A DNA stretch of 64,000 bases, taken from Okamejei kenojei. Taxonomy: Eukaryota. Of the stretch, positions 1 to 64,000 are shown in pieces. Under the pieces are notes generated by a model. It did not search any database, was not told the DNA's origin, and was given only the letters and a program-made list of their open reading frames with translations. Positions within the stretch are counted from its first letter, which is position 1. Each line of letters begins with the position of its first letter. The position numbers and the translations under genes were made by a program. The stretch covers positions 41,230,001-41,294,000 of the forward strand of contig CM069137.1 of the NCBI GenBank assembly GCA_035221665.1, given 5' to 3'.

Positions 1-297
1 TTGCCGCGCTTATCTCCCGACCCGATCGAAAGTGCAAGTCATCGCTGGACCCACGCTTTGACTGAACCCTCCGTCCGGACCTATCCAACTCTAAAACTCC
101 AACTGACGGCGAGCCAGCTTTACGGAGTTAAATACTCTGCAGGGAAAGTTGTTTAAAACACTTACCTGCAAGTTCTACTTACTGCTGGTGGAGCTGCGCC
201 CTCCAGCACGTTCAGTGCGACATGCGCGGACGTAATGATGTGCATGCGCCTGGCAGGGCTTCTTCACGTAGTCACTCACGTGACTCCGAAGTGAAAT
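1..297 (-). mobile_element. Terminus of a DIRS1-type (tyrosine recombinase) retrotransposon, continuing off the left edge
   Basis: Ends in ...TCACGTAGTCACTCACGTGACTCCGAAGTGAAA, matching the terminus of the DIRS element at ~18400-18430 and complementary to its ICR at ~14160-14190. It abuts the 3' part of a host microexon. Confidence 0.7.
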
Positions 298-3289
298 GAG
301 ACATCGCTAGAAGAACCCTCAAATGTGAGTATTAACTAATAACTATCAGATGATTTATCTTGTTGATCTCAATCATTAGCAGTGAAGTGTTAGCCACTCC
401 ATTCAGAATAGTGAGTAAGACAGCGTGGTGCCCCAGTTTGATATGGAGGGAGAGGATTCTGATATTTGATTTCATTGCATGATGGGTCTGGTCTCTAGTG
501 AAGATGAATTTGGCATCAACAGGACAGGATTACTGGATTAGTGACTCCTAAACTCACACCAGTAATCATCTCTGAGTGTGAATCTTCCCTGGAGGAAACC
601 AAGATTCAATTGAACAGATGGCAATTGACACCTGTGCTACCTGCCTTAGGGATATCCATTGACTCTGCACATCTGCTTTACCAGGTAGTATTTTGAATAT
701 TGGGGCATTGTAGGGAGTGAGACTTTGAGTTGAGCTTTCTCAGTCCAGTACTGCCTCATTGAATCAACCCTTGGGAATGTAGGATTAACAATCCCTCATT
801 TATAATTCACTATTACGTTATGCTTTGTGGAGGGACTCTAATTATGCTTGTTACTTACCAAATACATGCTGAGCTAATTTTGGAAATGTTAATGCTTCCA
901 TGCAGATGAAAAGCAAGTCAGAAGAAACTTCATTGGAAGAATCTTCAAATGTAAATTTGATTTGGGAATTGTCATCTCTTGACTTTCATTTGCAATAGGG
1001 TGTAAAACCTTGATTGATCTGTCAGAATGGAGATTCCAATTTTATCTCATAGTATGTTTGTTTCAAACCATGGAAGAGAGGATACTGCCTGGTCTTTGAA
1101 TTTTATCTTCCACCTCAACACCACTTTACTGAACTTACACTGTAACCCTTGATTCCTCAAACTGACAAAATCCTCTCAATTTCTATTCTGATTGAACTCA
1201 GCGACTGAGCCTCCATGGGTCTCTGGGGTGGTGAGTTCCAAAGTCCACCCCCCAGTAAAGAGGTTCCTCCTCAATTCAATTCTAATTTTGAGATTTTTAC
1301 ACAATCTCTAGATGTCTTAGCAAATACAATTGCTGCCTGTGCCACCTGCTAAAGGAATATCCATTGACTCTGCACAGCTCCTTTACAACCACTATTTTGA
1401 ATTGGGGCACTGTAGAGAAACAGAGAATAATTGAAAAATAGGTGCAGGAGTAGGCCATTCAGCCCTTCGAGCGAGCAATACCATTCAATATGATCATGGC
1501 TGATCATCTAAAATCAGTACCCTATTCCTGCTTTTTCCCCATATCCCTTGATTCCTTTAGCCTCAAGAGCTAAATCTAACCGTCTCTTGAAAGTGAGACT
1601 TTTAGTTGAGTTTCCTCAGTCCAACACTACATCATTGAATTAACATTCGTGAATTGCTTGTTCTGCTAGCTCTAAACCACAAAACTAGAATGTCCAGAGC
1701 TAACAATGAATCTATTATCATTCAATATTTAATACTTGTGCATGCTTGTAATTTACAATTTCCAATACAGATTATTGTCTTATAGTTCAGTTTCAATTCA
1801 GTTTAGTTTACTGTCATGTGTACTGAGGTACAGTGAAAAGCTTAAAACATATACACCAGGGTGCAATGAAATTCCTTGATCGCAGGAAGCTACCGAGGCA
1901 AAGATACATATAGTAAAAATAACAGTAAACACAATAGAAGACAGTAGTGCAAACTGAAGTACAATAATGGAATAAATAAATAAGGTAAAGTTAAGAGTAT
2001 GTGGCAGTAACTCTGCGAAGGGAGGGATAAAGAAAGAGGTGATTGTTTCAGGAGTTTGACAGCAATTCATATATTTTCAAAATTACTAATTAGTATCCTC
2101 AACTAAATATATAAACATTATTTCCAAACAGGACAAATCCAAATCAGCAGAGATATCACAGGAGGATCAGAAAATGTGAGTAGAAATAGAAAGGTTTTCA
2201 GTTGATCTAGCTGATCATGACTGCGTGTAAAAATGTTTAATATCTTGGTTTAAATATGTTAAAATAAAGCGAGAGACAGTATTTATTGTAACTCAATTCA
2301 TTGAGAAAGTGATTCCGGTTTGATTCCTGTGGGAGGGTTGGGCTGTGGGGGGGAATTGTTGACTTTAGCTCCAATACAAAGGATGGCGCTGTTTCTCTTC
2401 ATAGAAAAAGTAAGCTGAGTATCAATAGGATTGTTGCAATGCATCGCAAGAGCAATGTTTGTACCAATCACAAACAACAGAGCCATCATGTTGGTGAAGA
2501 ACAATGCTAATATACCCAATGCTAATGCATGGGAAGGGGGGTGATACCATTCATTACCCCACTGACCCCACTAACCCCATTTATCTAGACATTATTGACC
2601 ATTGTTGAGCTGCAGAACAGAAATGTTTTGGTGAGGTCTTTTCAACTCACATACTGAATCTCTAATATGCCCTGATATATTTAGGATCTTCATTATTTTG
2701 TCCAAAGGTTTTTCTTCGCATCCTTTCATTTAACAGGCTGAACATAACAAATATTAATATTTTCATGGTTAAAAGACATCAAAAGAGACATCAATTGAAG
2801 GGTCTTCCAATGTAAGTTCATCAGGAAATTCTTATCCATTAATTAATGGAATAATTCCACCACTTTTAGGTCTAGAATTTATCTCAGACACATATCAATA
2901 TTTGGCTGCACTTCAGATTGTAACATGTCCTAATCTGCATTTATCAGTGATTTGGCAAATCTAAATTTTAAAGTGATTCTTTACCCAGTTATAAATTTCA
3001 TCTATTTAAACCTTGTGTTTAGAGACAAACCTAAAATTGTAAATAATTGTCTTGTCAAACAGATGAAAAGCAAGTCAACAGAATTATCTCTGGAGGAGTC
3101 TTCAAAAGTAAGTGTAAACAGAGGCTTTGAGTCCATGTATTCATCGTTAAAACCAATGATTTAAAAACTTAAGACAGAGTAAGCCTCAGTCCCCAACAAA
3201 TTACAATTATTTGGTGTGTCTATTCCCAGGAAACAGAAAGAGGACTCAAGAGGAAGACACTAACCATGAAGGAAACTCCTAGTGCCTGA
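298..3289 (+). pseudogene. 3' half of SPP2-like gene copy 0 (Ser/Glu-rich microexons and last exon), probably disabled
   Basis: Truncated exon 298-324 (ETSLEEPSN|GTGAGT); 906-950 (MKSKSEETSLEESSN); 2132-2175 (44 nt, DKSKSAEISQE..., -1 frameshift); degenerate exon ~2768-2811 (...KETSIEGSSN|GTAAGT, no AG acceptor); 3063-3107 (MKSKSTELSLEESSK); last exon from 3230 with one extra nt relative to copies A/B. Introns and 3'UTR are homologous to copy A. Confidence 0.75.
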
Positions 3290-3480
3290 ACTCAGGTGAA
3301 CATAAGAAGACTGCATTCAGAATAAACCAGACACTGTCACCTGTATGTGCACATGCTCATATGCAAGGACAGGGGCCTGGAGCTCCTGCTTGTACATAAC
3401 TAGGAGATTCGTTATGGGAGTACTGTTGTCATGTCTGTTCATTTCTGTATATTATGTTCTAAATTCATTGTTGATCCACA

Positions 3481-3486
3481 AATAAA
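3481..3486 (+). terminator. Polyadenylation signal of copy 0
   Basis: AATAAA at the same 3'UTR position as in copy A (31510-31515) and copy B (45192-45197). Confidence 0.6.
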
Positions 3487-3769
3487 ATTATTTACAACAA
3501 TTCATGCATTTGATATATCTGAGGATATGTGAGAAACCAGAGAGGATATTGCGGAGCCATGGTTGAAATTTCTGAGTCATCTTTAAATACGGAGGGGTGC
3601 CTGAAAGACTGGAGGGTGGTAATGTTGTGCCTCTATTCAAGAAGGGCTGCAGAGAAAATGCTGGGAACTATAGGCTAGTGAGTTTAACATCTGTAATTGA
3701 AAGTTACCAGAGAGTATTCTGAGGGAAAGATTACAGGCATTTAGTCGGACAAAGGCTGAATAGGGGTAA

Positions 3770-4569
3770 AGGCGCTGTCCCACTGCGGCGACCTAATCTG
3801 CGCATTTAGAAGAGTTTGCCTTCGACTCAAACTCGCAGCATGGTTGACACGTGGACCTAGGCGGTCCTATGAGGTCACAGAAACTCTCCTTCATGCACGA
3901 GGGAAGTTCCCTAATGCTCGCAGCCTCAGTTTGGTCGAGGAAATATTTTATGGACGGTATGGTTATTTTGAACTCGGAGTGCAGTGGAATGGGCTCGCTA
4001 TGTAGTTACAGGCAGTCGAGGGCAGCCGTAGGCAATCTCCTTCACTGACTGGGCATTTTAATTGGCTCATTGGAGTTTTCAGGCCAAGGAAAACCGACTG
4101 GTATGTTAAAATACCCGCAAAACTTTATTAAAAGTTGTCAGGCTTCTTAAAAGTGTCTCCACTCCTTCTCCCCCCTTCTCTCCCCTTTCTCCCCCCTTCT
4201 CCCCCCTTCCCCCCCTTCTCCCCCCTTTGCTCCCCTTCTCCCCCCTTTGCTCCCCTTCTCCCCCCTTTGCTCCCCTTCGCTCCCCTTCTCTCCCCTTCTC
4301 TTGCCCCCCCCCCCCTGCGCTCCTCTAGAGGACTTACCATACAATGTGCAGCCGTCTTTTACCTTTCTGTTCATCATGGGTGTGAATTTCAGACAGCAGA
4401 GGCCCCTGCCTTTGCGATGTGTTTGTATGCGTGTGTGTGTGCGGTCGGTCGATCCAGCTCATGGTTTCATCGCTGATGGTCGATCCAGCTCAAGGTTTTT
4501 CAGGCGAGTGCCCTTGGGCTTGGAGGTCGAAGACAGTCGCTGAAAGGTCGCGTCAGTGGGACAGGCCCT
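3770..4569. mobile_element. Non-autonomous DNA transposon (PIF/Harbinger-like MITE) inserted in CR1
   Basis: Imperfect ~25-bp TIRs (AGGCGCTGTCCCACTGCGGCGACCT / AGGTCGCGTCAGTGGGACAGGCCCT) flanked by a TAA duplication (3767-3769, 4570-4572); CR1 sequence is continuous across it. Confidence 0.75.
4165..4316. repeat. Polypyrimidine low-complexity tandem repeat, (CTCCCCCTT)-like
   Basis: Directly visible C/T-rich short-period repeat inside the MITE. Confidence 0.9.
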
Positions 4570-4923
4570 TAATCAGCATGGTTTTGTATGTGGGAGATCA
4601 TGTCTTACAAATCTGTTTGGAGTTTTTTGAAGACGTAACCAAAAAGGTCGATGAGGGCAGAGCTGTAGATGTTGTATATATGGACTTCAGCAAACCATCC
4701 AACAAGGTTCCGTATGGTAGGCTGCTCTGGAAGGTTAGATTGCATGGGATCCAGGGAGATATAGCTGAATGGATAGAAAATTGGCTTCAGGGAAAGAAGC
4801 AGAGGGTGGTGGTGGAAGGTTGTTTCTCAGACTGGAGGCCTGTGACTAGTGGTGTGCCTCAGGGTTCGGTGCTGGTCCCGTTATTGTTTGTCATTTATAT
4901 CAATGATTTGGATGAGGACATAC

Positions 4924-4924
<1 letters not shown>

Positions 4925-4990
<66 letters not shown>

Positions 4991-5112
4991 ATTGTTTATA
5001 GGGCGCTTTCAGGACTCTCAAGGACACCTTACAATTAAAAGCATGCCACCATACAATTAAAACAAGTATGAAACAAAAACAACATATACAGCAACAATAC
5101 ACAATTCGGAAA
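4925..5112 (-). mobile_element. Short 3' end of an L2-type LINE/SINE with a (ATT)n tail, seen as (AAT)n at 4925-4988
   Basis: Minus strand reads ...GTGTCCTTGAGAGTCCTGAAAGCGCCCTATAAACAATG(TAT)n, resembling L2-clade 3' ends; it interrupts the CR1 RT just before KFADD. Confidence 0.55.
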
Positions 5113-8100
5113 GTTGTGGCAAGATTAGCAAGTTTGCTGATGACACAAAAGTGGGTGCGTTTGCGGATAGTGAAGATGGTTGTGAAAAATAGCAGCAGGA
5201 TCTTGATCGGTTGGCCAGGTGGGCAAAGGAATGGTTGATGGAATTTAATGCAGTGAAATGTGAGTTGTTAAATTTTGGAAAGTCTAACATGGACAGGACC
5301 TACGCAGTAAATGGTGGGGCTCTGGGTAGTGTTGTAGAGCAGAGGGAGCTCGGAGTGCAGGTGCATAGTTCCTTGAAGGTGGAGTCGCAGGTAGCTAAAG
5401 TGGTCAAAAAGGCTTTTGGCACATTAGCCTTCATTGGCCTTCATCAGCCAGAGTATTGAGTATGGAAATTGAGAAGTCATGGTACAGTGGTATAAGACGT
5501 TGGTGTGGCCGATTTTAAAGTATTGTGTTCATTTATGGGCACCGTAAAGGTATACCATTTAAATCAAAGAATATCATAGCAGATAAAGAGGGGAGGGGAG
5601 AAATTCACTCTACCCCACTTACTATGATAAATGTTTATGCTCCCAACTTTGATAACCCCAAATTCTTTATAAAATTCTGGATATAATTTCAGAGTTTAAT
5701 TATCAAAACATGACAATAGGGGGAGACTTCAATTGTGTTCTAGATACCATATCTGGATAAACCAGCAAAACAAAAAAGGATTAATATAAAATCTAAAACT
5801 AGTGAACTCCTAAATACATACATAAAAAAACACAAATATAACGGATGTATGGAGGATCGCTAATCCAGTTGGAAGGGAATACTCATTTTATTCAATGGTA
5901 CATAAAAGTTATTCACGTATCGACTATTTTTTAGTGGATACAAAATTAATTCTGTACACTCTAAATATCATAATACAACTCTAAATATCATAATAGTATT
6001 ATTTCTGATCACTCCCCGTTAACTTTTTTTCTTAAAATTAGAAGGAATGTCTGATAAAAAATAGTTCTGGAGATTTAACCCCCAAATTGTAAACAACTCA
6101 CAAGGTTGTACATATTTAAAACAGCAGATGAAATTCTTCTTTGAGACTAAAGATACACTAGGTATCTCACCCTCCTTATTATGGGAAGCTTTTAAGGCAT
6201 TCATTAGAGGAACTATAATTTCATATCAAGCTTTCCAAAATAAAAAGAACAACACTGAACAATTGCAGCTAGAACAACAAGTTAGACAATTAGGTAATGC
6301 CCAATAACCAACCATAGACAAACATAATAAGATGACAATATTGAAATATAAATTAAATAAAATGTTATCGGCAAGAGTAATAAGATTATTTCAAATTACA
6401 AAACAGGAAAACCTCGAATTCGGTGATAAACCACATAAACTCTTAGCACGTCAACTGAAAAAACGGGAAAAGGAAAATACAATTACTAAAATTAAATCAG
6501 ATAAAGGTTAATTATTAACATTGCCTAAAGACATTAACAAAAGATTTGCTCAATTTTATCAAAATCTATATACATCTAATACCTCTTTAGATAATATTAA
6601 AATTATAAACTTCTTAGACAATTGTAATCTTCCAAAACTTAACACGTTGGAACAAGAAGAATTAGGAGCTCAGATTACACTTAAAGAAATAGAAGAAACA
6701 ATAAACTCATTGAAGAATGGTAAAACGCCAGGACCAGATGGCTTTAGTAATGAATTCTATAAACGATTCTATGAGATAATTTCACCACACTTACAAAATT
6801 TATATATACATGCTTTTAAAGAAAATATACTACCAGAAACACTAACCGAATCAACTATTACTTATACCTAAAAAGGATAAAGATCTAAAAGAACCAGGTT
6901 CATATAGAGCCACTCTTAAATACAGATCAAAAAGTATTTGCAAAGACCATAGCAAGAAGATTGAGTAAATATGTTTAGTAAACTAATAAACCCGATCAAA
7001 CAGGGTTTATGCCCAAGAGATAACTCATTCAACAATTTGAGATGTCTAATTTAATATAATGTTATTCACATTAAAACTGAAGAAGAAGACTTATCAATTA
7101 TTTCACTGGATGCAGAAAAAGCATTTGATCAAGTAGCATGGCAATATCTGTTTTAAAGTATTGCAAACATTTTAATATGGGAGAGAATTTTATCTCATGG
7201 GTAAAATTTACTATATGACAAGCCGTCTGTTAGAATACTGAGACAATAATATATTATCTTCGAAATTCCAATTATCAAGGGCAATAGACAGGGGTGTGCA
7301 CTATCGCCCCTGCTATTTGCACTTGTGATAGAGCTTCTAGCAGAAAAGTATATGAAGCCATCTGAATATTCATGGGTGAAATACCAAACACTCAAACAAC
7401 AAAATGTCATTATACGCAGCCAACATATTATTGTACATTACAAATTCACAAATTATCATACCAAATATATTAAATTTAATAGAGGAAGATTTTTGGTTCC
7501 TTTTCAGGATATAGAATATATTGGAATAAAAGCGTAATTATGATGATAAAACCTCAAGAGCCGACACATCTGTTAAAGTCCCTTTTAGAATTGCAACAGA
7601 AAAATTCAAATATAAATCAATTATTTTAACGCAAACTACATCCTTTATCAACTAAACTGAATGTGTTGATTAAATTCTGGAAAACATTGGCGATGTCCTT
7701 AATAGGCAGAATAAATGCTATAAAAATTATCTTTTTAGCACAAATACTGTACCTATTTCAATCAATTACCGATATACTTACCAAAAAAAGTATTACAAAA
7801 ATTAGACTCTGATATTACAAATTTCATATAGGACTATAGATCACATAGAATCCAAAGAAAACATCTGTGTAAACCTAAAGAATTTGGGGATCTGACACAA
7901 CCCCAACTTGCTGTACTACTATTGGGCGGTGAATATCAAAAATATAATTTACTGTTGGACAGTTCTGCCCCAACAAGTAGACTGGATAAGAAACGGAGAA
8001 AGAGAATAGTTTTCCCTATAATATAGGAGCGATTTCTTCTCTCTCTGATAAAACTGAACAATATAATATATAAGAAGAATCCAATTATTCACAGAATAAT

Positions 8101-8436
8101 ACGAATTTGGAAACAAATAAAATTAACTTTAAAATTCAGAAATTTTTCTTTCCCCAATAGTCAACATCCCTCATTCAAACCATCTATTATTGATAAAACG
8201 TTTATCCATTGGGAAATAATAGGAATTAAAATGATTGGAGACATGTATGAAATGGGAAAACTTCTATCATTCCAACAATTACAATTAAAATATAATCTGA
8301 AAAGTAATCAATATTTCAAAATACCTTCAAATTCGAGATTAATTTGAAAAAAACACATACAAGGATATCAAACTCTAACCTCAGATTTATTAGATGAAGG
8401 GATGAACAGAAAGGCAGAATCAAACAATTTAAATAT

Positions 8437-8859
8437 ATAAGGTTGAACAAGTTAGGTCTTTATTCTTTGGAGCGCAGAAGATTAAGTGGGGACTTGATTG
8501 AGGTCTTTAAAATGATGAAAGGGATAGACAGAGTTGACGTGGATACGTTTTTTTTCCCACTGAGGGTGGGAAGATTCAAACAAGAGGGCATGACATGAGA
8601 ATTAAGGGACAGAGGTTTCGGGTAACGTGAGGGGGAACTCTTTACTCAGAGGGTGGTGGCTGTGTGGAATCAGCTTCCAGCAGAGTGGTGGAGGCAGGAT
8701 CGATTTTACATTTTAAAGAGTAAAGTGGATAGGTATATGGACGTGAAGGGAATGGAGGGGTATGGTCTGAGTGCAGGTAGATGGGACTAGGGGAAAACAA
8801 ATGGTCGGCACGGACTGGAAGGGCCGAGAGGGCCTGTTTCCGTGCTGTAATTGTTATAT
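8437..8859 (+). mobile_element. CR1 3' fragment nested in the L1-clade element; tail resumes at 13448
   Basis: RLNKLGLYSLERRRL... and a 3'UTR near-identical to the CR1 at 22281-24190; the TATGGTTA-type tail is split by the Gypsy element. Confidence 0.85.
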
Positions 8860-11800
8860 TGTGGGGTTACTATCCCGAAATTAAGGCGAGGAGCCAGGTG
8901 TAGGGAAGTACCTTTTTATTCAGGTCTCTCAATTCGTCAGGATGTCCAAAAAGAGAGCAAGATGGCACCCAAACCCTTGCCTTTAAACCCTCTGGTTAAG
9001 GGCCCGCCTCTGGACTGCACCATTCCCTGTGCCGAGGGGTTTGACTGTTAGGATGGGCCCGACCCTTGGGAGCCGCCACAGGACCCCCCCCCAGAACCTG
9101 ATTGTACGAAACGCACCGGCGGGCGCACAGCACGGCCGGACTGCGTGCGGGAGTGCGGGAGCACAGGTGGAGGGACAGGTGGAGGGACCGGTGGAAGGAC
9201 AGGCGGAGGGAGCCCGTGAGGGAGGGCGCCCTCGAGGCCGAGGTCGGGCAACCAGCACTGGCTGGTCAATGTCCAGATGTGCCGGCTTCAACCGGTTCAA
9301 TTGACACGGTCTCCGGGTGGCCCCCCATGTCCAACACAAAAGTCGTCTGCCCGTGTTGCAGCACTTTGAATGGGGCCCTCGTACGCCTCTGAAGCGGCAT
9401 CCGGTGGGCATCACGGCGCAGGAAAACGCAGGGGCCAGTCCCGGAGGGCTGATGGCACATGCGGGCGAAATGGTCCCATGGCGGGACATCGGGGACGGGT
9501 GCGAGGCTGCCAACTCGCTCGCGAAGGCGCTTTAGAGTGGATGAGGGAGTTCCTTGTTGCCCCAGTGCCGACCGGCATGAACTCCCGGGTACCGTGAGGG
9601 GCGATCCTAAACCGAGCTCCGCCGATGATGAGGCCAAATCCTCTTTGGGGGCAGTCCGATGCCCAACAAGACCCAAGGCAACTCGTCCATCCAGTCCGGG
9701 CCGGAGAGTCGTGCCTTCAGCGCTGACTTGAGCTGCCGGTGGAACCTCTCCACCAGTCCATTGGCTTGCGGGTGATAAGCCGTGGTGTGGTGTAGCCGCA
9801 CCCCCAACAAGTGAGGCCATGGCCGACCACAGCTCGGAGTGAACTGTGGCCCCCGGTCCGAGAAATGTGCGACGGCACCCAAAGCGAGCAATTGAATCCA
9901 GTGGGCGACAACGCACGAGCGCATGTAGCTGTTTGAAGTATCAGCCAAGGGAATGGCCTCCGGCCACCTAGTGAAACGGTCCCACCATAGTGAGGAGGTG
10001 GGTATGCCCCGGGACGGCGGAAGAGGCCCCCACGAATGTCCACATGGAGGTGGTCAAATCGCCGGTAGGTAGGCCGAACTCCCTGGAAGGGGTGCCCGAC
10101 ATGCCGCTGGATCTTGCCGTCTGGCACGGAATGCGGTTCGAGCCCATGTCCCAACCTGCTTGCGGCAACCGTGCCACCTGAACCTAGCAGCCACCAGTGC
10201 CGTCGTCGCCGGAATTGATGGGAGAAGCCAGCCCGTGGATCACTCGAACACCCCCGGCGCCATGCGTCAGGGACGATGGGGCGCGGCTGGACCGGGACGA
10301 CAACATCGCACAAGATCGTCGCCCTTCCAGGACCGAGGGGACATCCTCGGGCGAAGGCCGGAGATTGGCTGTCCGGGGATTGAGGGCGGGAATCTCAGCG
10401 TCGTGAGCTGCGCAATCCGCCAGGTCAGAAAAGTCAATTCCTGGTGCCAAAACCGCGAAAACGGCGTCGATGGCGGGGCGGACAATGCCGTCGGCCAACC
10501 CGGTTTCTCTCCAACCGCCTCGACGTACGAATTGATGTCGTAACACCGAAATGTAGGCCAACTGCCGCTGCGCCGTGCGGACACAGGTGTCGAAAGAAAC
10601 CTTTGCCAGGGCGAAAGAGGTGGCTTGTGTCCGTGTACCGGTGTAGGGCGCCCTCCAAAAAGTAACAGAAATGCTCCACCGCCAGGTACTGACCAGGAGC
10701 ATCGCAATCGAATGCGCTGTAATTTGGCCTAGCTCGGTTGATGTGACGCTGAAGAAGGCTAGGGCCCGTCCAACCTCCCGTCCGTCAGTTTGTTCCAGCA
10801 CGGCACCGACTGCAACTCCGAGGCGTCCACCGTGAAGCTGGCGGGGCAATTCCCCGCGATGCTCCAACGTACGCCCGAGCAAGGGCCTCCTTCGCGCCGT
10901 CAAATGCCAGCCACCGCCGCTTTGGTCCACTTGACGCTCTTATGCGCCCACCCCCCAAATTGATACAGTGGCCCGCATGATGTGGCTGCCGGATGGGCAC
11001 AAAACGGTGATAACATGCCACCACTTCCGACAAACTCCTGCAGGCCTCGCACCGATTATGGACGGGGAAACCGACGTATGGCGTCGACCCTGTCCTCATG
11101 GGAAGGCACGCCTTGCGATATCACGCGGTGGCCGAGAAGTCGATCTCTGTTACTACCCCAAACGGCATTTGGCGATGTTGACAGCCAAGCCATGCACGCA
11201 GACCTCTGACAAAGCTGCCGAGGTTGGCGCAGATCTCCTGCTGCGAGCGGCTGGCCACCAGAATGTCGTCGAGGCAAGACAAAAACAAAGTCCAGGCCAC
11301 GACACACCCCGTCCATCTGGCTTTGGAATGCTTAGCACATTTTTGAGGCCCGAACGGCAATCCGCAGGAATTCGTAAGGCCGAACGGCGTGATGACGCCG
11401 TCTTGGGTACATCCTCCGGGTGGACTGGGATCTTGTTCTAACCCCGTACCAGATCCACTTTGGAAAATATAGTAGCCCCAGCCAAATGGGCGGTGAAGTT
11501 CCCTGAATTGTGGGGTACGGGGTATCGAACTGGGCGGTTGTTGCTGCATCAGCCGCCGAAAATCCCCGCAGGGTCCGCCATCCCGCCGCTAGCTTAGGGA
11601 CCACCAGTGGATGTGGGATGCCCATGGGCTGCTTGAAGGCGGACCATCCCCAAGGACTCCATGTGCTGGACTTCCTGCCGTGCCAGACTTATTTTAATCC
11701 GGCGGCTGTCGGCGTGCTCGTGCGTGGAGAGGTGGGCCAGTAGTCTGAATGAAATGATCCACCCCGTCAGACTGGGGGTCGTAACCCGAAAACTGTGGTC

Positions 11801-13447
11801 AGTAATTCGGAACGCTGCTAATATCCTGGGGCCGGAAGCGGGAATCCACAGACGACAGGGGACGACCAACCGGCTCATTCCAATCGCAGCGTGATCGGCT
11901 CATCGTGCGGCGTTGACCAATACGCCTGACAGCCTGACGTCCACTAGGATGGAATGCGCCCGAGGAATCGGCCCCGAGCAACGGCTGGTGAGACGTCCGC
12001 ATGGTGAAGTACAGCCAGGAGAAATGCAGGAGCCGAACACAATCGGGACTCATTGCGCAATTCATACGTGCGGATGGGGCTGGACCATTCGCAGCGGTGA
12101 GGACGGGCCCCGCGCTTACCGGAACCGAAAGTCAGCCAGCGAAGGGGGCAGGACGCTCAGCTCTGCCCCCGTTAATCGACGAGGAAGCGGGTCCGGAGCG
12201 CCGATCCCAGGCGAAGAGTCGGTGGATCAGCCGGACAGCCGTAGGACTATATGCAGCCGGCCCAGGCGTTTCCGGTAACGTGCACGACTGACAGCATCTC
12301 CGGGCTCGGCGCCCCAGTGCTGGGTGGTTAATAGCACCCAGCGCTTCCTGTTGGCACCTTGGAGCCTTGCTGCCGGTATGGAACAGCAGGTGCAGTACCG
12401 CGGTGCGGCCGCGGGGGGCGATCTTATCGGCCTCCGGGATGCAGCTGCAACTCCTCCATCCACCCGCTCCCCCGCCCCACCGGAGGAAATCGTGAGGGAA
12501 GCTGCCGGAGTGACGTCATCGGAGCGCGCCGTCTGCGTCGCGTCAGCGAGCCTGGCAACGGCCATCGCGTTGACGTCATCAGAGCGCGCCGTCCATAAGC
12601 GCATTAACCTGCTGGCCTGGCAACGGCCAGCGCGTTGACGTTATCTGGCGCGCGCCATCCACAGCGCGTCGTACGCGCCTACCGAGGGCCCTGAGGTCGG
12701 TGAAGGAGACGTCCGTGAGCTGCAGACGGATGTAGGCCGGCAGCAGAATGCAGGTAAATATATCGAACAGTAGGCACGCGTGTGCCCATTCTCCCTACCC
12801 AACAGCGCGACCATCTCCTTGAGGAGGCTCGATGGCCGCCGGTCGCCTATGGCCCTCCATATGAAGGATCCTTGCAGCGCTCTTCATCCTGCAAGACCAT
12901 ATATTTCAAGCAGAGCTGCTTAAGGCCGCGGTATTTCTCGGTGGCCGAGGGTCCGCAATGAAGTCTGTGACCTCATCAACCGTGTCCCGTCAAGGGCCCC
13001 CACCAGATAATAGAAGCGAGTGTCGTCGGCCTTATTCTTCCCCGCAGGTTTGAATTGGGGCCTCCCTCCGCCTGCTGAAACCAGATGTGCGGCCCGGGTG
13101 GACCAAAAGGTAGGGCAAGTTCACCGAGACCGCGTTCCAGAGACAGGGCCGGTTGGCCATTTGAGGGGAAGCTTTGCTCTCCATCATGGACAACAATGGA
13201 ACGTCTGGGTCACCAATGTGGGGTACTATCCCGAAATTAAGGCGAGGAGCCAGGGTAGGGAAAGTACCTTTTTATTCAGGTCTCTCAAATTCGTCAGGAA
13301 GTCCAAAAAGAGAGCAAGATGGCACCTCCCCAAACCCTTGCCTATTAAACCCTCTGATAAGGGCCGCCTCTGACTGGCACCATTCCCCTGCCGATGGTTT
13401 GGGTTTTTTACTGTTAGGATGGCCCGACCCATGTGGAGACCGCCACA
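8860..13447 (-). mobile_element. Full-length but frameshifted Gypsy/Ty3 LTR retrotransposon
   Basis: TG...CA LTRs at 8860-9080 and 13217-13447; ATAT TSD (8856-8859, 13448-13451); PBS TGGTGACCCAGACGT (tRNA-Trp-like, 13201-13215); G-rich PPT next to 9080; RT (LDDILVAS) and integrase (HHTTAYHPQANGLVERFHRQLK) in Gypsy order. Confidence 0.92.
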
Positions 13448-13835
13448 ATATGGTTATATGGTTGTTAATTATATTTATATAATAAATATTTAAAATATAA
13501 AATCACCAATGACAGAGGCAATTAGAAGGGACTGGGAACAAGAATTATTGATAAAAATTCCATAAAGACAGATGCGAAAAATACCTATTATATGTACATA
13601 AATGTTCGATTAATGTAAGGCATAGATTTAATTCAATTTAAAATGTTACATAATACTATATTATTCGAAACTAGACTGAATAAAATGTTTCCCAACTCTC
13701 TCCCCCCACCCCCTAATTTGTGACAAATGTCTAATCTCAAATTGCCACTATAACACATTGTCCTTTGTCTCCTGTACAAAACTTCACAAATTTTGGAACA
13801 AAATTTTGGAACTTTTACAAAACTATTTAACATAA

Positions 13836-16800
13836 AAATAGTAAGGTTAAATGAGAACTTAACCTTACTTTCATACTAGTTTGAAGTTTGATCTTTATTT
13901 TTGAGGAATTGCGATGAGGGATTTCGTGAAGACCCCGCCCCTCCAGCACGCATTCGCGACATTCTTCAAAGCAGCGGTGTGGAATCACAGAACTACCCAG
14001 TAAATGAACTTAATATAGTACGAGATGAAGAGACTCTATTTACCACTGACCTTATAGTAGAGGGTTTGGGAGCGGAGGCACGAAATCCCTCATCGCAACT
14101 CCTCAAAAATAAAGATCCAACTTCAAACTGAGGTAAGTTCTCGTTTAATCTTACTATTTCTTTCGGAGTCACGTGAGTGACTACGTGAAGATTTCAAAGC
14201 TCTGTGATTACATGCCCTGGATCACGTCCCATGCCCACACACTGCCGTAACACTGATGGAGGCAGTATGTTAACGTATTTTCAGACTTGAACAAGCTGAA
14301 AAATAAAAACATTATTACTGTGTAATACAACAATAAACCCCCTGAACTCGGGTCAAACTTTTAGGAACAGCACTAAAAACTGACTCCGCAAACGTTGCGG
14401 AGCGGCACCCACAGGTTAGTTATGAAATCTAACTGGACAATGTTTCACTCGCCAGCACGCTATTGCGAGGACATGATCCATGAACACCTCCATGGTCCTC
14501 GTCGCTGATGTGGATGCAGCCCTGGTAGAATTACATTTTAAAATGTTTAGTGTCTTACCTGCTGCACCGAATACCACCTTGAGCCATCTGGAGATAGTCT
14601 GCACCGTCACCCTGTGACGTGGGTTTCCATGGCTGATAACAGATCCGCCTCCATAATCCTGATTGCAATTTTCAGACCTGTCTGTGTAGTTTAAGCAACT
14701 CTTTTATAAAGAAGTTACTTTATTATGGGCCGTTCATTCTATCCAGGTTTAATTCCTGTAGAGTCTGGACCCGTTGTGCTGTGTTCAGTGCCATTGCCAA
14801 CACCAATTTAAAGGTGAGTAAGACCAGTGGTAAATCCGTCTTAGGCGACCTGCTCCTGAGTAGGGTCAACACCATTCTTATATCTCAGGTAATATAATAT
14901 CGTGGTCGGGGAAGGATGGATAGAACATATCCCTCATAGTGTGGATACCAGCTGGTGGGATCCCACTCCAATGTTGAGATAGGATGAAAGTGCACTCCTG
15001 GCACTGTATACGGCACTGTAACTGAGGGACTCATCATAATGAAGACCCGTGAGGATGTACATTGGAGATCGTAGCAGATATGTAGGTGGTCTTGGTCCAA
15101 CTACAGAAACCTCCCATAATCTTATGTAGGTGAGGTACTGCTTCCTAGTGGACTCTCTCTGCACAAAGCTGTATGACGTCCATGGTCCTTTATGTTGCAG
15201 AATCTGGTTGCGTTTTCTGCAACACCTGACTGATACAGCAGAATGGGGAAAGCATAGAAATCCATTTCCTTCCCCCAATGTAGTTGAGAACTCGTCCCAT
15301 CACCACTGCCCCAGATCTTGGTTTCTCAGGAGACACATATTGTTATTTAATGGTTTTCAACATGGCCGCAAGGAGGTCGATATCTGGTGTTCCATATTAG
15401 GCTGTAATGTTAGCAAATATTTGGAGGTTCAACATCCACTAGGTGTCTTTATTAAATACTTTGTGACCTGGTGTCCCGCCACACTGTAAAAGCTAACCAG
15501 AAGGTACATAGCTTATATCCAAATATTTCTTCAATGCACCAGAGCCAAATTAATTTTTTTCCAATCATCACACAAGATATTGACTTGATACCACCCATAA
15601 GGTTTTAAATATGCCACCTCAGTGGTAAATATTTTGAAGATGGACAATACGTATGCTGCTGATTAAAAGTGCATTAAGCCCGGAGCCCGTGACATGCTCC
15701 CAGCAATTTCAGAATAGTCCCAGCCCTTGTGTTTGTGTCGGTCTGTAAACACGACTAATGGTTTTTATGTAATGATGGGATTTAACAATCACAAACATTG
15801 CTAATCCACCATTGTAGCTAATTTATGCCTTTGAATTGGCAGCTTGCATAGGCCCGTAAAAAATGTTCCAGCATTCGCTATTAATGCCGAGATTTTGCTC
15901 TTTGCAAGCTTTGATAGTGTAATGGCCCAATTATGTAGCTACAAGTTTACCAATTACCTTAGCAGCATGTCTAATAGTCTCGGTTTTCCTGGCGCAAGCA
16001 AGGCTGTTACATGCCTCTATAATGTCTAATTGCTTGTTTCCCTGGGATAGTGACAATCAGACCCATGTATCCCAGAATGTATGTAACCTCTCTCCTACTT
16101 GTGAGGTTATACATGCAGCACTTCCTAAGAACCAGACCCCCTACCTCCATGGCTACCGGCGGGTCATGTCGTTCTGGTTCCTGGTGTTCCGTTGAATTGT
16201 GTTGAGGTGCAGCTGACGTGTAGGTCCATACTGGTCTTTCAGGTGGCCCGAGGTTCTGCATATGAATGTTTGCCTCCTCACTGCCGGCCCTGCTGGAGGG
16301 AGGTGGGGGTGGGGGTTATCAACCGACCTGCCTCCCCGCCTCCTAATATCCAGGTCCTTGTGGGGGACCTGTATTGGGCAGGTCCTCACCGAACAGCTTA
16401 TGTCTCAGTGGTGGTGTGTTGCAGATGCCTTGTACAACCCCGCAAAATATGGGTTTAGGAGTCGGTTAAAATGGCGATATTTCGGGAAGCGTTAACTTCA
16501 TGACTAAATCGCAAGATCAATAAAAAAGAGCATCCTCCTGCTCTGCCGTCATTTCTGTACCATCAACCGACCTGGCAAAGTAAGTAATTACAGTAATCCC
16601 CGACGTCAGCAAATTTCAGGATCTTTTGTAACTTCAGCTCCTGTGCCCTTATCCCGGGACTGTTGAATTGCCCCCAGATGGGCGTGTTGACTGTCGGTAC
16701 ATTCAACGATATGCAGTTGTTTGGGCCTTGTATTTGTTGATCGCCTTGGTAAGGACCTGTTCCTGCAGCTGGTGTGTGGTGAGGGATAGTCTAGTAAAAT

Positions 16801-18430
16801 GAAGCTTGGAATGCTAGCCCCTAATTTCCCCGGCTGCAAAAGGTTGACCTGAATGCTTCCTCCCCACAAAAATGGGCGAACATGAGACCCACATTGCACA
16901 TTTCCTCCTGGGTTTTCTCAGGTACTACAGGTTCCTGCTCCACCCTACTTACGTGCCAGCCGGCTGCTGATCCGTGGCATTCCCCACCAATGACGGGGCC
17001 CAGCCGCATGTCTCCAGGACTGGAGGACATCTGGTCCAGCTGCAGAGATTGTGTTCTAGGATACGCTCCATCATGCGCTCTATCCGAGCCATGCGACCGC
17101 CGCCGCATCTGCGGACGAAAAGTCAACTTCCTCAGGTTCTGGAGAATCTCTGAGGCTCTGTCATCGCCCCGCACCTCGTCGAGGTGATAACAAGGGTGCC
17201 TAGACAGGATGTCGCTGCCTGCCGCTTCTGCGTGGCAAATGGACTCCTGCACGGACCTGCCGCTGGCCCGCCGTCTTCCGGACGGAGGCGGCCCGCTAAT
17301 CTGATAAGACATCAGCGGTGATGAGTCGGTCCCGGCCGCCGAAGCGTGGTACCCCGACGTCTGCGCAGGCTTGCCGCCTGTCCTCCTTAGGGACAAAGGC
17401 GACGTTCGGACACGTCCTGCTGCTAAAGGGGGTGCGGTGACCGAGATGAGACTACACCGGCCTGCAATCTGGCAGGGCTCCCCCGGTGGTGAGTCTGTGT
17501 CCTCCTTTGGGACAAAGGCGATGTTTGTTCACGTCCTGCCGCTAAAGGGGGGTGCGGTGACCGAGATGAGACTACACCGGCCCACGATATGGCAGGCTCT
17601 CCCGGTGGTGAGTCTGTGCCGGCCGCTTTGGCTTGCAAGAGGACCCAGGCCCAATCTTTCACCGGTCCGCGAACTGGCGGCCTGCTCCGGTGGAAAGTCG
17701 ACCCCGGCTCCTACAGCGGGGCTCACCGACTGCTGTGCGGTCTCTTCCTTTCCCCATGTCCTCCCTCTGGTGACCTGCATAGTTGGGGGAGAGAGAACGT
17801 CAGCCGCCGAGCGGATAACACGCTTACACACCTTTTTTTGCTCCACTGTCCCTATGCTTAGGTGACAGTGGTAGGGAGTCACGATCTTGCCTACCCTGCT
17901 CCTGCGTTGTGTGTTCCAACCACTTTTATGGCTCCATGGCCAGCCGTGTGGAGAATCAGGTCCTGGCTGCGCAGGGCTCCCCGGTTTCCGCGTTCTTATC
18001 CCGGCCCGCAGAGCGGGCGCTGCCGGTGTTGCTGGCAGCTCCGAGAATAGTGGGCGCTGACTCCCATCCGAAGTCCCATGGCCCTGGGAGGCATACTTCA
18101 ATGCCTTCATTCTGGTCCCCCATCCATTGTTTCTGTAAGCAAAGTCTAGTACAGAAGCTAAACAACTCAAAGTTAGTATCTTACCTGAGGGTCTTTATGA
18201 GCTTCCGGTGGAGGAGCGCACTTTCTCCCCCCCCCCCCCCAGCTCAAATGGTGACCAGACTCTCATGCGGGACATAGACTGCCGTTAACGGCAAGGCTCC
18301 CGCCTGTGTGTGAGTCGGGGCCCCGGCTCTGTCTACTACCTCTATAGGGTAGCACATCCGGTCGACGATATGTCGTGCATGCTTGCCTGACGGGGTTTCA
18401 CGAAGTCACTCATGTGACTCCGAAATGAAA
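13836..18430 (-). mobile_element. DIRS1-type retrotransposon (degenerate), nested in the L1-clade element
   Basis: Tyrosine recombinase remnants (TISRWLK...NSTRAASTS at 14416-14610; RESTRKQYLTYIRLW; SYSAVYSARSALSS). The internal complementary region 14079-14190 pairs with both termini (13836-13928 and ~18400-18430). L1 sequence resumes at 18431. Confidence 0.85.
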
Positions 18431-19108
18431 TTGAACCCCAATACAAAACTGATTATCTTTGGATCAATGGAAGATGGACGTAAGCTAATTACGTTTCAAG
18501 AATCTCCCTTTAATTATGGTTTAATAACAACAAAAAAACTTATACTTAAATTTTGGAAAAACGCATCCAATCCAACGTTTAAAATGTGGATTTCAACTAT
18601 GTCGGAAACGTTACATCTTGAAGAAATGTGATTCCTCCTATTAGGCAAAGCAGACCAATTCTTAAAGATTTGGTCTCCTTTTATCGACTTCTTACAAGCA
18701 TATGGTGCAACATAACCTTAGAAATTAAATGGTTCAGAACCGGGTGACGGGTGGGTAAAGATATTAAATAGGTATATCTCTCTTAATCTCTTTTCCTTCT
18801 TTTTTTTTCTCTAGCTTATTTTTTCTTTCTGTTTCTCTTGCTATTTGTTTCTACTCTCTTGTCTATCTATCTCTTTTTCAGGCTTTTCTTTTTATATCAC
18901 GAACTAGCACCATCACCATTTCCTACGACACTTTCTATTTTCTTCTTTCTATCATTGCTTTTCATACTGGCTGTTTTATTATTAAATTAAAAATAAGAAG
19001 TTGTACAAGAATTGTAATATGTCTGTATGCATCAGGTACTTATGTACTACATTACTGTATTTACTTCTAACAAAAATAAATCAAAAAAAAAAAAATAAAT
19101 TAAAAAAG

Positions 19109-19625
19109 TTATGGGCACCGTGTTATAGGAAAAAATATGTCAAGCTGGAAAGGGTACAGAGAAGATTTACGAGAATGTTGCTAGGACTAGAGGGTGTGAG
19201 CTATAGGGAGAGGTTGAGTAGGTTGGGACTATTCCTTGGACTGCAGGAGGATGAGAGGTGATCTTAGAGAGGTGTATAAGATCATGAGAGGAATAGATCA
19301 GGTGCATGCACAGAGTCTCTTGCCCAGAGTATCGTGGACCAGTGGACATAGGCTTGCCTTAAGGTGAAGGGAAACACATTTAATAGGAATCTGAGGGGTA
19401 ACTATTTTACACAAAGGGTGGTGGAAGTATGGAACAAGCTGCCAGAGGAGGTAGTTGATGCAGAGACTATCCCAATATTTATTATACATTTAGGCAGGAC
19501 CAGGTTTGGAGATATATGGACTAAATGCGGGGAGGTGGGACTAGTGTAGCTGGGACATGTTGGCCGGTGTAGGCAAGTTGGGCTGAAGGGCCTCTTTCCA
19601 CACTGTATCACTCTATGACTCTATA
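19109..19625 (+). mobile_element. 3' part of the CR1 LINE begun at 3515
   Basis: KLERVQRRFTRML, FTQRVVEVWNKLP, and a CTCTATGACTCTAT tail. Confidence 0.85.
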
Positions 19626-20104
19626 AATCTATTTTCTTCCTGAGTTGTTTTGCATGTCAGTAATCTAGAGGAGTTCATCCAGTCATTGGGTTTGCATCAA
19701 CTTGTCTGTCCTTGATGGTGCAGCTCAATTTTCCAGTGGGATTGTCCGATGTGGGACGTCCAGACATGGGACTTCTTTATCTGGTCCACTGCCTACAGTG
19801 TTGGTAAATTTGCTGCTATAGATTGACGTTAGGCATTGCTTCCTGGATAAATTATTTCACGCAGCAAGAGTGAAATCTTTGCGTTGTTTGATGTTCATAT
19901 TTGACATTAGGTTTTTATTTTATTTAGTTTAAAATCTCCAACAATTATGTTCTGAAAGAATGAGATTTTGGGGCCAAAGAAATGGGTGGGATGTAATTAG
20001 GGATTAGATATTATTGAAATGAGCATCTTCCTTAATTTAGCATCTTCAGTATTTTCTCTCTTCTTCAGTGGATGCACTGTGGGTGAATACTTTAACAGTG
20101 TACA

Positions 20105-20290
20105 ATGGTGCAGTGGGTAGAGCTGCTGCCTCACAGTTGCAGTTCAATCCTGACTTCCAGTGTTATCCATGTGGAATTTGTACGTTCTGCCTGTGACTGC
20201 TTGGGTTTAACCTGGGTGCCCCAAATTCCTCACATATCCCAAAGATGCTCAGATCGATGGGTTAATTAGCCGCTGTAATTTATTAGTTAG
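20105..20290 (+). mobile_element. tRNA-derived SINE (HE1/V-SINE-like)
   Basis: GGTGCAGTGGGTAGAGCTGCTGCCTCACAG...GTTCAATCCTG A/B-box-like head followed by a TGTGGAATTTGTACGTTCT core; related copies at ~32020, ~34800-34920, 35150-35437 and ~52950-53095. Confidence 0.6.
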
Positions 20291-20854
20291 TTAGTTTAGA
20301 TTATTGCACCGGTATGTGGGTGGGTGGTAGAATCATTTGAAACATTTTAGAAATTAATTAAATGTATTCACTTAAGTCAACAAAACAAACTAAATAAACC
20401 AGTGCTTACCATTTAGATGTGTGGTGAGCTGGGCAGTGGTCCGAGCGGTGATTCATACTGCCATCTCTCCACCAACCCACTAATGAACCCTATATTTCAT
20501 CCTGTCGGCTCCAATACATTCATGTTGCCGGGATTGTAGACTCTGGACAATTTGCAAGGACGGTTCAAGCTCAAATCTTCACCCCATCCGTCTTTGGAAT
20601 AAAAAAGCAACAAAAGCTTTTCACTGTACTAAACTTAAACTGACCCATACAGATACCGATCAAAGGGTAGCTTCATTACGAGCAATGTTAGCTTTTGAAT
20701 TCTTGGTGAACATGCATTGTTGAGCCATGCATTTCATCAGAAACAGCTACCTATTTGATTCCAATACTGTCTGTTGAGGGTGCAAGTTATCATTGGCAAT
20801 AAGATAATTGTCTTCCAGTGATAGCAACTGCTCACACAGTCAGCAATACATTCT

Positions 20855-21145
20855 TAAACTGTGGCCCCTGGTTCTGGACACCCCAACATCGGGAACATGT
20901 TTCCTGCCATTAGCGTGTCCAATCCCTTAATAATCTAACATGTTTCAATAAGATCCCCTCTCATCCTTCTAAATTCCAGTGTATAGAAGCCCAGTCGCTC
21001 TATTCTATCAACATATGACAGTCTCGCCATCCTGGGAATTAACCTTGTGAACTTACGCTGCACTCCCTCAATAGCAAGAATGTCCTTCCTCAAATTTGGT
21101 GACCAAAACTGCAAACAATAGATGTGGTCTCCCAGGGCCCTGTAC
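20855..21145 (-). mobile_element. CR1 fragment (homologous piece at ~36385-37045 in the next duplication unit)
   Basis: ORF text CLQFWSPNLRKDILAIEGVQRKFTRLIP. Confidence 0.75.
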
Positions 21146-22280
21146 AGATGAACAGGAATGCGGCTTATGTGAACACGATGGTGGAGGAGGCACACCTATG
21201 CCAGGCACGTCTGCTTTCAGAGCACATCGCACCTGAAGGATTTAACCAGTTATCGTGAGGGACCGCTGCTTTCAGAGTCTCAATATTTGTTTCACCCTAG
21301 ATATCAGCTCCAATTAATTTTTGTTACTCACTTCTGCCACTCCAAACCAAATCCCCAGCATTTCATGTAGTCGGACGTGACATTGAAGGAGACAGAGAAC
21401 CAGTTGGACCAGTAGCCAAAGACCAACGCCATGCTCTTCTTACAGTTTACTCTGGTTCCTGATGCCAACTCAATCTGGTCACTGATGCTCATCATTGTGT
21501 GAAGTCTAGGTGAAAGACAGCGACCGACATCATTGATGTACAGGGATGTTTTTACCTCAGTGCCCCTCACTGTCTGGGGGCAATGTCACCCCTCTCATGC
21601 GCCTCAATGGCTACTGCTCTTTTAACAGCTCCGTCAGGAGGATCTAAGGATCCATAAGGACATAATATGTTTATGCAGTCTTCACACCTTCAGTGAATCG
21701 CACTATCACTCTTTCAGACTCTCTGACTCTATCTGAATGGAGGAGAGCAGGGTTAGGTCAGACCTAGGACTGTGGGCTAGGTGGAGCATCACCCACTAAT
21801 GATTCAGGGAGAGTCATATAATTTCTCCTGAGAGTCAGAGGAAAAACAACTTCTAAAGCACAGGTCTAGGGGAAAGGGAAAGGCAGAAGGAAGGAAAGGA
21901 CATGGATGGAGTGAAAGCCGAAAGGGATTAAAGGAAAATAAGCTTGAGAGCACAAGATAAGAGAAAATTGCATGAGAGCAGCAGAAGAAATGAAAGCTGA
22001 GTTAATAGGACGTATACTGATTAAATGTACCAGAGGAATGTGGAGGGGTATAGGGAATCTGGATTAAACATGTTGGAATTGCATAAGGTCTGAATATATA
22101 GGCCTCAATGCTGAGTCAGGAAGGCCGGGTGAGATGTGCTGTTCCTCAGTCTTATACAAAAGTGTTGATGATGGCGATGTCAGAGAGCAAGCGAGACAGA
22201 GAACTGAAGTATCTGGAGGATTAGGTCTGTACTTGTATGATTCTTTCTTTCATCTCTCTGTTGCAGACACACACATAGTA

Positions 22281-24190
22281 ACCATATAACCATATAACAA
22301 TTACAGCACGGAAACAGGCCCTCTCGGCCCTTCCAGTCCGTGCCGACCATTTGTTTTCCCCTAGTCCCATCTACCTGCACTCAGACCATACTCCTCCATT
22401 CCCTTCCCGTCCATATACCTATCCACTTTACTTTTAAATGTTAAAATTGATCCTGCCTCCACCACTTCTTTGGAAGCTCATTCCACAGAGCCGCCACCTT
22501 CTGAGTAAAGAAGTTCCCCCTCACATTACCCCTAAACTTCTGTCCCTTAATTCTCATGTCATGCCCTCTTGTTTGAATCTTCCCTACCCTCAATGGGAAA
22601 AGCTTATCCACGTCAACTCTGTCTATCCCTTTCATCATTTTAAAGACCTCAATCAAGTCCCCCGTTAACCTTCTGCGCTCCAAAGAATAAAGACCTAACT
22701 TGTTCAACCTTTCTCTGTAACATAGTTGCTGGAACCCAGGCAACATTCTAGTAAATCTCCTCTGTACTCTCTCTATTTTGTTGACATCCTTCCTATAATT
22801 AGGCAACCAAAATTGTAAACCATACTCCAGAATTGGTCTTACCAATGTCTTGTACAATTTTAACATTACTTCCCTACTCCTATATTCAATGCTCTGATTT
22901 ATAAAGGCCAGCACACCAAAGGCTTTCTTTACCACCCTATCTACATGAGATTCCACCTTCAGGGAACTATGCACAGTTATTCCTAGATCCCTCTGTTCCA
23001 CAGATTTCCTCAATTCCCTACCATTTACCATGTACATCCTATTTTGATTTGTCCTGCCAAGATGTAGCACTTCACACTTAACAGCATTAAACTCCATCTG
23101 CCATCTTTCAGCCCACTTTTCCAAATGGCCCAAATCTCTCTGTAGACTTTGAAAATCTACTTAATTATCCACAACACCACCTATCTTAGTATCATCTGCA
23201 TACTTACTTATCCAATTTTCCACCCCATCATCCAGATCATTGATGTACATGACAAACAACAGTGGACCCAACACAGATCCCTGAGGCACCCCACTGGTCA
23301 CCGGCTTCCAACCTGACAAACAGCCATCCACCATTACTCTCTGACATCTCCCATTTAGTCACTGTTGAATCCATCTTGCTACTCCGCCATTAACACCCAA
23401 AGATTGAACCTTCTTAACCAACCTTCCATGGGGAACCTTGTCAAAGGCCTTGCTGAAATCCATATAGACAACATCCACTGCTTTACCCTCATCAATTTCC
23501 ATAGTAACCGCTTCAAAAAATTCAAGAAGGTTTGTCAAACATGACCTTCCAGGCACAAATCCATGTTGACTGTTCCTGATCAGACCCTGTTTATCCAGAT
23601 GCTTATGTATATTATCTCTAAGTATCCTTTCCATTAATTTGCCCACCACTGACGTCAAACTAACAGGTCTATAATTGCTAGGTTTATTCTTTGAACCATT
23701 TTTAAACAATGGAACAATATGCGCTGTACGCCAATCCTCTGGCACTATTCCCGTTTCTAATGACATTTGAAATATTTCTGTCATAGCTCCTGCTATTTCT
23801 ACACTAACTTCCCAATGTCAATGTCCACTTATCCACTTTTATATTTTTCAAAAGTGTCAGTACTTCCTCCTCTTTGAATCTCATAGTTTCCATAGCTACT
23901 CTACTTTTTTCCCTTACCTCAAAGAGTTCACTATCCTTCTCATTGGTGAATACCGAAGAAAAGAAATTGTTCAATATCTCCCCCATCTCTTTTGGCTCTG
24001 CAGATAGCTGTCCATTTTGGCTCTCTACTGGTCCAATTTTATCCCTCGTTATCCTTTTGCTATTAATATAGCTGTAGAAACCCTTTGGGTTTACTTTCAC
24101 CTTTCTTGCCAAAGCAACCGCATATCTTCTTTTAGCCTTCCTAATTTAATTTCTTAAGATTCTTTTTACATTCTTTATACTCCTCACTTT
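22281..24190 (-). mobile_element. 5'-truncated CR1 LINE specific to the copy A upstream region
   Basis: ORFs 23804-24112, 23359-23784 and 22441-23133 ([35 protein letters not shown]); TATGGTTA tail; ATAGTA duplication at 22275-22280 and 24191-24196; absent at the homologous sites ~38335 and ~58795. Confidence 0.92.
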
Positions 24191-26590
24191 ATAGTACTCA
24201 CACAAAAAACCCCAATAATATTGCAATAATAACAATAATAGTCTAGGTAGTTCAGAGCTGATTTGAGGTTGTAGTGTTTAATATCCGAATAGCTGTAGGG
24301 AAGAAGCTGTTCCTTAACCTGGATGTTACAGTTTTCAGGCTTCTCTCCCTTCTTCCCGATGGTAGGGATGAAATTACTGTGAGACCAGGGTGGTGTGGGT
24401 CTCTGATTATGCTGGCTGCCTTTTTGAGGCAGCAATTTCAGTAAATCCCTTCGATGGCGGGGAGGTCAGAACCGGAGGTCAGAGCCGGTGATGGACTGGG
24501 CAGCATGCACAACTTTTTGTGCACACTTTTTCAAAATGTTACCATTTGTGCCACTGCACATCTTTTCAATTTCTCCCCTTCAGATTCTCAGGCTCTATCT
24601 GTATCCACTCTTTCTGCCCATTTATTCCATGGCTTCGCTTTTGATGATATGTTTTCTGCAGGCATTTTACAAAGCACCCTTTGAAAGTTCATGCACACCA
24701 CTTCGACCACACTGCCCCATGAAATATCTCAAACATTGGTTAAAAGCAATTTGAAAACCTCTGCTGAATTTCCTTTAAAAATACTTCTGAATGGTTAATA
24801 ATTTTGTCTCTGGTCTTGTTTCTGTAGCTTTGTATCACTGCGGTTGGAATGACTGGCACATCACTATTGGGTTTGTTTTGGGAAACTGTACATCTCCTGT
24901 CCTCTGGCGCCACCAGAGTCTGTGGCAGAGTGGAAGAATGCAGACGCTGATTTATATCAAAGATATAAAAAAGATAGATGACATTTTGATTCAAGACCCT
25001 TCCCCAGTAGGAAGAAACGTCATTCGTCCATTTTCTCCAGAGATGCTGCCTGACCCGTTGAGTCATTCCAACACTTTGTGTCCATTTTTGGCATAAACCG
25101 ACATCTATAGTTCTTTGTTTTTGTTTTTGTTTTTTTTGTTTCTAAATATTGACACTGAATCCTCTCAGCAACCTCAAACACAATCCATCACTTGGAATTA
25201 GTTTATTATTGTCACATCATCGGGAAGAAGGTATAGGTGTCTGGAAACTTCCCAATTCAAGAATGGCTTCTTCCTAACAACCTTCAGGCTCTTGAACAAT
25301 ATACAGCACTAACCTCAACTATAAATATCTATTGATTTTCTTTGATTGGACCGAGTTTTTTTGCACTAGCATTGTGACTTTTAATTTATTGAATTTCATT
25401 TTGTTTATTATACATTTTCTGTATGTATTACATTGATAGGCCAGTGATGCTGCTGCAATACGAATTTAATTGTCCTGATATTGGTATATGTGACGATTAA
25501 GCACTCTTGACTCTTGACTCTCTATTCAGATAAATCATACCATACATGAGTACAAGAGGTAATGCAAAAGAGAAAATAAACAGAGTGCAGAATATAGTGT
25601 TGCAGCTACAGAGAAAGTGTGGATTTTTAAAGAAAGCAAGTTGCACAATGAGATAGATTGGAGGAGTGTAAATTCATCCCCAGCATATGTGAGGTCTATT
25701 CCAGAGTTTGATAACAATGGGGAAGAATATAGAAACAAGGAACTGAAGATGCTGTTTTACCAAGGAAAGATCCAAAATGCTGGAGTAACAGTGGGTCAGG
25801 TAGTATTTTTGAGGAGCAGTTTTGGGTTCGGACCCTTCTTCAGATCCTTCTTCTTAATTACTCCAGGATCCTGGTGAGCAGCATGTCAGGATGATCCCAG
25901 TGAGCATAATTGTCTTGATTATGTTTGCTGTTTTTCCCAGCCAGTGTGAAGTGTATAGGGAATAAATGAGACAATGTGTGTTGTACTTGGCCACACCCAC
26001 AACTCCCTGCAATTTCTTGTGGTCTTGGGCAGAACTGGTGTCAAACAAAGTTGTGATGCATCCTGATATAATAGTTTCTATGGTGCATATGTTGGAATTA
26101 TTAAGTATTTATTTGAAATATGTTAATGGTCCTTACTGGTGTGCTCCCTGGCTGTCACTTCAATGTGGTTGCTCTGAAGAAATTGTTGGTGCTATAAATG
26201 CCTAGGAATTTGAACCCCTTGATCATCACCACTTCAGCCCCATAGACATAGATTGGGGAGTGTACCCCACCTTGTTTTCTGAAGTCAGTGACCAGCTCCA
26301 TGGTTTTGCAGACATTGCTCATGTTTCCTGCAGCAGTATTCTGGAAATTTCAGTACATTCCTGGGGCATTGGCAGTGCACTGCAAATAATTTATACAACA
26401 ATGTATATATTGGCAAGGCAGCTTTGTACACATTATAGATATAGTATAGAACCGAGGGGTTGAATAGCCTCACCCTGTTTAATGTGCCTCTGCTACAAAA
26501 TCTAAACATGATGCTGGCACGAGGAGGAAGCTCTGTCCATAAATGGAGCCCACCTTTCATCTGATTCCGGCGCCCACGACCAGCAAGTTG

Positions 26591-26638
26591 AGCAAACATG
26601 AGTCAGTGTTTGAATGTGGTTGAGGAGCAGGATATAAA
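26591..26638 (+). promoter_or_regulatory. Proximal promoter of copy A: FOX-like site, AP-1 (TGAGTCA), RUNX-like site (TGTGGTT), TATA box
   Basis: AGCAAACA 26591-26598, TGAGTCA 26599-26605, TGTGGTT 26615-26621, TATAAA 26633-26638, about 90 bp before the ATG; conserved in copy C. Confidence 0.65.
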
Positions 26639-26728
26639 GACCGAAGGCAGCGAGGTGAAGGCAGATCGAAAGAGAGAAGCAGCAACTTTAGTCTGAGAAC
26701 CCAGCCGGCTGATCCCACACGAAGCAGA

Positions 26729-29700
26729 ATGAAATCCTTCCTCCTAGTCATCGCTGCCGTGCAGATCCTTCACTGCTCAGGTAGGTACTGGGGAGAGGGA
26801 GGGTCTCAGAAAGCAATGAGTTACTGGTAATGAGCTTCAGTCAGCGACAATTCACCAATGTGTAAAAAGTATTCACTGTTCTTTGTTGAAATGTCTTGTA
26901 CAACTTTTCTTCTCTCTCTGCAGGAGTGCCAAGCACCAAGGATGCTCTGAGAGCCTCAGTTGCAAAACTGAATGAAATCACCGAGATCACCAACCTGTGT
27001 GCGATCACCAGGAGAGGTGTAACAAATGTAAGTGGGTCCTGGTCTAAATGTGTTTCACAGACTCGGCTCTGTAGGGATGTGCAAATTAGTTGTCTCCTTT
27101 AACTTGTGCCTAGAGTAAATTAATGACAGAAAGCATCAAAGGGGAACTTTTGAAGAAGGGTCTCGACCCGAAACGTCGCCTATCTCCTTCGCTCCTTAGA
27201 TGCTGCTGCACCCGCTGAGTTTCTCCAGCTTTTTGTGCACCATCAAAGGGGAACTGATGGGTATGTTAGGGATAGAATAGGTTGAAGAGTTGCAGGGCAA
27301 CAAAGAGAGGAGGAATAGGACAGGTGATGGATAGAATAGTTTGGGATTGTTCTGTTGGCTGTCAGTATTGAACCAAGGGGTTGAATAGCCTCACCCTGTT
27401 TAATTAGATTAGGTGTGTAAGAAAGAACTTCGGATGCTGGTTTAAACCGAAGAAAGACACAAAAAGCTGGAGTAACTCAGCGGGACAGGAATCACTGGAG
27501 AGAAGGAATAGATGACGTTTTGGGTCGAGACCCTGACGACAACCATTCCTTCTCTCCAGCGATGCTGCCTGTTCCGCTGAGTTACTCCAGCTTTTTGTGT
27601 CAATCTTCTTTAATTAGATTAGGTGTGTTGTCAGATAAGATAATATATAAACATAAAAGCTGAATTACTAAACATGAGCTTGATATTAGCAGTTTCAATG
27701 CATATCAGATCAAGATTTTAATCAAAAATCTATACTTAACTCTGGAAACTTTGGATTAGACGAATGTTTTGGAATAAAGGTTATAATTTTACCTTTGGGC
27801 AAATTAAGTCTCTTGCTCATTATGGGTGTTAATAATGGCACCGCCAATGTAATCATCTGCTAAAGAAAATACCTGGGTAGTTCTAAGCTTTATCAGAACT
27901 TTGTAATAACACCAGATATAAGACTTATGAATAAACTATTTTCTTTTCATCAGACCTATCGCACGGGTAAACTGTCATACAACGTGGATTTAACATTCAC
28001 CGTGAAAGAAACTGTCTGCTCCAAGAATTCTGGACATGAATTTGATGATTCCGGTTGCACCTTCCGCCCTAAAAAGATTGCTGTAAGTGCAGAGTTATAT
28101 TTTAACATGTATATCTCTGTGTGTATCGGGAAACATCACCGAAAGAGATATAATCACAGATTATTTCATATAAATTACTATACCTACAGATAAACAAAAG
28201 GCTGAGAATTGTGTTCATATGATAATCAATTTGATTCAATGTTGTGCTTGGAGTCATCAATAATTTCCCTGCATTTTGCTTTATTTTCACAGGAGAAAGG
28301 GTTTTGCAAAAGCCGCGTGGAATATTTTGCTGATAAAGTGGCTGACGTCGATGTGGAGTGTGAAGGTCTGAGGACCTTTGACAGCGAGAGTGACTCAATA
28401 GAATCGAGTGAAACCAGTATTGAGGTAACCACACAGTTATACAACTTAGGGCAGTGGGATGTCTAATACATGAGATCATTCACAAAACATTTCTTTGGTG
28501 TCCTGTTCTAAAGACTTAAATGTAAATAATTTTTGTATACAGACTCGAAGCAAATCAAAAGAGTCTTCTTTGGAGAAATCTGCACATGTGAGTATTAATT
28601 AGTATATTTCCAATGATTTATCTTGTTGATCTTAATTAATAGCAATGAAGTGTTAGCTATTCCATTCAAAATAGTGAGTGAGACAGTGCGTTGTCCCAGT
28701 TTGATATGTAGGGAAGGTATTCTGATATTTGATGCAGTACATGATGCATCTGGTCTCCACTCAAGTTGAGATGAGCACCAACAGTCTGCGAAGCTCATAC
28801 CAATTAGTCAATGAGCACAAATCCTTCAAGGAGTGAAACCAAAGTTAATTAAAACAGATAGCAATTGATGCCTGTTCAATCAGCCTTAAGAATATCCATT
28901 GACTCTGCACAACCACTTTACCGGGCATTCTTTTGAATATTGGGGCACTGTAGAGCGTGAAACGTTTAGTTGAGCTTCCTCAATCCAACACTATCTAATT
29001 GAATCAACACTTGGGAATGTAGAATTAACAATCCCACATTGATAATTAAATAGTCCAGTCTACCATTTGTAGGGAACAATCTATGTATGCATGTTACTGA
29101 CCAGGTAGATGCTGTGCTAATTTTGTGAATGTTAATGCTTTCATACAGGTGGAAAGCAAGTCAGAAGAAACTTCACTGGAAGAATCTTCAAACGTAAGTT
29201 TAATTTTGAATTATTAGCTCTTGATTCTCAACTGCATTATGGTATAAAACTTCGATTGATCTCTAGGAATAAAATTGATGGGTTTCACCTCATAATATGC
29301 GTGATCCAAGCAGTAAAGTGAGGATACTGAGTGGTCTTTGAATATTATCTTCCATCGCAACTCAACTTTAGTGAACAAACACTGTAACCCTTCATTCCAT
29401 GAACAGTCAGAAATCCTATCAATTTCTATTCTGACTAAACTCAATGACTGAGCCTCCACAGCTCTGGGTTAGAGAGTTGGAAAGGTCCACCTCCTTGGGT
29501 TTTTCTTCACCTTAATCCTAATTGACCCATTCATTATTTTGAGACTGTATCCCATGTTTTAGACTCCCGAGAATATGGAAAATACCCTCTCTCTTTCCTG
29601 CTATGCATTTTCATAATTAAGTTCATTGTGAGGAAATAACCTCATTCTTCTCACCCGTAAAGGTTTAAGCCTACTCAGTTCTTCATCTTTCGACGGATGC

Positions 29701-31293
29701 ACCATCCTAGGAAATAGCCTGGAGAACCGTTTCTGCACACTTTATAGAGTATCGAGCATATCCTTTCTTTGGTAAGGAGACCAAAATTGTACACAATACT
29801 CACAAAGGCTCCAAGTCATTGTAGTATTCTCAAGTCCTCTTGTAACAAAGGCAACATATCATTTGCCTTCATAACAGACCTCCACTTGTACTGAACTGCA
29901 ACTCTGAAATATCTAGATATTTTACAATGACTCCGTTATAAGTCAATATTTAATATCTGTGTATGCTGGTAATTTTTCAACTACAGTCATGGATTTTTAT
30001 TATTTTCACCAGGGTGCAATTAAATTACTTGCTCACATGAAGCTTACAGAGTAAACCACATGCACATAATAATGATAAATACAACACTAAACAAAACACT
30101 AGATTGTAGTGCAATCTGAAGCAGTTGAAAAAATAAATATACAATTATGAATGAAGTGAATTGTGTAGAGTTAACATCAAGAGTATGTGGCAGCACTTCC
30201 AGGAAGTGGGTGAGAAAGAGATGATTGTTTCAGGAGTCTGATGGCAATTCATTTATTTTCAAAATTACCAATTAGTGTCCCGTGCTAAATATATAATCAT
30301 TATTTCCTAACAGGACAAATCCAAATCAACAGAGACATCAAATGAGTCTCTAGACAACGTGAGTATAAATAGAACATTTTTCAGGTGATCTTGACTGTGT
30401 AAAGACATTTAATAGCTTGCGTTCAACTATATTAAAATATGGGGAGAGAGAGCCAATTACTTTATGATAGCTCAATGCATTTATAAAGGGATTCTTATCT
30501 TTGAGTCATGTGAGGAAGTTGGGCTGATGGGGGATTGTTGTGTTGGGTCCACTGACCCCACTCCCGGCATTATCCAGAGATACATATGGGAGGGAGAATA
30601 TTGTTCCACAAATGCTATTGGATATTGTCTATTCAGTAACTGAGGATTGGCCACTTCACCCTGAGTGTGGATTTGTTTTTTTGCTTCATTCTGAAATAGA
30701 ATTAGGAAAGGGAGTGCGCTTCTCCTGAGGACAATCCTGGTGTGTGCACTGATGTAACCGGTGGCTTCATTAGGGGAGCATCCCAAACATAGTCGCCATT
30801 TAACAGTGTATAATTACCTGTTCTGGGAATGGGCGAGTGAGGTGCAGGAGGAGGTCAGCACAGCCATGACCAACTGATGGAATAACTCACCTCTATTATG
30901 TAATAATTGATCTCAGAGCCCCAGCATATCAAGACTTTACTGCACTTCAAATGTGAACTGTTTATTGTGCAATTCCCAGTGACTTGCTATTCCAAGATTT
31001 AGAGTGATTCAAGTTGCACATTTACAAAATTAAATTATTTGAATTTTTTGTATTGACATGATTCTAAAATATTGTATATATATATCTTGTCAAATAGGTG
31101 AAAAGCAAGTCAACAGAGGTATCAGTGGAGGAGTCTTCAAATGTAAGTGTAAACTGAGGCTTTGTGTCATGTCGTTACCATAATTAAAACCAATGATAAA
31201 AGGTAGAAGTAGTGTGAACTCAGTTCAACATAAAATGACTCATGATTTCCTCAATTTCAGGAACAGAATGAGAACTCAAGAGGGAGACACTAA
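26729..31293 (+). CDS. spp2: SPP2-like secreted phosphoprotein, copy A (209 aa: signal peptide, cystatin-like SPP24 domain, Ser/Glu repeat tail)
   Basis: Exons 26729-26780, 26924-27027, 27954-28082, 28293-28424, 28543-28587, 29149-29193, 30314-30358, 31098-31142, 31261-31293; all GT-AG with an open frame. Protein MKSFLLVIAAVQILHCSG-VPSTKDALRASVAKLNE...NVDLTFTVKETVCSKNSG..DSGCTF...GFCKSRV...DVECE resembles SPP24 (DALSASVVKVN, LEFSIRETTCRKDSG, CRSTV). Orthology versus paralogy to SPP2 is not resolved. Confidence 0.85.
27149..27240 (+). mobile_element. 92-bp Penelope-derived insertion with a hammerhead-like core in intron 2 of copy A
   Basis: 15-bp TSD CATCAAAGGGGAACT (27134-27148, 27241-27255); absent from copies B and C; matches the pseudo-LTR of the Penelope element at ~53865-53960. 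Confidence 0.8.
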
Positions 31294-31509
31294 CCACGAA
31301 TGAAACTCCTGAGAACCTGAACTCAGTGTGAACACAAGCAGACCTCATTCAGAATAAACAAGACATTGTCACCTGTACTGTACTTGCTCATATACAAGGA
31401 CATGGGCCTGGAGCTCCTGACTGTACATATAATTGTAACTAGGATATTCTATTGTTTGTAAATGTTCTGTTCTTTTCTGTATATTATTATGTAATACGTT
31501 GTGGATCTA

Positions 31510-31515
31510 AATAAA
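31510..31515 (+). terminator. Polyadenylation signal of copy A
   Basis: AATAAA followed ~35 nt later by GT-rich AGTTGTTTTGC; conserved in copy B (45192-45197). Confidence 0.6.
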
Positions 31516-32926
31516 ATTATTAAGAAATATTCATGGATTTGCTTCCAGAAGTTGTTTTGCATGTCTCTGATCTACAGAGGTTCATCAAGTCATTGTCCAC
31601 GAGTCAGCCGGTCCCTCACTGATGATGCAGCTTCTTTGTCCGGTGAGACCTCCTGATGTGGGACCTTCTCTGTCTGGCGAATGTCCTGATGTGTTGGACT
31701 ATTAGCTATTCTATATTAATGTCAGGCACTGCAACCTAGATAGCTTATTTCACTTTAGCAAGATTGAAATCGTTGAGTAGTTTTATATTCATATCTGACG
31801 TCAGCTTTTTATTTTTTTTTACAGTCTCCAACAATTACATTTTGAAATAATTAGAGTTTGGGGCCAATGAGAAATGGGTTGGGTGTATTTAAGGATTAGA
31901 TATTATTGAGTTAAAGAAGGAACTGCAGGTGCTGGAAATGAGTGTTTGCCTCAAAGCTGCAGCTTGAATATTTTCTCTCTTGTTCAGTGGGTGCACAGTG
32001 GGTGAATATTTCAACAGTGTACAATGATGCAGCGGGTAGAGCTGCTGCTTCACAGTTCCAGTGATCTGGACTTCTAGTGCTGTTTGTGTGGAGTTTGTGT
32101 GTTCTCCACATCCAAGAACTAATTTACAGCAGCCTGTTCACACATTTTTGAAATACAAAAATGTGAGAGGAAATTGGAGACCTGAAGTAGCAATGTTACA
32201 ACATTTTGAGATTTAAAAAATCAAGTCTGCCATTTAACCCATCAGGGTTAAAAGCATAAAAATAAGTTTAATTTGACACCTAATTCACTTTCATATCTTC
32301 AGTATTAAAAACATTATGGCCATTTTCATACTCGGAAATTAGCATCTTGTTCCCTATTGCTTTTCCATTGACTTAACACAAAAGCAGTCAAAAGCCCAAA
32401 AGTGTCTTAAAAATTAAGAGAATGCAATTTTCAGTTATTTTGGATTGAAGCATTCTGAAACAAATATGAAACAATCTTACTTGGATGACCTGAAATTAGT
32501 TAGTTACCTAATTGTAGCTCATTACAAAATTCAATTACTAGATCTAAACATCTATCCATTTCTTAAGAAAAGGTTAACATTTTTAAAAAGCCTGTGTCCA
32601 AATAACATTCACACAAGAATTCACAATATAACATGATTTTTAAATCTCATTGTCATGAATTTATAGGCCAAATGGAAGGAATCTAATGCTTAATTCCCGT
32701 AAATTAATGGCAATTTTAATCATCTTACGAGTGGGATTTTGTGGAACGCGATCGTTTGGAACGTTGCGGTTGCGGTGAATTTGGCAGGAAAAATACTGCC
32801 GGTTCGTATGGGTTCTAAGTCACATTTTCACAATGTGAAATTTTGATTAAAGGCATCCTAAGAAGCAAGTTTATAAGAAAAAATAAATGGTGTATCTTGC
32901 CTTGTCCCCTACGTGAGATCCGTCCC

Positions 32927-34505
32927 GTTTTTAAAAAAAAAAATTTTTTAGTATTTTTATTATAGAAACATAGTAATAACAAAGTACATTATTTTGCATT
33001 GCTGAAAATACATGATATTAATGATATATTCATGCTCTTAATAATATTTGTATTATCATTGATTTTAAAATTTAAGACTATATATTTTATATAATTGAAA
33101 ATACATAATATTAATGATAAATTCATACTGTTAGTAATATTTGTATTATCGTTAATTTTAAAATTTAAGACTATATATTTTATACAATTGAAAATACATA
33201 ATACTAATAATACCTTCATGATATTAATGATATATTCATACTATTAATAATATTTGTATTATCATTGATTTTAAAATTTAAGACTATATATTTTATATAT
33301 TTGAAAATACATGATATTAATAATACCTTCATGATATTAGTACTGTTTATATTCTTATTAATATTAAACATTTAAGATTATATGTTTTCTATACATTTTT
33401 CTAAAATTTGTTTTAAAGGTAGGAAAAAAATAGAGAAAAAGAGTGTAAGAAATATGATGGTGAATGGAGTATTAATCATTAATCCGTCCTTGGAGATATA
33501 GTCATGATTTATTATATATGTTTCTTCATCCATTCTAATATTCAGGTCTCAGTCAAGCCCTCGTGCCGAGCCATTATGACCCTGTAAATATTTAATAAAT
33601 GGAGACCAAATCTCTCTGAAGAGATCTAACCTGTCCATTAGGACAAGCCTCAATCTCTCCAGATGAAGTGTCTCCGACATTTCTGTGTTCCACATTTTGA
33701 TTGTTGGGGATGTAGGGCCTTTCCAAAATTTTAATATTAGTTTTTTCCCAATTATTAAACCATAGTCAATAAAAATTCTTTGATTCGTTGTTACTAGTTG
33801 GTCTGTTTCTAGTATTCCAAGTATTATTAACTTTGGATCAGGAGTCAGAATTATATTGACAACATTCGAAATTATCTTAAATATTTCTATCCAAAATTTT
33901 GTAATTTTTATACAGTTAGTAAATGAATGTGATAAATTTGCTTCTAAATGTTGACATTTATCACATATGGGGGATACTTTTGGAAAGATGTTATGTAATT
34001 TAGCTTTGGAATAATGTAATCTATGTAGTATTTTAAATTGTATAAGGGAATGTTTAGCATTTAACGAACAGTGATGTATATGTTGTAAACTTTCATCCCA
34101 TAGTTCTGGCCTTATAATTTGACCTAGTTCTTTTTCCCAAGACTGTCTATATATTTCTGTTGATGGAACATCATTTTCCAATAGAATATTGTATATAAAT
34201 GAAATCATTTTATCTGTATTTGGGTGTTTATTTAAGCATTCATCTAGAATTTCTATCTTTCTATTTCTAAGTTCTTGTGTATTTGCAGAAACATAGTTTC
34301 TGATTTGTAAATATCTAAAATATTCTTTAGTGTGTAGTCCATAAATTTGTTGTAACTCTTGAAATGAAAGGAAAGAGTTTTCCTTATAAAGATCTCCCAT
34401 CTTAGTAATTCCCTTATTTTTCCATTGTAAAAAAGCTTTATCCATCATTGAAGGTTTAAACGTAACATTATTTTTGCGATGGTAAGAGATAATGGTATTG
34501 ATTTT
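32927..34505 (-). mobile_element. 3' fragment of an L1/Tx1-clade LINE
   Basis: ORF 33549-34526 (QFKILHRLHY, CDKC..H...C zinc knuckle, KKLILKFWK, MSETLHLE) is homologous to the 3' end of the element at 5546-19108; T-rich tail at ~32927-32960. Confidence 0.85.
33004..33395. repeat. AT-rich ~93-bp tandem repeat (~4 units) in the L1 3'UTR
   Basis: GAAAATACAT unit starts at 33004, 33097, 33190 and 33303. Confidence 0.85.
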
Positions 34506-35147
34506 AGTTGTTGGCGTTGACGGCATTAGAAGATGATTTTAATTTTACTCCTACTATTACATTATCCAGCGATAATTTGATAATTTTACTCCTACTATTA
34601 CATTATCCAGCGATAACGGCTGTCAAAGTGATTTTTCTTCAGCAACTAAACAGCATGTTCAAAATCGATTTGAATAGTCTGAAGAAAAACTGCATTTTTA
34701 ACCCGCCCCCCTCTTAAACGCGCCAAAGTCACGCACACGGCCAGTGACAGAACTGCCGCACCACTGAAGGTAAGTTTTGTAACATACCTACTTGAAGGAA
34801 ACTCATCTGGTCACAGGTAGAACATACAAACTCCACTCAGACAGCATCCGAGGTCAGCATTGAATCCAGTCACTGGAAATGTGAGACAGCAGCTTTAAAC
34901 TTTGCACCGCTGTGTCATTCCTGGCTCACGGGTTCTTTTAAGTGTCAAAGAGATATTACTTCTCTATACTGGCCAGAATGAAAGGCCATGAAGAAATATA
35001 ACAAATGATATACTGTTTGCTGAGCTTAAGAGAAATATTGGCAGAAATGCTTAGAATCTGTTTATTACCACAGCACGAAGAATAGCAAAGAAAAGCCGCT
35101 CAATGTCCAGCAGCGGAAGGACCCTATTAGTTTAGTTTAGCTTGGTT

Positions 35148-35437
35148 TAGTTTAGAGATACAGAGCGGAAACAGCCCTGTTGGCCCACTGAGTTCATGCC
35201 GACCAGTGATCCCCGTACGCTGGAACTATCTTACATGCTAGGGACAATTTCAAATTTTTACGGAAGCCAATTAACCAACAAACCTGCATATCTTTGGAGT
35301 GTGGGAGAAAACCGGTGCACCCGGAGAAAACCCACGTGGTCACAGGGAGAACATACAAACTCCATAGAGACAGTACCAGTAGTCAGGATCGAACCTGGTT
35401 CTCTGGAGCTGTAAGGCAGTAAGACTACCACTATGCC
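35148..35437 (-). mobile_element. HE1/V-SINE-like SINE
   Basis: Minus strand GGTGGCATAGTGGTAG...GGTTCGATCCTG...TATGGAGTTTGTATGTTCTCCCTGTGACC with a CTAAA-type tail. Confidence 0.7.
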
Positions 35438-38400
35438 ACCCTGTCCTCCTTCTCCAGAAAGCCTTCACATTGGCTGCATCAAGCTTCACTGTGACCCTCA
35501 GCATGTATTTCTGGAGTGCGGACTGGGCCGCACTGGGTGCGGACTGGGCCAATTAGCAACACCACCTTGTTGCTCTGGGAGACCAATAGGTTTTGGTGTG
35601 ACCAAAGAGTTTCACAGAATTGATGGTCTTTCAGCTACATTTGATTTCCATCCATTAGTATGTCTCTGGAAACAGCCAATTAATCAGAAAGTCCTTGTTA
35701 CACAGGTGTTCAGGATGAACCGTGAATAAGCCCTTGCATCTTTTTCCAGACCCTCTTTGCAAATCCACAATCTGCAAAGAGGGGGACAACTGTCTCATCT
35801 CTATAGCAGTCACCCCAAGGGCAGAGTGCACTGGGAGTAAGACTTCGATGGTACTTGAAGGATCTGACCTGGAGGGACCCTCTCACCACAGGTCCTGATG
35901 TTTGTTAGCATCAAACTGCTAGATAATCTTGCTGTCTGTGCAGGGAACCACCGCACAGGATGCATTGAGTCCTAAGCCTGCAGTACCTGCAGGATGTTTT
36001 GTACTGACCACTGCCTGATGGACTTGTGGTCAAAGGTGTTGGGCTGTTCCACAAAGGATAGGTAGTGCGGAAATGTCCAGCCAACTGGACAATTGTGCAG
36101 CAGCAGTGCTAGGCCCATCATTCATAACACCGAGGTCAGGTTGCACCTCAGCAACACCAGAACAAAAGGTTTTCACTGTACTTCGGTACACGTGACAATA
36201 AACTAAACTGAACTGAACTCAGCAGGTAGTGACGCTCGGTGCCACGTGCTTTGGCTTTAAGCACAGCCTGATGCAGCCACACATGAAGATGGCCAACAGA
36301 TGAGGGCGATATTGGATACGCTTTGCCTCTGTATCGTGGACGCGCATCAGGTCTTGTTGGAGCAACCATCTTTGATCCCAATAGACAATAGCTGCAGGAG
36401 AAGGCCATTCGGCCCTTTCCAGCCAGCATCGCCATTCACTGTGATCATGGCTGATCATCCAGAATTAGTACCCAGTTCTTGCCTTCTCCCCATATCCCTT
36501 AACTCCGCTATCTTTAAGAACTCTATCTAACTCTCTCTTGAAAGCATCCAGAGAATGGACTGTTATATGTTGAATAAATGGAGCGACTGGGCTTGTATAC
36601 ACTGGAATTTAGAAGGATGAGAGGGAATCTTATTGAAACATATAAGATTATTAAGGGATTGTAAGACCTCCACTGCCCTCTGAGCCAGAGAATTCCACAG
36701 ATTCACAACTCTCTGGGTGAAAAGGTTTTTCCTCATCTCCGTTCAAAATGGCTTACCCCTTATTCTTAAATTGTGTCCCCTGGTTCTGGACTCCCTCGAC
36801 ACCAGGAACATTCCTACCTCGAGCGTATACAATCCCTTAATAATCTTATATGTTTCAATAAGGGTTCCTCTCATCCTTCTAAATTCCAGTGTATACAAGC
36901 CCAGTCGCTCCATTCATTCAACATATGACAGACCATCCATAACCTCGTGAAATTACGCTGCACTCCCTCAAGAGCAAGAATGTCCCTCAAATTTGGTGAC
37001 TAAAACTGCAAACAATAGGTGTGCTCTCACCAGGATCCTGTACAACTAAAGTGATGAACAGGAATGCAGCTTGTGTGATCACCATGATGGAGGAGCCACA
37101 TCTACGCCAGGTACGGCTGCTTTCAGAGCACCTCACACCTGAAGGATTTAACCAGTTATCGAGAGGGACCACTGCTTCCAAAGTCTCAATATTTGTTTCA
37201 CCCTAGTTATCAGCTCCAAGTAATTCTTGTTACTCACTTCTGCACTCCAAACCAAATCCCCAGCACTTCATGTAGTCGGATCTGAGAACCAGTTGGGCCA
37301 GTTGGCAAAGACCAATGCCACACTCTTCTTATAGTTTACTCTGGTTCCTGATGCCAACTCAATCTGGTCACAGATGCTCATCTATGTGTGAAATCCGGGT
37401 GAAAGACAGCGACCGACATCATTGATATACAGGGACGCTTTGACCTCAGAGCCTCCACTGCCTGGCAATGTCATCCCTCCCATGCTTACGTCCTTCAATA
37501 CATGTTTCTAAATCAATATATCTTTGAATATTTTGGATATTTTAATTTATTTTAACTTTTTTTCAACTGTTCTACCATTTAGGAATAAAGACCTATTGGC
37601 AGAACAAACCTTCTGTGGAAAATGAGGATGCTATGTGGACAGGGCCTGTGCCTCAATGGCTCCTGCTCTTTTAACAGCTCCGACAGGAGGATATAAGGCC
37701 ATAATATATTTATGCAGTCTTCACACCTTCGATGAATCGCATTATTGCTCTTTCAGACTCTCTGACTCTATCTGAATGGGGGAGAGCAGGGTTAGGTCAG
37801 ACCACGGGCTGTGGGCTAGGTGGGGCATCACCCACTAATGATTCAGGTATAGTCAGATAATTTCTCCTGAGAGTCAGAGGAAAAACAACTTCTAAGACAC
37901 AGATCTAGGGGAAAGGGAATGGCAGAAGGAAGGAAAGAGAATGGATGGAGTGAAAACCAGAAGGGATTAAAGGAAAAGAAGTTTAAAGGAGCACAAGATA
38001 AGGGAAAATTGCATGAGAGCAAGCAAAGCAGCAGAAGAAATGAAAGCTGAGTTAATAGGACGAATACTGATTGAATGTACCAGAGGAATGTGGAGGGGTA
38101 TAGGGAATCTGGATTAAACATGTTGGAATTGCTTATGGTCTGAAAATATTGGCCTCAATGCTGAGTCCGGAAGGCCGGTTGAGATGTTGTGCTGTTCCTC
38201 AGGCTTACAGTATACAAAAGTGCTGATGATGGAGATGTCAGAGAGCGAGCGAGACAGAGAACTGAAGTGTCCGGAGGATTAGCTCTGTACTTGTATGATT
38301 CTTTTCTTCATCTCTCCGTTGCAGACACACACATACGTACTCACACAAAAAAAAACCAATAATAGTGCAATAATAACAATAATAGTGTGTGTAGTTCCGA

Positions 38401-40770
38401 GCTTATTTGATGTTGTAGTGGTTAATATCCGAATAGCTCTAGGGAAGAAGCTGTCCCTGAACCTGGACGTTACACTTTTCAGGCTCATGTCCCTTCTTCC
38501 CGATGGCAGGGGTGAAATGAATGTGAGGCCAGGGTGGTGTGGATCTCTGATTATGCTGGCGGCCTTTTTGAGGTAGCGATTTCGGTAAATCCCTTCGATG
38601 GCGGGGAGGTCAGAGCCGGAGGTCAGAGCCGGTGATGGACTGGGCAGTTTGTGCACACTTTTTCAAAATGTTACCCATTTGTGCCTTGACACAGCATTTC
38701 AATTCCTCCTCTTCAGATTCTCAGGCTCTATCTGTAGCCACACTCTTTCTGCCCATTTATTCCATGGCTTCGCTTTTGATGATAAGTTTTCTGCAGGCAT
38801 TTTACAAAGCACCCTTTGAAAGTTCATGCACACCACTTCGACCACACTGCCCCATGAAATATCTCAAACATTGGTCAAAAGCAATTTGAAAACCTCTGCT
38901 GAGTTTCCTTTAGAAATACATCTGAATGGTTAATAATTTAGTCGCTGGTCTTGTTTCTGTATCTCTGTATCACTGCAGTTGAAATGACTGGCTCAAAACT
39001 ACTGGGTTTGTTTTGGGAACCTGTACATCTCCAGTCCTCTGGCGCCACCAGAGTCTGTGGTGGAGTGGAAGAATGCAGGTGCTGATTTATATCAAAGATA
39101 GACAGAAGATGCTGGAATAACTCTGCAGGTCAGGCAGCATTTCTGGAGAAAAAAGATGGGTGACATTTTGATTCAAGACCCTTCCCCAGTAGGAAGAAAC
39201 GTCATCCATCTATTTTCTCCAGAGATGCTGCCTGACCCATTGAGTTATTCCAACACTTTGTGTCTATTTTTAATATAAACCACCATCTATAGTTCTTTGT
39301 TTCTAAATATTGACACTGAATCCTCTCAGCCACATCAAACACATTCCATCACTTGGAATTAGTTTATTATTGTCACTTATCATCAGGAAGAAGGTAGAGG
39401 AGTCTGAAAACTTCCCAGTTCAAGAATGGCTTCTTCCCAACAACCTTCAGGCTCTTGAACAATACACAACACTAACGTCAACTATAAATATCTATGGACT
39501 TTCTTTGATTGCACTTTGGGTTTTTTTGCAGCAGAATTGTGGCTTTTAATTTATTGAATTTCAGTTTGTTTATTATAAATTCTCTGTATGTATTACATTT
39601 ATAGACCAGTTATTCTGCTGCAATAGGAAATTCATTGTCCTGTTATTGGTATATGTGACGATTAAGCACTCTTGACTCTTGACTCTCTATCCAGGTAACT
39701 CATACCATACATGAGTACAAGAGGTAATGCAAAAGAGAAAATAAACAGAATGCAGAATATAGTGTTGCAGCTACAGAGAAAGCGTGGATTTAAAAAAAAA
39801 GCAAGTTGCACATTGAGATAGATTGGAGGAGTGTAAATTCATCCCCAGCATATGGGAGGTCTGTTCCAGAGTTTGATAACAATGGAGAAGAATATAGAAA
39901 CAAGGAACTGAAGATGCTGTTTTACCAAGGAAAGATCCAAAATGCTGGAGTAACAGTGTGTCAGGTAGTATTTTTCAGGAACAGGCATAGATGAGGTTTT
40001 GTGTTGGGCCCCTTCTTCAGATCCTTCTTCTTAGTTACTCCAGGATCCTGGTGAGCAGCATGTCAGCTATGCAGCAGGAACATCCCGGCGATCCCGCTGA
40101 GTTGGTTCTTGATTATGTTTGCTGTTTTTCCCAGCCAGTGTGAAATGTATATTGAATCAATGAGACAATGTGTGTTGTACTTGGCCACACCCACAACTCC
40201 CTGCAATTTCTTGTGGTCTTGGGCAGAACTGGTGTCAAACAAAGTTGTGATGCATCTTGATATACTAGTTTCTATGGTGCATATGTTGGAATTATTAAGT
40301 ATTTATTTGAAATATGTTGATGGTGTGCTCCCTGGCTGTCGCTTCAATGTGGTTGCTCAGAAGCAATTGTTGGTGATATGAATGCCTAGGAATTTGAACC
40401 CCTTGATCATCTCCACTTCATCCCCATAGACATATACTGGGGAGTTTACTCCACCTTGTTTTCTGAAGTCAGTGACCAGCTCCATGGTTTTGCAGACATT
40501 GCTCATGTTTCCTGCAGCAGTATTCTGGAAATTCCAGTACATTCCTGGGGCATTGGCAGTGCACTGCAAATAATTTATACAACAATGTATATATTGGCAA
40601 GGTAGCTTTGTACACATTATAGATATAGTATAAAACGGAGGGGTTGAATAGCCTCACCCTGTTTAATGTGCTTCTGCCACATAATCTAAACACGATGCTG
40701 ACACGTGGAGGTAGCTCCGTCCATAAATGGAGCCCACCTTTCATCTGATTCCGGCGCCCACGACCAACAA

Positions 40771-40794
40771 TGTGGTGGAGATGCCGGATATAAA
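40771..40794 (+). promoter_or_regulatory. Proximal promoter of copy B (TGTGGT and TATA; FOX/AP-1 block deleted)
   Basis: TGTGGT 40771-40776, TATAAA 40789-40794; a 28-bp deletion relative to copies A and C. Confidence 0.6.
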
Positions 40795-40884
40795 GACCGA
40801 AGGCAGTGAGGTGAAGGCAGATCGAAAGAGAGAAGCAGCAACTTTACTCTGAGAACCCAGCCGGCTGATCCCACACAAGGCAGA

Positions 40885-43800
40885 ATGAAATCCTTCCTCC
40901 TCACCATCGCTGCCGTGCAGATCCTCCACTGCTCAGGTAGGTACTGGGGAGAGGGAGGGTCTCAGAAAGCAATGAGTTACTGGTAATGAGCTTCAGTCAG
41001 TGATAATTCACCAATGTGTAAAAATTATTCACTGATCTTTGTTGGAATGATTTGTACAACTTTCCTTCTCTCTCTGCAGGAGTGCCAAGCACCAAGGATG
41101 CTCTGAGAGCCTCAGTTGCAAAACTGAATGAAATCACCGAGATCACCAACCTGTGTGCGATCACCAGGAGAGGTGTAACAAATGTAAGTGGGTCCTGGTC
41201 TAATTGTGTTTCACAGACTCGGCTCTGTAGGGATGTGCAAGTTAGTTGTCTCCTTTAACTTGTGCCTGGAGTAAATTAATGACAGAAAGCATCAAAGGGG
41301 AACTGATGGGTATGTGAGGGAGAGAATGGGTTGAAGGGTTGCAGGGCAACAAAGAGAGGAGGAATAGGACAGGTGATGGATAGAATAGGTTGGGATTGTT
41401 CTGTTGGGTGCCAGTATAGATTAGGTGGGTGCTCAGATAAGATAATGTATAGACACAAGAGTTTAATTACTAAACATGAGCTCGATATTAGCAGGTTTCA
41501 TTGCATATCAGGTCAAGAATTTAAATCCAAAATCTATATTTAACTCTGGAAATTTTGGACTACATGTATCTTTTGGAATAAAGGTTGTAATTTTACCTTT
41601 TTGGCAAATTAAGTCTCTTGCTCATTATGGGTGTTAATGCTGGCACTGCCAATGTAATCATCTGCTGAAGTAAAGGCCTGTGTAGTTCTAAGCTTTATCA
41701 AACCATTGTAATAACACTAGATATAAGACTTATCAATAGACTATTTTCTTATCATCAGACCTATCGCACGGGTAAGCTGTCATACAACGTGGATTTAACA
41801 TTCACCGTGAAAGAAACCGTCTGCTCCAAGAATTCTGGACATGAATTTGATGATTCCGGTTGCACCTTCTGCCCTAAAAAGATTGCTGTAAGTCCAGAGT
41901 TATATTTTAACCATTTATACCTCTGTGTGTAACGGGTAACAACATAGAAAGAGATATCACAGATTATTTCATATTTCATAGAAATTACCATACCTGCAAA
42001 GAAAAGGCTGAGAATTGTGTTATATCATAATCACTGATTCAATGTTGTGCTTGGAGTCATCAATAATTTCCCTGCATTTTGCTTTATTTTCACAGGAGAA
42101 AGGGTTTTGCAAAAGCCGCGTGGAATATTTTGCTGATAAAGTGGCTGACGTTGATGTGGAGTGTGAAGGTCTGAAGACATTTGACAGCGAGAGTGACTCA
42201 ATAGAATCGAGTGAAACCAGTATTGAGGTAACCACACAGTTATACAACTTAGGGCAGTGGGATTTCTAACACATGAGATCATTCACAAAACATTTCTTTG
42301 GCGTCTTGTTCTAAAGACCTAAATGTAAATATTTTTTGTATACAGACTCGAAGCAAATCAAAGGAGTCTTCGTTGGGGAAATCTGCACATGTGAGTATTA
42401 ATTAGTATTTATCCAATAATTGATCTTGTTGATCTTAATCAATAGCAATGAAGTGTTAGCTATTCCATTCAGAATAGTGAGTGAGACAGCGCGTTGTCCC
42501 AGTCTGATATGTAGGGATGGGATTCTGATATTTGATGCAGTACATGATATGTCTGGTCTCCACTGAAGTTGAGATGAGCATCAACAGTCTGCCAAGCTCA
42601 TACCAATTATAATCAATGAGCACAAATCCTTCATGGAGTGAAACCAAAGTTCATTAAAACAGAAGGCAATTGATGCCTGTTCAACCTGCCATAAGAATAT
42701 CCATTGACTCTGCTCAACCACTTTACCAGGCATTCTTTTCAATATTGGGGCACTGTAGAGAATGAAACTTTTTAGTTGAGCTTCCTCAGTCCAAAACTAC
42801 CTCATTGAATCAACACTTGGGAATGTAGAATTATCAATCCCACATTGATAATTCAATATTCCAGTCTACCATTTGTAGGGAACAATCCATTTATGCATGT
42901 TACTGACCAGGTAGATGCTGTGCTAATTTTGTGAATGTTAATGCTTTCATACAGGTGGAAAGCAAGTCAGAAGAAACTTCACTGGAAGAATCTTCAAACG
43001 CAAGTTTAATTTTGAATTATTAGATCTTGATTCTCAACTACATTATGGTATAAAACTTAGATTGATCTGTTGGAATAGAATGGAAGGATTTTACCTCATA
43101 ATCTGCCTATTCCAAACAGTTAAAGGAGGATACTGAGTGGTCTTTGAATATTATCTTCCATCACAACACCACTTTATTGAACAAACACTGTTCCATGTTT
43201 CAATTTCTGTTCTGTCCGAACCCAATGACTGAGCCTCCACGGCTCTGGGTTGGAGAGTTAGTAAGGTTTTTCTTCACCTCAATCCTAATTGAGACTGTAT
43301 CCCATGTTTTAGACTCCTGAGAATGCGGAAACATCCCCTCTCTCTTCCCTGCTATGCATTTTCATAATTATGTTCATTGTGAGGAAATTGTGAGGAAATC
43401 ACCTCATTCTTCTCATCTTTAAATGTTTAAGCCTACTCAGTTCCTCATCTTACGACGGATGCACCATCCTAGGAAATTGCCTGGAGAACCTTCCTGCACA
43501 CTTTATAGTATCGAACATATCCTTTCTTTGGTAAGGAGACCAAAATTGTGCACAATACTCACAAAGGCTCCAAGTCATTGTAGTATTCTCTTGTAACAAA
43601 AGCAACATATCATTTGCCTTCGTAACAGACCTCCACTTGTACTGAACTGCAACTCTGAAATATCTAGATATTTTACGATGACTCCGTTAGAAGTCAATAT
43701 TTAATATCTGTGTATGCTGGCAATTTTTCAACTACAGTCATGGATTATTATTATTTTCACCAGGGTGAAATTAAATAACTTGCTCACATGAAGCTTACGG

Positions 43801-44822
43801 AGTAAACCACATGCACATAATAATGATAAATACAACAATATACAAAACACTAGACTGTAGTGCAATCTGAAGCAGTGGAAAAAATTAATATACAATTATG
43901 GATGAAGTGAATTGTGTAGAGTTAAGATCAGGAGTATGTGGCAGTACTTCCAGGAAGTGGGTGAGAAAGAGATGATTGTTTCAGGAGTCTGATGGCAATT
44001 CATATATTTTCAAAATTACTAATTAGTGTCCCGTGCTATAAAGTGAGTATAAATAGAACATTTTTCAGATAATCTTGACTGTGTAAAGACATTTAATAGC
44101 TTGGGTTCAACTATATTAAAATATGGGGAGAGAGAGCCAATTACTTTATGGCAGTTCAATGCATTTATAAAGGGATTCTGATCTTTGAGTCATGTGGGGA
44201 AGTTGGGCTGATGGGGGATTGTTGTGTTGGGTCCACTGACCCCACTCCCGGCATTATCCAGAGAGATATATCGGAGCGAGAATATTGTTCCACAAATGCT
44301 GTTGGATATTCTCTATTCAGTAACTGAGGATTGGCAACTTCACCCTGAGTGTGGATTTGTTTTTTTGCTTCATTTTGAAATAAGGAAAGGAAGTGCACTT
44401 CTCCTGAGGACAATCCTGGTGTGTGCACAGATGTAACCGGTGGCTTCTTTAGGGGAGCATCCCAGACATAGTCGCCATTTAACAGTTTTAACATAATTAC
44501 CTGTTGTTGGAATGGGCGAGTGGGGTCAGGAGGACTTTAGCACAGCCGTGACAAACTGATGGAATAACTCACCTCTATTATGTAATAATTGATCTCAGAG
44601 CCCCAGCATATCAAGACTTTACTGCACTTCAAATGTGAACTGTTTATTGTGCAATTCCCAGTGACTTCTGTGTATTCCGAGATTTAGAGTGATTCAAGTT
44701 GCACAATTAGAAACTGAAATTATTAAAACTTTGTGTATGGACATGATGCTAAAATATTTTAAATATACCTTGTCAAATAGGTGAAAAGTAAATCAACAGA
44801 GGTATCAGTGGAGGAGTCTTGA
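40885..44822 (+). CDS. SPP2-like copy B, C-terminally eroded (~182 aa) or incipient pseudogene
   Basis: Exons 40885-40936, 41080-41183, 41759-41887, 42096-42227, 42346-42390, 42955-42999 (GC donor), exon 7 deleted (~44040), 44781-44825 with TCA>TGA at 44820-44822; ancestral last exon 44943-44975. Confidence 0.75.
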
Positions 44823-47800
44823 AATGTAAGTGTAAACTGAGGCGTTGCGTCATGTTGTTAGCATCTTTAAAACAATGAAAAAAGATTGAAGTAGTGTGAA
44901 CTTAGACCAACATTAAATGACTCATGATTTCCTCAATTTCAGGAACAGAATGAGGACTCAAGATGGAGACACTAACCACAAATGAAACTCCTGAGAGCCT
45001 GAACTCAGTGTGAACACAAGAAGACCTCATTCAGAATAAACTAGACATTGTCACCTGTACTGTACTTGCTCATATACAAGGACAGGGGCCTGGAGCTCCT
45101 GACTGTACATATAATTGTAACTAGGAGATTCTACTGTTTGTAAATGTTCTGTTCTTTGTTGTATATTATTATGTAATAAATTGTGGATCTAAATAAAATT
45201 ATTAAGAAATATTGATGGATTTGTTTCCAGAAGTTGTTTTGCATGTCACTGATCTACAGTGGTTCATCAAGTCATTGTCCTCGAGTCAGCCGGTCCCTCA
45301 TTGATGATGCAGCTTCTTTGTCCGGTGAGACCTCCTGATGTGGGACCTTCTCTGTCTGGCGAATGTCCTGATGTGTTGGACTATTAGCTATTCTATATCA
45401 ATGTCAGGCACTACAACCTAGATAGCTTATTTCACTTTTGCAAGATTGAAATCGTCTAGTGCTGTTTGTGTGGAGTTTGTGTGTTCTCCCTGTGACTGCT
45501 TGCATTTGTATTTGGGTGGTTGAATCGTTCTAAACATTTTAGACATTCATTTTATATCGAAGTCAAGTGAGTCACATGGCATGGGAATCGGAGCTGTTCG
45601 AAACTGCTCCGGCAGGTAAGACAATTTTGTTTCAGGAACGGGCAGCTGTTCCGAAAATAGGTGTAGAGGGCACGGAGAAGCTGACAAGTGCAGCCTGTGC
45701 AGCTGCCGCCGTTGGAGCTCCGAACGGGAGCAGGCGGCCGGACTTGCTGAGGCCGCCAGTGAGGCTCCGGATGGGAGTAGGCAGACGGACTTGATGAAGT
45801 CGCCAGTGAGGCTCCGGTTGAGAGCAGGCGGCCGGCCTTAGTAAAACTGTCAGGTGCGGCCCATACAGTTGCTGCCTTGAGGCTCCAAACGAGAGCAGGC
45901 GGCCTGAATTAGGAAAGCTAATGGGCGTGACCCGTGCAGCTGCCGCCAGTAAGGCTCCAGAAGGGAGCAGGCGGCTGACCGCGGAGACGTTGACGGGCGC
46001 AAACCGTTCAGACACCTCCATGGAGGCTCCAGAAGGGAGCAGACAGTGGTATGCGGAGAAGCTGAAGGGCGTGACCCGTACAGCTTCCTCCTTTGAAGCT
46101 CCAGAAAGGAGCAGTCGGGAGTCACTATCTGGCCCCGCATTATCAGCCTCTTGGTCCAGGCTTACAGTACTGGCAGGCGTGACCTGTCCAGTGATCCCCG
46201 CTGAGGCTCTGAAGGAGCAGCTGGCCAAATGAGCAGCCTGTCGAACCAGGCTGGGAGAAACGGGCAATGCGATCTGCCAAAAAAGGCAGAAGGCTGTCGA
46301 ATTAAGCTCAGAATACTAAGGCTCCGAAGGAACAGAAGGGGCCGAAGGTAATTCCTAAAAAAATTGCTCATTTATGCAGGGCCAGTAACATGCAGCCTGC
46401 AAAGTATCTCTTCGGAGAGGACTTATGTTAGCAAGTTTAAAACTTGCAGGAAGAATTTTAGGAGGCTGCAGGGGTGGTAGAAGCATCATATGTGAGTAGG
46501 GCTTCAGTATTCCGGCGGGCATACCACCTCTATATATAACAGTAGGAATCGTTACTCTGAGGCTAGTTGGAACACCAGGCCTACTCAATTCAGACCTAGC
46601 CAGAGGCCTTTTTTTAGCCCAGGACCATCGCGCTCACCGTGTTGAAGAGAATGAGTTGCGCACAGTGGCGACTGAGATAGGTTGTTCCAGGCAGAGGACT
46701 GCGGTTGCAACTCCTGGTTCATGGTTGCATTATGATATTTTCCAATCTGAGGGTGATTCGGCCTGTGAGGAGTTGACAGGGAACCTGTATTCCCACACCA
46801 AGTGGATGCTATGCTTCAATTCTAGTCGCATAAGGAACTGTACTGATTCTGTCAGACACTGGAGGTTTGTAGGTTAATGCCATCAGTTGAGGCAAAATCA
46901 AAGTTGGAAGGCATTAACCCCAGAAAGATTTGAGAATTCTCAGGGGAAGAAAAATGTAGCATGCCAAATCAAGTTAGGATTTGGCAAGTCTGATCATGTG
47001 TTTGGTTAACCAGTTTAAGATGGATAATTGTCTTATAGCAATTTAGCTGACTCAGAGGATTTAGGGCCTCAATCGATCTTGAAGATGCATACTTTTCCAT
47101 ATCTATACACGAGAGGCACAGATATATCTGGTGTTTTTTATGACAAAGCCAGTAGTGGAAAGTTTAGGCTCTACCTAGGGGTTGTCATCATGCCTAGGCT
47201 ATTTACAAAGATTCTAAAGCTAATGCTGCCCTACTCAGATCAAAAGGGCATTGTGTCATGGAGTTTATAGACAACATGCTTTTGTAGCTGATAAGACTCA
47301 GTGGTTTTATCAGTAGATGCCTCTTACGATATTAAAGATGCAGCAACATCTAAGGGGGTAGAGGAACTGAAAGAAATTTTCATTAGGCGATAAATAGTAT
47401 TGGGTAGGCTAATGGGACTGAAGGATGATAAATCCCCTGGACCTGATGGTCTGCATCCCAGGGTCCTCAGGGAGGTGGCACTAGAAATAGTGGACGCATT
47501 GGTGATCATTTTCCAATGTTCAATAGATTCAGGATCAGTTCCTGTGGATTTGATGGATAGCTAATGTTATCCCATTTTTCAAGAAAGGAGCAAGAAAACG
47601 GGGAATTACAGACCAGTTAGCCTGACTTCGGTGGTGGGAAAGATGCTGGAGTCAATTTTTAAAGAGGTAATAATGGGGCATTTGGATAGCAGTAAAAGGA
47701 TTAGTCCAAGTCAACATGGATTTATGAAAGGGAAATCATGCTTGACTAATCTTCTGGAATTTTTTGAGGATGTGACAAGTAAAATGGATGAAGGGGTGCC

Positions 47801-49816
47801 AGTGGATGCAGTGTATCTAGACTTTCAGAAAGCCTTTGATAAGGTCCCATTCGGGAGACTGGTGACTAAAATTAGAGCACATGGTATTGGGGATAGGGTG
47901 TTGACATGGATAGAAAATTGGTTGGCAGACTGGAAGCAAAGAGTAGGAGGGAACTGGTCCTTTTCAGAATGGCAGGCAGTGGCGAGTGGAGTGCCGCAAG
48001 GCTCGGTGTTGGGGCTGCGAATGTTTACCATATATATTAATGATTTGAAAGAGGGAATTAGGAGCAACACTAGCAGGTTTGTGGATGACACAAAGCTGGG
48101 TGGCAGTGTGAACTGTGAAGAGGATGTTAGGAGGTTGCAGGGTTACCTGAACAGGTTGAGTAAGTGGGCAGATGTGTGGCAGATGCAGTATAATATAGAT
48201 AAATGTGAGGTTATCCACTTTGGCGGCAAAAACAAGGGGGCGATTATTATCTCAATGGGGTTAGGTTAGGTAAGGGGGACGTGCAGCGAAACCTGGGCGT
48301 CCTTGTAGACCGGTCACTGAAAGTTGGCTTACAGGTACAGCAGGCAGTGAAGAAAGCTAATGGAATGTTGGCCTTCTTAACAAGAGGATTTCAGTATAGG
48401 AGTAAAGAGGTTCTTCTGCAGTTGTGTAGGGCTCTGGTGAGACCACATCTGGAGTATTGTGTACAGTTTTGGTCTCCTAATTTGAGGAAGGACATCCTTG
48501 TGATTGAGGCAGTGCAGCATAGGTTCACGAGATTGATCCCTGGGATGGCGGGACTGTCATATGAGGAAAGATTGAAAAGACTAGGCTTGTATTCACTGGA
48601 GTTTAGAAGGATGAGGGTATATGTTATAGTGTGGCGTCAGCCATATATGCTCGAACCCTCGTCAGGAGATACGAGGGCGGGCACGTGACGTCATGGGCTA
48701 GAGGGAGTGTCCTGGTACTTAAGGTCTCTTACCTCGAGACCTAGGAGAGTCAACAGGTAGCTGAGCCCGAGAGGACAACCTCGCTCAGCTACAGCAACTT
48801 TGTAATATAGTTAGCGCACCCACCTAACGTGCCATTAATGAATAAACAACCGTTTGAACCGACCTGATGTCTCACCTTTATTCACCACGTATGGTGCCGC
48901 TACATTGGTGACCCCGACTGTCCATATTGAAATTTGGATTTCTCCTGAAGCACGCAGCCTCGGGAGACCTGATGTCTGCAGCCGGTTGCCCAGCCCTGCA
49001 GAACTACGCTGCCGCCAACCAGGCCCAGCAGTGAGGTATGCCGCGTCTTCCCCACCAGCTGCTGCTCACCGGAGATGAGAAGCCGCGGCTGCCGCCGCCC
49101 TCCCTCTCCCGGCAACGGCGCAGGCCCCGCTTCCAACCCCCACACCGCTCCAGGCCTTGTGTGACGGCCGCCGAGCTCCTCCGCATGACCTGCCCGGAGC
49201 CCACCACCGGAGCGGAGAGGTTGTACCAGCCGCCGCTGCCCCACCAGCTGCTGCAGGAACTGCAAGAGTAGCAGCCTCCTGCCCACTACAACGCCGACGC
49301 ACGCCCGACAGCTCTGGGAGCAGAGAGTACCCGCCGCTCTCCCGCTCCCGGCAACGGACTAGGCTCCAGGCCCTGCACCGGGCTTCACCACGGACATGGT
49401 TTCAGCCCCGGCACCGCACCAGGCCTCACCGCATCTCCAGGCCTTGCACCGGACCCGGCCTCACCGCGGCCAAGGCTCCAGGCCCTGCACCGGCCTCACC
49501 TCACCCGGGCTCACCGCTCCAGACCCGGCACCACAACAGGCCTCACAGCGGCCACGGCTCCACGTCCTGCCCTGCACCACGCCTGGCCCCGCCGACCGCT
49601 GCCCAGGGCCTAGCCACCCGATAGGGCGGGCTTACCTGAGGCGACCGCCGTGGAGACGCCCTTCTGCTCCTCACCGGTCTTCAATCGCTGGTGAATCCGC
49701 TTCAGCCGGCCGACAAGATGGCCGCCGCACCATCTTGGAACAAGCGGCCGCCCGACTACAAAAATGGCCGCCGCGGACGGCCGGAAGTGAAGTACGAACT
49801 TACCTGACCGCCGTCT

Positions 49817-50056
49817 ACAGCGCCACCTTCCGGCCGGATGCCGTCACTGCAGCCTCACTGCCGACCACAGCGCCACCTTCCGGCCGGATGCCGTCACTGC
49901 AGCCTCACCGCCGACCACAGCGCCACCTTCCGGCCGGATGCCGTCACTGCAGCCTCACCGCCGACCACAGCGCCACCTTTCGGCCGGATGCCGTCACTGC
50001 AGCCTCACCACCGCCCACAGCGCCACATTCAGGCCGGAGGCTGTCCCTGCAGCACT
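49817..50056. repeat. 50-bp GC-rich minisatellite (~4.7 copies) inside the LTR element
   Basis: Unit ACAGCGCCACCTTCCGGCCGGATGCCGTCACTGCAGCCTCACCGCCGACC at 49817, 49867, 49917, 49967 and 50017. Confidence 0.95.
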
Positions 50057-50268
50057 ATCCTGCACTATGAACACTGGACAATATGAGCTTTGGACACTGA
50101 TTGCACTGTGATTTGTCTTTTTACTGTTCATTTTTGTGTTCACTGCATTTCCACACTCGGTTCAGAAATTAGTTTATTTGATTTAGTTTTTTCCCCCCAT
50201 CGTTGTTAGGAGCCGTATTTCACAGGACACTCTCCCTTAGCTGGTCAAGGAGATGCGACCGTGTCTCT

Positions 50269-50495
50269 TCGGTCTCCTCGCACCCCTCGGTACATCGGGA
50301 TCGCCCACGCAGAGCGTCACTGCGCCCGTGGAGCCCTCCGTCCCGACCCACGCCCGGGGTGTCCCAGACCCCTTCTGTCCAGCGGCTTCTGCATCGGTCT
50401 CCTCGCACCCCTCGGTACTTCGGGATCGCCCACGCAGAGCGTCACTGCGCCCGTGGAGCCCTCCGTCCCGACCCACGCCCGGGGTGTCCCAGACC
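50269..50495. repeat. 102-bp direct repeat x2 inside the LTR element
   Basis: 50269-50370 and 50394-50495 are near-identical. Confidence 0.9.
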
Positions 50496-53180
50496 TACAT
50501 GCAGGAGCCTCCCTCGACCATGCTATTCCTTCCTCCTGTTCTGGGGGGGGGGTCCTGTGGCGTCAGCCATATATGCTCGAACCCTCGTCAGGAGATACGA
50601 GGGCGGGCACGTGACGTCATGGGCTAGAGGGAGTGTCCTGGTACTTAAGGTCTCTTACCTCGAAACCTAGCAGAGTCAACAGGTAGCTGAGCCCGAGAGG
50701 ACAACCTCGCTCAGCTACAGCAACTTTGTAATATAGTTAGCGCACCCACCTAACGTGCCATTAATGAATAAACAACCGTTTGAACCGACCTGATGTCTCA
50801 CCTTTATTCACCACGTATGGTGCCGCTATATGTTATAGAAAGATAAAAAATTATAAAAGGACTTGACAAGCTGGATGCAGGAAAAATGTTCCCAATGTTG
50901 GGCGAGTCCAGAACCAGGGGCCACAGTCTTAGAATAAAGGGGAGGTCATTTAAGACTGAGGTGAGACATTTTTTTTTCACCCAGAGAGTTGTGAATTTAT
51001 GGAATTCCCTGCCACAGAGAGCAATGGAGGCCAAGTCACTGGATGGATTTAAGAGAGAGTTAGATAGAGCTCCAGGGGCTAGTGGAGTCAAGGGATATAG
51101 GGAGAAGGCAGGCACGGACGATCAGCCATGATCACAATGAATGGCGGTGCTGGCTCGAAGAGACAAATGGCCTCCTCCTGCACCTATTTTCTATGTTTCT
51201 ATGTTTCTATGACAGGAATTTTAATAGTGCCAATTTGGCCTACTCATTCAGGGTGTCCATTGTAAAAGGCGGCTGAAAGAAGCTCCTATTTACTCAAAGT
51301 CACGAGTGATGGCTAGTTCAGCCTATTTCTCGTGCAGCTAGCTCTGCACAATTGTATGGGAAGTTTGTGAAGAGGACACGACATGTGAGCTACTTTTAAA
51401 AAGAAATAGCAGAGGTTTGTGTTTCTTTCAGTTTGGGCTTAGAGAAGCGATTATGTTATAGCACAATTGACACTGCTTGTGCTGCTTTGTCATTCTCTCT
51501 AGTACCAAGTGGGATAATAAATGATTGGTTATTCACCCACTGTTGACTAACGTTATGCAAGGTGTCTTTTATATGAACACTAAAGCCTAGACTCATAGTA
51601 GTGTGGAATGTGTATCAGTAAATTATTATGCAGATATTCATCTACTGTATTGCTAATGGGAGCAGTATCTTTTAAGTTTATGCTTTTAGCAACTGATTTC
51701 AGCACAAAGCACACAGCCTTTACCCAATCTCCGGCTCGGTCTCTGGGTCATAACTGACATGAGGGTAGCTTGTTATGGGAATGATCTCATAAAGCAAAAC
51801 GGGCACGGTTGGGTACAATTTGGAGTTGACAGCATACCCACCAGATCGGAGATTGGGGGTGTTATTTTGTATACAGGTACACTGAGCTTGCTAGTACCTA
51901 TGAGTTGAAGGATAGATTCTTCATTGTTATTTAATAGTTTTCTCAAGAGATTGCTGTTACAGACCATCTCAACATGACTAGAGTGTAAGCAGCTAATAGC
52001 GGGTGTGAATTCAAATAATTTCATATCTCACTCTTCCAAGGGGGCTGGCTCATTAGAAGCCAATAGAATGGATATTCCCATTTGATCATCTTCTTGCAAC
52101 AGCAGGAGGCTTACATAGCGCACTTTCAGAAGTTATAACATTTGGTTGAATATGCCTGGATGATTGCAAATAGAATTCTGAACAGTGTTGCATGAGTTAT
52201 TGTCTAACTCAAAGCCAATTGGGACTGTGGTCCGATTAAGGGCAATGGCCATGTATGCAAGTTAGCATCATGTGGTTAATGACCCATATCTTTTCTACCA
52301 TTTATGGTTTATCTGTTTCATGCACTTTTACTGCATGAAACCACAGAGCTTCGAAGGCTTCACATAGTCACTCACATCACTTCGATATAAAATAGAAAGA
52401 TTAATCGTAAATTTACCGTTTGAAGTTTGATCTTTATTTTATAAGAAGTTAAAGTGAGGGACTCTGTGCCCTCCACTCCCAACCCTGAATCTCATAAAGA
52501 TCATTCGGTAAGTCAACGGTTACTAATCTTTCTATAGTTTAAATTCGTGCAAGTGGTCTGTGGTTTCATACAGTTGCTCTGAAGATTGATGTGTATGCGG
52601 GCTGGCGGGCTCTTCATGTAGTCCCTCACTTCAACTTCTCATAAAATAAAGATCAAACTTCAAACGGTAAATTTTTGTTTAATATTTCTATTAAATATAT
52701 GAACAAAATGTATACAGAACAAACTAAATAAACCAGTGCTTACCATTTACCGTAGCTGAGTGGTGAGCTGGGCAGTGGTTTGAGAGGTGATTCATGCTGG
52801 CATATTTCCATCAACCCACACTTAAATCCCACATTTCATCCTGTGGGCCCCATTACACCAACCTAACCGAACACATTTTAATTTCTCACATTCTACCAAT
52901 CCCCACATACAAGAGCTAATTTACAGCGGCCTGTTCACATTTTTTTGAAATGCAAAAATGTGAGAGAAAACTGGAGACCTGAAGGAAACTCATCTGGCCA
53001 CAGGTAGAGCATACAAACTCCACACAGACAGCATCCAAGGTCAGCATTGAACCCAGTCATTGGAAATACGAGACAGCCTTTGTGCCACCGTGTCATTCCT
53101 GGTCATGGATTCTTTTAAGTGTCAAAGAGATGGTCATTACTGGTCAGAATGAAAGGCCATGAAGAGATATAGTAAATTAT

Positions 53181-55660
53181 AAGGTACACAAAAGGCTGGA
53201 GAAACTCAGCGGGTGCAGCCGCATCTAAGGAGCGAAGGAGATAGGTGCCGTTTTGGGTCGAGACCCTTCTTCAGACTGGTCAGGGATCAGGGAAATAAGA
53301 GATATAGACGGTGATGTGGAGAGATAAAGAACAATGAATGAAAGATATGCAAAAAAGTATCGATGATAAAGGAGTTAAAGAGGAGGTACCAAGCGGAGGC
53401 TTGGCTATAGTTTCGCCGAACACTTCCGCTCGGTCCGCAATAACCAAGCCGACCTCCCGGTGGCTCAGCACTTCAACTCCCCCTCCCATTCCGTATCCGA
53501 CCTCTCGGTCCTGGGCCTCCTCCACGGCCAGAGTGAGCAACAACCCAAGTTGGAGGAACAGCACCTCATATTCCGCTTGGGGAGTCTGCATCCTCTGGGC
53601 TTGAACATTGAATTTTCTCAATTCTGTTAACCCTTGCTGTCTCCTCCCCTTCCCACCTCTCCCTCAGCCCTCGGGCCCTGGCATTCCCTCTATCTCTATC
53701 TCCCTCCCCCACCCTAGTCGTACTAGCTTCTCATTTTCACACCACAAACAGCTTACAATGGCTTGTTTCCTTTATCATCGATACTTTTTTGCATATCGTT
53801 CATTCATTGTTCTTTATCTCTCCACATCACCGTCTATAACTCTCGTTTCCCTGATCCCTGACCAGTCTGAAGAAGGGTCTCGACCCAAAACGTCGCCTAT
53901 CTCTTTCACTCCTTAGATGCTGCTGCACCCGCTGAGTTTCTCAAGCCTTTTGTGTACCCTCGATGATAAAGGAAACAGGCCATTGTAAGCTGTTTGTAGT
54001 GTGAAATTGAGAAGCTAGTGCGACTAGGGTGGGGGAGATATATAGAAAGAGAGAATGCCAGAGCCCGAGGGCTGAGGGAGAGGTGGGAAGGGGAGGAGAT
54101 AGCAAGGGTTAACAGAATTGAGAAAATTCAATGTTCAAGCCCAGAGAATGCAGACTCTCCAAGCGGAATATGAGGTGCTGTTCCTCCAACTTGCTCACTC
54201 TGGCCATGGAGGAGGCCCGGGACCGAGAGGTCAGATACGGAATTGGAGGGGGTTGAAGTGCTGAGCCACCGGGAGGGAAGAATTGACAAGGGAGTTGCGG
54301 AGGGAGTGGTCTTTGTGGAAGGCAGACAGGGGGGGAGATGGGAAGATGTGGCGAGTGGAGGGGTCACGTTGGAGGTGGCGAAATTGGCGTATTTGCCGGC
54401 TGGTGGGGTGAAAAGGTGAGGACCGGGGGACTCTGCCCTTGTTGCGAGTGGGGGAATGGGGAGAGAGGGCAGTGTTGCGGGGTATGGAGGAGACCCTGGT
54501 GCTGCCCCATCTATAGTGGGGGAGGGAAATCCCCGTTCTCTGAAGAATGAGGACATTTGTGATGACTTGGTGTGGAACACCTCATCCTGGGAGCAGATGC
54601 GGCGTAGACGGAGGAATTGGGAATAGGGGATGGAGTCCTTACAGGAAGCAGGGTGGGAGGAAGAGTAGTCCAGGTAGCTGTGGGAGTCAGTTGATTTTTA
54701 GTGGATGTCGGTCAGGAGTGTATCACCTGCAATAGAGATGGTGAGGTCAAGGAATGGTAGGGAAATGTTGGAAATGGTCCAAGTGTATTTGAGTGCCGGA
54801 TGGAAGTTGATGGTGAAATGGATGAAGTCAGTCAGTTGTGTGTGGGTGCAGGAGGTGATACCAAAGCAGTCGTCGATGTAACGGAGGTAGTGGTTGGGGA
54901 TGGGGCCCTGGTACGCCGAGAACAAGGATTGTTCGACGTACCCGACAAAGAGGCAAGCGTAGTTGGGGCCCATGCGTGTGCCCATAACTACGCCTTGTGT
55001 TTGGAGGAAATGAGAGGAGTCAAATGAGAAGTTATTGAGGGTAAGGACCAACTCCGCTAGGCGGAGGAGGGTGTCAGTGGATGGGTATGGGTTGCCCCTC
55101 TGGTCGAGGAAGAACCGGAGGGCTCTGAGACCATCCTGGTGGGGGATGGAGGTGTAGAGTGACTGGAAAGATGAGAGGATGGGGGCCTGGAGAATGGAAT
55201 GTGCGGAGCCGACGGAGAGTGTCTGAGATGTCTTGAACATAGGTGGGGAGGGATTTAACAAAGGGGGATAGGATGGAGTCAAGGTATGTGGAAATGTGTT
55301 CAGTGGGGCACGACAATGGGTCTGCCGGGGCAGTCGGGTTTGTGGATTTTGGGGAGAAGGTAAAATCGGGCCGTGCGGGGCTGGGAAATGATTAGGTTGG
55401 AGGCTCGGGAGGGTAGGGAGCCGGAGTTGATGAAGTCGGTTATGGTGCTCGAGATGGTGGCCTGGTGTTCGTCAGTGGGGTCATGGTCCAGGGGTAAGTA
55501 GGAGGAGGTGTCCGAGAGTTGGCGCGTGGCCAACTGTTAATGAGATTGACGCGCCAGACTACCACGGCACCTCCCTTGTCGGCGGGTTTGATAACCCAGT
55601 CTGGGTTGTTACGGAGTGAGTCGATGGCAGTACGTTCGGGGGGGTGGGGAAGTGATTGGA
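53181..55660 (-). mobile_element. Penelope-like element (RT + GIY-YIG) with inverted/tandem pseudo-LTR copies
   Basis: KPADKGGAVVVW, FYLLPKIHK, GTRMGPNYACLF, YLRYIDDCFG on the minus strand; 53181-53373 is the reverse complement of ~53768-53960; CTGAAGA-stem hammerhead-like motif. Confidence 0.88.
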
Positions 55661-55665
55661 GTTGC

Positions 55666-57770
55666 TCACAACAACAAGGAACAACATTCCTTGTTGTTGT
55701 GAGCAAAGTGTACTACAATACACCAGTCAGCATCAAGGCGAACCACATTTATTGATGAGTCTAGCTTCTTGCTCCATAGAATAGCCACACCCCCTTGTAT
55801 CCTACCTCTGACTATTTCCATGCCAAGGTTAGTTGTAGACTCCCCAGCCCCATGAAAGTTGTCATTGGGAGAATTGAGTTTGTCCAAGTCTTGCTTCGCT
55901 AAGAATGTCTCTTGCATACATAGTATGTCACAGTTCTCCAGAAGGTTGCCAACAATTGAGCGGCGAGCTTTATCCCCTGTGCTCTGGCCCAAACGCAGGC
56001 CACAACACTTGTACGATAGTACCCGAATGTTCATTTAGCGAGACTAGTGAGTGCCCCTTGATCCGATGACTCCAACCCTGCGCGGCTCGTAATAGTGCCG
56101 GACAAATGCCCCTTCTGGCCAGAGCTCCGGATTGTACATTTCGCCAACCTAGCAATGTTACAACATTTTGAAATTAAAAAATTAAAGTCTGCAATTAATC
56201 CCATCAGATAAAGCATAAAAATAAGTTTAATTTGACACCTAATTCACTTTCATATCTTCAGTATTAAAAATGTTATGGCCATTTTCATACTTTCAAATTA
56301 GCAACTTGTTTCCTATTGCTTTTCTATTGACTTAACACAAAAGTTGTGATCAAGGACAGTCAAAAGCCCATAAATTTCTTAACAATTAAGAGAACTGAAA
56401 TAAATTTTCAGTTATTATAGATTGAAGCATTCTGAAACAAATATGAAACAATCTTACTTGGATGACCTGAAATTAAAGCATATAATTAGTTAGTTACCCA
56501 ATTGTAGCTAATTACAAAATTCAATTACTAGATCTAAACATCTATCCATTTCTTAAGAAAAAAATAACATTTTTTTTAAAGCCTAAGTGTCCAAATAACA
56601 TTCACACAAGAATTCACAATATAACATGATTTTTAAATCTAATTGTCATTAACTTATAGGCCAAATTGAAGGAATTTTGTGTTTAATGCCCGTAAATTAA
56701 TGGGCATATTAATCAGCTTGCAAGTGGGATTTTCTGGAACGTGATGGATTGGAACGTTGCGGTTGCGGTGAATTTAAACCCCATATCAGCAGGAAAAATT
56801 CTGCCGGTTCGTATGGGGAATAAATCACCGTTTCGCAACATGAAATATTGATTAAGGTCATCTAAACAAACAAGTTTATATGAAAAAATAAGCAGCTTTC
56901 ACTTACCTGTCCCCTACGTAAAATCCGTCCCCGTTGTCGGCATTCACGGCATTAGGAGCTAATTTTTATTTTACTGCAGCGCTGAAATAGTCGGGCGATT
57001 TAAAAAAAAAATTTAACTTACCGGCAGTCGAACGAATCTTTAGAAAAATCTTGCACTCCGAGAAAATAAAGCTCCGGATGGCAAGGGAAAACCGCACTTT
57101 AACCCCGCCCCCCCCCCAAAGGCGCCAAAATCGCGCACACGGCCAGCGACAGAACTGCAGCACCGCTAAAGGTAAGTTTTTGTAACATACCTACATTACA
57201 TTCCACAGATGCTTTAAATGAACAGTATCTTCTGTGTACAGTGTCAATCTTTTGACAGGTAACCTCACGGCCAAGTTTTTCTTTAGGATACACAGATAAA
57301 GATTTGGCGTTTAGGTTCAGTGAAAACCTGGAGGCAAAAACACTCACCAGCTTTGTCTTGATCATTTTAATATTACCCGCACCACAGCCCCAAGTCAAGT
57401 CAGTGGTGCGCTCCAATGCACACACTGGAGTAGTGATCAAGGTGCACTCCAATACACCCACTCGCCGATCAATTTCCAATGTGCTGGCACTAAAATCTTC
57501 GCTTACATCAGCCTGTAGCTGCATGACGTGCTTCATAGAACGGACCTCAGCGTACAGCTGCTCCATTCTCCCAAGTAGGCTCGAGCCATCCATGTTAGTA
57601 AATGTCACCGGCGGCAGTTCATCCAAGTAATGAGAGACAAATCTGGGAGTAGTCTCCCCATTCCCATTCATTACTTTAAGGCAACTCTTTATGTTGTTAA
57701 CGTCTTTCTGTGCCCCTTTATGGTCTAGAGTAACACCCGCCATCTTTGCATGCCCGTTGACCATGGCCGA
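55666..57770 (-). mobile_element. 5' part of a LINE (RTE-X-like): ORF1 and the start of the APE endonuclease
   Basis: ORF1 FVSHYLDELPPV...SFK...(MITE)...ELWPEGAFVR; ORF2 from 56034 MNIRVLSY..GL...DILCMQETFL...GRIQGGVAILW. Clade assignment is tentative. Confidence 0.65.
56150..57193. mobile_element. Non-autonomous DNA transposon copy 2 (TAG...CTA ends)
   Basis: Same termini and body as 32188-34790; it splits the LINE ORF1. Confidence 0.8.
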
Positions 57771-58325
57771 TGCACCGGCTCCCCCGCTGCCTCTTGCCCA
57801 GCCCCAAACTCCTCCGCAATATATCTGTGAATATTTTGGATATTATAAATTATTTTAACTTTTTTCAACTGTTCTACCACTTAGGAATAAAGACCTATTG
57901 GCAGAACAAACCTTCTGTGGAAAATGAGGATGGTATGTGGACAGGGCCTGTGCCTCAATGGCTCCTGCTCTTTTAACAGCTCCGACAGGAGGATCTAAGG
58001 ACATAATATGTTTATGCAGTCTTCACACCTTCAGTGAATCACACTATCGCTCTTTCAGACTCTCTGACTATTTGAATTGGGGAGAGCAGGGTTAGGTCAG
58101 ACCATGGGCTGTGGGCTAGGTGGGGCATCATCCACTAATGATTCTGGGAGAGTCAGATAATTTCTCGGAGAGTCAGAAGAAAAACAACCTCTAAGACACA
58201 GATCTAGGGGAAAGGGAAAGGCAGAAGGAAGGAAGGGACATGGATGGAGTGAAAGCCAGAAGGGATTAAAAGAAAATAAGTTTGAGAGCACAAGATAAGA
58301 GAAAATTGCATGAGAGCAAGCAGTG

Positions 58326-58493
58326 AGGAGGTGCTTGGTGAACTCACTGTGGTGGATGTTAAATTATGTGTTTATTGTGTGTTTTGTTTTAATTTATTAC
58401 ATGTTATGACTGCAAGGTAACAAATTTCGTTCAGACCGAAAGGTCTGAATGACAATAAAGGAATCTGAATCTGAATCTGAATCTGAATCTGAA
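58326..58493 (+). mobile_element. Short LINE 3' end (Rex1/Babar-like) with a hairpin and (GAATCT)n tail, specific to unit C
   Basis: AATTTCG-TTCAGACC-GAAA-GGTCTGAA-TGACAATAAA followed by GAATCT repeats; absent at the homologous position in units A and B. Confidence 0.55.
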
Positions 58494-60184
58494 CAGAATA
58501 ATGAAAGCTGAGTTAATAGGACGTATACTGATTGAATGTACCAGAGGAATGTGGAGGGGTATAGGGAATCTGGATTTAAACATGTTGGAATTGCTTATGG
58601 TCTGAAAATATTGGCCTCAATGCTGAGTCAGGAAGGCCGGGTGAGAAGATGCTGTGCTGTTCCTCAGGCTTACACAAAAGTGTTAATGATGGAGATGTCA
58701 GAGAGCGAGCAAGACAGATAACTGAAGTGTCTGGAGGATTCGCTCTGTACTTGTAGGATTCTTTCTTTCATCTCTCTGTTGCAGACGCACACATACGTTA
58801 CTCACACAATAACCCCAATAATATTGCAATAATAACAATGATAGTCTATGTAGTTCAGAGCTTATTTGAGGTTGTAGTATTAATATCTGAATAGCTCTAG
58901 GGAAGAAGCTGTCCCTGAACCCAGATAGCTTCTTCCCTTACAGTTTTCAGGCTCCTGTACCTTCTTCCCGATGGCAGGGGTGAAATGAATGTGAGGCCAG
59001 GGTGGTGTGGGTCTCTGATTATGCTGGCTGCCTTTTTGAGGCAGCAATTTCAATAAATCCCTTCGATGGCGGGGTGTTCAGAGCCGAAGGTCAGAGCCGG
59101 TGATGGACTGGGCAGCGTGCACAACTTTTTGTGTACACTTTTTCAAAATGTTACCCATTTGTGCCACTACACAGGTTTTCAATTCCTCCCCTTCAGATTC
59201 TCAGGCTCTATCTGTATCCACACACTTTCCGTCCATTTATTCCATGACTTCGTTTTTGATGATAAATTTTCTGCAGGCATTTTACAAAGAACTCTTTGAA
59301 AGTTCATGTACACCACTTCAACCACACTGCCCCATTAAATATCTCAAACATTGGTCAAAAGCAATTTGAAAAACTCTGCTTAATTTCCTTTAAAAATAAA
59401 TCTGAATGGTTAATAATTTAGTCGCTGGTCTTGTTTCTGTAGCTCTGTATCACTGCGGTTGGAATGACTGGCACATAACTACTGGGTTTGTTTTGGGAAA
59501 CTGTACATCTCCTGTCCTCTGGCGCCACCAGAGTCTGTGGCGGAGTGGAAGAATGCAGATGCTGATTTATATCAAAGATAGACACAAGGTGCTGGAATAA
59601 CTCAGCAGGTCAGGCAGCATCTCTGGAGAAAAAGGATGAGTGACATTTTGATTCAGGACCCTTTCCCAGTAGGAAGACGCGTCACCCATCCATTTTCTCT
59701 AGAGATGCTGCCAGACCCGTTGAGTTATTCCAACACTTTGTGTCTATTTTTGGTATAAACCAACATCTATAGTTCTTTGTTTCTAAATATTGACCCTGAA
59801 TCCTCTCAGCCACCTCAAACACATTCCATCACTTGGAATTAGTTTATTATTGTCACTTATCATCGGGAAGAAGGTATAGGAGTCTGGAAACTTCCCAGTT
59901 CAAGAATGGCTTCTTCCCAACAACCTTCAAGCTCTTGAACAATATCCAACACTAACCTTAACTGTAAATGTCTATGGACTTTCTTTGATTGCACTTTGGG
60001 TTTTTTTGCACTAGAATTGTGGCTTTTAATTTATTGAATTTCATTTTTTTTAATATAAATTCTCTGTATGTATTACATTCATAGGCCAGTTATGCCGCTG
60101 CAATAAGAATTTAATTTTTATGTTATTGGTATATATGACAATTAAGCACTCTTGACTCTTGACTCTCTATCCAGATAAATCATA

Positions 60185-61220
60185 TAGCAATGTTACAAAA
60201 TTTTGAGACTTTAAAAATCAAGTCTGCAATTTATCCCATCAGATAAAGCATAATAAGAAGTGTAATTTGACACCTAATTCACTTTCATATCTTCAGTATT
60301 AAAAAAGTTATGGCCATTTTCATACTCGGAAATTAGCATCTTGTTCACTAATGCTTTTAAATTGACAACACAAAAGCAGTGATCGAGAACAGACAAAAGA
60401 TCATAACTTTCTTAACAATTAAGAGAACTGAAATAAATTTTCAGATTATAGATTGAAGCATTCTGAAACAAATATGTAACAATCTTACTTGGATGACCTG
60501 AAATTAAAGCATATAATTAGCTAGTTACCCAATTGTAGCTAATTACAAAATTCAATTACTAGATCTAAACATCTATCCATTTCTTAAGAAAAGATTAACA
60601 TTTTAAAATAGCCTAAGTGTCCAAATAACATTCACACAAGAATTCACAATATAACATGATTTTAAAATCTCATTGTCATGAATTTATAGGCCAAATGGAA
60701 GGAATGTAGTGTTTAATTCCTATAAATTAATGGCCATTTAAATCTTAATGCTAGTGGGATTTTGTGGAGCACGATCGTTTGGAACGTTGCGGTTGTGGTG
60801 AATTTAAACCCCATATCGGCAGGAAAAATACAGCCGTTTCGTATGGGGCCTGAATCACCTTTTCGCAACTTAAAATGTGGATTAAGATAATCTTAAGAAG
60901 CACGTTTATATGGAAAATAAAAGGCTTTCCTTTAGCTGTCCCGTACCTGAAATCTGTCCCGTTTATCGGCGTTGACGGCATTAGAAGCGGCTTTTTATTT
61001 TACTCCAGCGTTGAAATTGTCCAGCGATTTAAAAATAAATTCACAGAACGGCCGTCGGAACAAATCTTCAGCATTTGCTCGCTCACCGAGAAAATATATC
61101 CAGGACAGGCGGTAGAAAACCGCATTTTATCACCGCCCCCCACTCAAAAGCGCCAAAATTGTGCACACGGCCAGTGGAAGAACTGCAGTGCTGCTGAAGG
61201 TAAGTTTTGTAACATTCGCA
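60185..61220. mobile_element. Non-autonomous DNA transposon copy 3, ~1.2 kb upstream of copy C
   Basis: Same termini; AATCATA duplication on both sides; empty site in unit A (~25535) and unit B (~39700). Confidence 0.82.
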
Positions 61221-62260
61221 AATCATACCATACATGAGTACAAGAGGTAATGAAAAAGAGAAAATAAACAGAGTGCAGAATATAGTGTTACAGCAACAGA
61301 GAAAGTGTGGGTTTAACAAAAATCAAGTTGCACAATGAGATAGAATGGAGGAGTGCAAATTCATCCCCAGCATATGGGAGGTCTGTTCCAGAGTTTTATA
61401 ATAATGGCGAAGAATGTACAAACAAGGACCTGAAGATGCTGTTTTACCAAGGAAAGATCCAAAATGCTGGAGTAACAATGGGTCGGGACCCTTCTTCAGA
61501 TCCTTCTTCTTAGTTACTCCAGGATCCCGGTTAGCGGCATGTCAGGAGGATCCCAGTGAGCTATGCAGCAGGAGCATCCCACGATCCTGCTGAGTTGGTT
61601 CTTGATTAAGTTTGCTGTTTTTCCCAGCCAGTATGAAGTGTATATGGAGTCAATGAGACAATGTTTGTTGTACTTGTCCACACCCACAACTCCCTGCAGT
61701 TTCTTATGGTCTTGGGCAGAACTGGTGTCAGGTTGTGATGCATCCTGATATAATAATTTCTATGGTGCATATGTTGGAATCATTAAGTATTTATTTGAAA
61801 TATGTTGATGGTCCTTACTGTTGTGCTCACTGGCCCTCGCTTCATTGTGGTTGCTCCGAACAAATTGTTGATGATATCAATGCCTAGGAATTTGAATCCC
61901 TTGATCATCTCCACTTCAGCCCCATTGACGGAGACTGGGGTGGGTACTCCACCTCGTTTTTTGAAGTCAGTGACCAACTCCAAGGTTTAGCTGACATTGA
62001 TCATGTTTCCTGCAGCAGTATTCTGGAAATCCAAGTACATTCCTGGGGCATTGGCAGTGCACTGCAAATACATTTGTACAAATTAGAGTTCATTGTTTCT
62101 TCGCTTTGGTGAATTTATTATTTCATATTCTGAGGAATAAAATCTGATGCCGTGCCTCTGCCACAAAATCTAAACACGATGCTGACGCGTGGAGGAAGCT
62201 CTGTCCATAAATGGAGCCCACCTTTCATTTGATTCCGGCGCCCACGACCAACAAGTTGAG

Positions 62261-62306
62261 CAAACATGAGTCAATGTTTGAATGTGGTTGAGGAGCAGGA
62301 TATAAA
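62261..62306 (+). promoter_or_regulatory. Proximal promoter of copy C
   Basis: CAAACAT-GAGTCA-ATGTTTG palindrome containing TGAGTCA (62267-62273), TGTGGTT 62283-62289, TATAAA 62301-62306. Confidence 0.65.
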
Positions 62307-62398
62307 GACCGAAGGCAGCGAGGTGAAGGCAGATCGAGAGAGAGAAGCAGCAACTTTACTCTGAGACTACCCAGCTGGCTGATCCCACACGAGGCAGA

Positions 62399-63973
62399 AT
62401 GAAATCCTTCCTCCTCGCCATCGCTGCCGTGCAGATCCTCCACTGCTCAGGTAGGTACTGGGGAGAGGGAGGGTCTCAGAAAGCAATGAGTTACTGGTAA
62501 TGAGCTTCAGTCAGTGATAATTCACCAATGTGTAAAAAGTATTCACTGTTCTTTGTTGGAATGATTTGTACAACTTTCCTTCTCTCTCTGCAGGAGTGCC
62601 AAGCACCAAGGATGCTCTGAGAGCCTCAGTTGCAAAACTGAATGAAATCACCGAGATCACCAACCTGTGTGCGATCACCAGGAGAGGTGTAACAAATGTA
62701 AGTGGATCCTGGTCTAATTGTGTTTCACAGACTCGGCTCTGCAGTGTTGTGCAACTTAGTTGTCTCCTTTAACTTGTGCCTGGAGTAAATTAATGACAGA
62801 AAGCATCAAAGGGGAACTGATGGGTATGTGAGGGATAGAATAGGTTAAAGGGTTGCAGGGCAACAAAGAGAGGAGGAATACGACAGATGATGGATAGAAT
62901 AGTTTGGGATTGTTCTGTTGGGTACCAGAAAATAACCGAAGGGTAGAATAGCCTCACCCTTTTTAATTAGATTAGGTGTGTAAGAAGGAACTGCAGAGCC
63001 TGGTTTAAACCCAAGATAAACACAAAAAGCTGGAGTAACTCAGCGGGACAGGAATCACTGGAGAGAAGGAATTGATGACGTTTTGGGTCGTGACCTAACA
63101 ACACCCATTCCTCTCCAGCGATGCTGCCTGTTCCGTTGTGTTACTCCAGCTTTTTGTGTCTATCTTCTTTAATTAGATTAGGTATGTGCTCAGATAAGAT
63201 AATATATAAACATAAGAGTTTAATTACTAAACATGAACTCTATATTAGCAGGTTTCAATGCATATCAGATCAAAAATTTAAATCCAAAATCTGTACTTAA
63301 CTCAGGAAATTTTGAACTAGACGAATGTTTTGGAATAAAGGTTGTAATTTTACCTTTGGTCAAATTAAGTCTCTTGCTCATTATGGGTGTTAATGCTGGC
63401 ACCGCCAATCTGCTAAAGTAACAGCCTGTGTCTAAGCTTTATCAGAACTTTGTAATAACACTAGATATAAGACTTATCAATAAACTATTTTCTTTTCATC
63501 AGACCTATCGGACGGGTAAACTGTCATACAACGTGGATTTAACATTCACCGTGAAAGAAACTGTCTGCTCCAAGAATTCTGGACATGAATTTGGTGATTC
63601 CGGTTGCACCTTCCGCCCTAAAAAGATTGCTGTAAGTGCAGAGTTATATTTTGAAGCATTTAAACCTCTGAGTATAACGGGTAACATCACAGAACGGGTA
63701 ACATCACAGAAATAATCACAGATTATTTCATAGAAATTACCATACCTACAAAGAAAAGTCTGAGAATTGTGTTATATGATATGATTCAATGTTGTGCTTG
63801 GAGTCATTAATATTTCCCTGCATTTTGCTTTATTTTCACAGGAGAAAGGGTTTTGCAAAAGCCGCGTGGAATATTTTGCTGATAAAGTGGCTGACATTGA
63901 TGTGGAGTGTGAAGGTCTGAAGACCATTGACAGCGAGAGTGACTCAATAGAATCGAGTGAAACCAGTATTGAG
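62399..63973 (+). CDS. SPP2-like copy C, exons 1-4 (gene continues beyond the window)
   Basis: Exons 62399-62450, 62594-62697, 63503-63631, 63842-63973; GT-AG, open frame, near-identical to copy A (MKSFLLAIAAVQILHCSG...EFGDSGCTF...DIDVECEGLKTIDSESDSIESSETSIE). Confidence 0.85.
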
Positions 63974-64000
63974 GTAACCACACAGTTATACAACTCAGGG

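Follow-up and report, generated by a model that had tools for sequence, protein, structure and literature searches.

The spp2 gene is single-copy and expressed mainly in the liver in bony vertebrates, and it forms four clades in cartilaginous fishes (PMC13188829). Why, then, does one 64-kb stretch of the genome of the skate Okamejei kenojei (hereafter the window) carry several spp2-like genes? For the initial annotation this was a surprising event, a normally single-copy gene amplified in one lineage, a reading that does not hold: within clade spp2.3, independent recent tandem duplications have been described in elasmobranchs, Amblyraja radiata having as many as 15 copies (PMC13188829, 2026). 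Because that report covers expansion across sharks and rays, the core finding is already known and the expansion is not a new headline, to which the exon modules described below add modest interest. We consider it highly probable that the window covers part of a skate's version of the spp2.3 tandem cluster known from elasmobranchs, in which units have been duplicated, the domain is under selection, and the products would serve the matrix in a dose tuned at two levels.

Arrangement and identity of the copies

Self-BLAST and exon mapping place four spp2-like copies (0, A, B and C) head to tail on the same strand of the window (Table 1), as first annotated; the self-comparison resolves three long same-strand repeats and one partial, more diverged repeat (copy 0), and tblastn of 69 homologs against both strands of the window found no spp2-like copy beyond these four. 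The proposed sharing of kilobases of upstream DNA was likewise confirmed, positions 20850-22277 and 24194-26700 before copy A matching 36762-40856 before B and 57817-62390 before C. Behind copy 0, 2846-3512 matches 30877-31541 and, past a block of transposable elements, the flank resumes at 19631, with 19631-20188 matching 31537-32105 (self-BLAST). These matches lie on either side of inserted DNA, and copy B's 3' flank likewise picks up again near 52900, so that the spacer belongs to the repeated unit. Gene-plus-spacer units were thus duplicated whole, head to tail, and separated later by transposon insertions, with unequal crossing-over as the probable source of copy-number change. Of the claim that the cluster is open at both edges, the right-hand part is observed, with copy C running past the window end, and the left-hand part is inferred because exons 1-4 of copy 0 had no match in the window in the tblastn of 69 homologs.

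Table 1. Features of the spp2-like array and its insertions (positions within the window).
Feature	Position	Strand	Remarks
Repeat terminus interrupting copy 0 exon 5	1-296	.	229-297 matches 18364-18431; 261-290 matches 14162-14191 inverted
Copy 0, broken 3' half of older spp2.3 sub-lineage	295-3290	+	tail exons only in window
Copy 0 exon 5 remnant	295-324	+	cut by repeat terminus
Copy 0 exon 6	906-950	+	
Copy 0 exon 7	2132-2175	+	44 nt
Copy 0 extra exon	~2768-2811	+	44 nt, AG acceptor lost
Copy 0 exon 8	3063-3107	+	
Copy 0 last exon	from 3230	+	
Nested transposable-element block directly behind copy 0	3513-19630	.	~16 kb; RVT_1 at 4386-5057
Copy A upstream DNA common to B and C	20850-26728	+	split by A-specific LINE
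A-specific LINE	22277-24193	-	RVT_1 at 23362-23817
Copy A exons 1-4	26729-28424	+	leader resembling a signal peptide, then cystatin-like Spp-24 domain and first Ser/Glu stretch; exon mapping, Pfam PF07448 on exon 3
Copy A exon 1	26729-26780	+	
Copy A exon 2	26924-27027	+	
A-specific 107-bp insertion	27134-27240	.	15-bp target-site duplication; site twice in A, once in B, once in C
Copy A exon 3	27954-28082	+	
Copy A exon 4	28293-28424	+	
Copy A tail, four 45-nt phase-0 exons	28543-28587, 29149-29193, 30314-30358, 31098-31142	+	two SxE each
Copy A last exon	31261-31515	+	10 codons, stop, 3' UTR; coding part 31261-31293; AATAAA at 31353 and 31510
Copy B upstream DNA	36762-40884	+	
Copy B	40885-44975	+	exons 1-6, 8 and 9 kept; exons 1-4 open
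Copy B exon 5	42346-42390	+	
Copy B exon 6	42955-42999	+	donor GT>GC
Copy B exon 7	deleted near 44040	+	exon plus acceptor gone
Copy B exon 8	44781-44825	+	TGA at 44820
Copy B last exon	from 44943	+	
Copy C upstream DNA	57817-62398	+	includes C-specific element
C-specific 1043-bp element	60177-61219	.	8-bp target-site duplication, terminal inverted repeats
Copy C exons 1-4	62399-63973	+	62399-62450, 62594-62697, 63503-63631, 63842-63973; open frame, remainder past window end

Copy A is, as had been claimed, intact, with nine exons encoding 209 aa and every intron bounded by GT..AG; seven of its eight introns are in phase 0, the first being in phase 1. Exon 1 encodes a hydrophobic 17-residue leader, kept in homologs, that is a putative signal peptide, and five cysteines (43, 74, 87, 100 and 118) are invariant across the homolog alignment. 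Exon 3 alone matches Pfam Spp-24 (PF07448; E=1.4e-5) with 25.6 bits, just below the cut-off of 26 because the match spans only 31 residues. All 69 of the proteins matched by exon 3 are shark or ray proteins carrying PF07448, those of Amblyraja, Leucoraja and Rhinoraja having the best identity, and the nearest proteins to the window copies are skate Spp24-like proteins (copy A is 87% identical to Amblyraja P0002), which bears out the SPP2 identity first assigned. A search of PDB sequences with Amblyraja P0002 gave no match, nor did Rfam, and an AlphaFold model of a homolog alignment (its first row being P0025, not a window protein) has a helix and four strands at a mean pLDDT of 46.9, too weak to use.

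Behind the domain lies a Ser-rich region, and copy A carries 12 SxE motifs, a pI of 5.0, and S/E/D/T at 62% of its last 91 residues. Exon 3 also gives a Cathelicidin match in Pfam (E=0.009, below cut-off), the one point that favors a cathelicidin-like expansion for defence or venom, as the initial annotation had entertained. Spp-24 outscores Cathelicidin on the same exon, however, the tail is acidic and is not a cationic peptide, and the catshark orthologs are skeleton-biased and expressed in mineralising chondrocytes (PMC13188829); nothing in these data or in the sources consulted supports such a role, which we regard as very improbable.

A tree built from exons 1-4 with 65 of the 69 homologs (4 rows having been dropped) unites copies A, B and C and the Amblyraja proteins P0002 and P0003 at a support of 99/90, so this sub-family is common to Amblyraja; the accessions of P0002 and P0003 adjoin Ara5441 and Ara5442 in Table S14 of PMC13188829. 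In a quick outgroup tree of 46 rows chosen from homologs, with the clade names of non-catshark rows inferred, the three copies share a clade of 97% SH-aLRT with six spp2.3 proteins of the catshark, and this clade excludes the divergent Ara5440 group, the spp2.Like-type rows and the bony rows. The provisional call of spp2.3 over spp2.2 draws on this tree, in which no catshark spp2.2 was identified among the rows, on the multi-copy state of the window genes, and on the single-copy state given for spp2.2 in PMC13188829. The published cluster (Amblyraja Ara5441/Ara5442, catshark spp2.3s1-7) has the same leader, cystatin-like domain with conserved cysteines and SxE-rich tail, and the same arrangement of same-strand tandem copies with recent, high-identity duplicates (PMC13188829), the window representing another skate genome with copies of its own.

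Divergence, selection and decay

By substitutions, copies A, B and C are 6.6-9.5% apart in their upstream DNA (2273 columns); introns 1-3 (836 columns) differ by 6.2-7.9%, and exons 1-4 (417 columns) by 2.2-2.4%. Because their non-coding DNA differs by ~6-9% and carries copy-specific insertions, the three are paralogs, not haplotypes. An origin as uncollapsed haplotypes or an assembly artefact would draw on the fact that all four sequencing runs compared, of 24 listed, consist of contigs, so that depth is uninformative on copy number and on expression. Against it stand the existence of three versions 6.2-9.5% apart in non-coding DNA, the LINE of copy A, the deletion in copy B, and insertions with target-site duplications of 15 bp in A and 8 bp in C, on which the initial annotation had proposed to judge paralogy; moreover, related skates have several annotated paralogs, and the contigs of DNA run X1, possibly the source sample and not independent, have 0 differences to B-side DNA and 1 to A-side DNA. 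The haplotype reading is largely refuted and scarcely conceivable.

A comparison of dN/dS among the copies, which had also been suggested, gave 0.19 (A-B), 0.37 (A-C) and 0.36 (B-C) for exons 1-4. There are 4-5 nonsynonymous changes where the intron rate predicts 20-25 (p=8e-8, 4e-6 and 5e-5 for the three pairs), counts that are small (9-10 substitutions per pair) and come from pairs that are not independent, and synonymous sites are in line with the intron rate. The deficit, present in all three pairs, indicates continued purifying selection on the exons of the cystatin domain in all three copies. Because synonymous divergence matches that of introns, gene conversion is unsupported as the cause of high exon identity; a weaker sign of A-B conversion occurs in the proximal ~1.1 kb of the DNA upstream (chi-square 21.2, df 4, p=3e-4, with the partition post hoc and one non-homologous patch excluded). 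An intron-2 insertion common to A and C was considered as a sign of mosaic ancestry and rejected: since ~35 bp of flank is also missing in B, that copy deleted the insertion.

The copies differ in age and condition. Over the same 3' region, copy 0 is 29% divergent from A and B, which are 6.5% apart, and is therefore an older sub-lineage outside the A/B/C burst. Its five modules best match a skate sub-family with at least five modules (51-53 of 63 residues) that occurs in three skate genera, and those of copy A best match Amblyraja P0002/P0003; because these are different sub-families, the array mixes old and young duplications. With its cut exon 5, 44-nt exons and lost acceptor, copy 0 is as damaged as had been proposed and very likely dead. 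The element that interrupts it may be DIRS-like, an identity that its ORFs, which have no Pfam match, do not bear out.

Copy C is intact as far as it is visible, in agreement with the initial annotation, and copy B had been described as eroding, which is true of its tail (a GC donor, the deletion of exon 7 and a TGA); its cystatin exons 1-4 are open, with an additional Cys at codon 90. The premature stop sits 3 nt upstream of the last junction, and the predicted product has 182 aa with 8 of the 12 SxE motifs. By the 50-nt rule, stops this near the last junction generally spare an mRNA from nonsense-mediated decay, and the copy B transcript should therefore escape it. Copy B may be a shortened functional form instead of a pseudogene. 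With unit duplication on one side and the decay of copy 0 and the copy B tail on the other, the array conforms to the birth-and-death evolution first suggested for it.

A tail of 45-nt exons

The Ser-x-Glu tail of copy A is encoded by four exons of exactly 45 nt, each flanked by phase-0 introns; every module has its SxE motifs at positions 5 and 9, and any two of the exons agree at 21-34 of 45 nt. Such exons can be duplicated, deleted or skipped with the frame kept because they are 45 nt long and in phase 0, and the copies have indeed gained and lost them (one is lost in B, and others are broken in copy 0); the last exon is seen in three reading frames. X19 and X20 are two putative RNA runs, a label guessed by software, and come from organisms G and H and from two studies. 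Their contigs, aligned at 85% likeness, join 27027-27954, 29193-30314 and 30358-31098, with GT..AG ends; those of X19 additionally join across the final intron, and mapping of joints across copies brings out three more introns. Seven of the eight predicted introns are found among the 15 joints listed (of which there are 3917 more), the exon 3-4 joint not being among those 15. These joints support the predicted exon model, not expression of the window copies.

In homologs, tails comprise one to seven 15-residue units (counted by eye). Among the 54 elasmobranch tails scored (15 of 69 being too short), the best autocorrelation lag was 15 in 44, in 40 of which 0 of 200 shuffles scored as high, and 10 had another best lag. 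None of 35 more distant relatives scored (16 of 51 being too short, with a tail cut that differed from that of the elasmobranch scoring, and with five of their clusters named bony vertebrates) had the 15-residue period, and in the elephant shark protein short internal repeats take the place of the array. Bony SPP2 (Spp-24) thus resembles the window genes in its PF07448 domain with a Ser/Glu stretch directly behind, and differs in being single-copy with one serine stretch and no 15-residue array.

The main text of PMC13188829 reports that SxE motifs accumulated and contains 0 occurrences of "exon", "intron", "pseudogen" or "conversion"; relative to that text, the exon-module build of the tail, the broken copies and the last-exon frames are a modest addition. 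We found no description of spp2 tail exon modules in the literature searched, which left out the majority of subscription journals and, for PMC13188829, its figures and its FASTA supplements, so an earlier one may exist.

A proposed matrix dose and its meaning

The initial annotation proposed a dosage-selected secreted matrix protein. The matrix part of this claim is supported by the catshark spp2.3 genes in mineralising chondrocytes, and selection on dosage is itself a proposal (PMC13188829). Judging from these orthologs, the intact copies would encode a cystatin-domain protein that mineralising chondrocytes secrete. Fam20C biology suggests that its Ser-x-Glu tail would be phosphorylated by Fam20C and would bind calcium phosphate within the matrix of the cartilage; the dose of this protein could then be tuned twice, by gene number and by how many 45-nt phase-0 exons the tail has. 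Many SxE sites might instead inhibit mineralisation (PMC13188829). The expansion could also be mostly neutral turnover in a recombination-prone, repeat-rich array, where one or a few copies suffice and their number is unselected, and the damage to two of the four copies, the transposon-filled spacers and the single copy of the elephant shark (PMC13188829) are all in its favor. However, the nonsynonymous deficit in all three cystatin domains, that of B included, and the fact that each of the seven spp2.3 copies of the catshark is expressed in skeletal tissue (PMC13188829, Table 2) make neutral turnover unlikely.

The window genes are, like the SCPP family (caseins and elasmobranch scpp included), clustered and encode predicted secreted, acidic SxE proteins, with seven of eight introns in phase 0 and many short exons of a kind that duplicate and are skipped (PMC9122587, PMC12470106). 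SCPP genes are grouped by an exon-intron structure that is mostly phase 0 (PMC9122587), and in casein genes exons have been duplicated and skipped extensively (PMC12470106). However, SCPPs derive from the 5' exons of sparc-L, which they adjoin, and lack a folded domain (PMC9122587), whereas the window gene keeps a cystatin Spp-24 domain and has a phase-1 first intron and SPP2 ancestry; the likeness is one of architecture, not of membership.

Returning to a matrix role, we tentatively suggest, at somewhat less than even confidence, that spp2.3 convergently reached an SCPP- or casein-like architecture from a cystatin gene, with a symmetric phase-0 exon of 45 nt and two Fam20C sites as its repeat unit, and that the phosphate load varies independently at two levels, that of the protein (one to seven modules among homologs) and that of the genome (copy number), both of which could tune the mineralisation of cartilage. 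The exon anatomy sharpens the published hypothesis that spp2 copy number tracks skeletal mineralisation (PMC13188829): in such counts, broken copies like copy 0 should be omitted, truncated ones like B weighted, and the phospho-module number used. If this suggestion is true, the total of SxE modules would be a countable genomic predictor of skeletal mineralisation, and spp2.3 would be a case of a mineralisation protein family that reached an SCPP-like gene structure from a different ancestor.

Reading frames of the last exon and variation in the tail

Skate paralogs, as far as their predicted proteins indicate, use three different reading frames for the last exon, and all three can be recovered from copy A, the intact nine-exon gene: frame 0 of its last exon resembles the C-terminus of P0002 (an Amblyraja paralog among those nearest A, B and C), and frames 1 and 2 resemble those of P0005 and P0008, respectively. 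Upstream of this exon, 12 nt are inserted in frame at 30334 within exon 7 in one contig of X20 (a putative RNA run from another organism), the counterpart of four extra residues in Amblyraja P0002 and P0003.

In one group of elasmobranch Spp2 proteins (P0028, P0033, P0034, P0042, P0044, P0112 and P0119), a basic, Lys/Arg-rich tail replaces the acidic modules, and the 15-residue spacing is also found in part of this group.

Repeats and mobile elements

The young element contains two 276-bp direct repeats of 98.9% identity around a GC-rich interior of about 1.65 kb with tandem repeats, and looks like a non-autonomous LTR retrotransposon. The LTR-type element at 8860-13447 also has a GC-rich interior, which is decayed; Pfam scans returned no match for the ORFs of the former or the scanned ORFs of the latter. 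An element of about 1 kb with terminal inverted repeats, which we take to be hAT-like from its 8-bp duplication, is present in three copies in the window, the first of which contains another insertion (~1.8 kb). The long inverted-repeat structure adjoins decayed RT-like ORFs at 54128-55471.

Features in the window
Feature	Positions	Remarks
Last exon region	A 31261-31330; B 44943-45010; copy 0 3230-3295	three-frame reading among skate paralogs
LTR-type element	8860-13447	terminal direct repeats 87% identical
Young element with direct repeats	48630-50831	inserted in a LINE
Terminal-inverted-repeat element copies	32188-34791; 56150-57194; 60185-61215	
Long inverted-repeat structure	53183-54276	arms 91-95% alike

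Upstream DNA of copies A, B and C

In the proximal promoter, B shows a 28-bp deletion and C a patch of about 70 bp that is non-homologous. A and B resemble one another more closely across 25490-26649 and the matching segments of B and C than they do elsewhere: private changes number 21, 20 and 52 in A, B and C, versus 48, 48 and 46 farther upstream. On this sequence pattern, the A and B segments are possibly a conversion tract between these two copies.

Follow-up and report, generated by a model that had tools for sequence, protein, structure and literature searches.

A tandemly arrayed spp2.3 gene of the skate Okamejei kenojei with a Ser-x-Glu-rich tail built of 45-nt exon modules

The window analysed here, a stretch of 64,000 nt of Okamejei kenojei contig CM069137.1, contains an intact spp2.3 paralog, named copy B, which is part of a tandem array near VPS8; its tail is made of a 15-aa exon module, present 0 to 7 times per copy of the array. 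The expansion of spp2 in chondrichthyans, at a locus near nme9/vps8, was published in 2026 (PMC13188829); the paper counts as many as fifteen spp2.3 copies in Amblyraja radiata and describes the accumulation of SxE motifs in spp2.3 tails as putative Fam20C sites, and it likens the expansion to SCPP evolution. Copy B is an ordinary member of this recently described family, real and, at family level, spliced. An earlier note on this DNA had proposed that an SPP2 scaffold evolved an SCPP-like tail for biomineralisation; since the functional idea is already found in PMC13188829, this interpretation is largely right, with a likely role in biomineralisation and a family expressed in mineralising chondrocytes, but it is not new. 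What is added concerns the exon level: the exon-module basis of the tail, site-specific selection, loss of the last intron and a frameshifted tail do not appear in the main text of PMC13188829, where the terms exon, intron, splic, isoform, frameshift, gene conversion and converg have 0 occurrences. No description of the exon-level architecture of the spp2.3 tail was found in the literature searched, outside of which lie subscription papers and the Fig. 9 and FASTA supplements of PMC13188829.

The copy B model spans 26729-31293 and consists of nine exons of 52, 104, 129, 132, 45, 45, 45, 45 and 33 nt (Table 1); intron 1 is in phase 1 and the remaining seven are in phase 0, and the reading frame is open for 209 aa. 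Each of the four 45-nt exons is flanked by AG on its 5' side and GT on its 3' side, in agreement with the claim of the earlier note that four 15-aa repeat peptides lie on exact 45-nt phase-0 exons. The spliced model also bears out the sites it had listed, with 12 S-x-E (three in exon 4, eight inside the microexons and one spanning the last junction) and 6 S-x-S. Cys residues are located at 16, 43, 74, 87, 100 and 118, the last four forming the core, and they are followed by a Ser-rich stretch at 126-137, as in SPP2/SPP24. Residues 122-209 comprise 26 Ser, 22 Asp/Glu and 12 Lys/Arg, with a pI of 4.6, and the net charge of the tail is -10 before phosphorylation. The microexons share pairwise 21-34 of their 45 nt; comparison of the module units of copy B revealed exon-centred similarity only, with no long intron homology, indicating that the exon duplications are old. 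SINE-like pieces with very high read depth are present in intron 2 (27135-27629), and an AT-rich tandem repeat of 93/113 nt is found downstream of the gene, at 32990-33398.

Table 1. Features of copy B and of the other copies, by position in the window
Feature	Position	Strand	Remarks
TATA-like box, copy B	26633..26638	+	TATAAA, 96 nt before ATG; putative function
Copy B exon 1, phase 1	26729..26780	+	signal peptide by eye; 143-nt GT..AG joint in X1, X2, X4
Copy B exon 2, N-terminal part of cystatin-like domain	26924..27027	+	joint 27027-27954
Copy B exon 3, Spp-24 domain	27954..28082	+	Pfam Spp-24, E 1.4e-5
Copy B exon 4, domain end and Ser-rich stretch, 3 S-x-E	28293..28424	+	adjacent to exon 3 in X2/X4 contigs
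Copy B exon 5, 45-nt module, possibly skippable	28543..28587	+	joints e4-e5, e5-e6; also e4-e6
Copy B exon 6, 45-nt module	29149..29193	+	contig joints
Copy B exon 7, 45-nt module	30314..30358	+	contig joints
Copy B exon 8, 45-nt module	31098..31142	+	contig joints
Copy B terminal exon, 10 codons, stop 31291-31293, 3' UTR	31261..31515	+	AATAAA at 31510
Copy A, 3' part of older paralog	280..3500	+	exons 1-4 upstream of window
Copy C, truncated or decaying	40885..45200	+	exons 1-4 open
Copy D, exons 1-4	62399..64000	+	four intact modules beyond window end

Evidence for splicing comes from public read runs. Fourteen runs were listed, none of which is recorded as RNA and which bear no tissue label; eight were guessed to be RNA and four of these (X1-X4) were mapped, at 80% likeness. 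X1, which is RNA only by guess, has a share of 0.13 of the sampled words and probably stems from another species; indeed, the run contigs probably derive from related species, and those of X1 are not assignable to copy B as opposed to a paralog. X1 contigs join e1-e2, e2-e3, e4-e5, e5-e6, e6-e7, e7-e8 and e8-e9, all at the predicted sites, while the pieces of e3 and e4 are adjacent in X2 and X4 contigs; one microexon joint in all, from X3, was contributed by X2-X4. X1 depth is about 500-6100 in exon bins and 0-50 in intron-only bins devoid of SINEs, although mapped contigs cannot rank expression and uncovered bins prove nothing. An e4-e6 joint is also present in X1, meaning that exon 5 either was skipped or is absent from the paralog concerned. 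Moreover, three Amblyraja RefSeq isoforms of 242, 227 and 212 aa have an identical core and differ by whole modules. The microexons of the family are therefore spliced, as shown in a related run, and the claim that all four enter transcripts holds at this level, through contigs of a probable RNA run.

The assignment to SPP2 was made on exon 3 alone and on full-length relatives (71-89% identical to copy B, three aligned). Exon 3 gives Pfam Spp-24 with E 1.4e-5 and 25.6 bits, just below the cut-off of 26, versus E 0.0092 for Cathelicidins. The four full-length relatives all exceed the Spp-24 cut-off with 31-40 bits, while their Cathelicidins and Cystatin scores do not rise above 17. Exons 2 and 4, scanned alone, matched no Pfam family, and a Pfam Spp-24 search of the genome returned 0 matches, which is an artefact caused by the small size of the exons. 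Among the homologues of exon 3, 69/69 carry PF07448 and 69/69 are from sharks or rays, the closest being skates (93-95%); searching representatives at 50% identity with a profile yielded 62 matches, with Spp-24 as the best family in 46 of the 47 scanned. A cathelicidin- or fetuin-type gene, or a protein acting mainly in BMP2 binding with a passive tail, is thus very improbable: weak Cathelicidins and Cystatin Pfam matches do occur, and the Spp2 domain is credited with BMP2 binding (PMC13188829), but the cathelin domain reaches at most 17.3 bits against a cut-off of 21, the tail has an acidic pI, a single domain is present, and both the VPS8 synteny and the selective signature in the tail argue against these readings. 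The neighbours that mark an SPP2 locus are vps8, nme9, sh3bp4 and arl4c; Vps8 matches are found at C7:40.76 Mb, about 200 kb from the array (synteny was tested on VPS8 alone), in line with the published locus of spp2. The SPP2-like identity initially proposed is thereby upheld by domain, homologues and synteny. An Arg-rich C-terminal region is absent from copy B, whose 10 C-terminal residues include only 2 Arg; this does not bar membership, since the main text of PMC13188829 reports the Arg-rich end as missing from catshark spp2.2 and spp2.3 too.

Phylogenetic analysis of the core, a quick tree of 145 cores and 102 columns built without cathelicidin or fetuin outgroups, places copy B with Amblyraja XP_032880457.1, its nearest protein (89% identity, annotated skate), in a clade with catshark spp2.3s1-s7 (SH-aLRT 96). 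The catshark labels derive from Table S14 of PMC13188829 and from accessions; labelled catshark spp2.1 and spp2.2 were outside the tree, so that the exclusion of spp2.2 is indirect. The catshark genes also have the domain, the vps8-side locus and the SxE-rich tail in common with copy B; spp2.3s3 and s4, with 209 aa, four 15-aa units and 12 SxE, correspond to it in all these counts at 70-71% identity, and nothing major sets copy B apart from the elasmobranch duplicates. The elephant shark spp2.3 protein XP_007905871.1 (P0145) is sister to this clade (SH-aLRT 87) and has an SxE-rich repeated tail with 23 SxE; its repeat differs in sequence from that of copy B, with a period of 15 residues.

The 21 bony-type SPP2 proteins, so labelled by tree and sequence and with two of them named, stand apart from the clade. 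Bony-vertebrate SPP2/SPP24 shares with copy B the signal peptide, the Spp-24 domain with four core Cys and a short Ser-rich stretch after it, at 24-26% identity (two aligned); however, it is a single, liver-expressed gene (PMC13188829), unlike the spp2.3 array. In each of the 21 representatives the part beyond the core contains 1-4 SxE and no more than one S-x-E-x-S-x-E unit, so that a repeated tail of this kind is absent from this set. Conversely, the tail length fits 10+15n aa (25, 40, 55, 70, 85) in 46 of the 135 public proteins from elasmobranchs whose core could be recognised, where about 9 would be expected if lengths were even (4 more proteins, with no recognisable core end, were left out). 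Judged from these sequences, a tail of this design is the norm for spp2.3 proteins of elasmobranchs; together with the publication of the family, this leaves the idea of an unusual, undescribed SPP2 gene unsupported.

A second comparison is with the acidic SCPPs (SPP1, DMP1), the caseins and the elasmobranch scpp, which are alike in tandem clustering, phase-0 introns, SxE motifs, acidity and expression in mineralised tissues. Copy B shows 7/8 introns in phase 0 and 12 SxE. However, SCPPs derive from the 5' exons of sparc-L/SPARCL1 and are described as having no folded domain (PMC9122587), whereas copy B keeps a cystatin-like domain, has a first coding intron in phase 1 and is located near VPS8; its likeness to SCPPs is analogy, not homology. 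The accompanying statement that chondrichthyans are devoid of SCPPs is incomplete, as elasmobranchs own an scpp, independently derived from sparc-L (PMC9122587).

The modules are conserved in a characteristic manner. In 86 modules with an AG acceptor, S5 is kept in 83, E7 in 81, S9 in 80 and E11 in 81, while positions 6, 8 and 10 are variable; these modules contain 156 S-x-E, compared with 69 +/- 6 over 2000 shuffles. Pairwise pN/pS among 76 unique stop-free modules is 0.09 for motif codons, 1.02 for x codons and 0.57 elsewhere, and 0.29 in the cystatin core; the module values are descriptive, since modules were chosen by profile and pairs are non-independent. The FAM20C consensus is S-x-E/pS. 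Retention of S and E with free x is the pattern that would be expected for a kinase consensus. Candidate modules of other lengths, 57 nt and 42 nt, occur at G000:C7:41216629 and 41572741, and 41571740, and match insertions in proteins of other skates.

Copy B is one of four copies in the window, together with A, C and D, and the array on the contig gives 30 matches between C7 40.98 and 41.60 Mb and comprises about 25 copies. Over 664 kb of the locus there are 25 exon-4 matches and 94 module matches; the module profile had 0 matches on a base-shuffled copy of the same 664 kb. Automatic models have open exons 1-4 in 15/25 copies, one of them doubtful, and two divergent copies are possibly intact. 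Copies on opposite strands converge tail to tail at G000:C7:41355266-41356246 (L017), an inverted block extends from about 41.356 to 41.527 Mb, and LINE reverse-transcriptase-like open stretches were seen by eye between copies of the window (22444-23817, 33552-34538, 47565-48685, 54131-55471).

Within the window B and D are intact, C is damaged in its tail and A is out of frame. In copy C (42955-43001, 44040, 44781-44825) a GC donor follows exon 6, exon 7 is deleted, exon 8 contains a TGA and an extra unpaired Cys is present; in copy A exons 1-4 are out of frame, and two of its modules contain stops and have no splice acceptor. Copy B could accordingly be a redundant or near-neutral recent duplicate in a birth-and-death array with untuned module number, as the 86-93% identity of B, C and D across introns and flanks, the decay of C and A and the about 10/25 copies with no open model would allow. 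This is improbable, since all splice sites of copy B are kept and its frame is open, orthologous-looking four-module proteins are found in other skates and the motif codons are conserved.

Other copies depart from this architecture at the 3' end or at the first tail exon. Eleven copies (G000:C7:41336620-41507386, L015-L032) have no last intron, and a net loss of one base shifts their last codons to give a different end of 13 residues, the same as in Amblyraja, Leucoraja and Rhinoraja proteins. In two further copies, L052 (G000:C7:41039912-41044916, minus strand, exon 4 at C7:41,042,590) and L006 (G000:C7:41186125-41189247, plus strand, exon 4 at 41,187,379), the first tail exon is 40 nt long; this moves the following module into a different frame, and the tail becomes Lys/Arg-rich. 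Of 142 public proteins, 16, belonging to 11 species of sharks and rays, have tails of this type, with net charge +8 to +13. Each scores 46-71 against the shifted frame of the acidic modules, but 16-33 against the remaining two frames; after shuffling, with half the targets used, scores do not exceed 40. With its cationic tail on a cystatin-like domain, this type is reminiscent of the cathelicidin layout. In 16/16 of these proteins 13 residues precede the split codon, which points to one old deletion. Their cores often group with near-identical acidic copies of the same species, and a single clade of basic-tail cores is rejected (AU p 0.0009, on 28 rows chosen from a larger set), which suggests that exons 1-4 underwent gene conversion. 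Judged by accession, the catshark genes spp2.3s1 and s2 belong to the Lys/Arg-tail type, and they have high cartilage TPM, although read assignment among near-identical paralogs may blur these values; the text of PMC13188829 ascribes an Arg-rich end to spp2.1 only.

The product of copy B is likely a secreted cartilage-matrix protein; FAM20C likely phosphorylates its Ser-x-Glu tail, which in that state would bind calcium phosphate. The putative signal peptide would route it through the Golgi, where FAM20C could modify the 12 S-x-E and up to 6 primed S-x-S sites (up to 18 serines), leading to a disordered polyanion on a cystatin-like domain; this may stabilise amorphous calcium phosphate or bind apatite, and so control the location of tesserae and vertebral mineral. 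Since each module keeps the frame and brings two sites, duplicating, losing and probably skipping exons would change the phosphate load by two sites per 15 aa, whereas gene duplication would raise the dose. Mineralising cartilage is favoured by the catshark data, while teeth, denticles and liver are disfavoured (PMC13188829).

The same source leaves undecided whether the putative sites promote or inhibit mineralisation. Copy B might instead encode a circulating or local inhibitor and carrier of mineral, similar to fetuin-A or calciprotein components, rather than a structural regulator of the mineralisation front; in mammals Spp2 forms part of calciprotein particles, and mineralisation may be inhibited by hyperphosphorylation (PMC13188829), but this is unlikely given that, in the main text of that paper, catshark spp2 copies are not expressed in liver and spp2.3 is found in mineralising chondrocytes. 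The local form of the inhibitor overlaps with the preferred explanation of a matrix protein.

Beyond that preferred explanation, a more tentative and rather doubtful proposal is that the spp2.3 array represents a second, SCPP-independent, exon-modular mineral toolkit, in which copying, loss and skipping of a 45-nt exon would tune a phosphoserine polyanion, and an ancient 5-nt deletion, by shifting the reading frame of this exon, would have generated a conserved polycationic partner, the paralogs of opposite charge derived from one module acting together in mineralising cartilage.

Among the candidates to explain how cartilage becomes mineralised in sharks and rays in the absence of bone SCPPs, spp2.3 is already the leading one; the interest of the present locus is carried by its undescribed exon modularity and by the frameshifted paralog. 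The exon map also suggests that gene conversion of exons 1-4, and not recent duplication alone, lies in part behind the species-wise grouping of spp2.3 copies. It provides natural length variants, with 0-7 modules, and a paralog of opposite charge, making possible a direct test of dose and charge in mineral binding.
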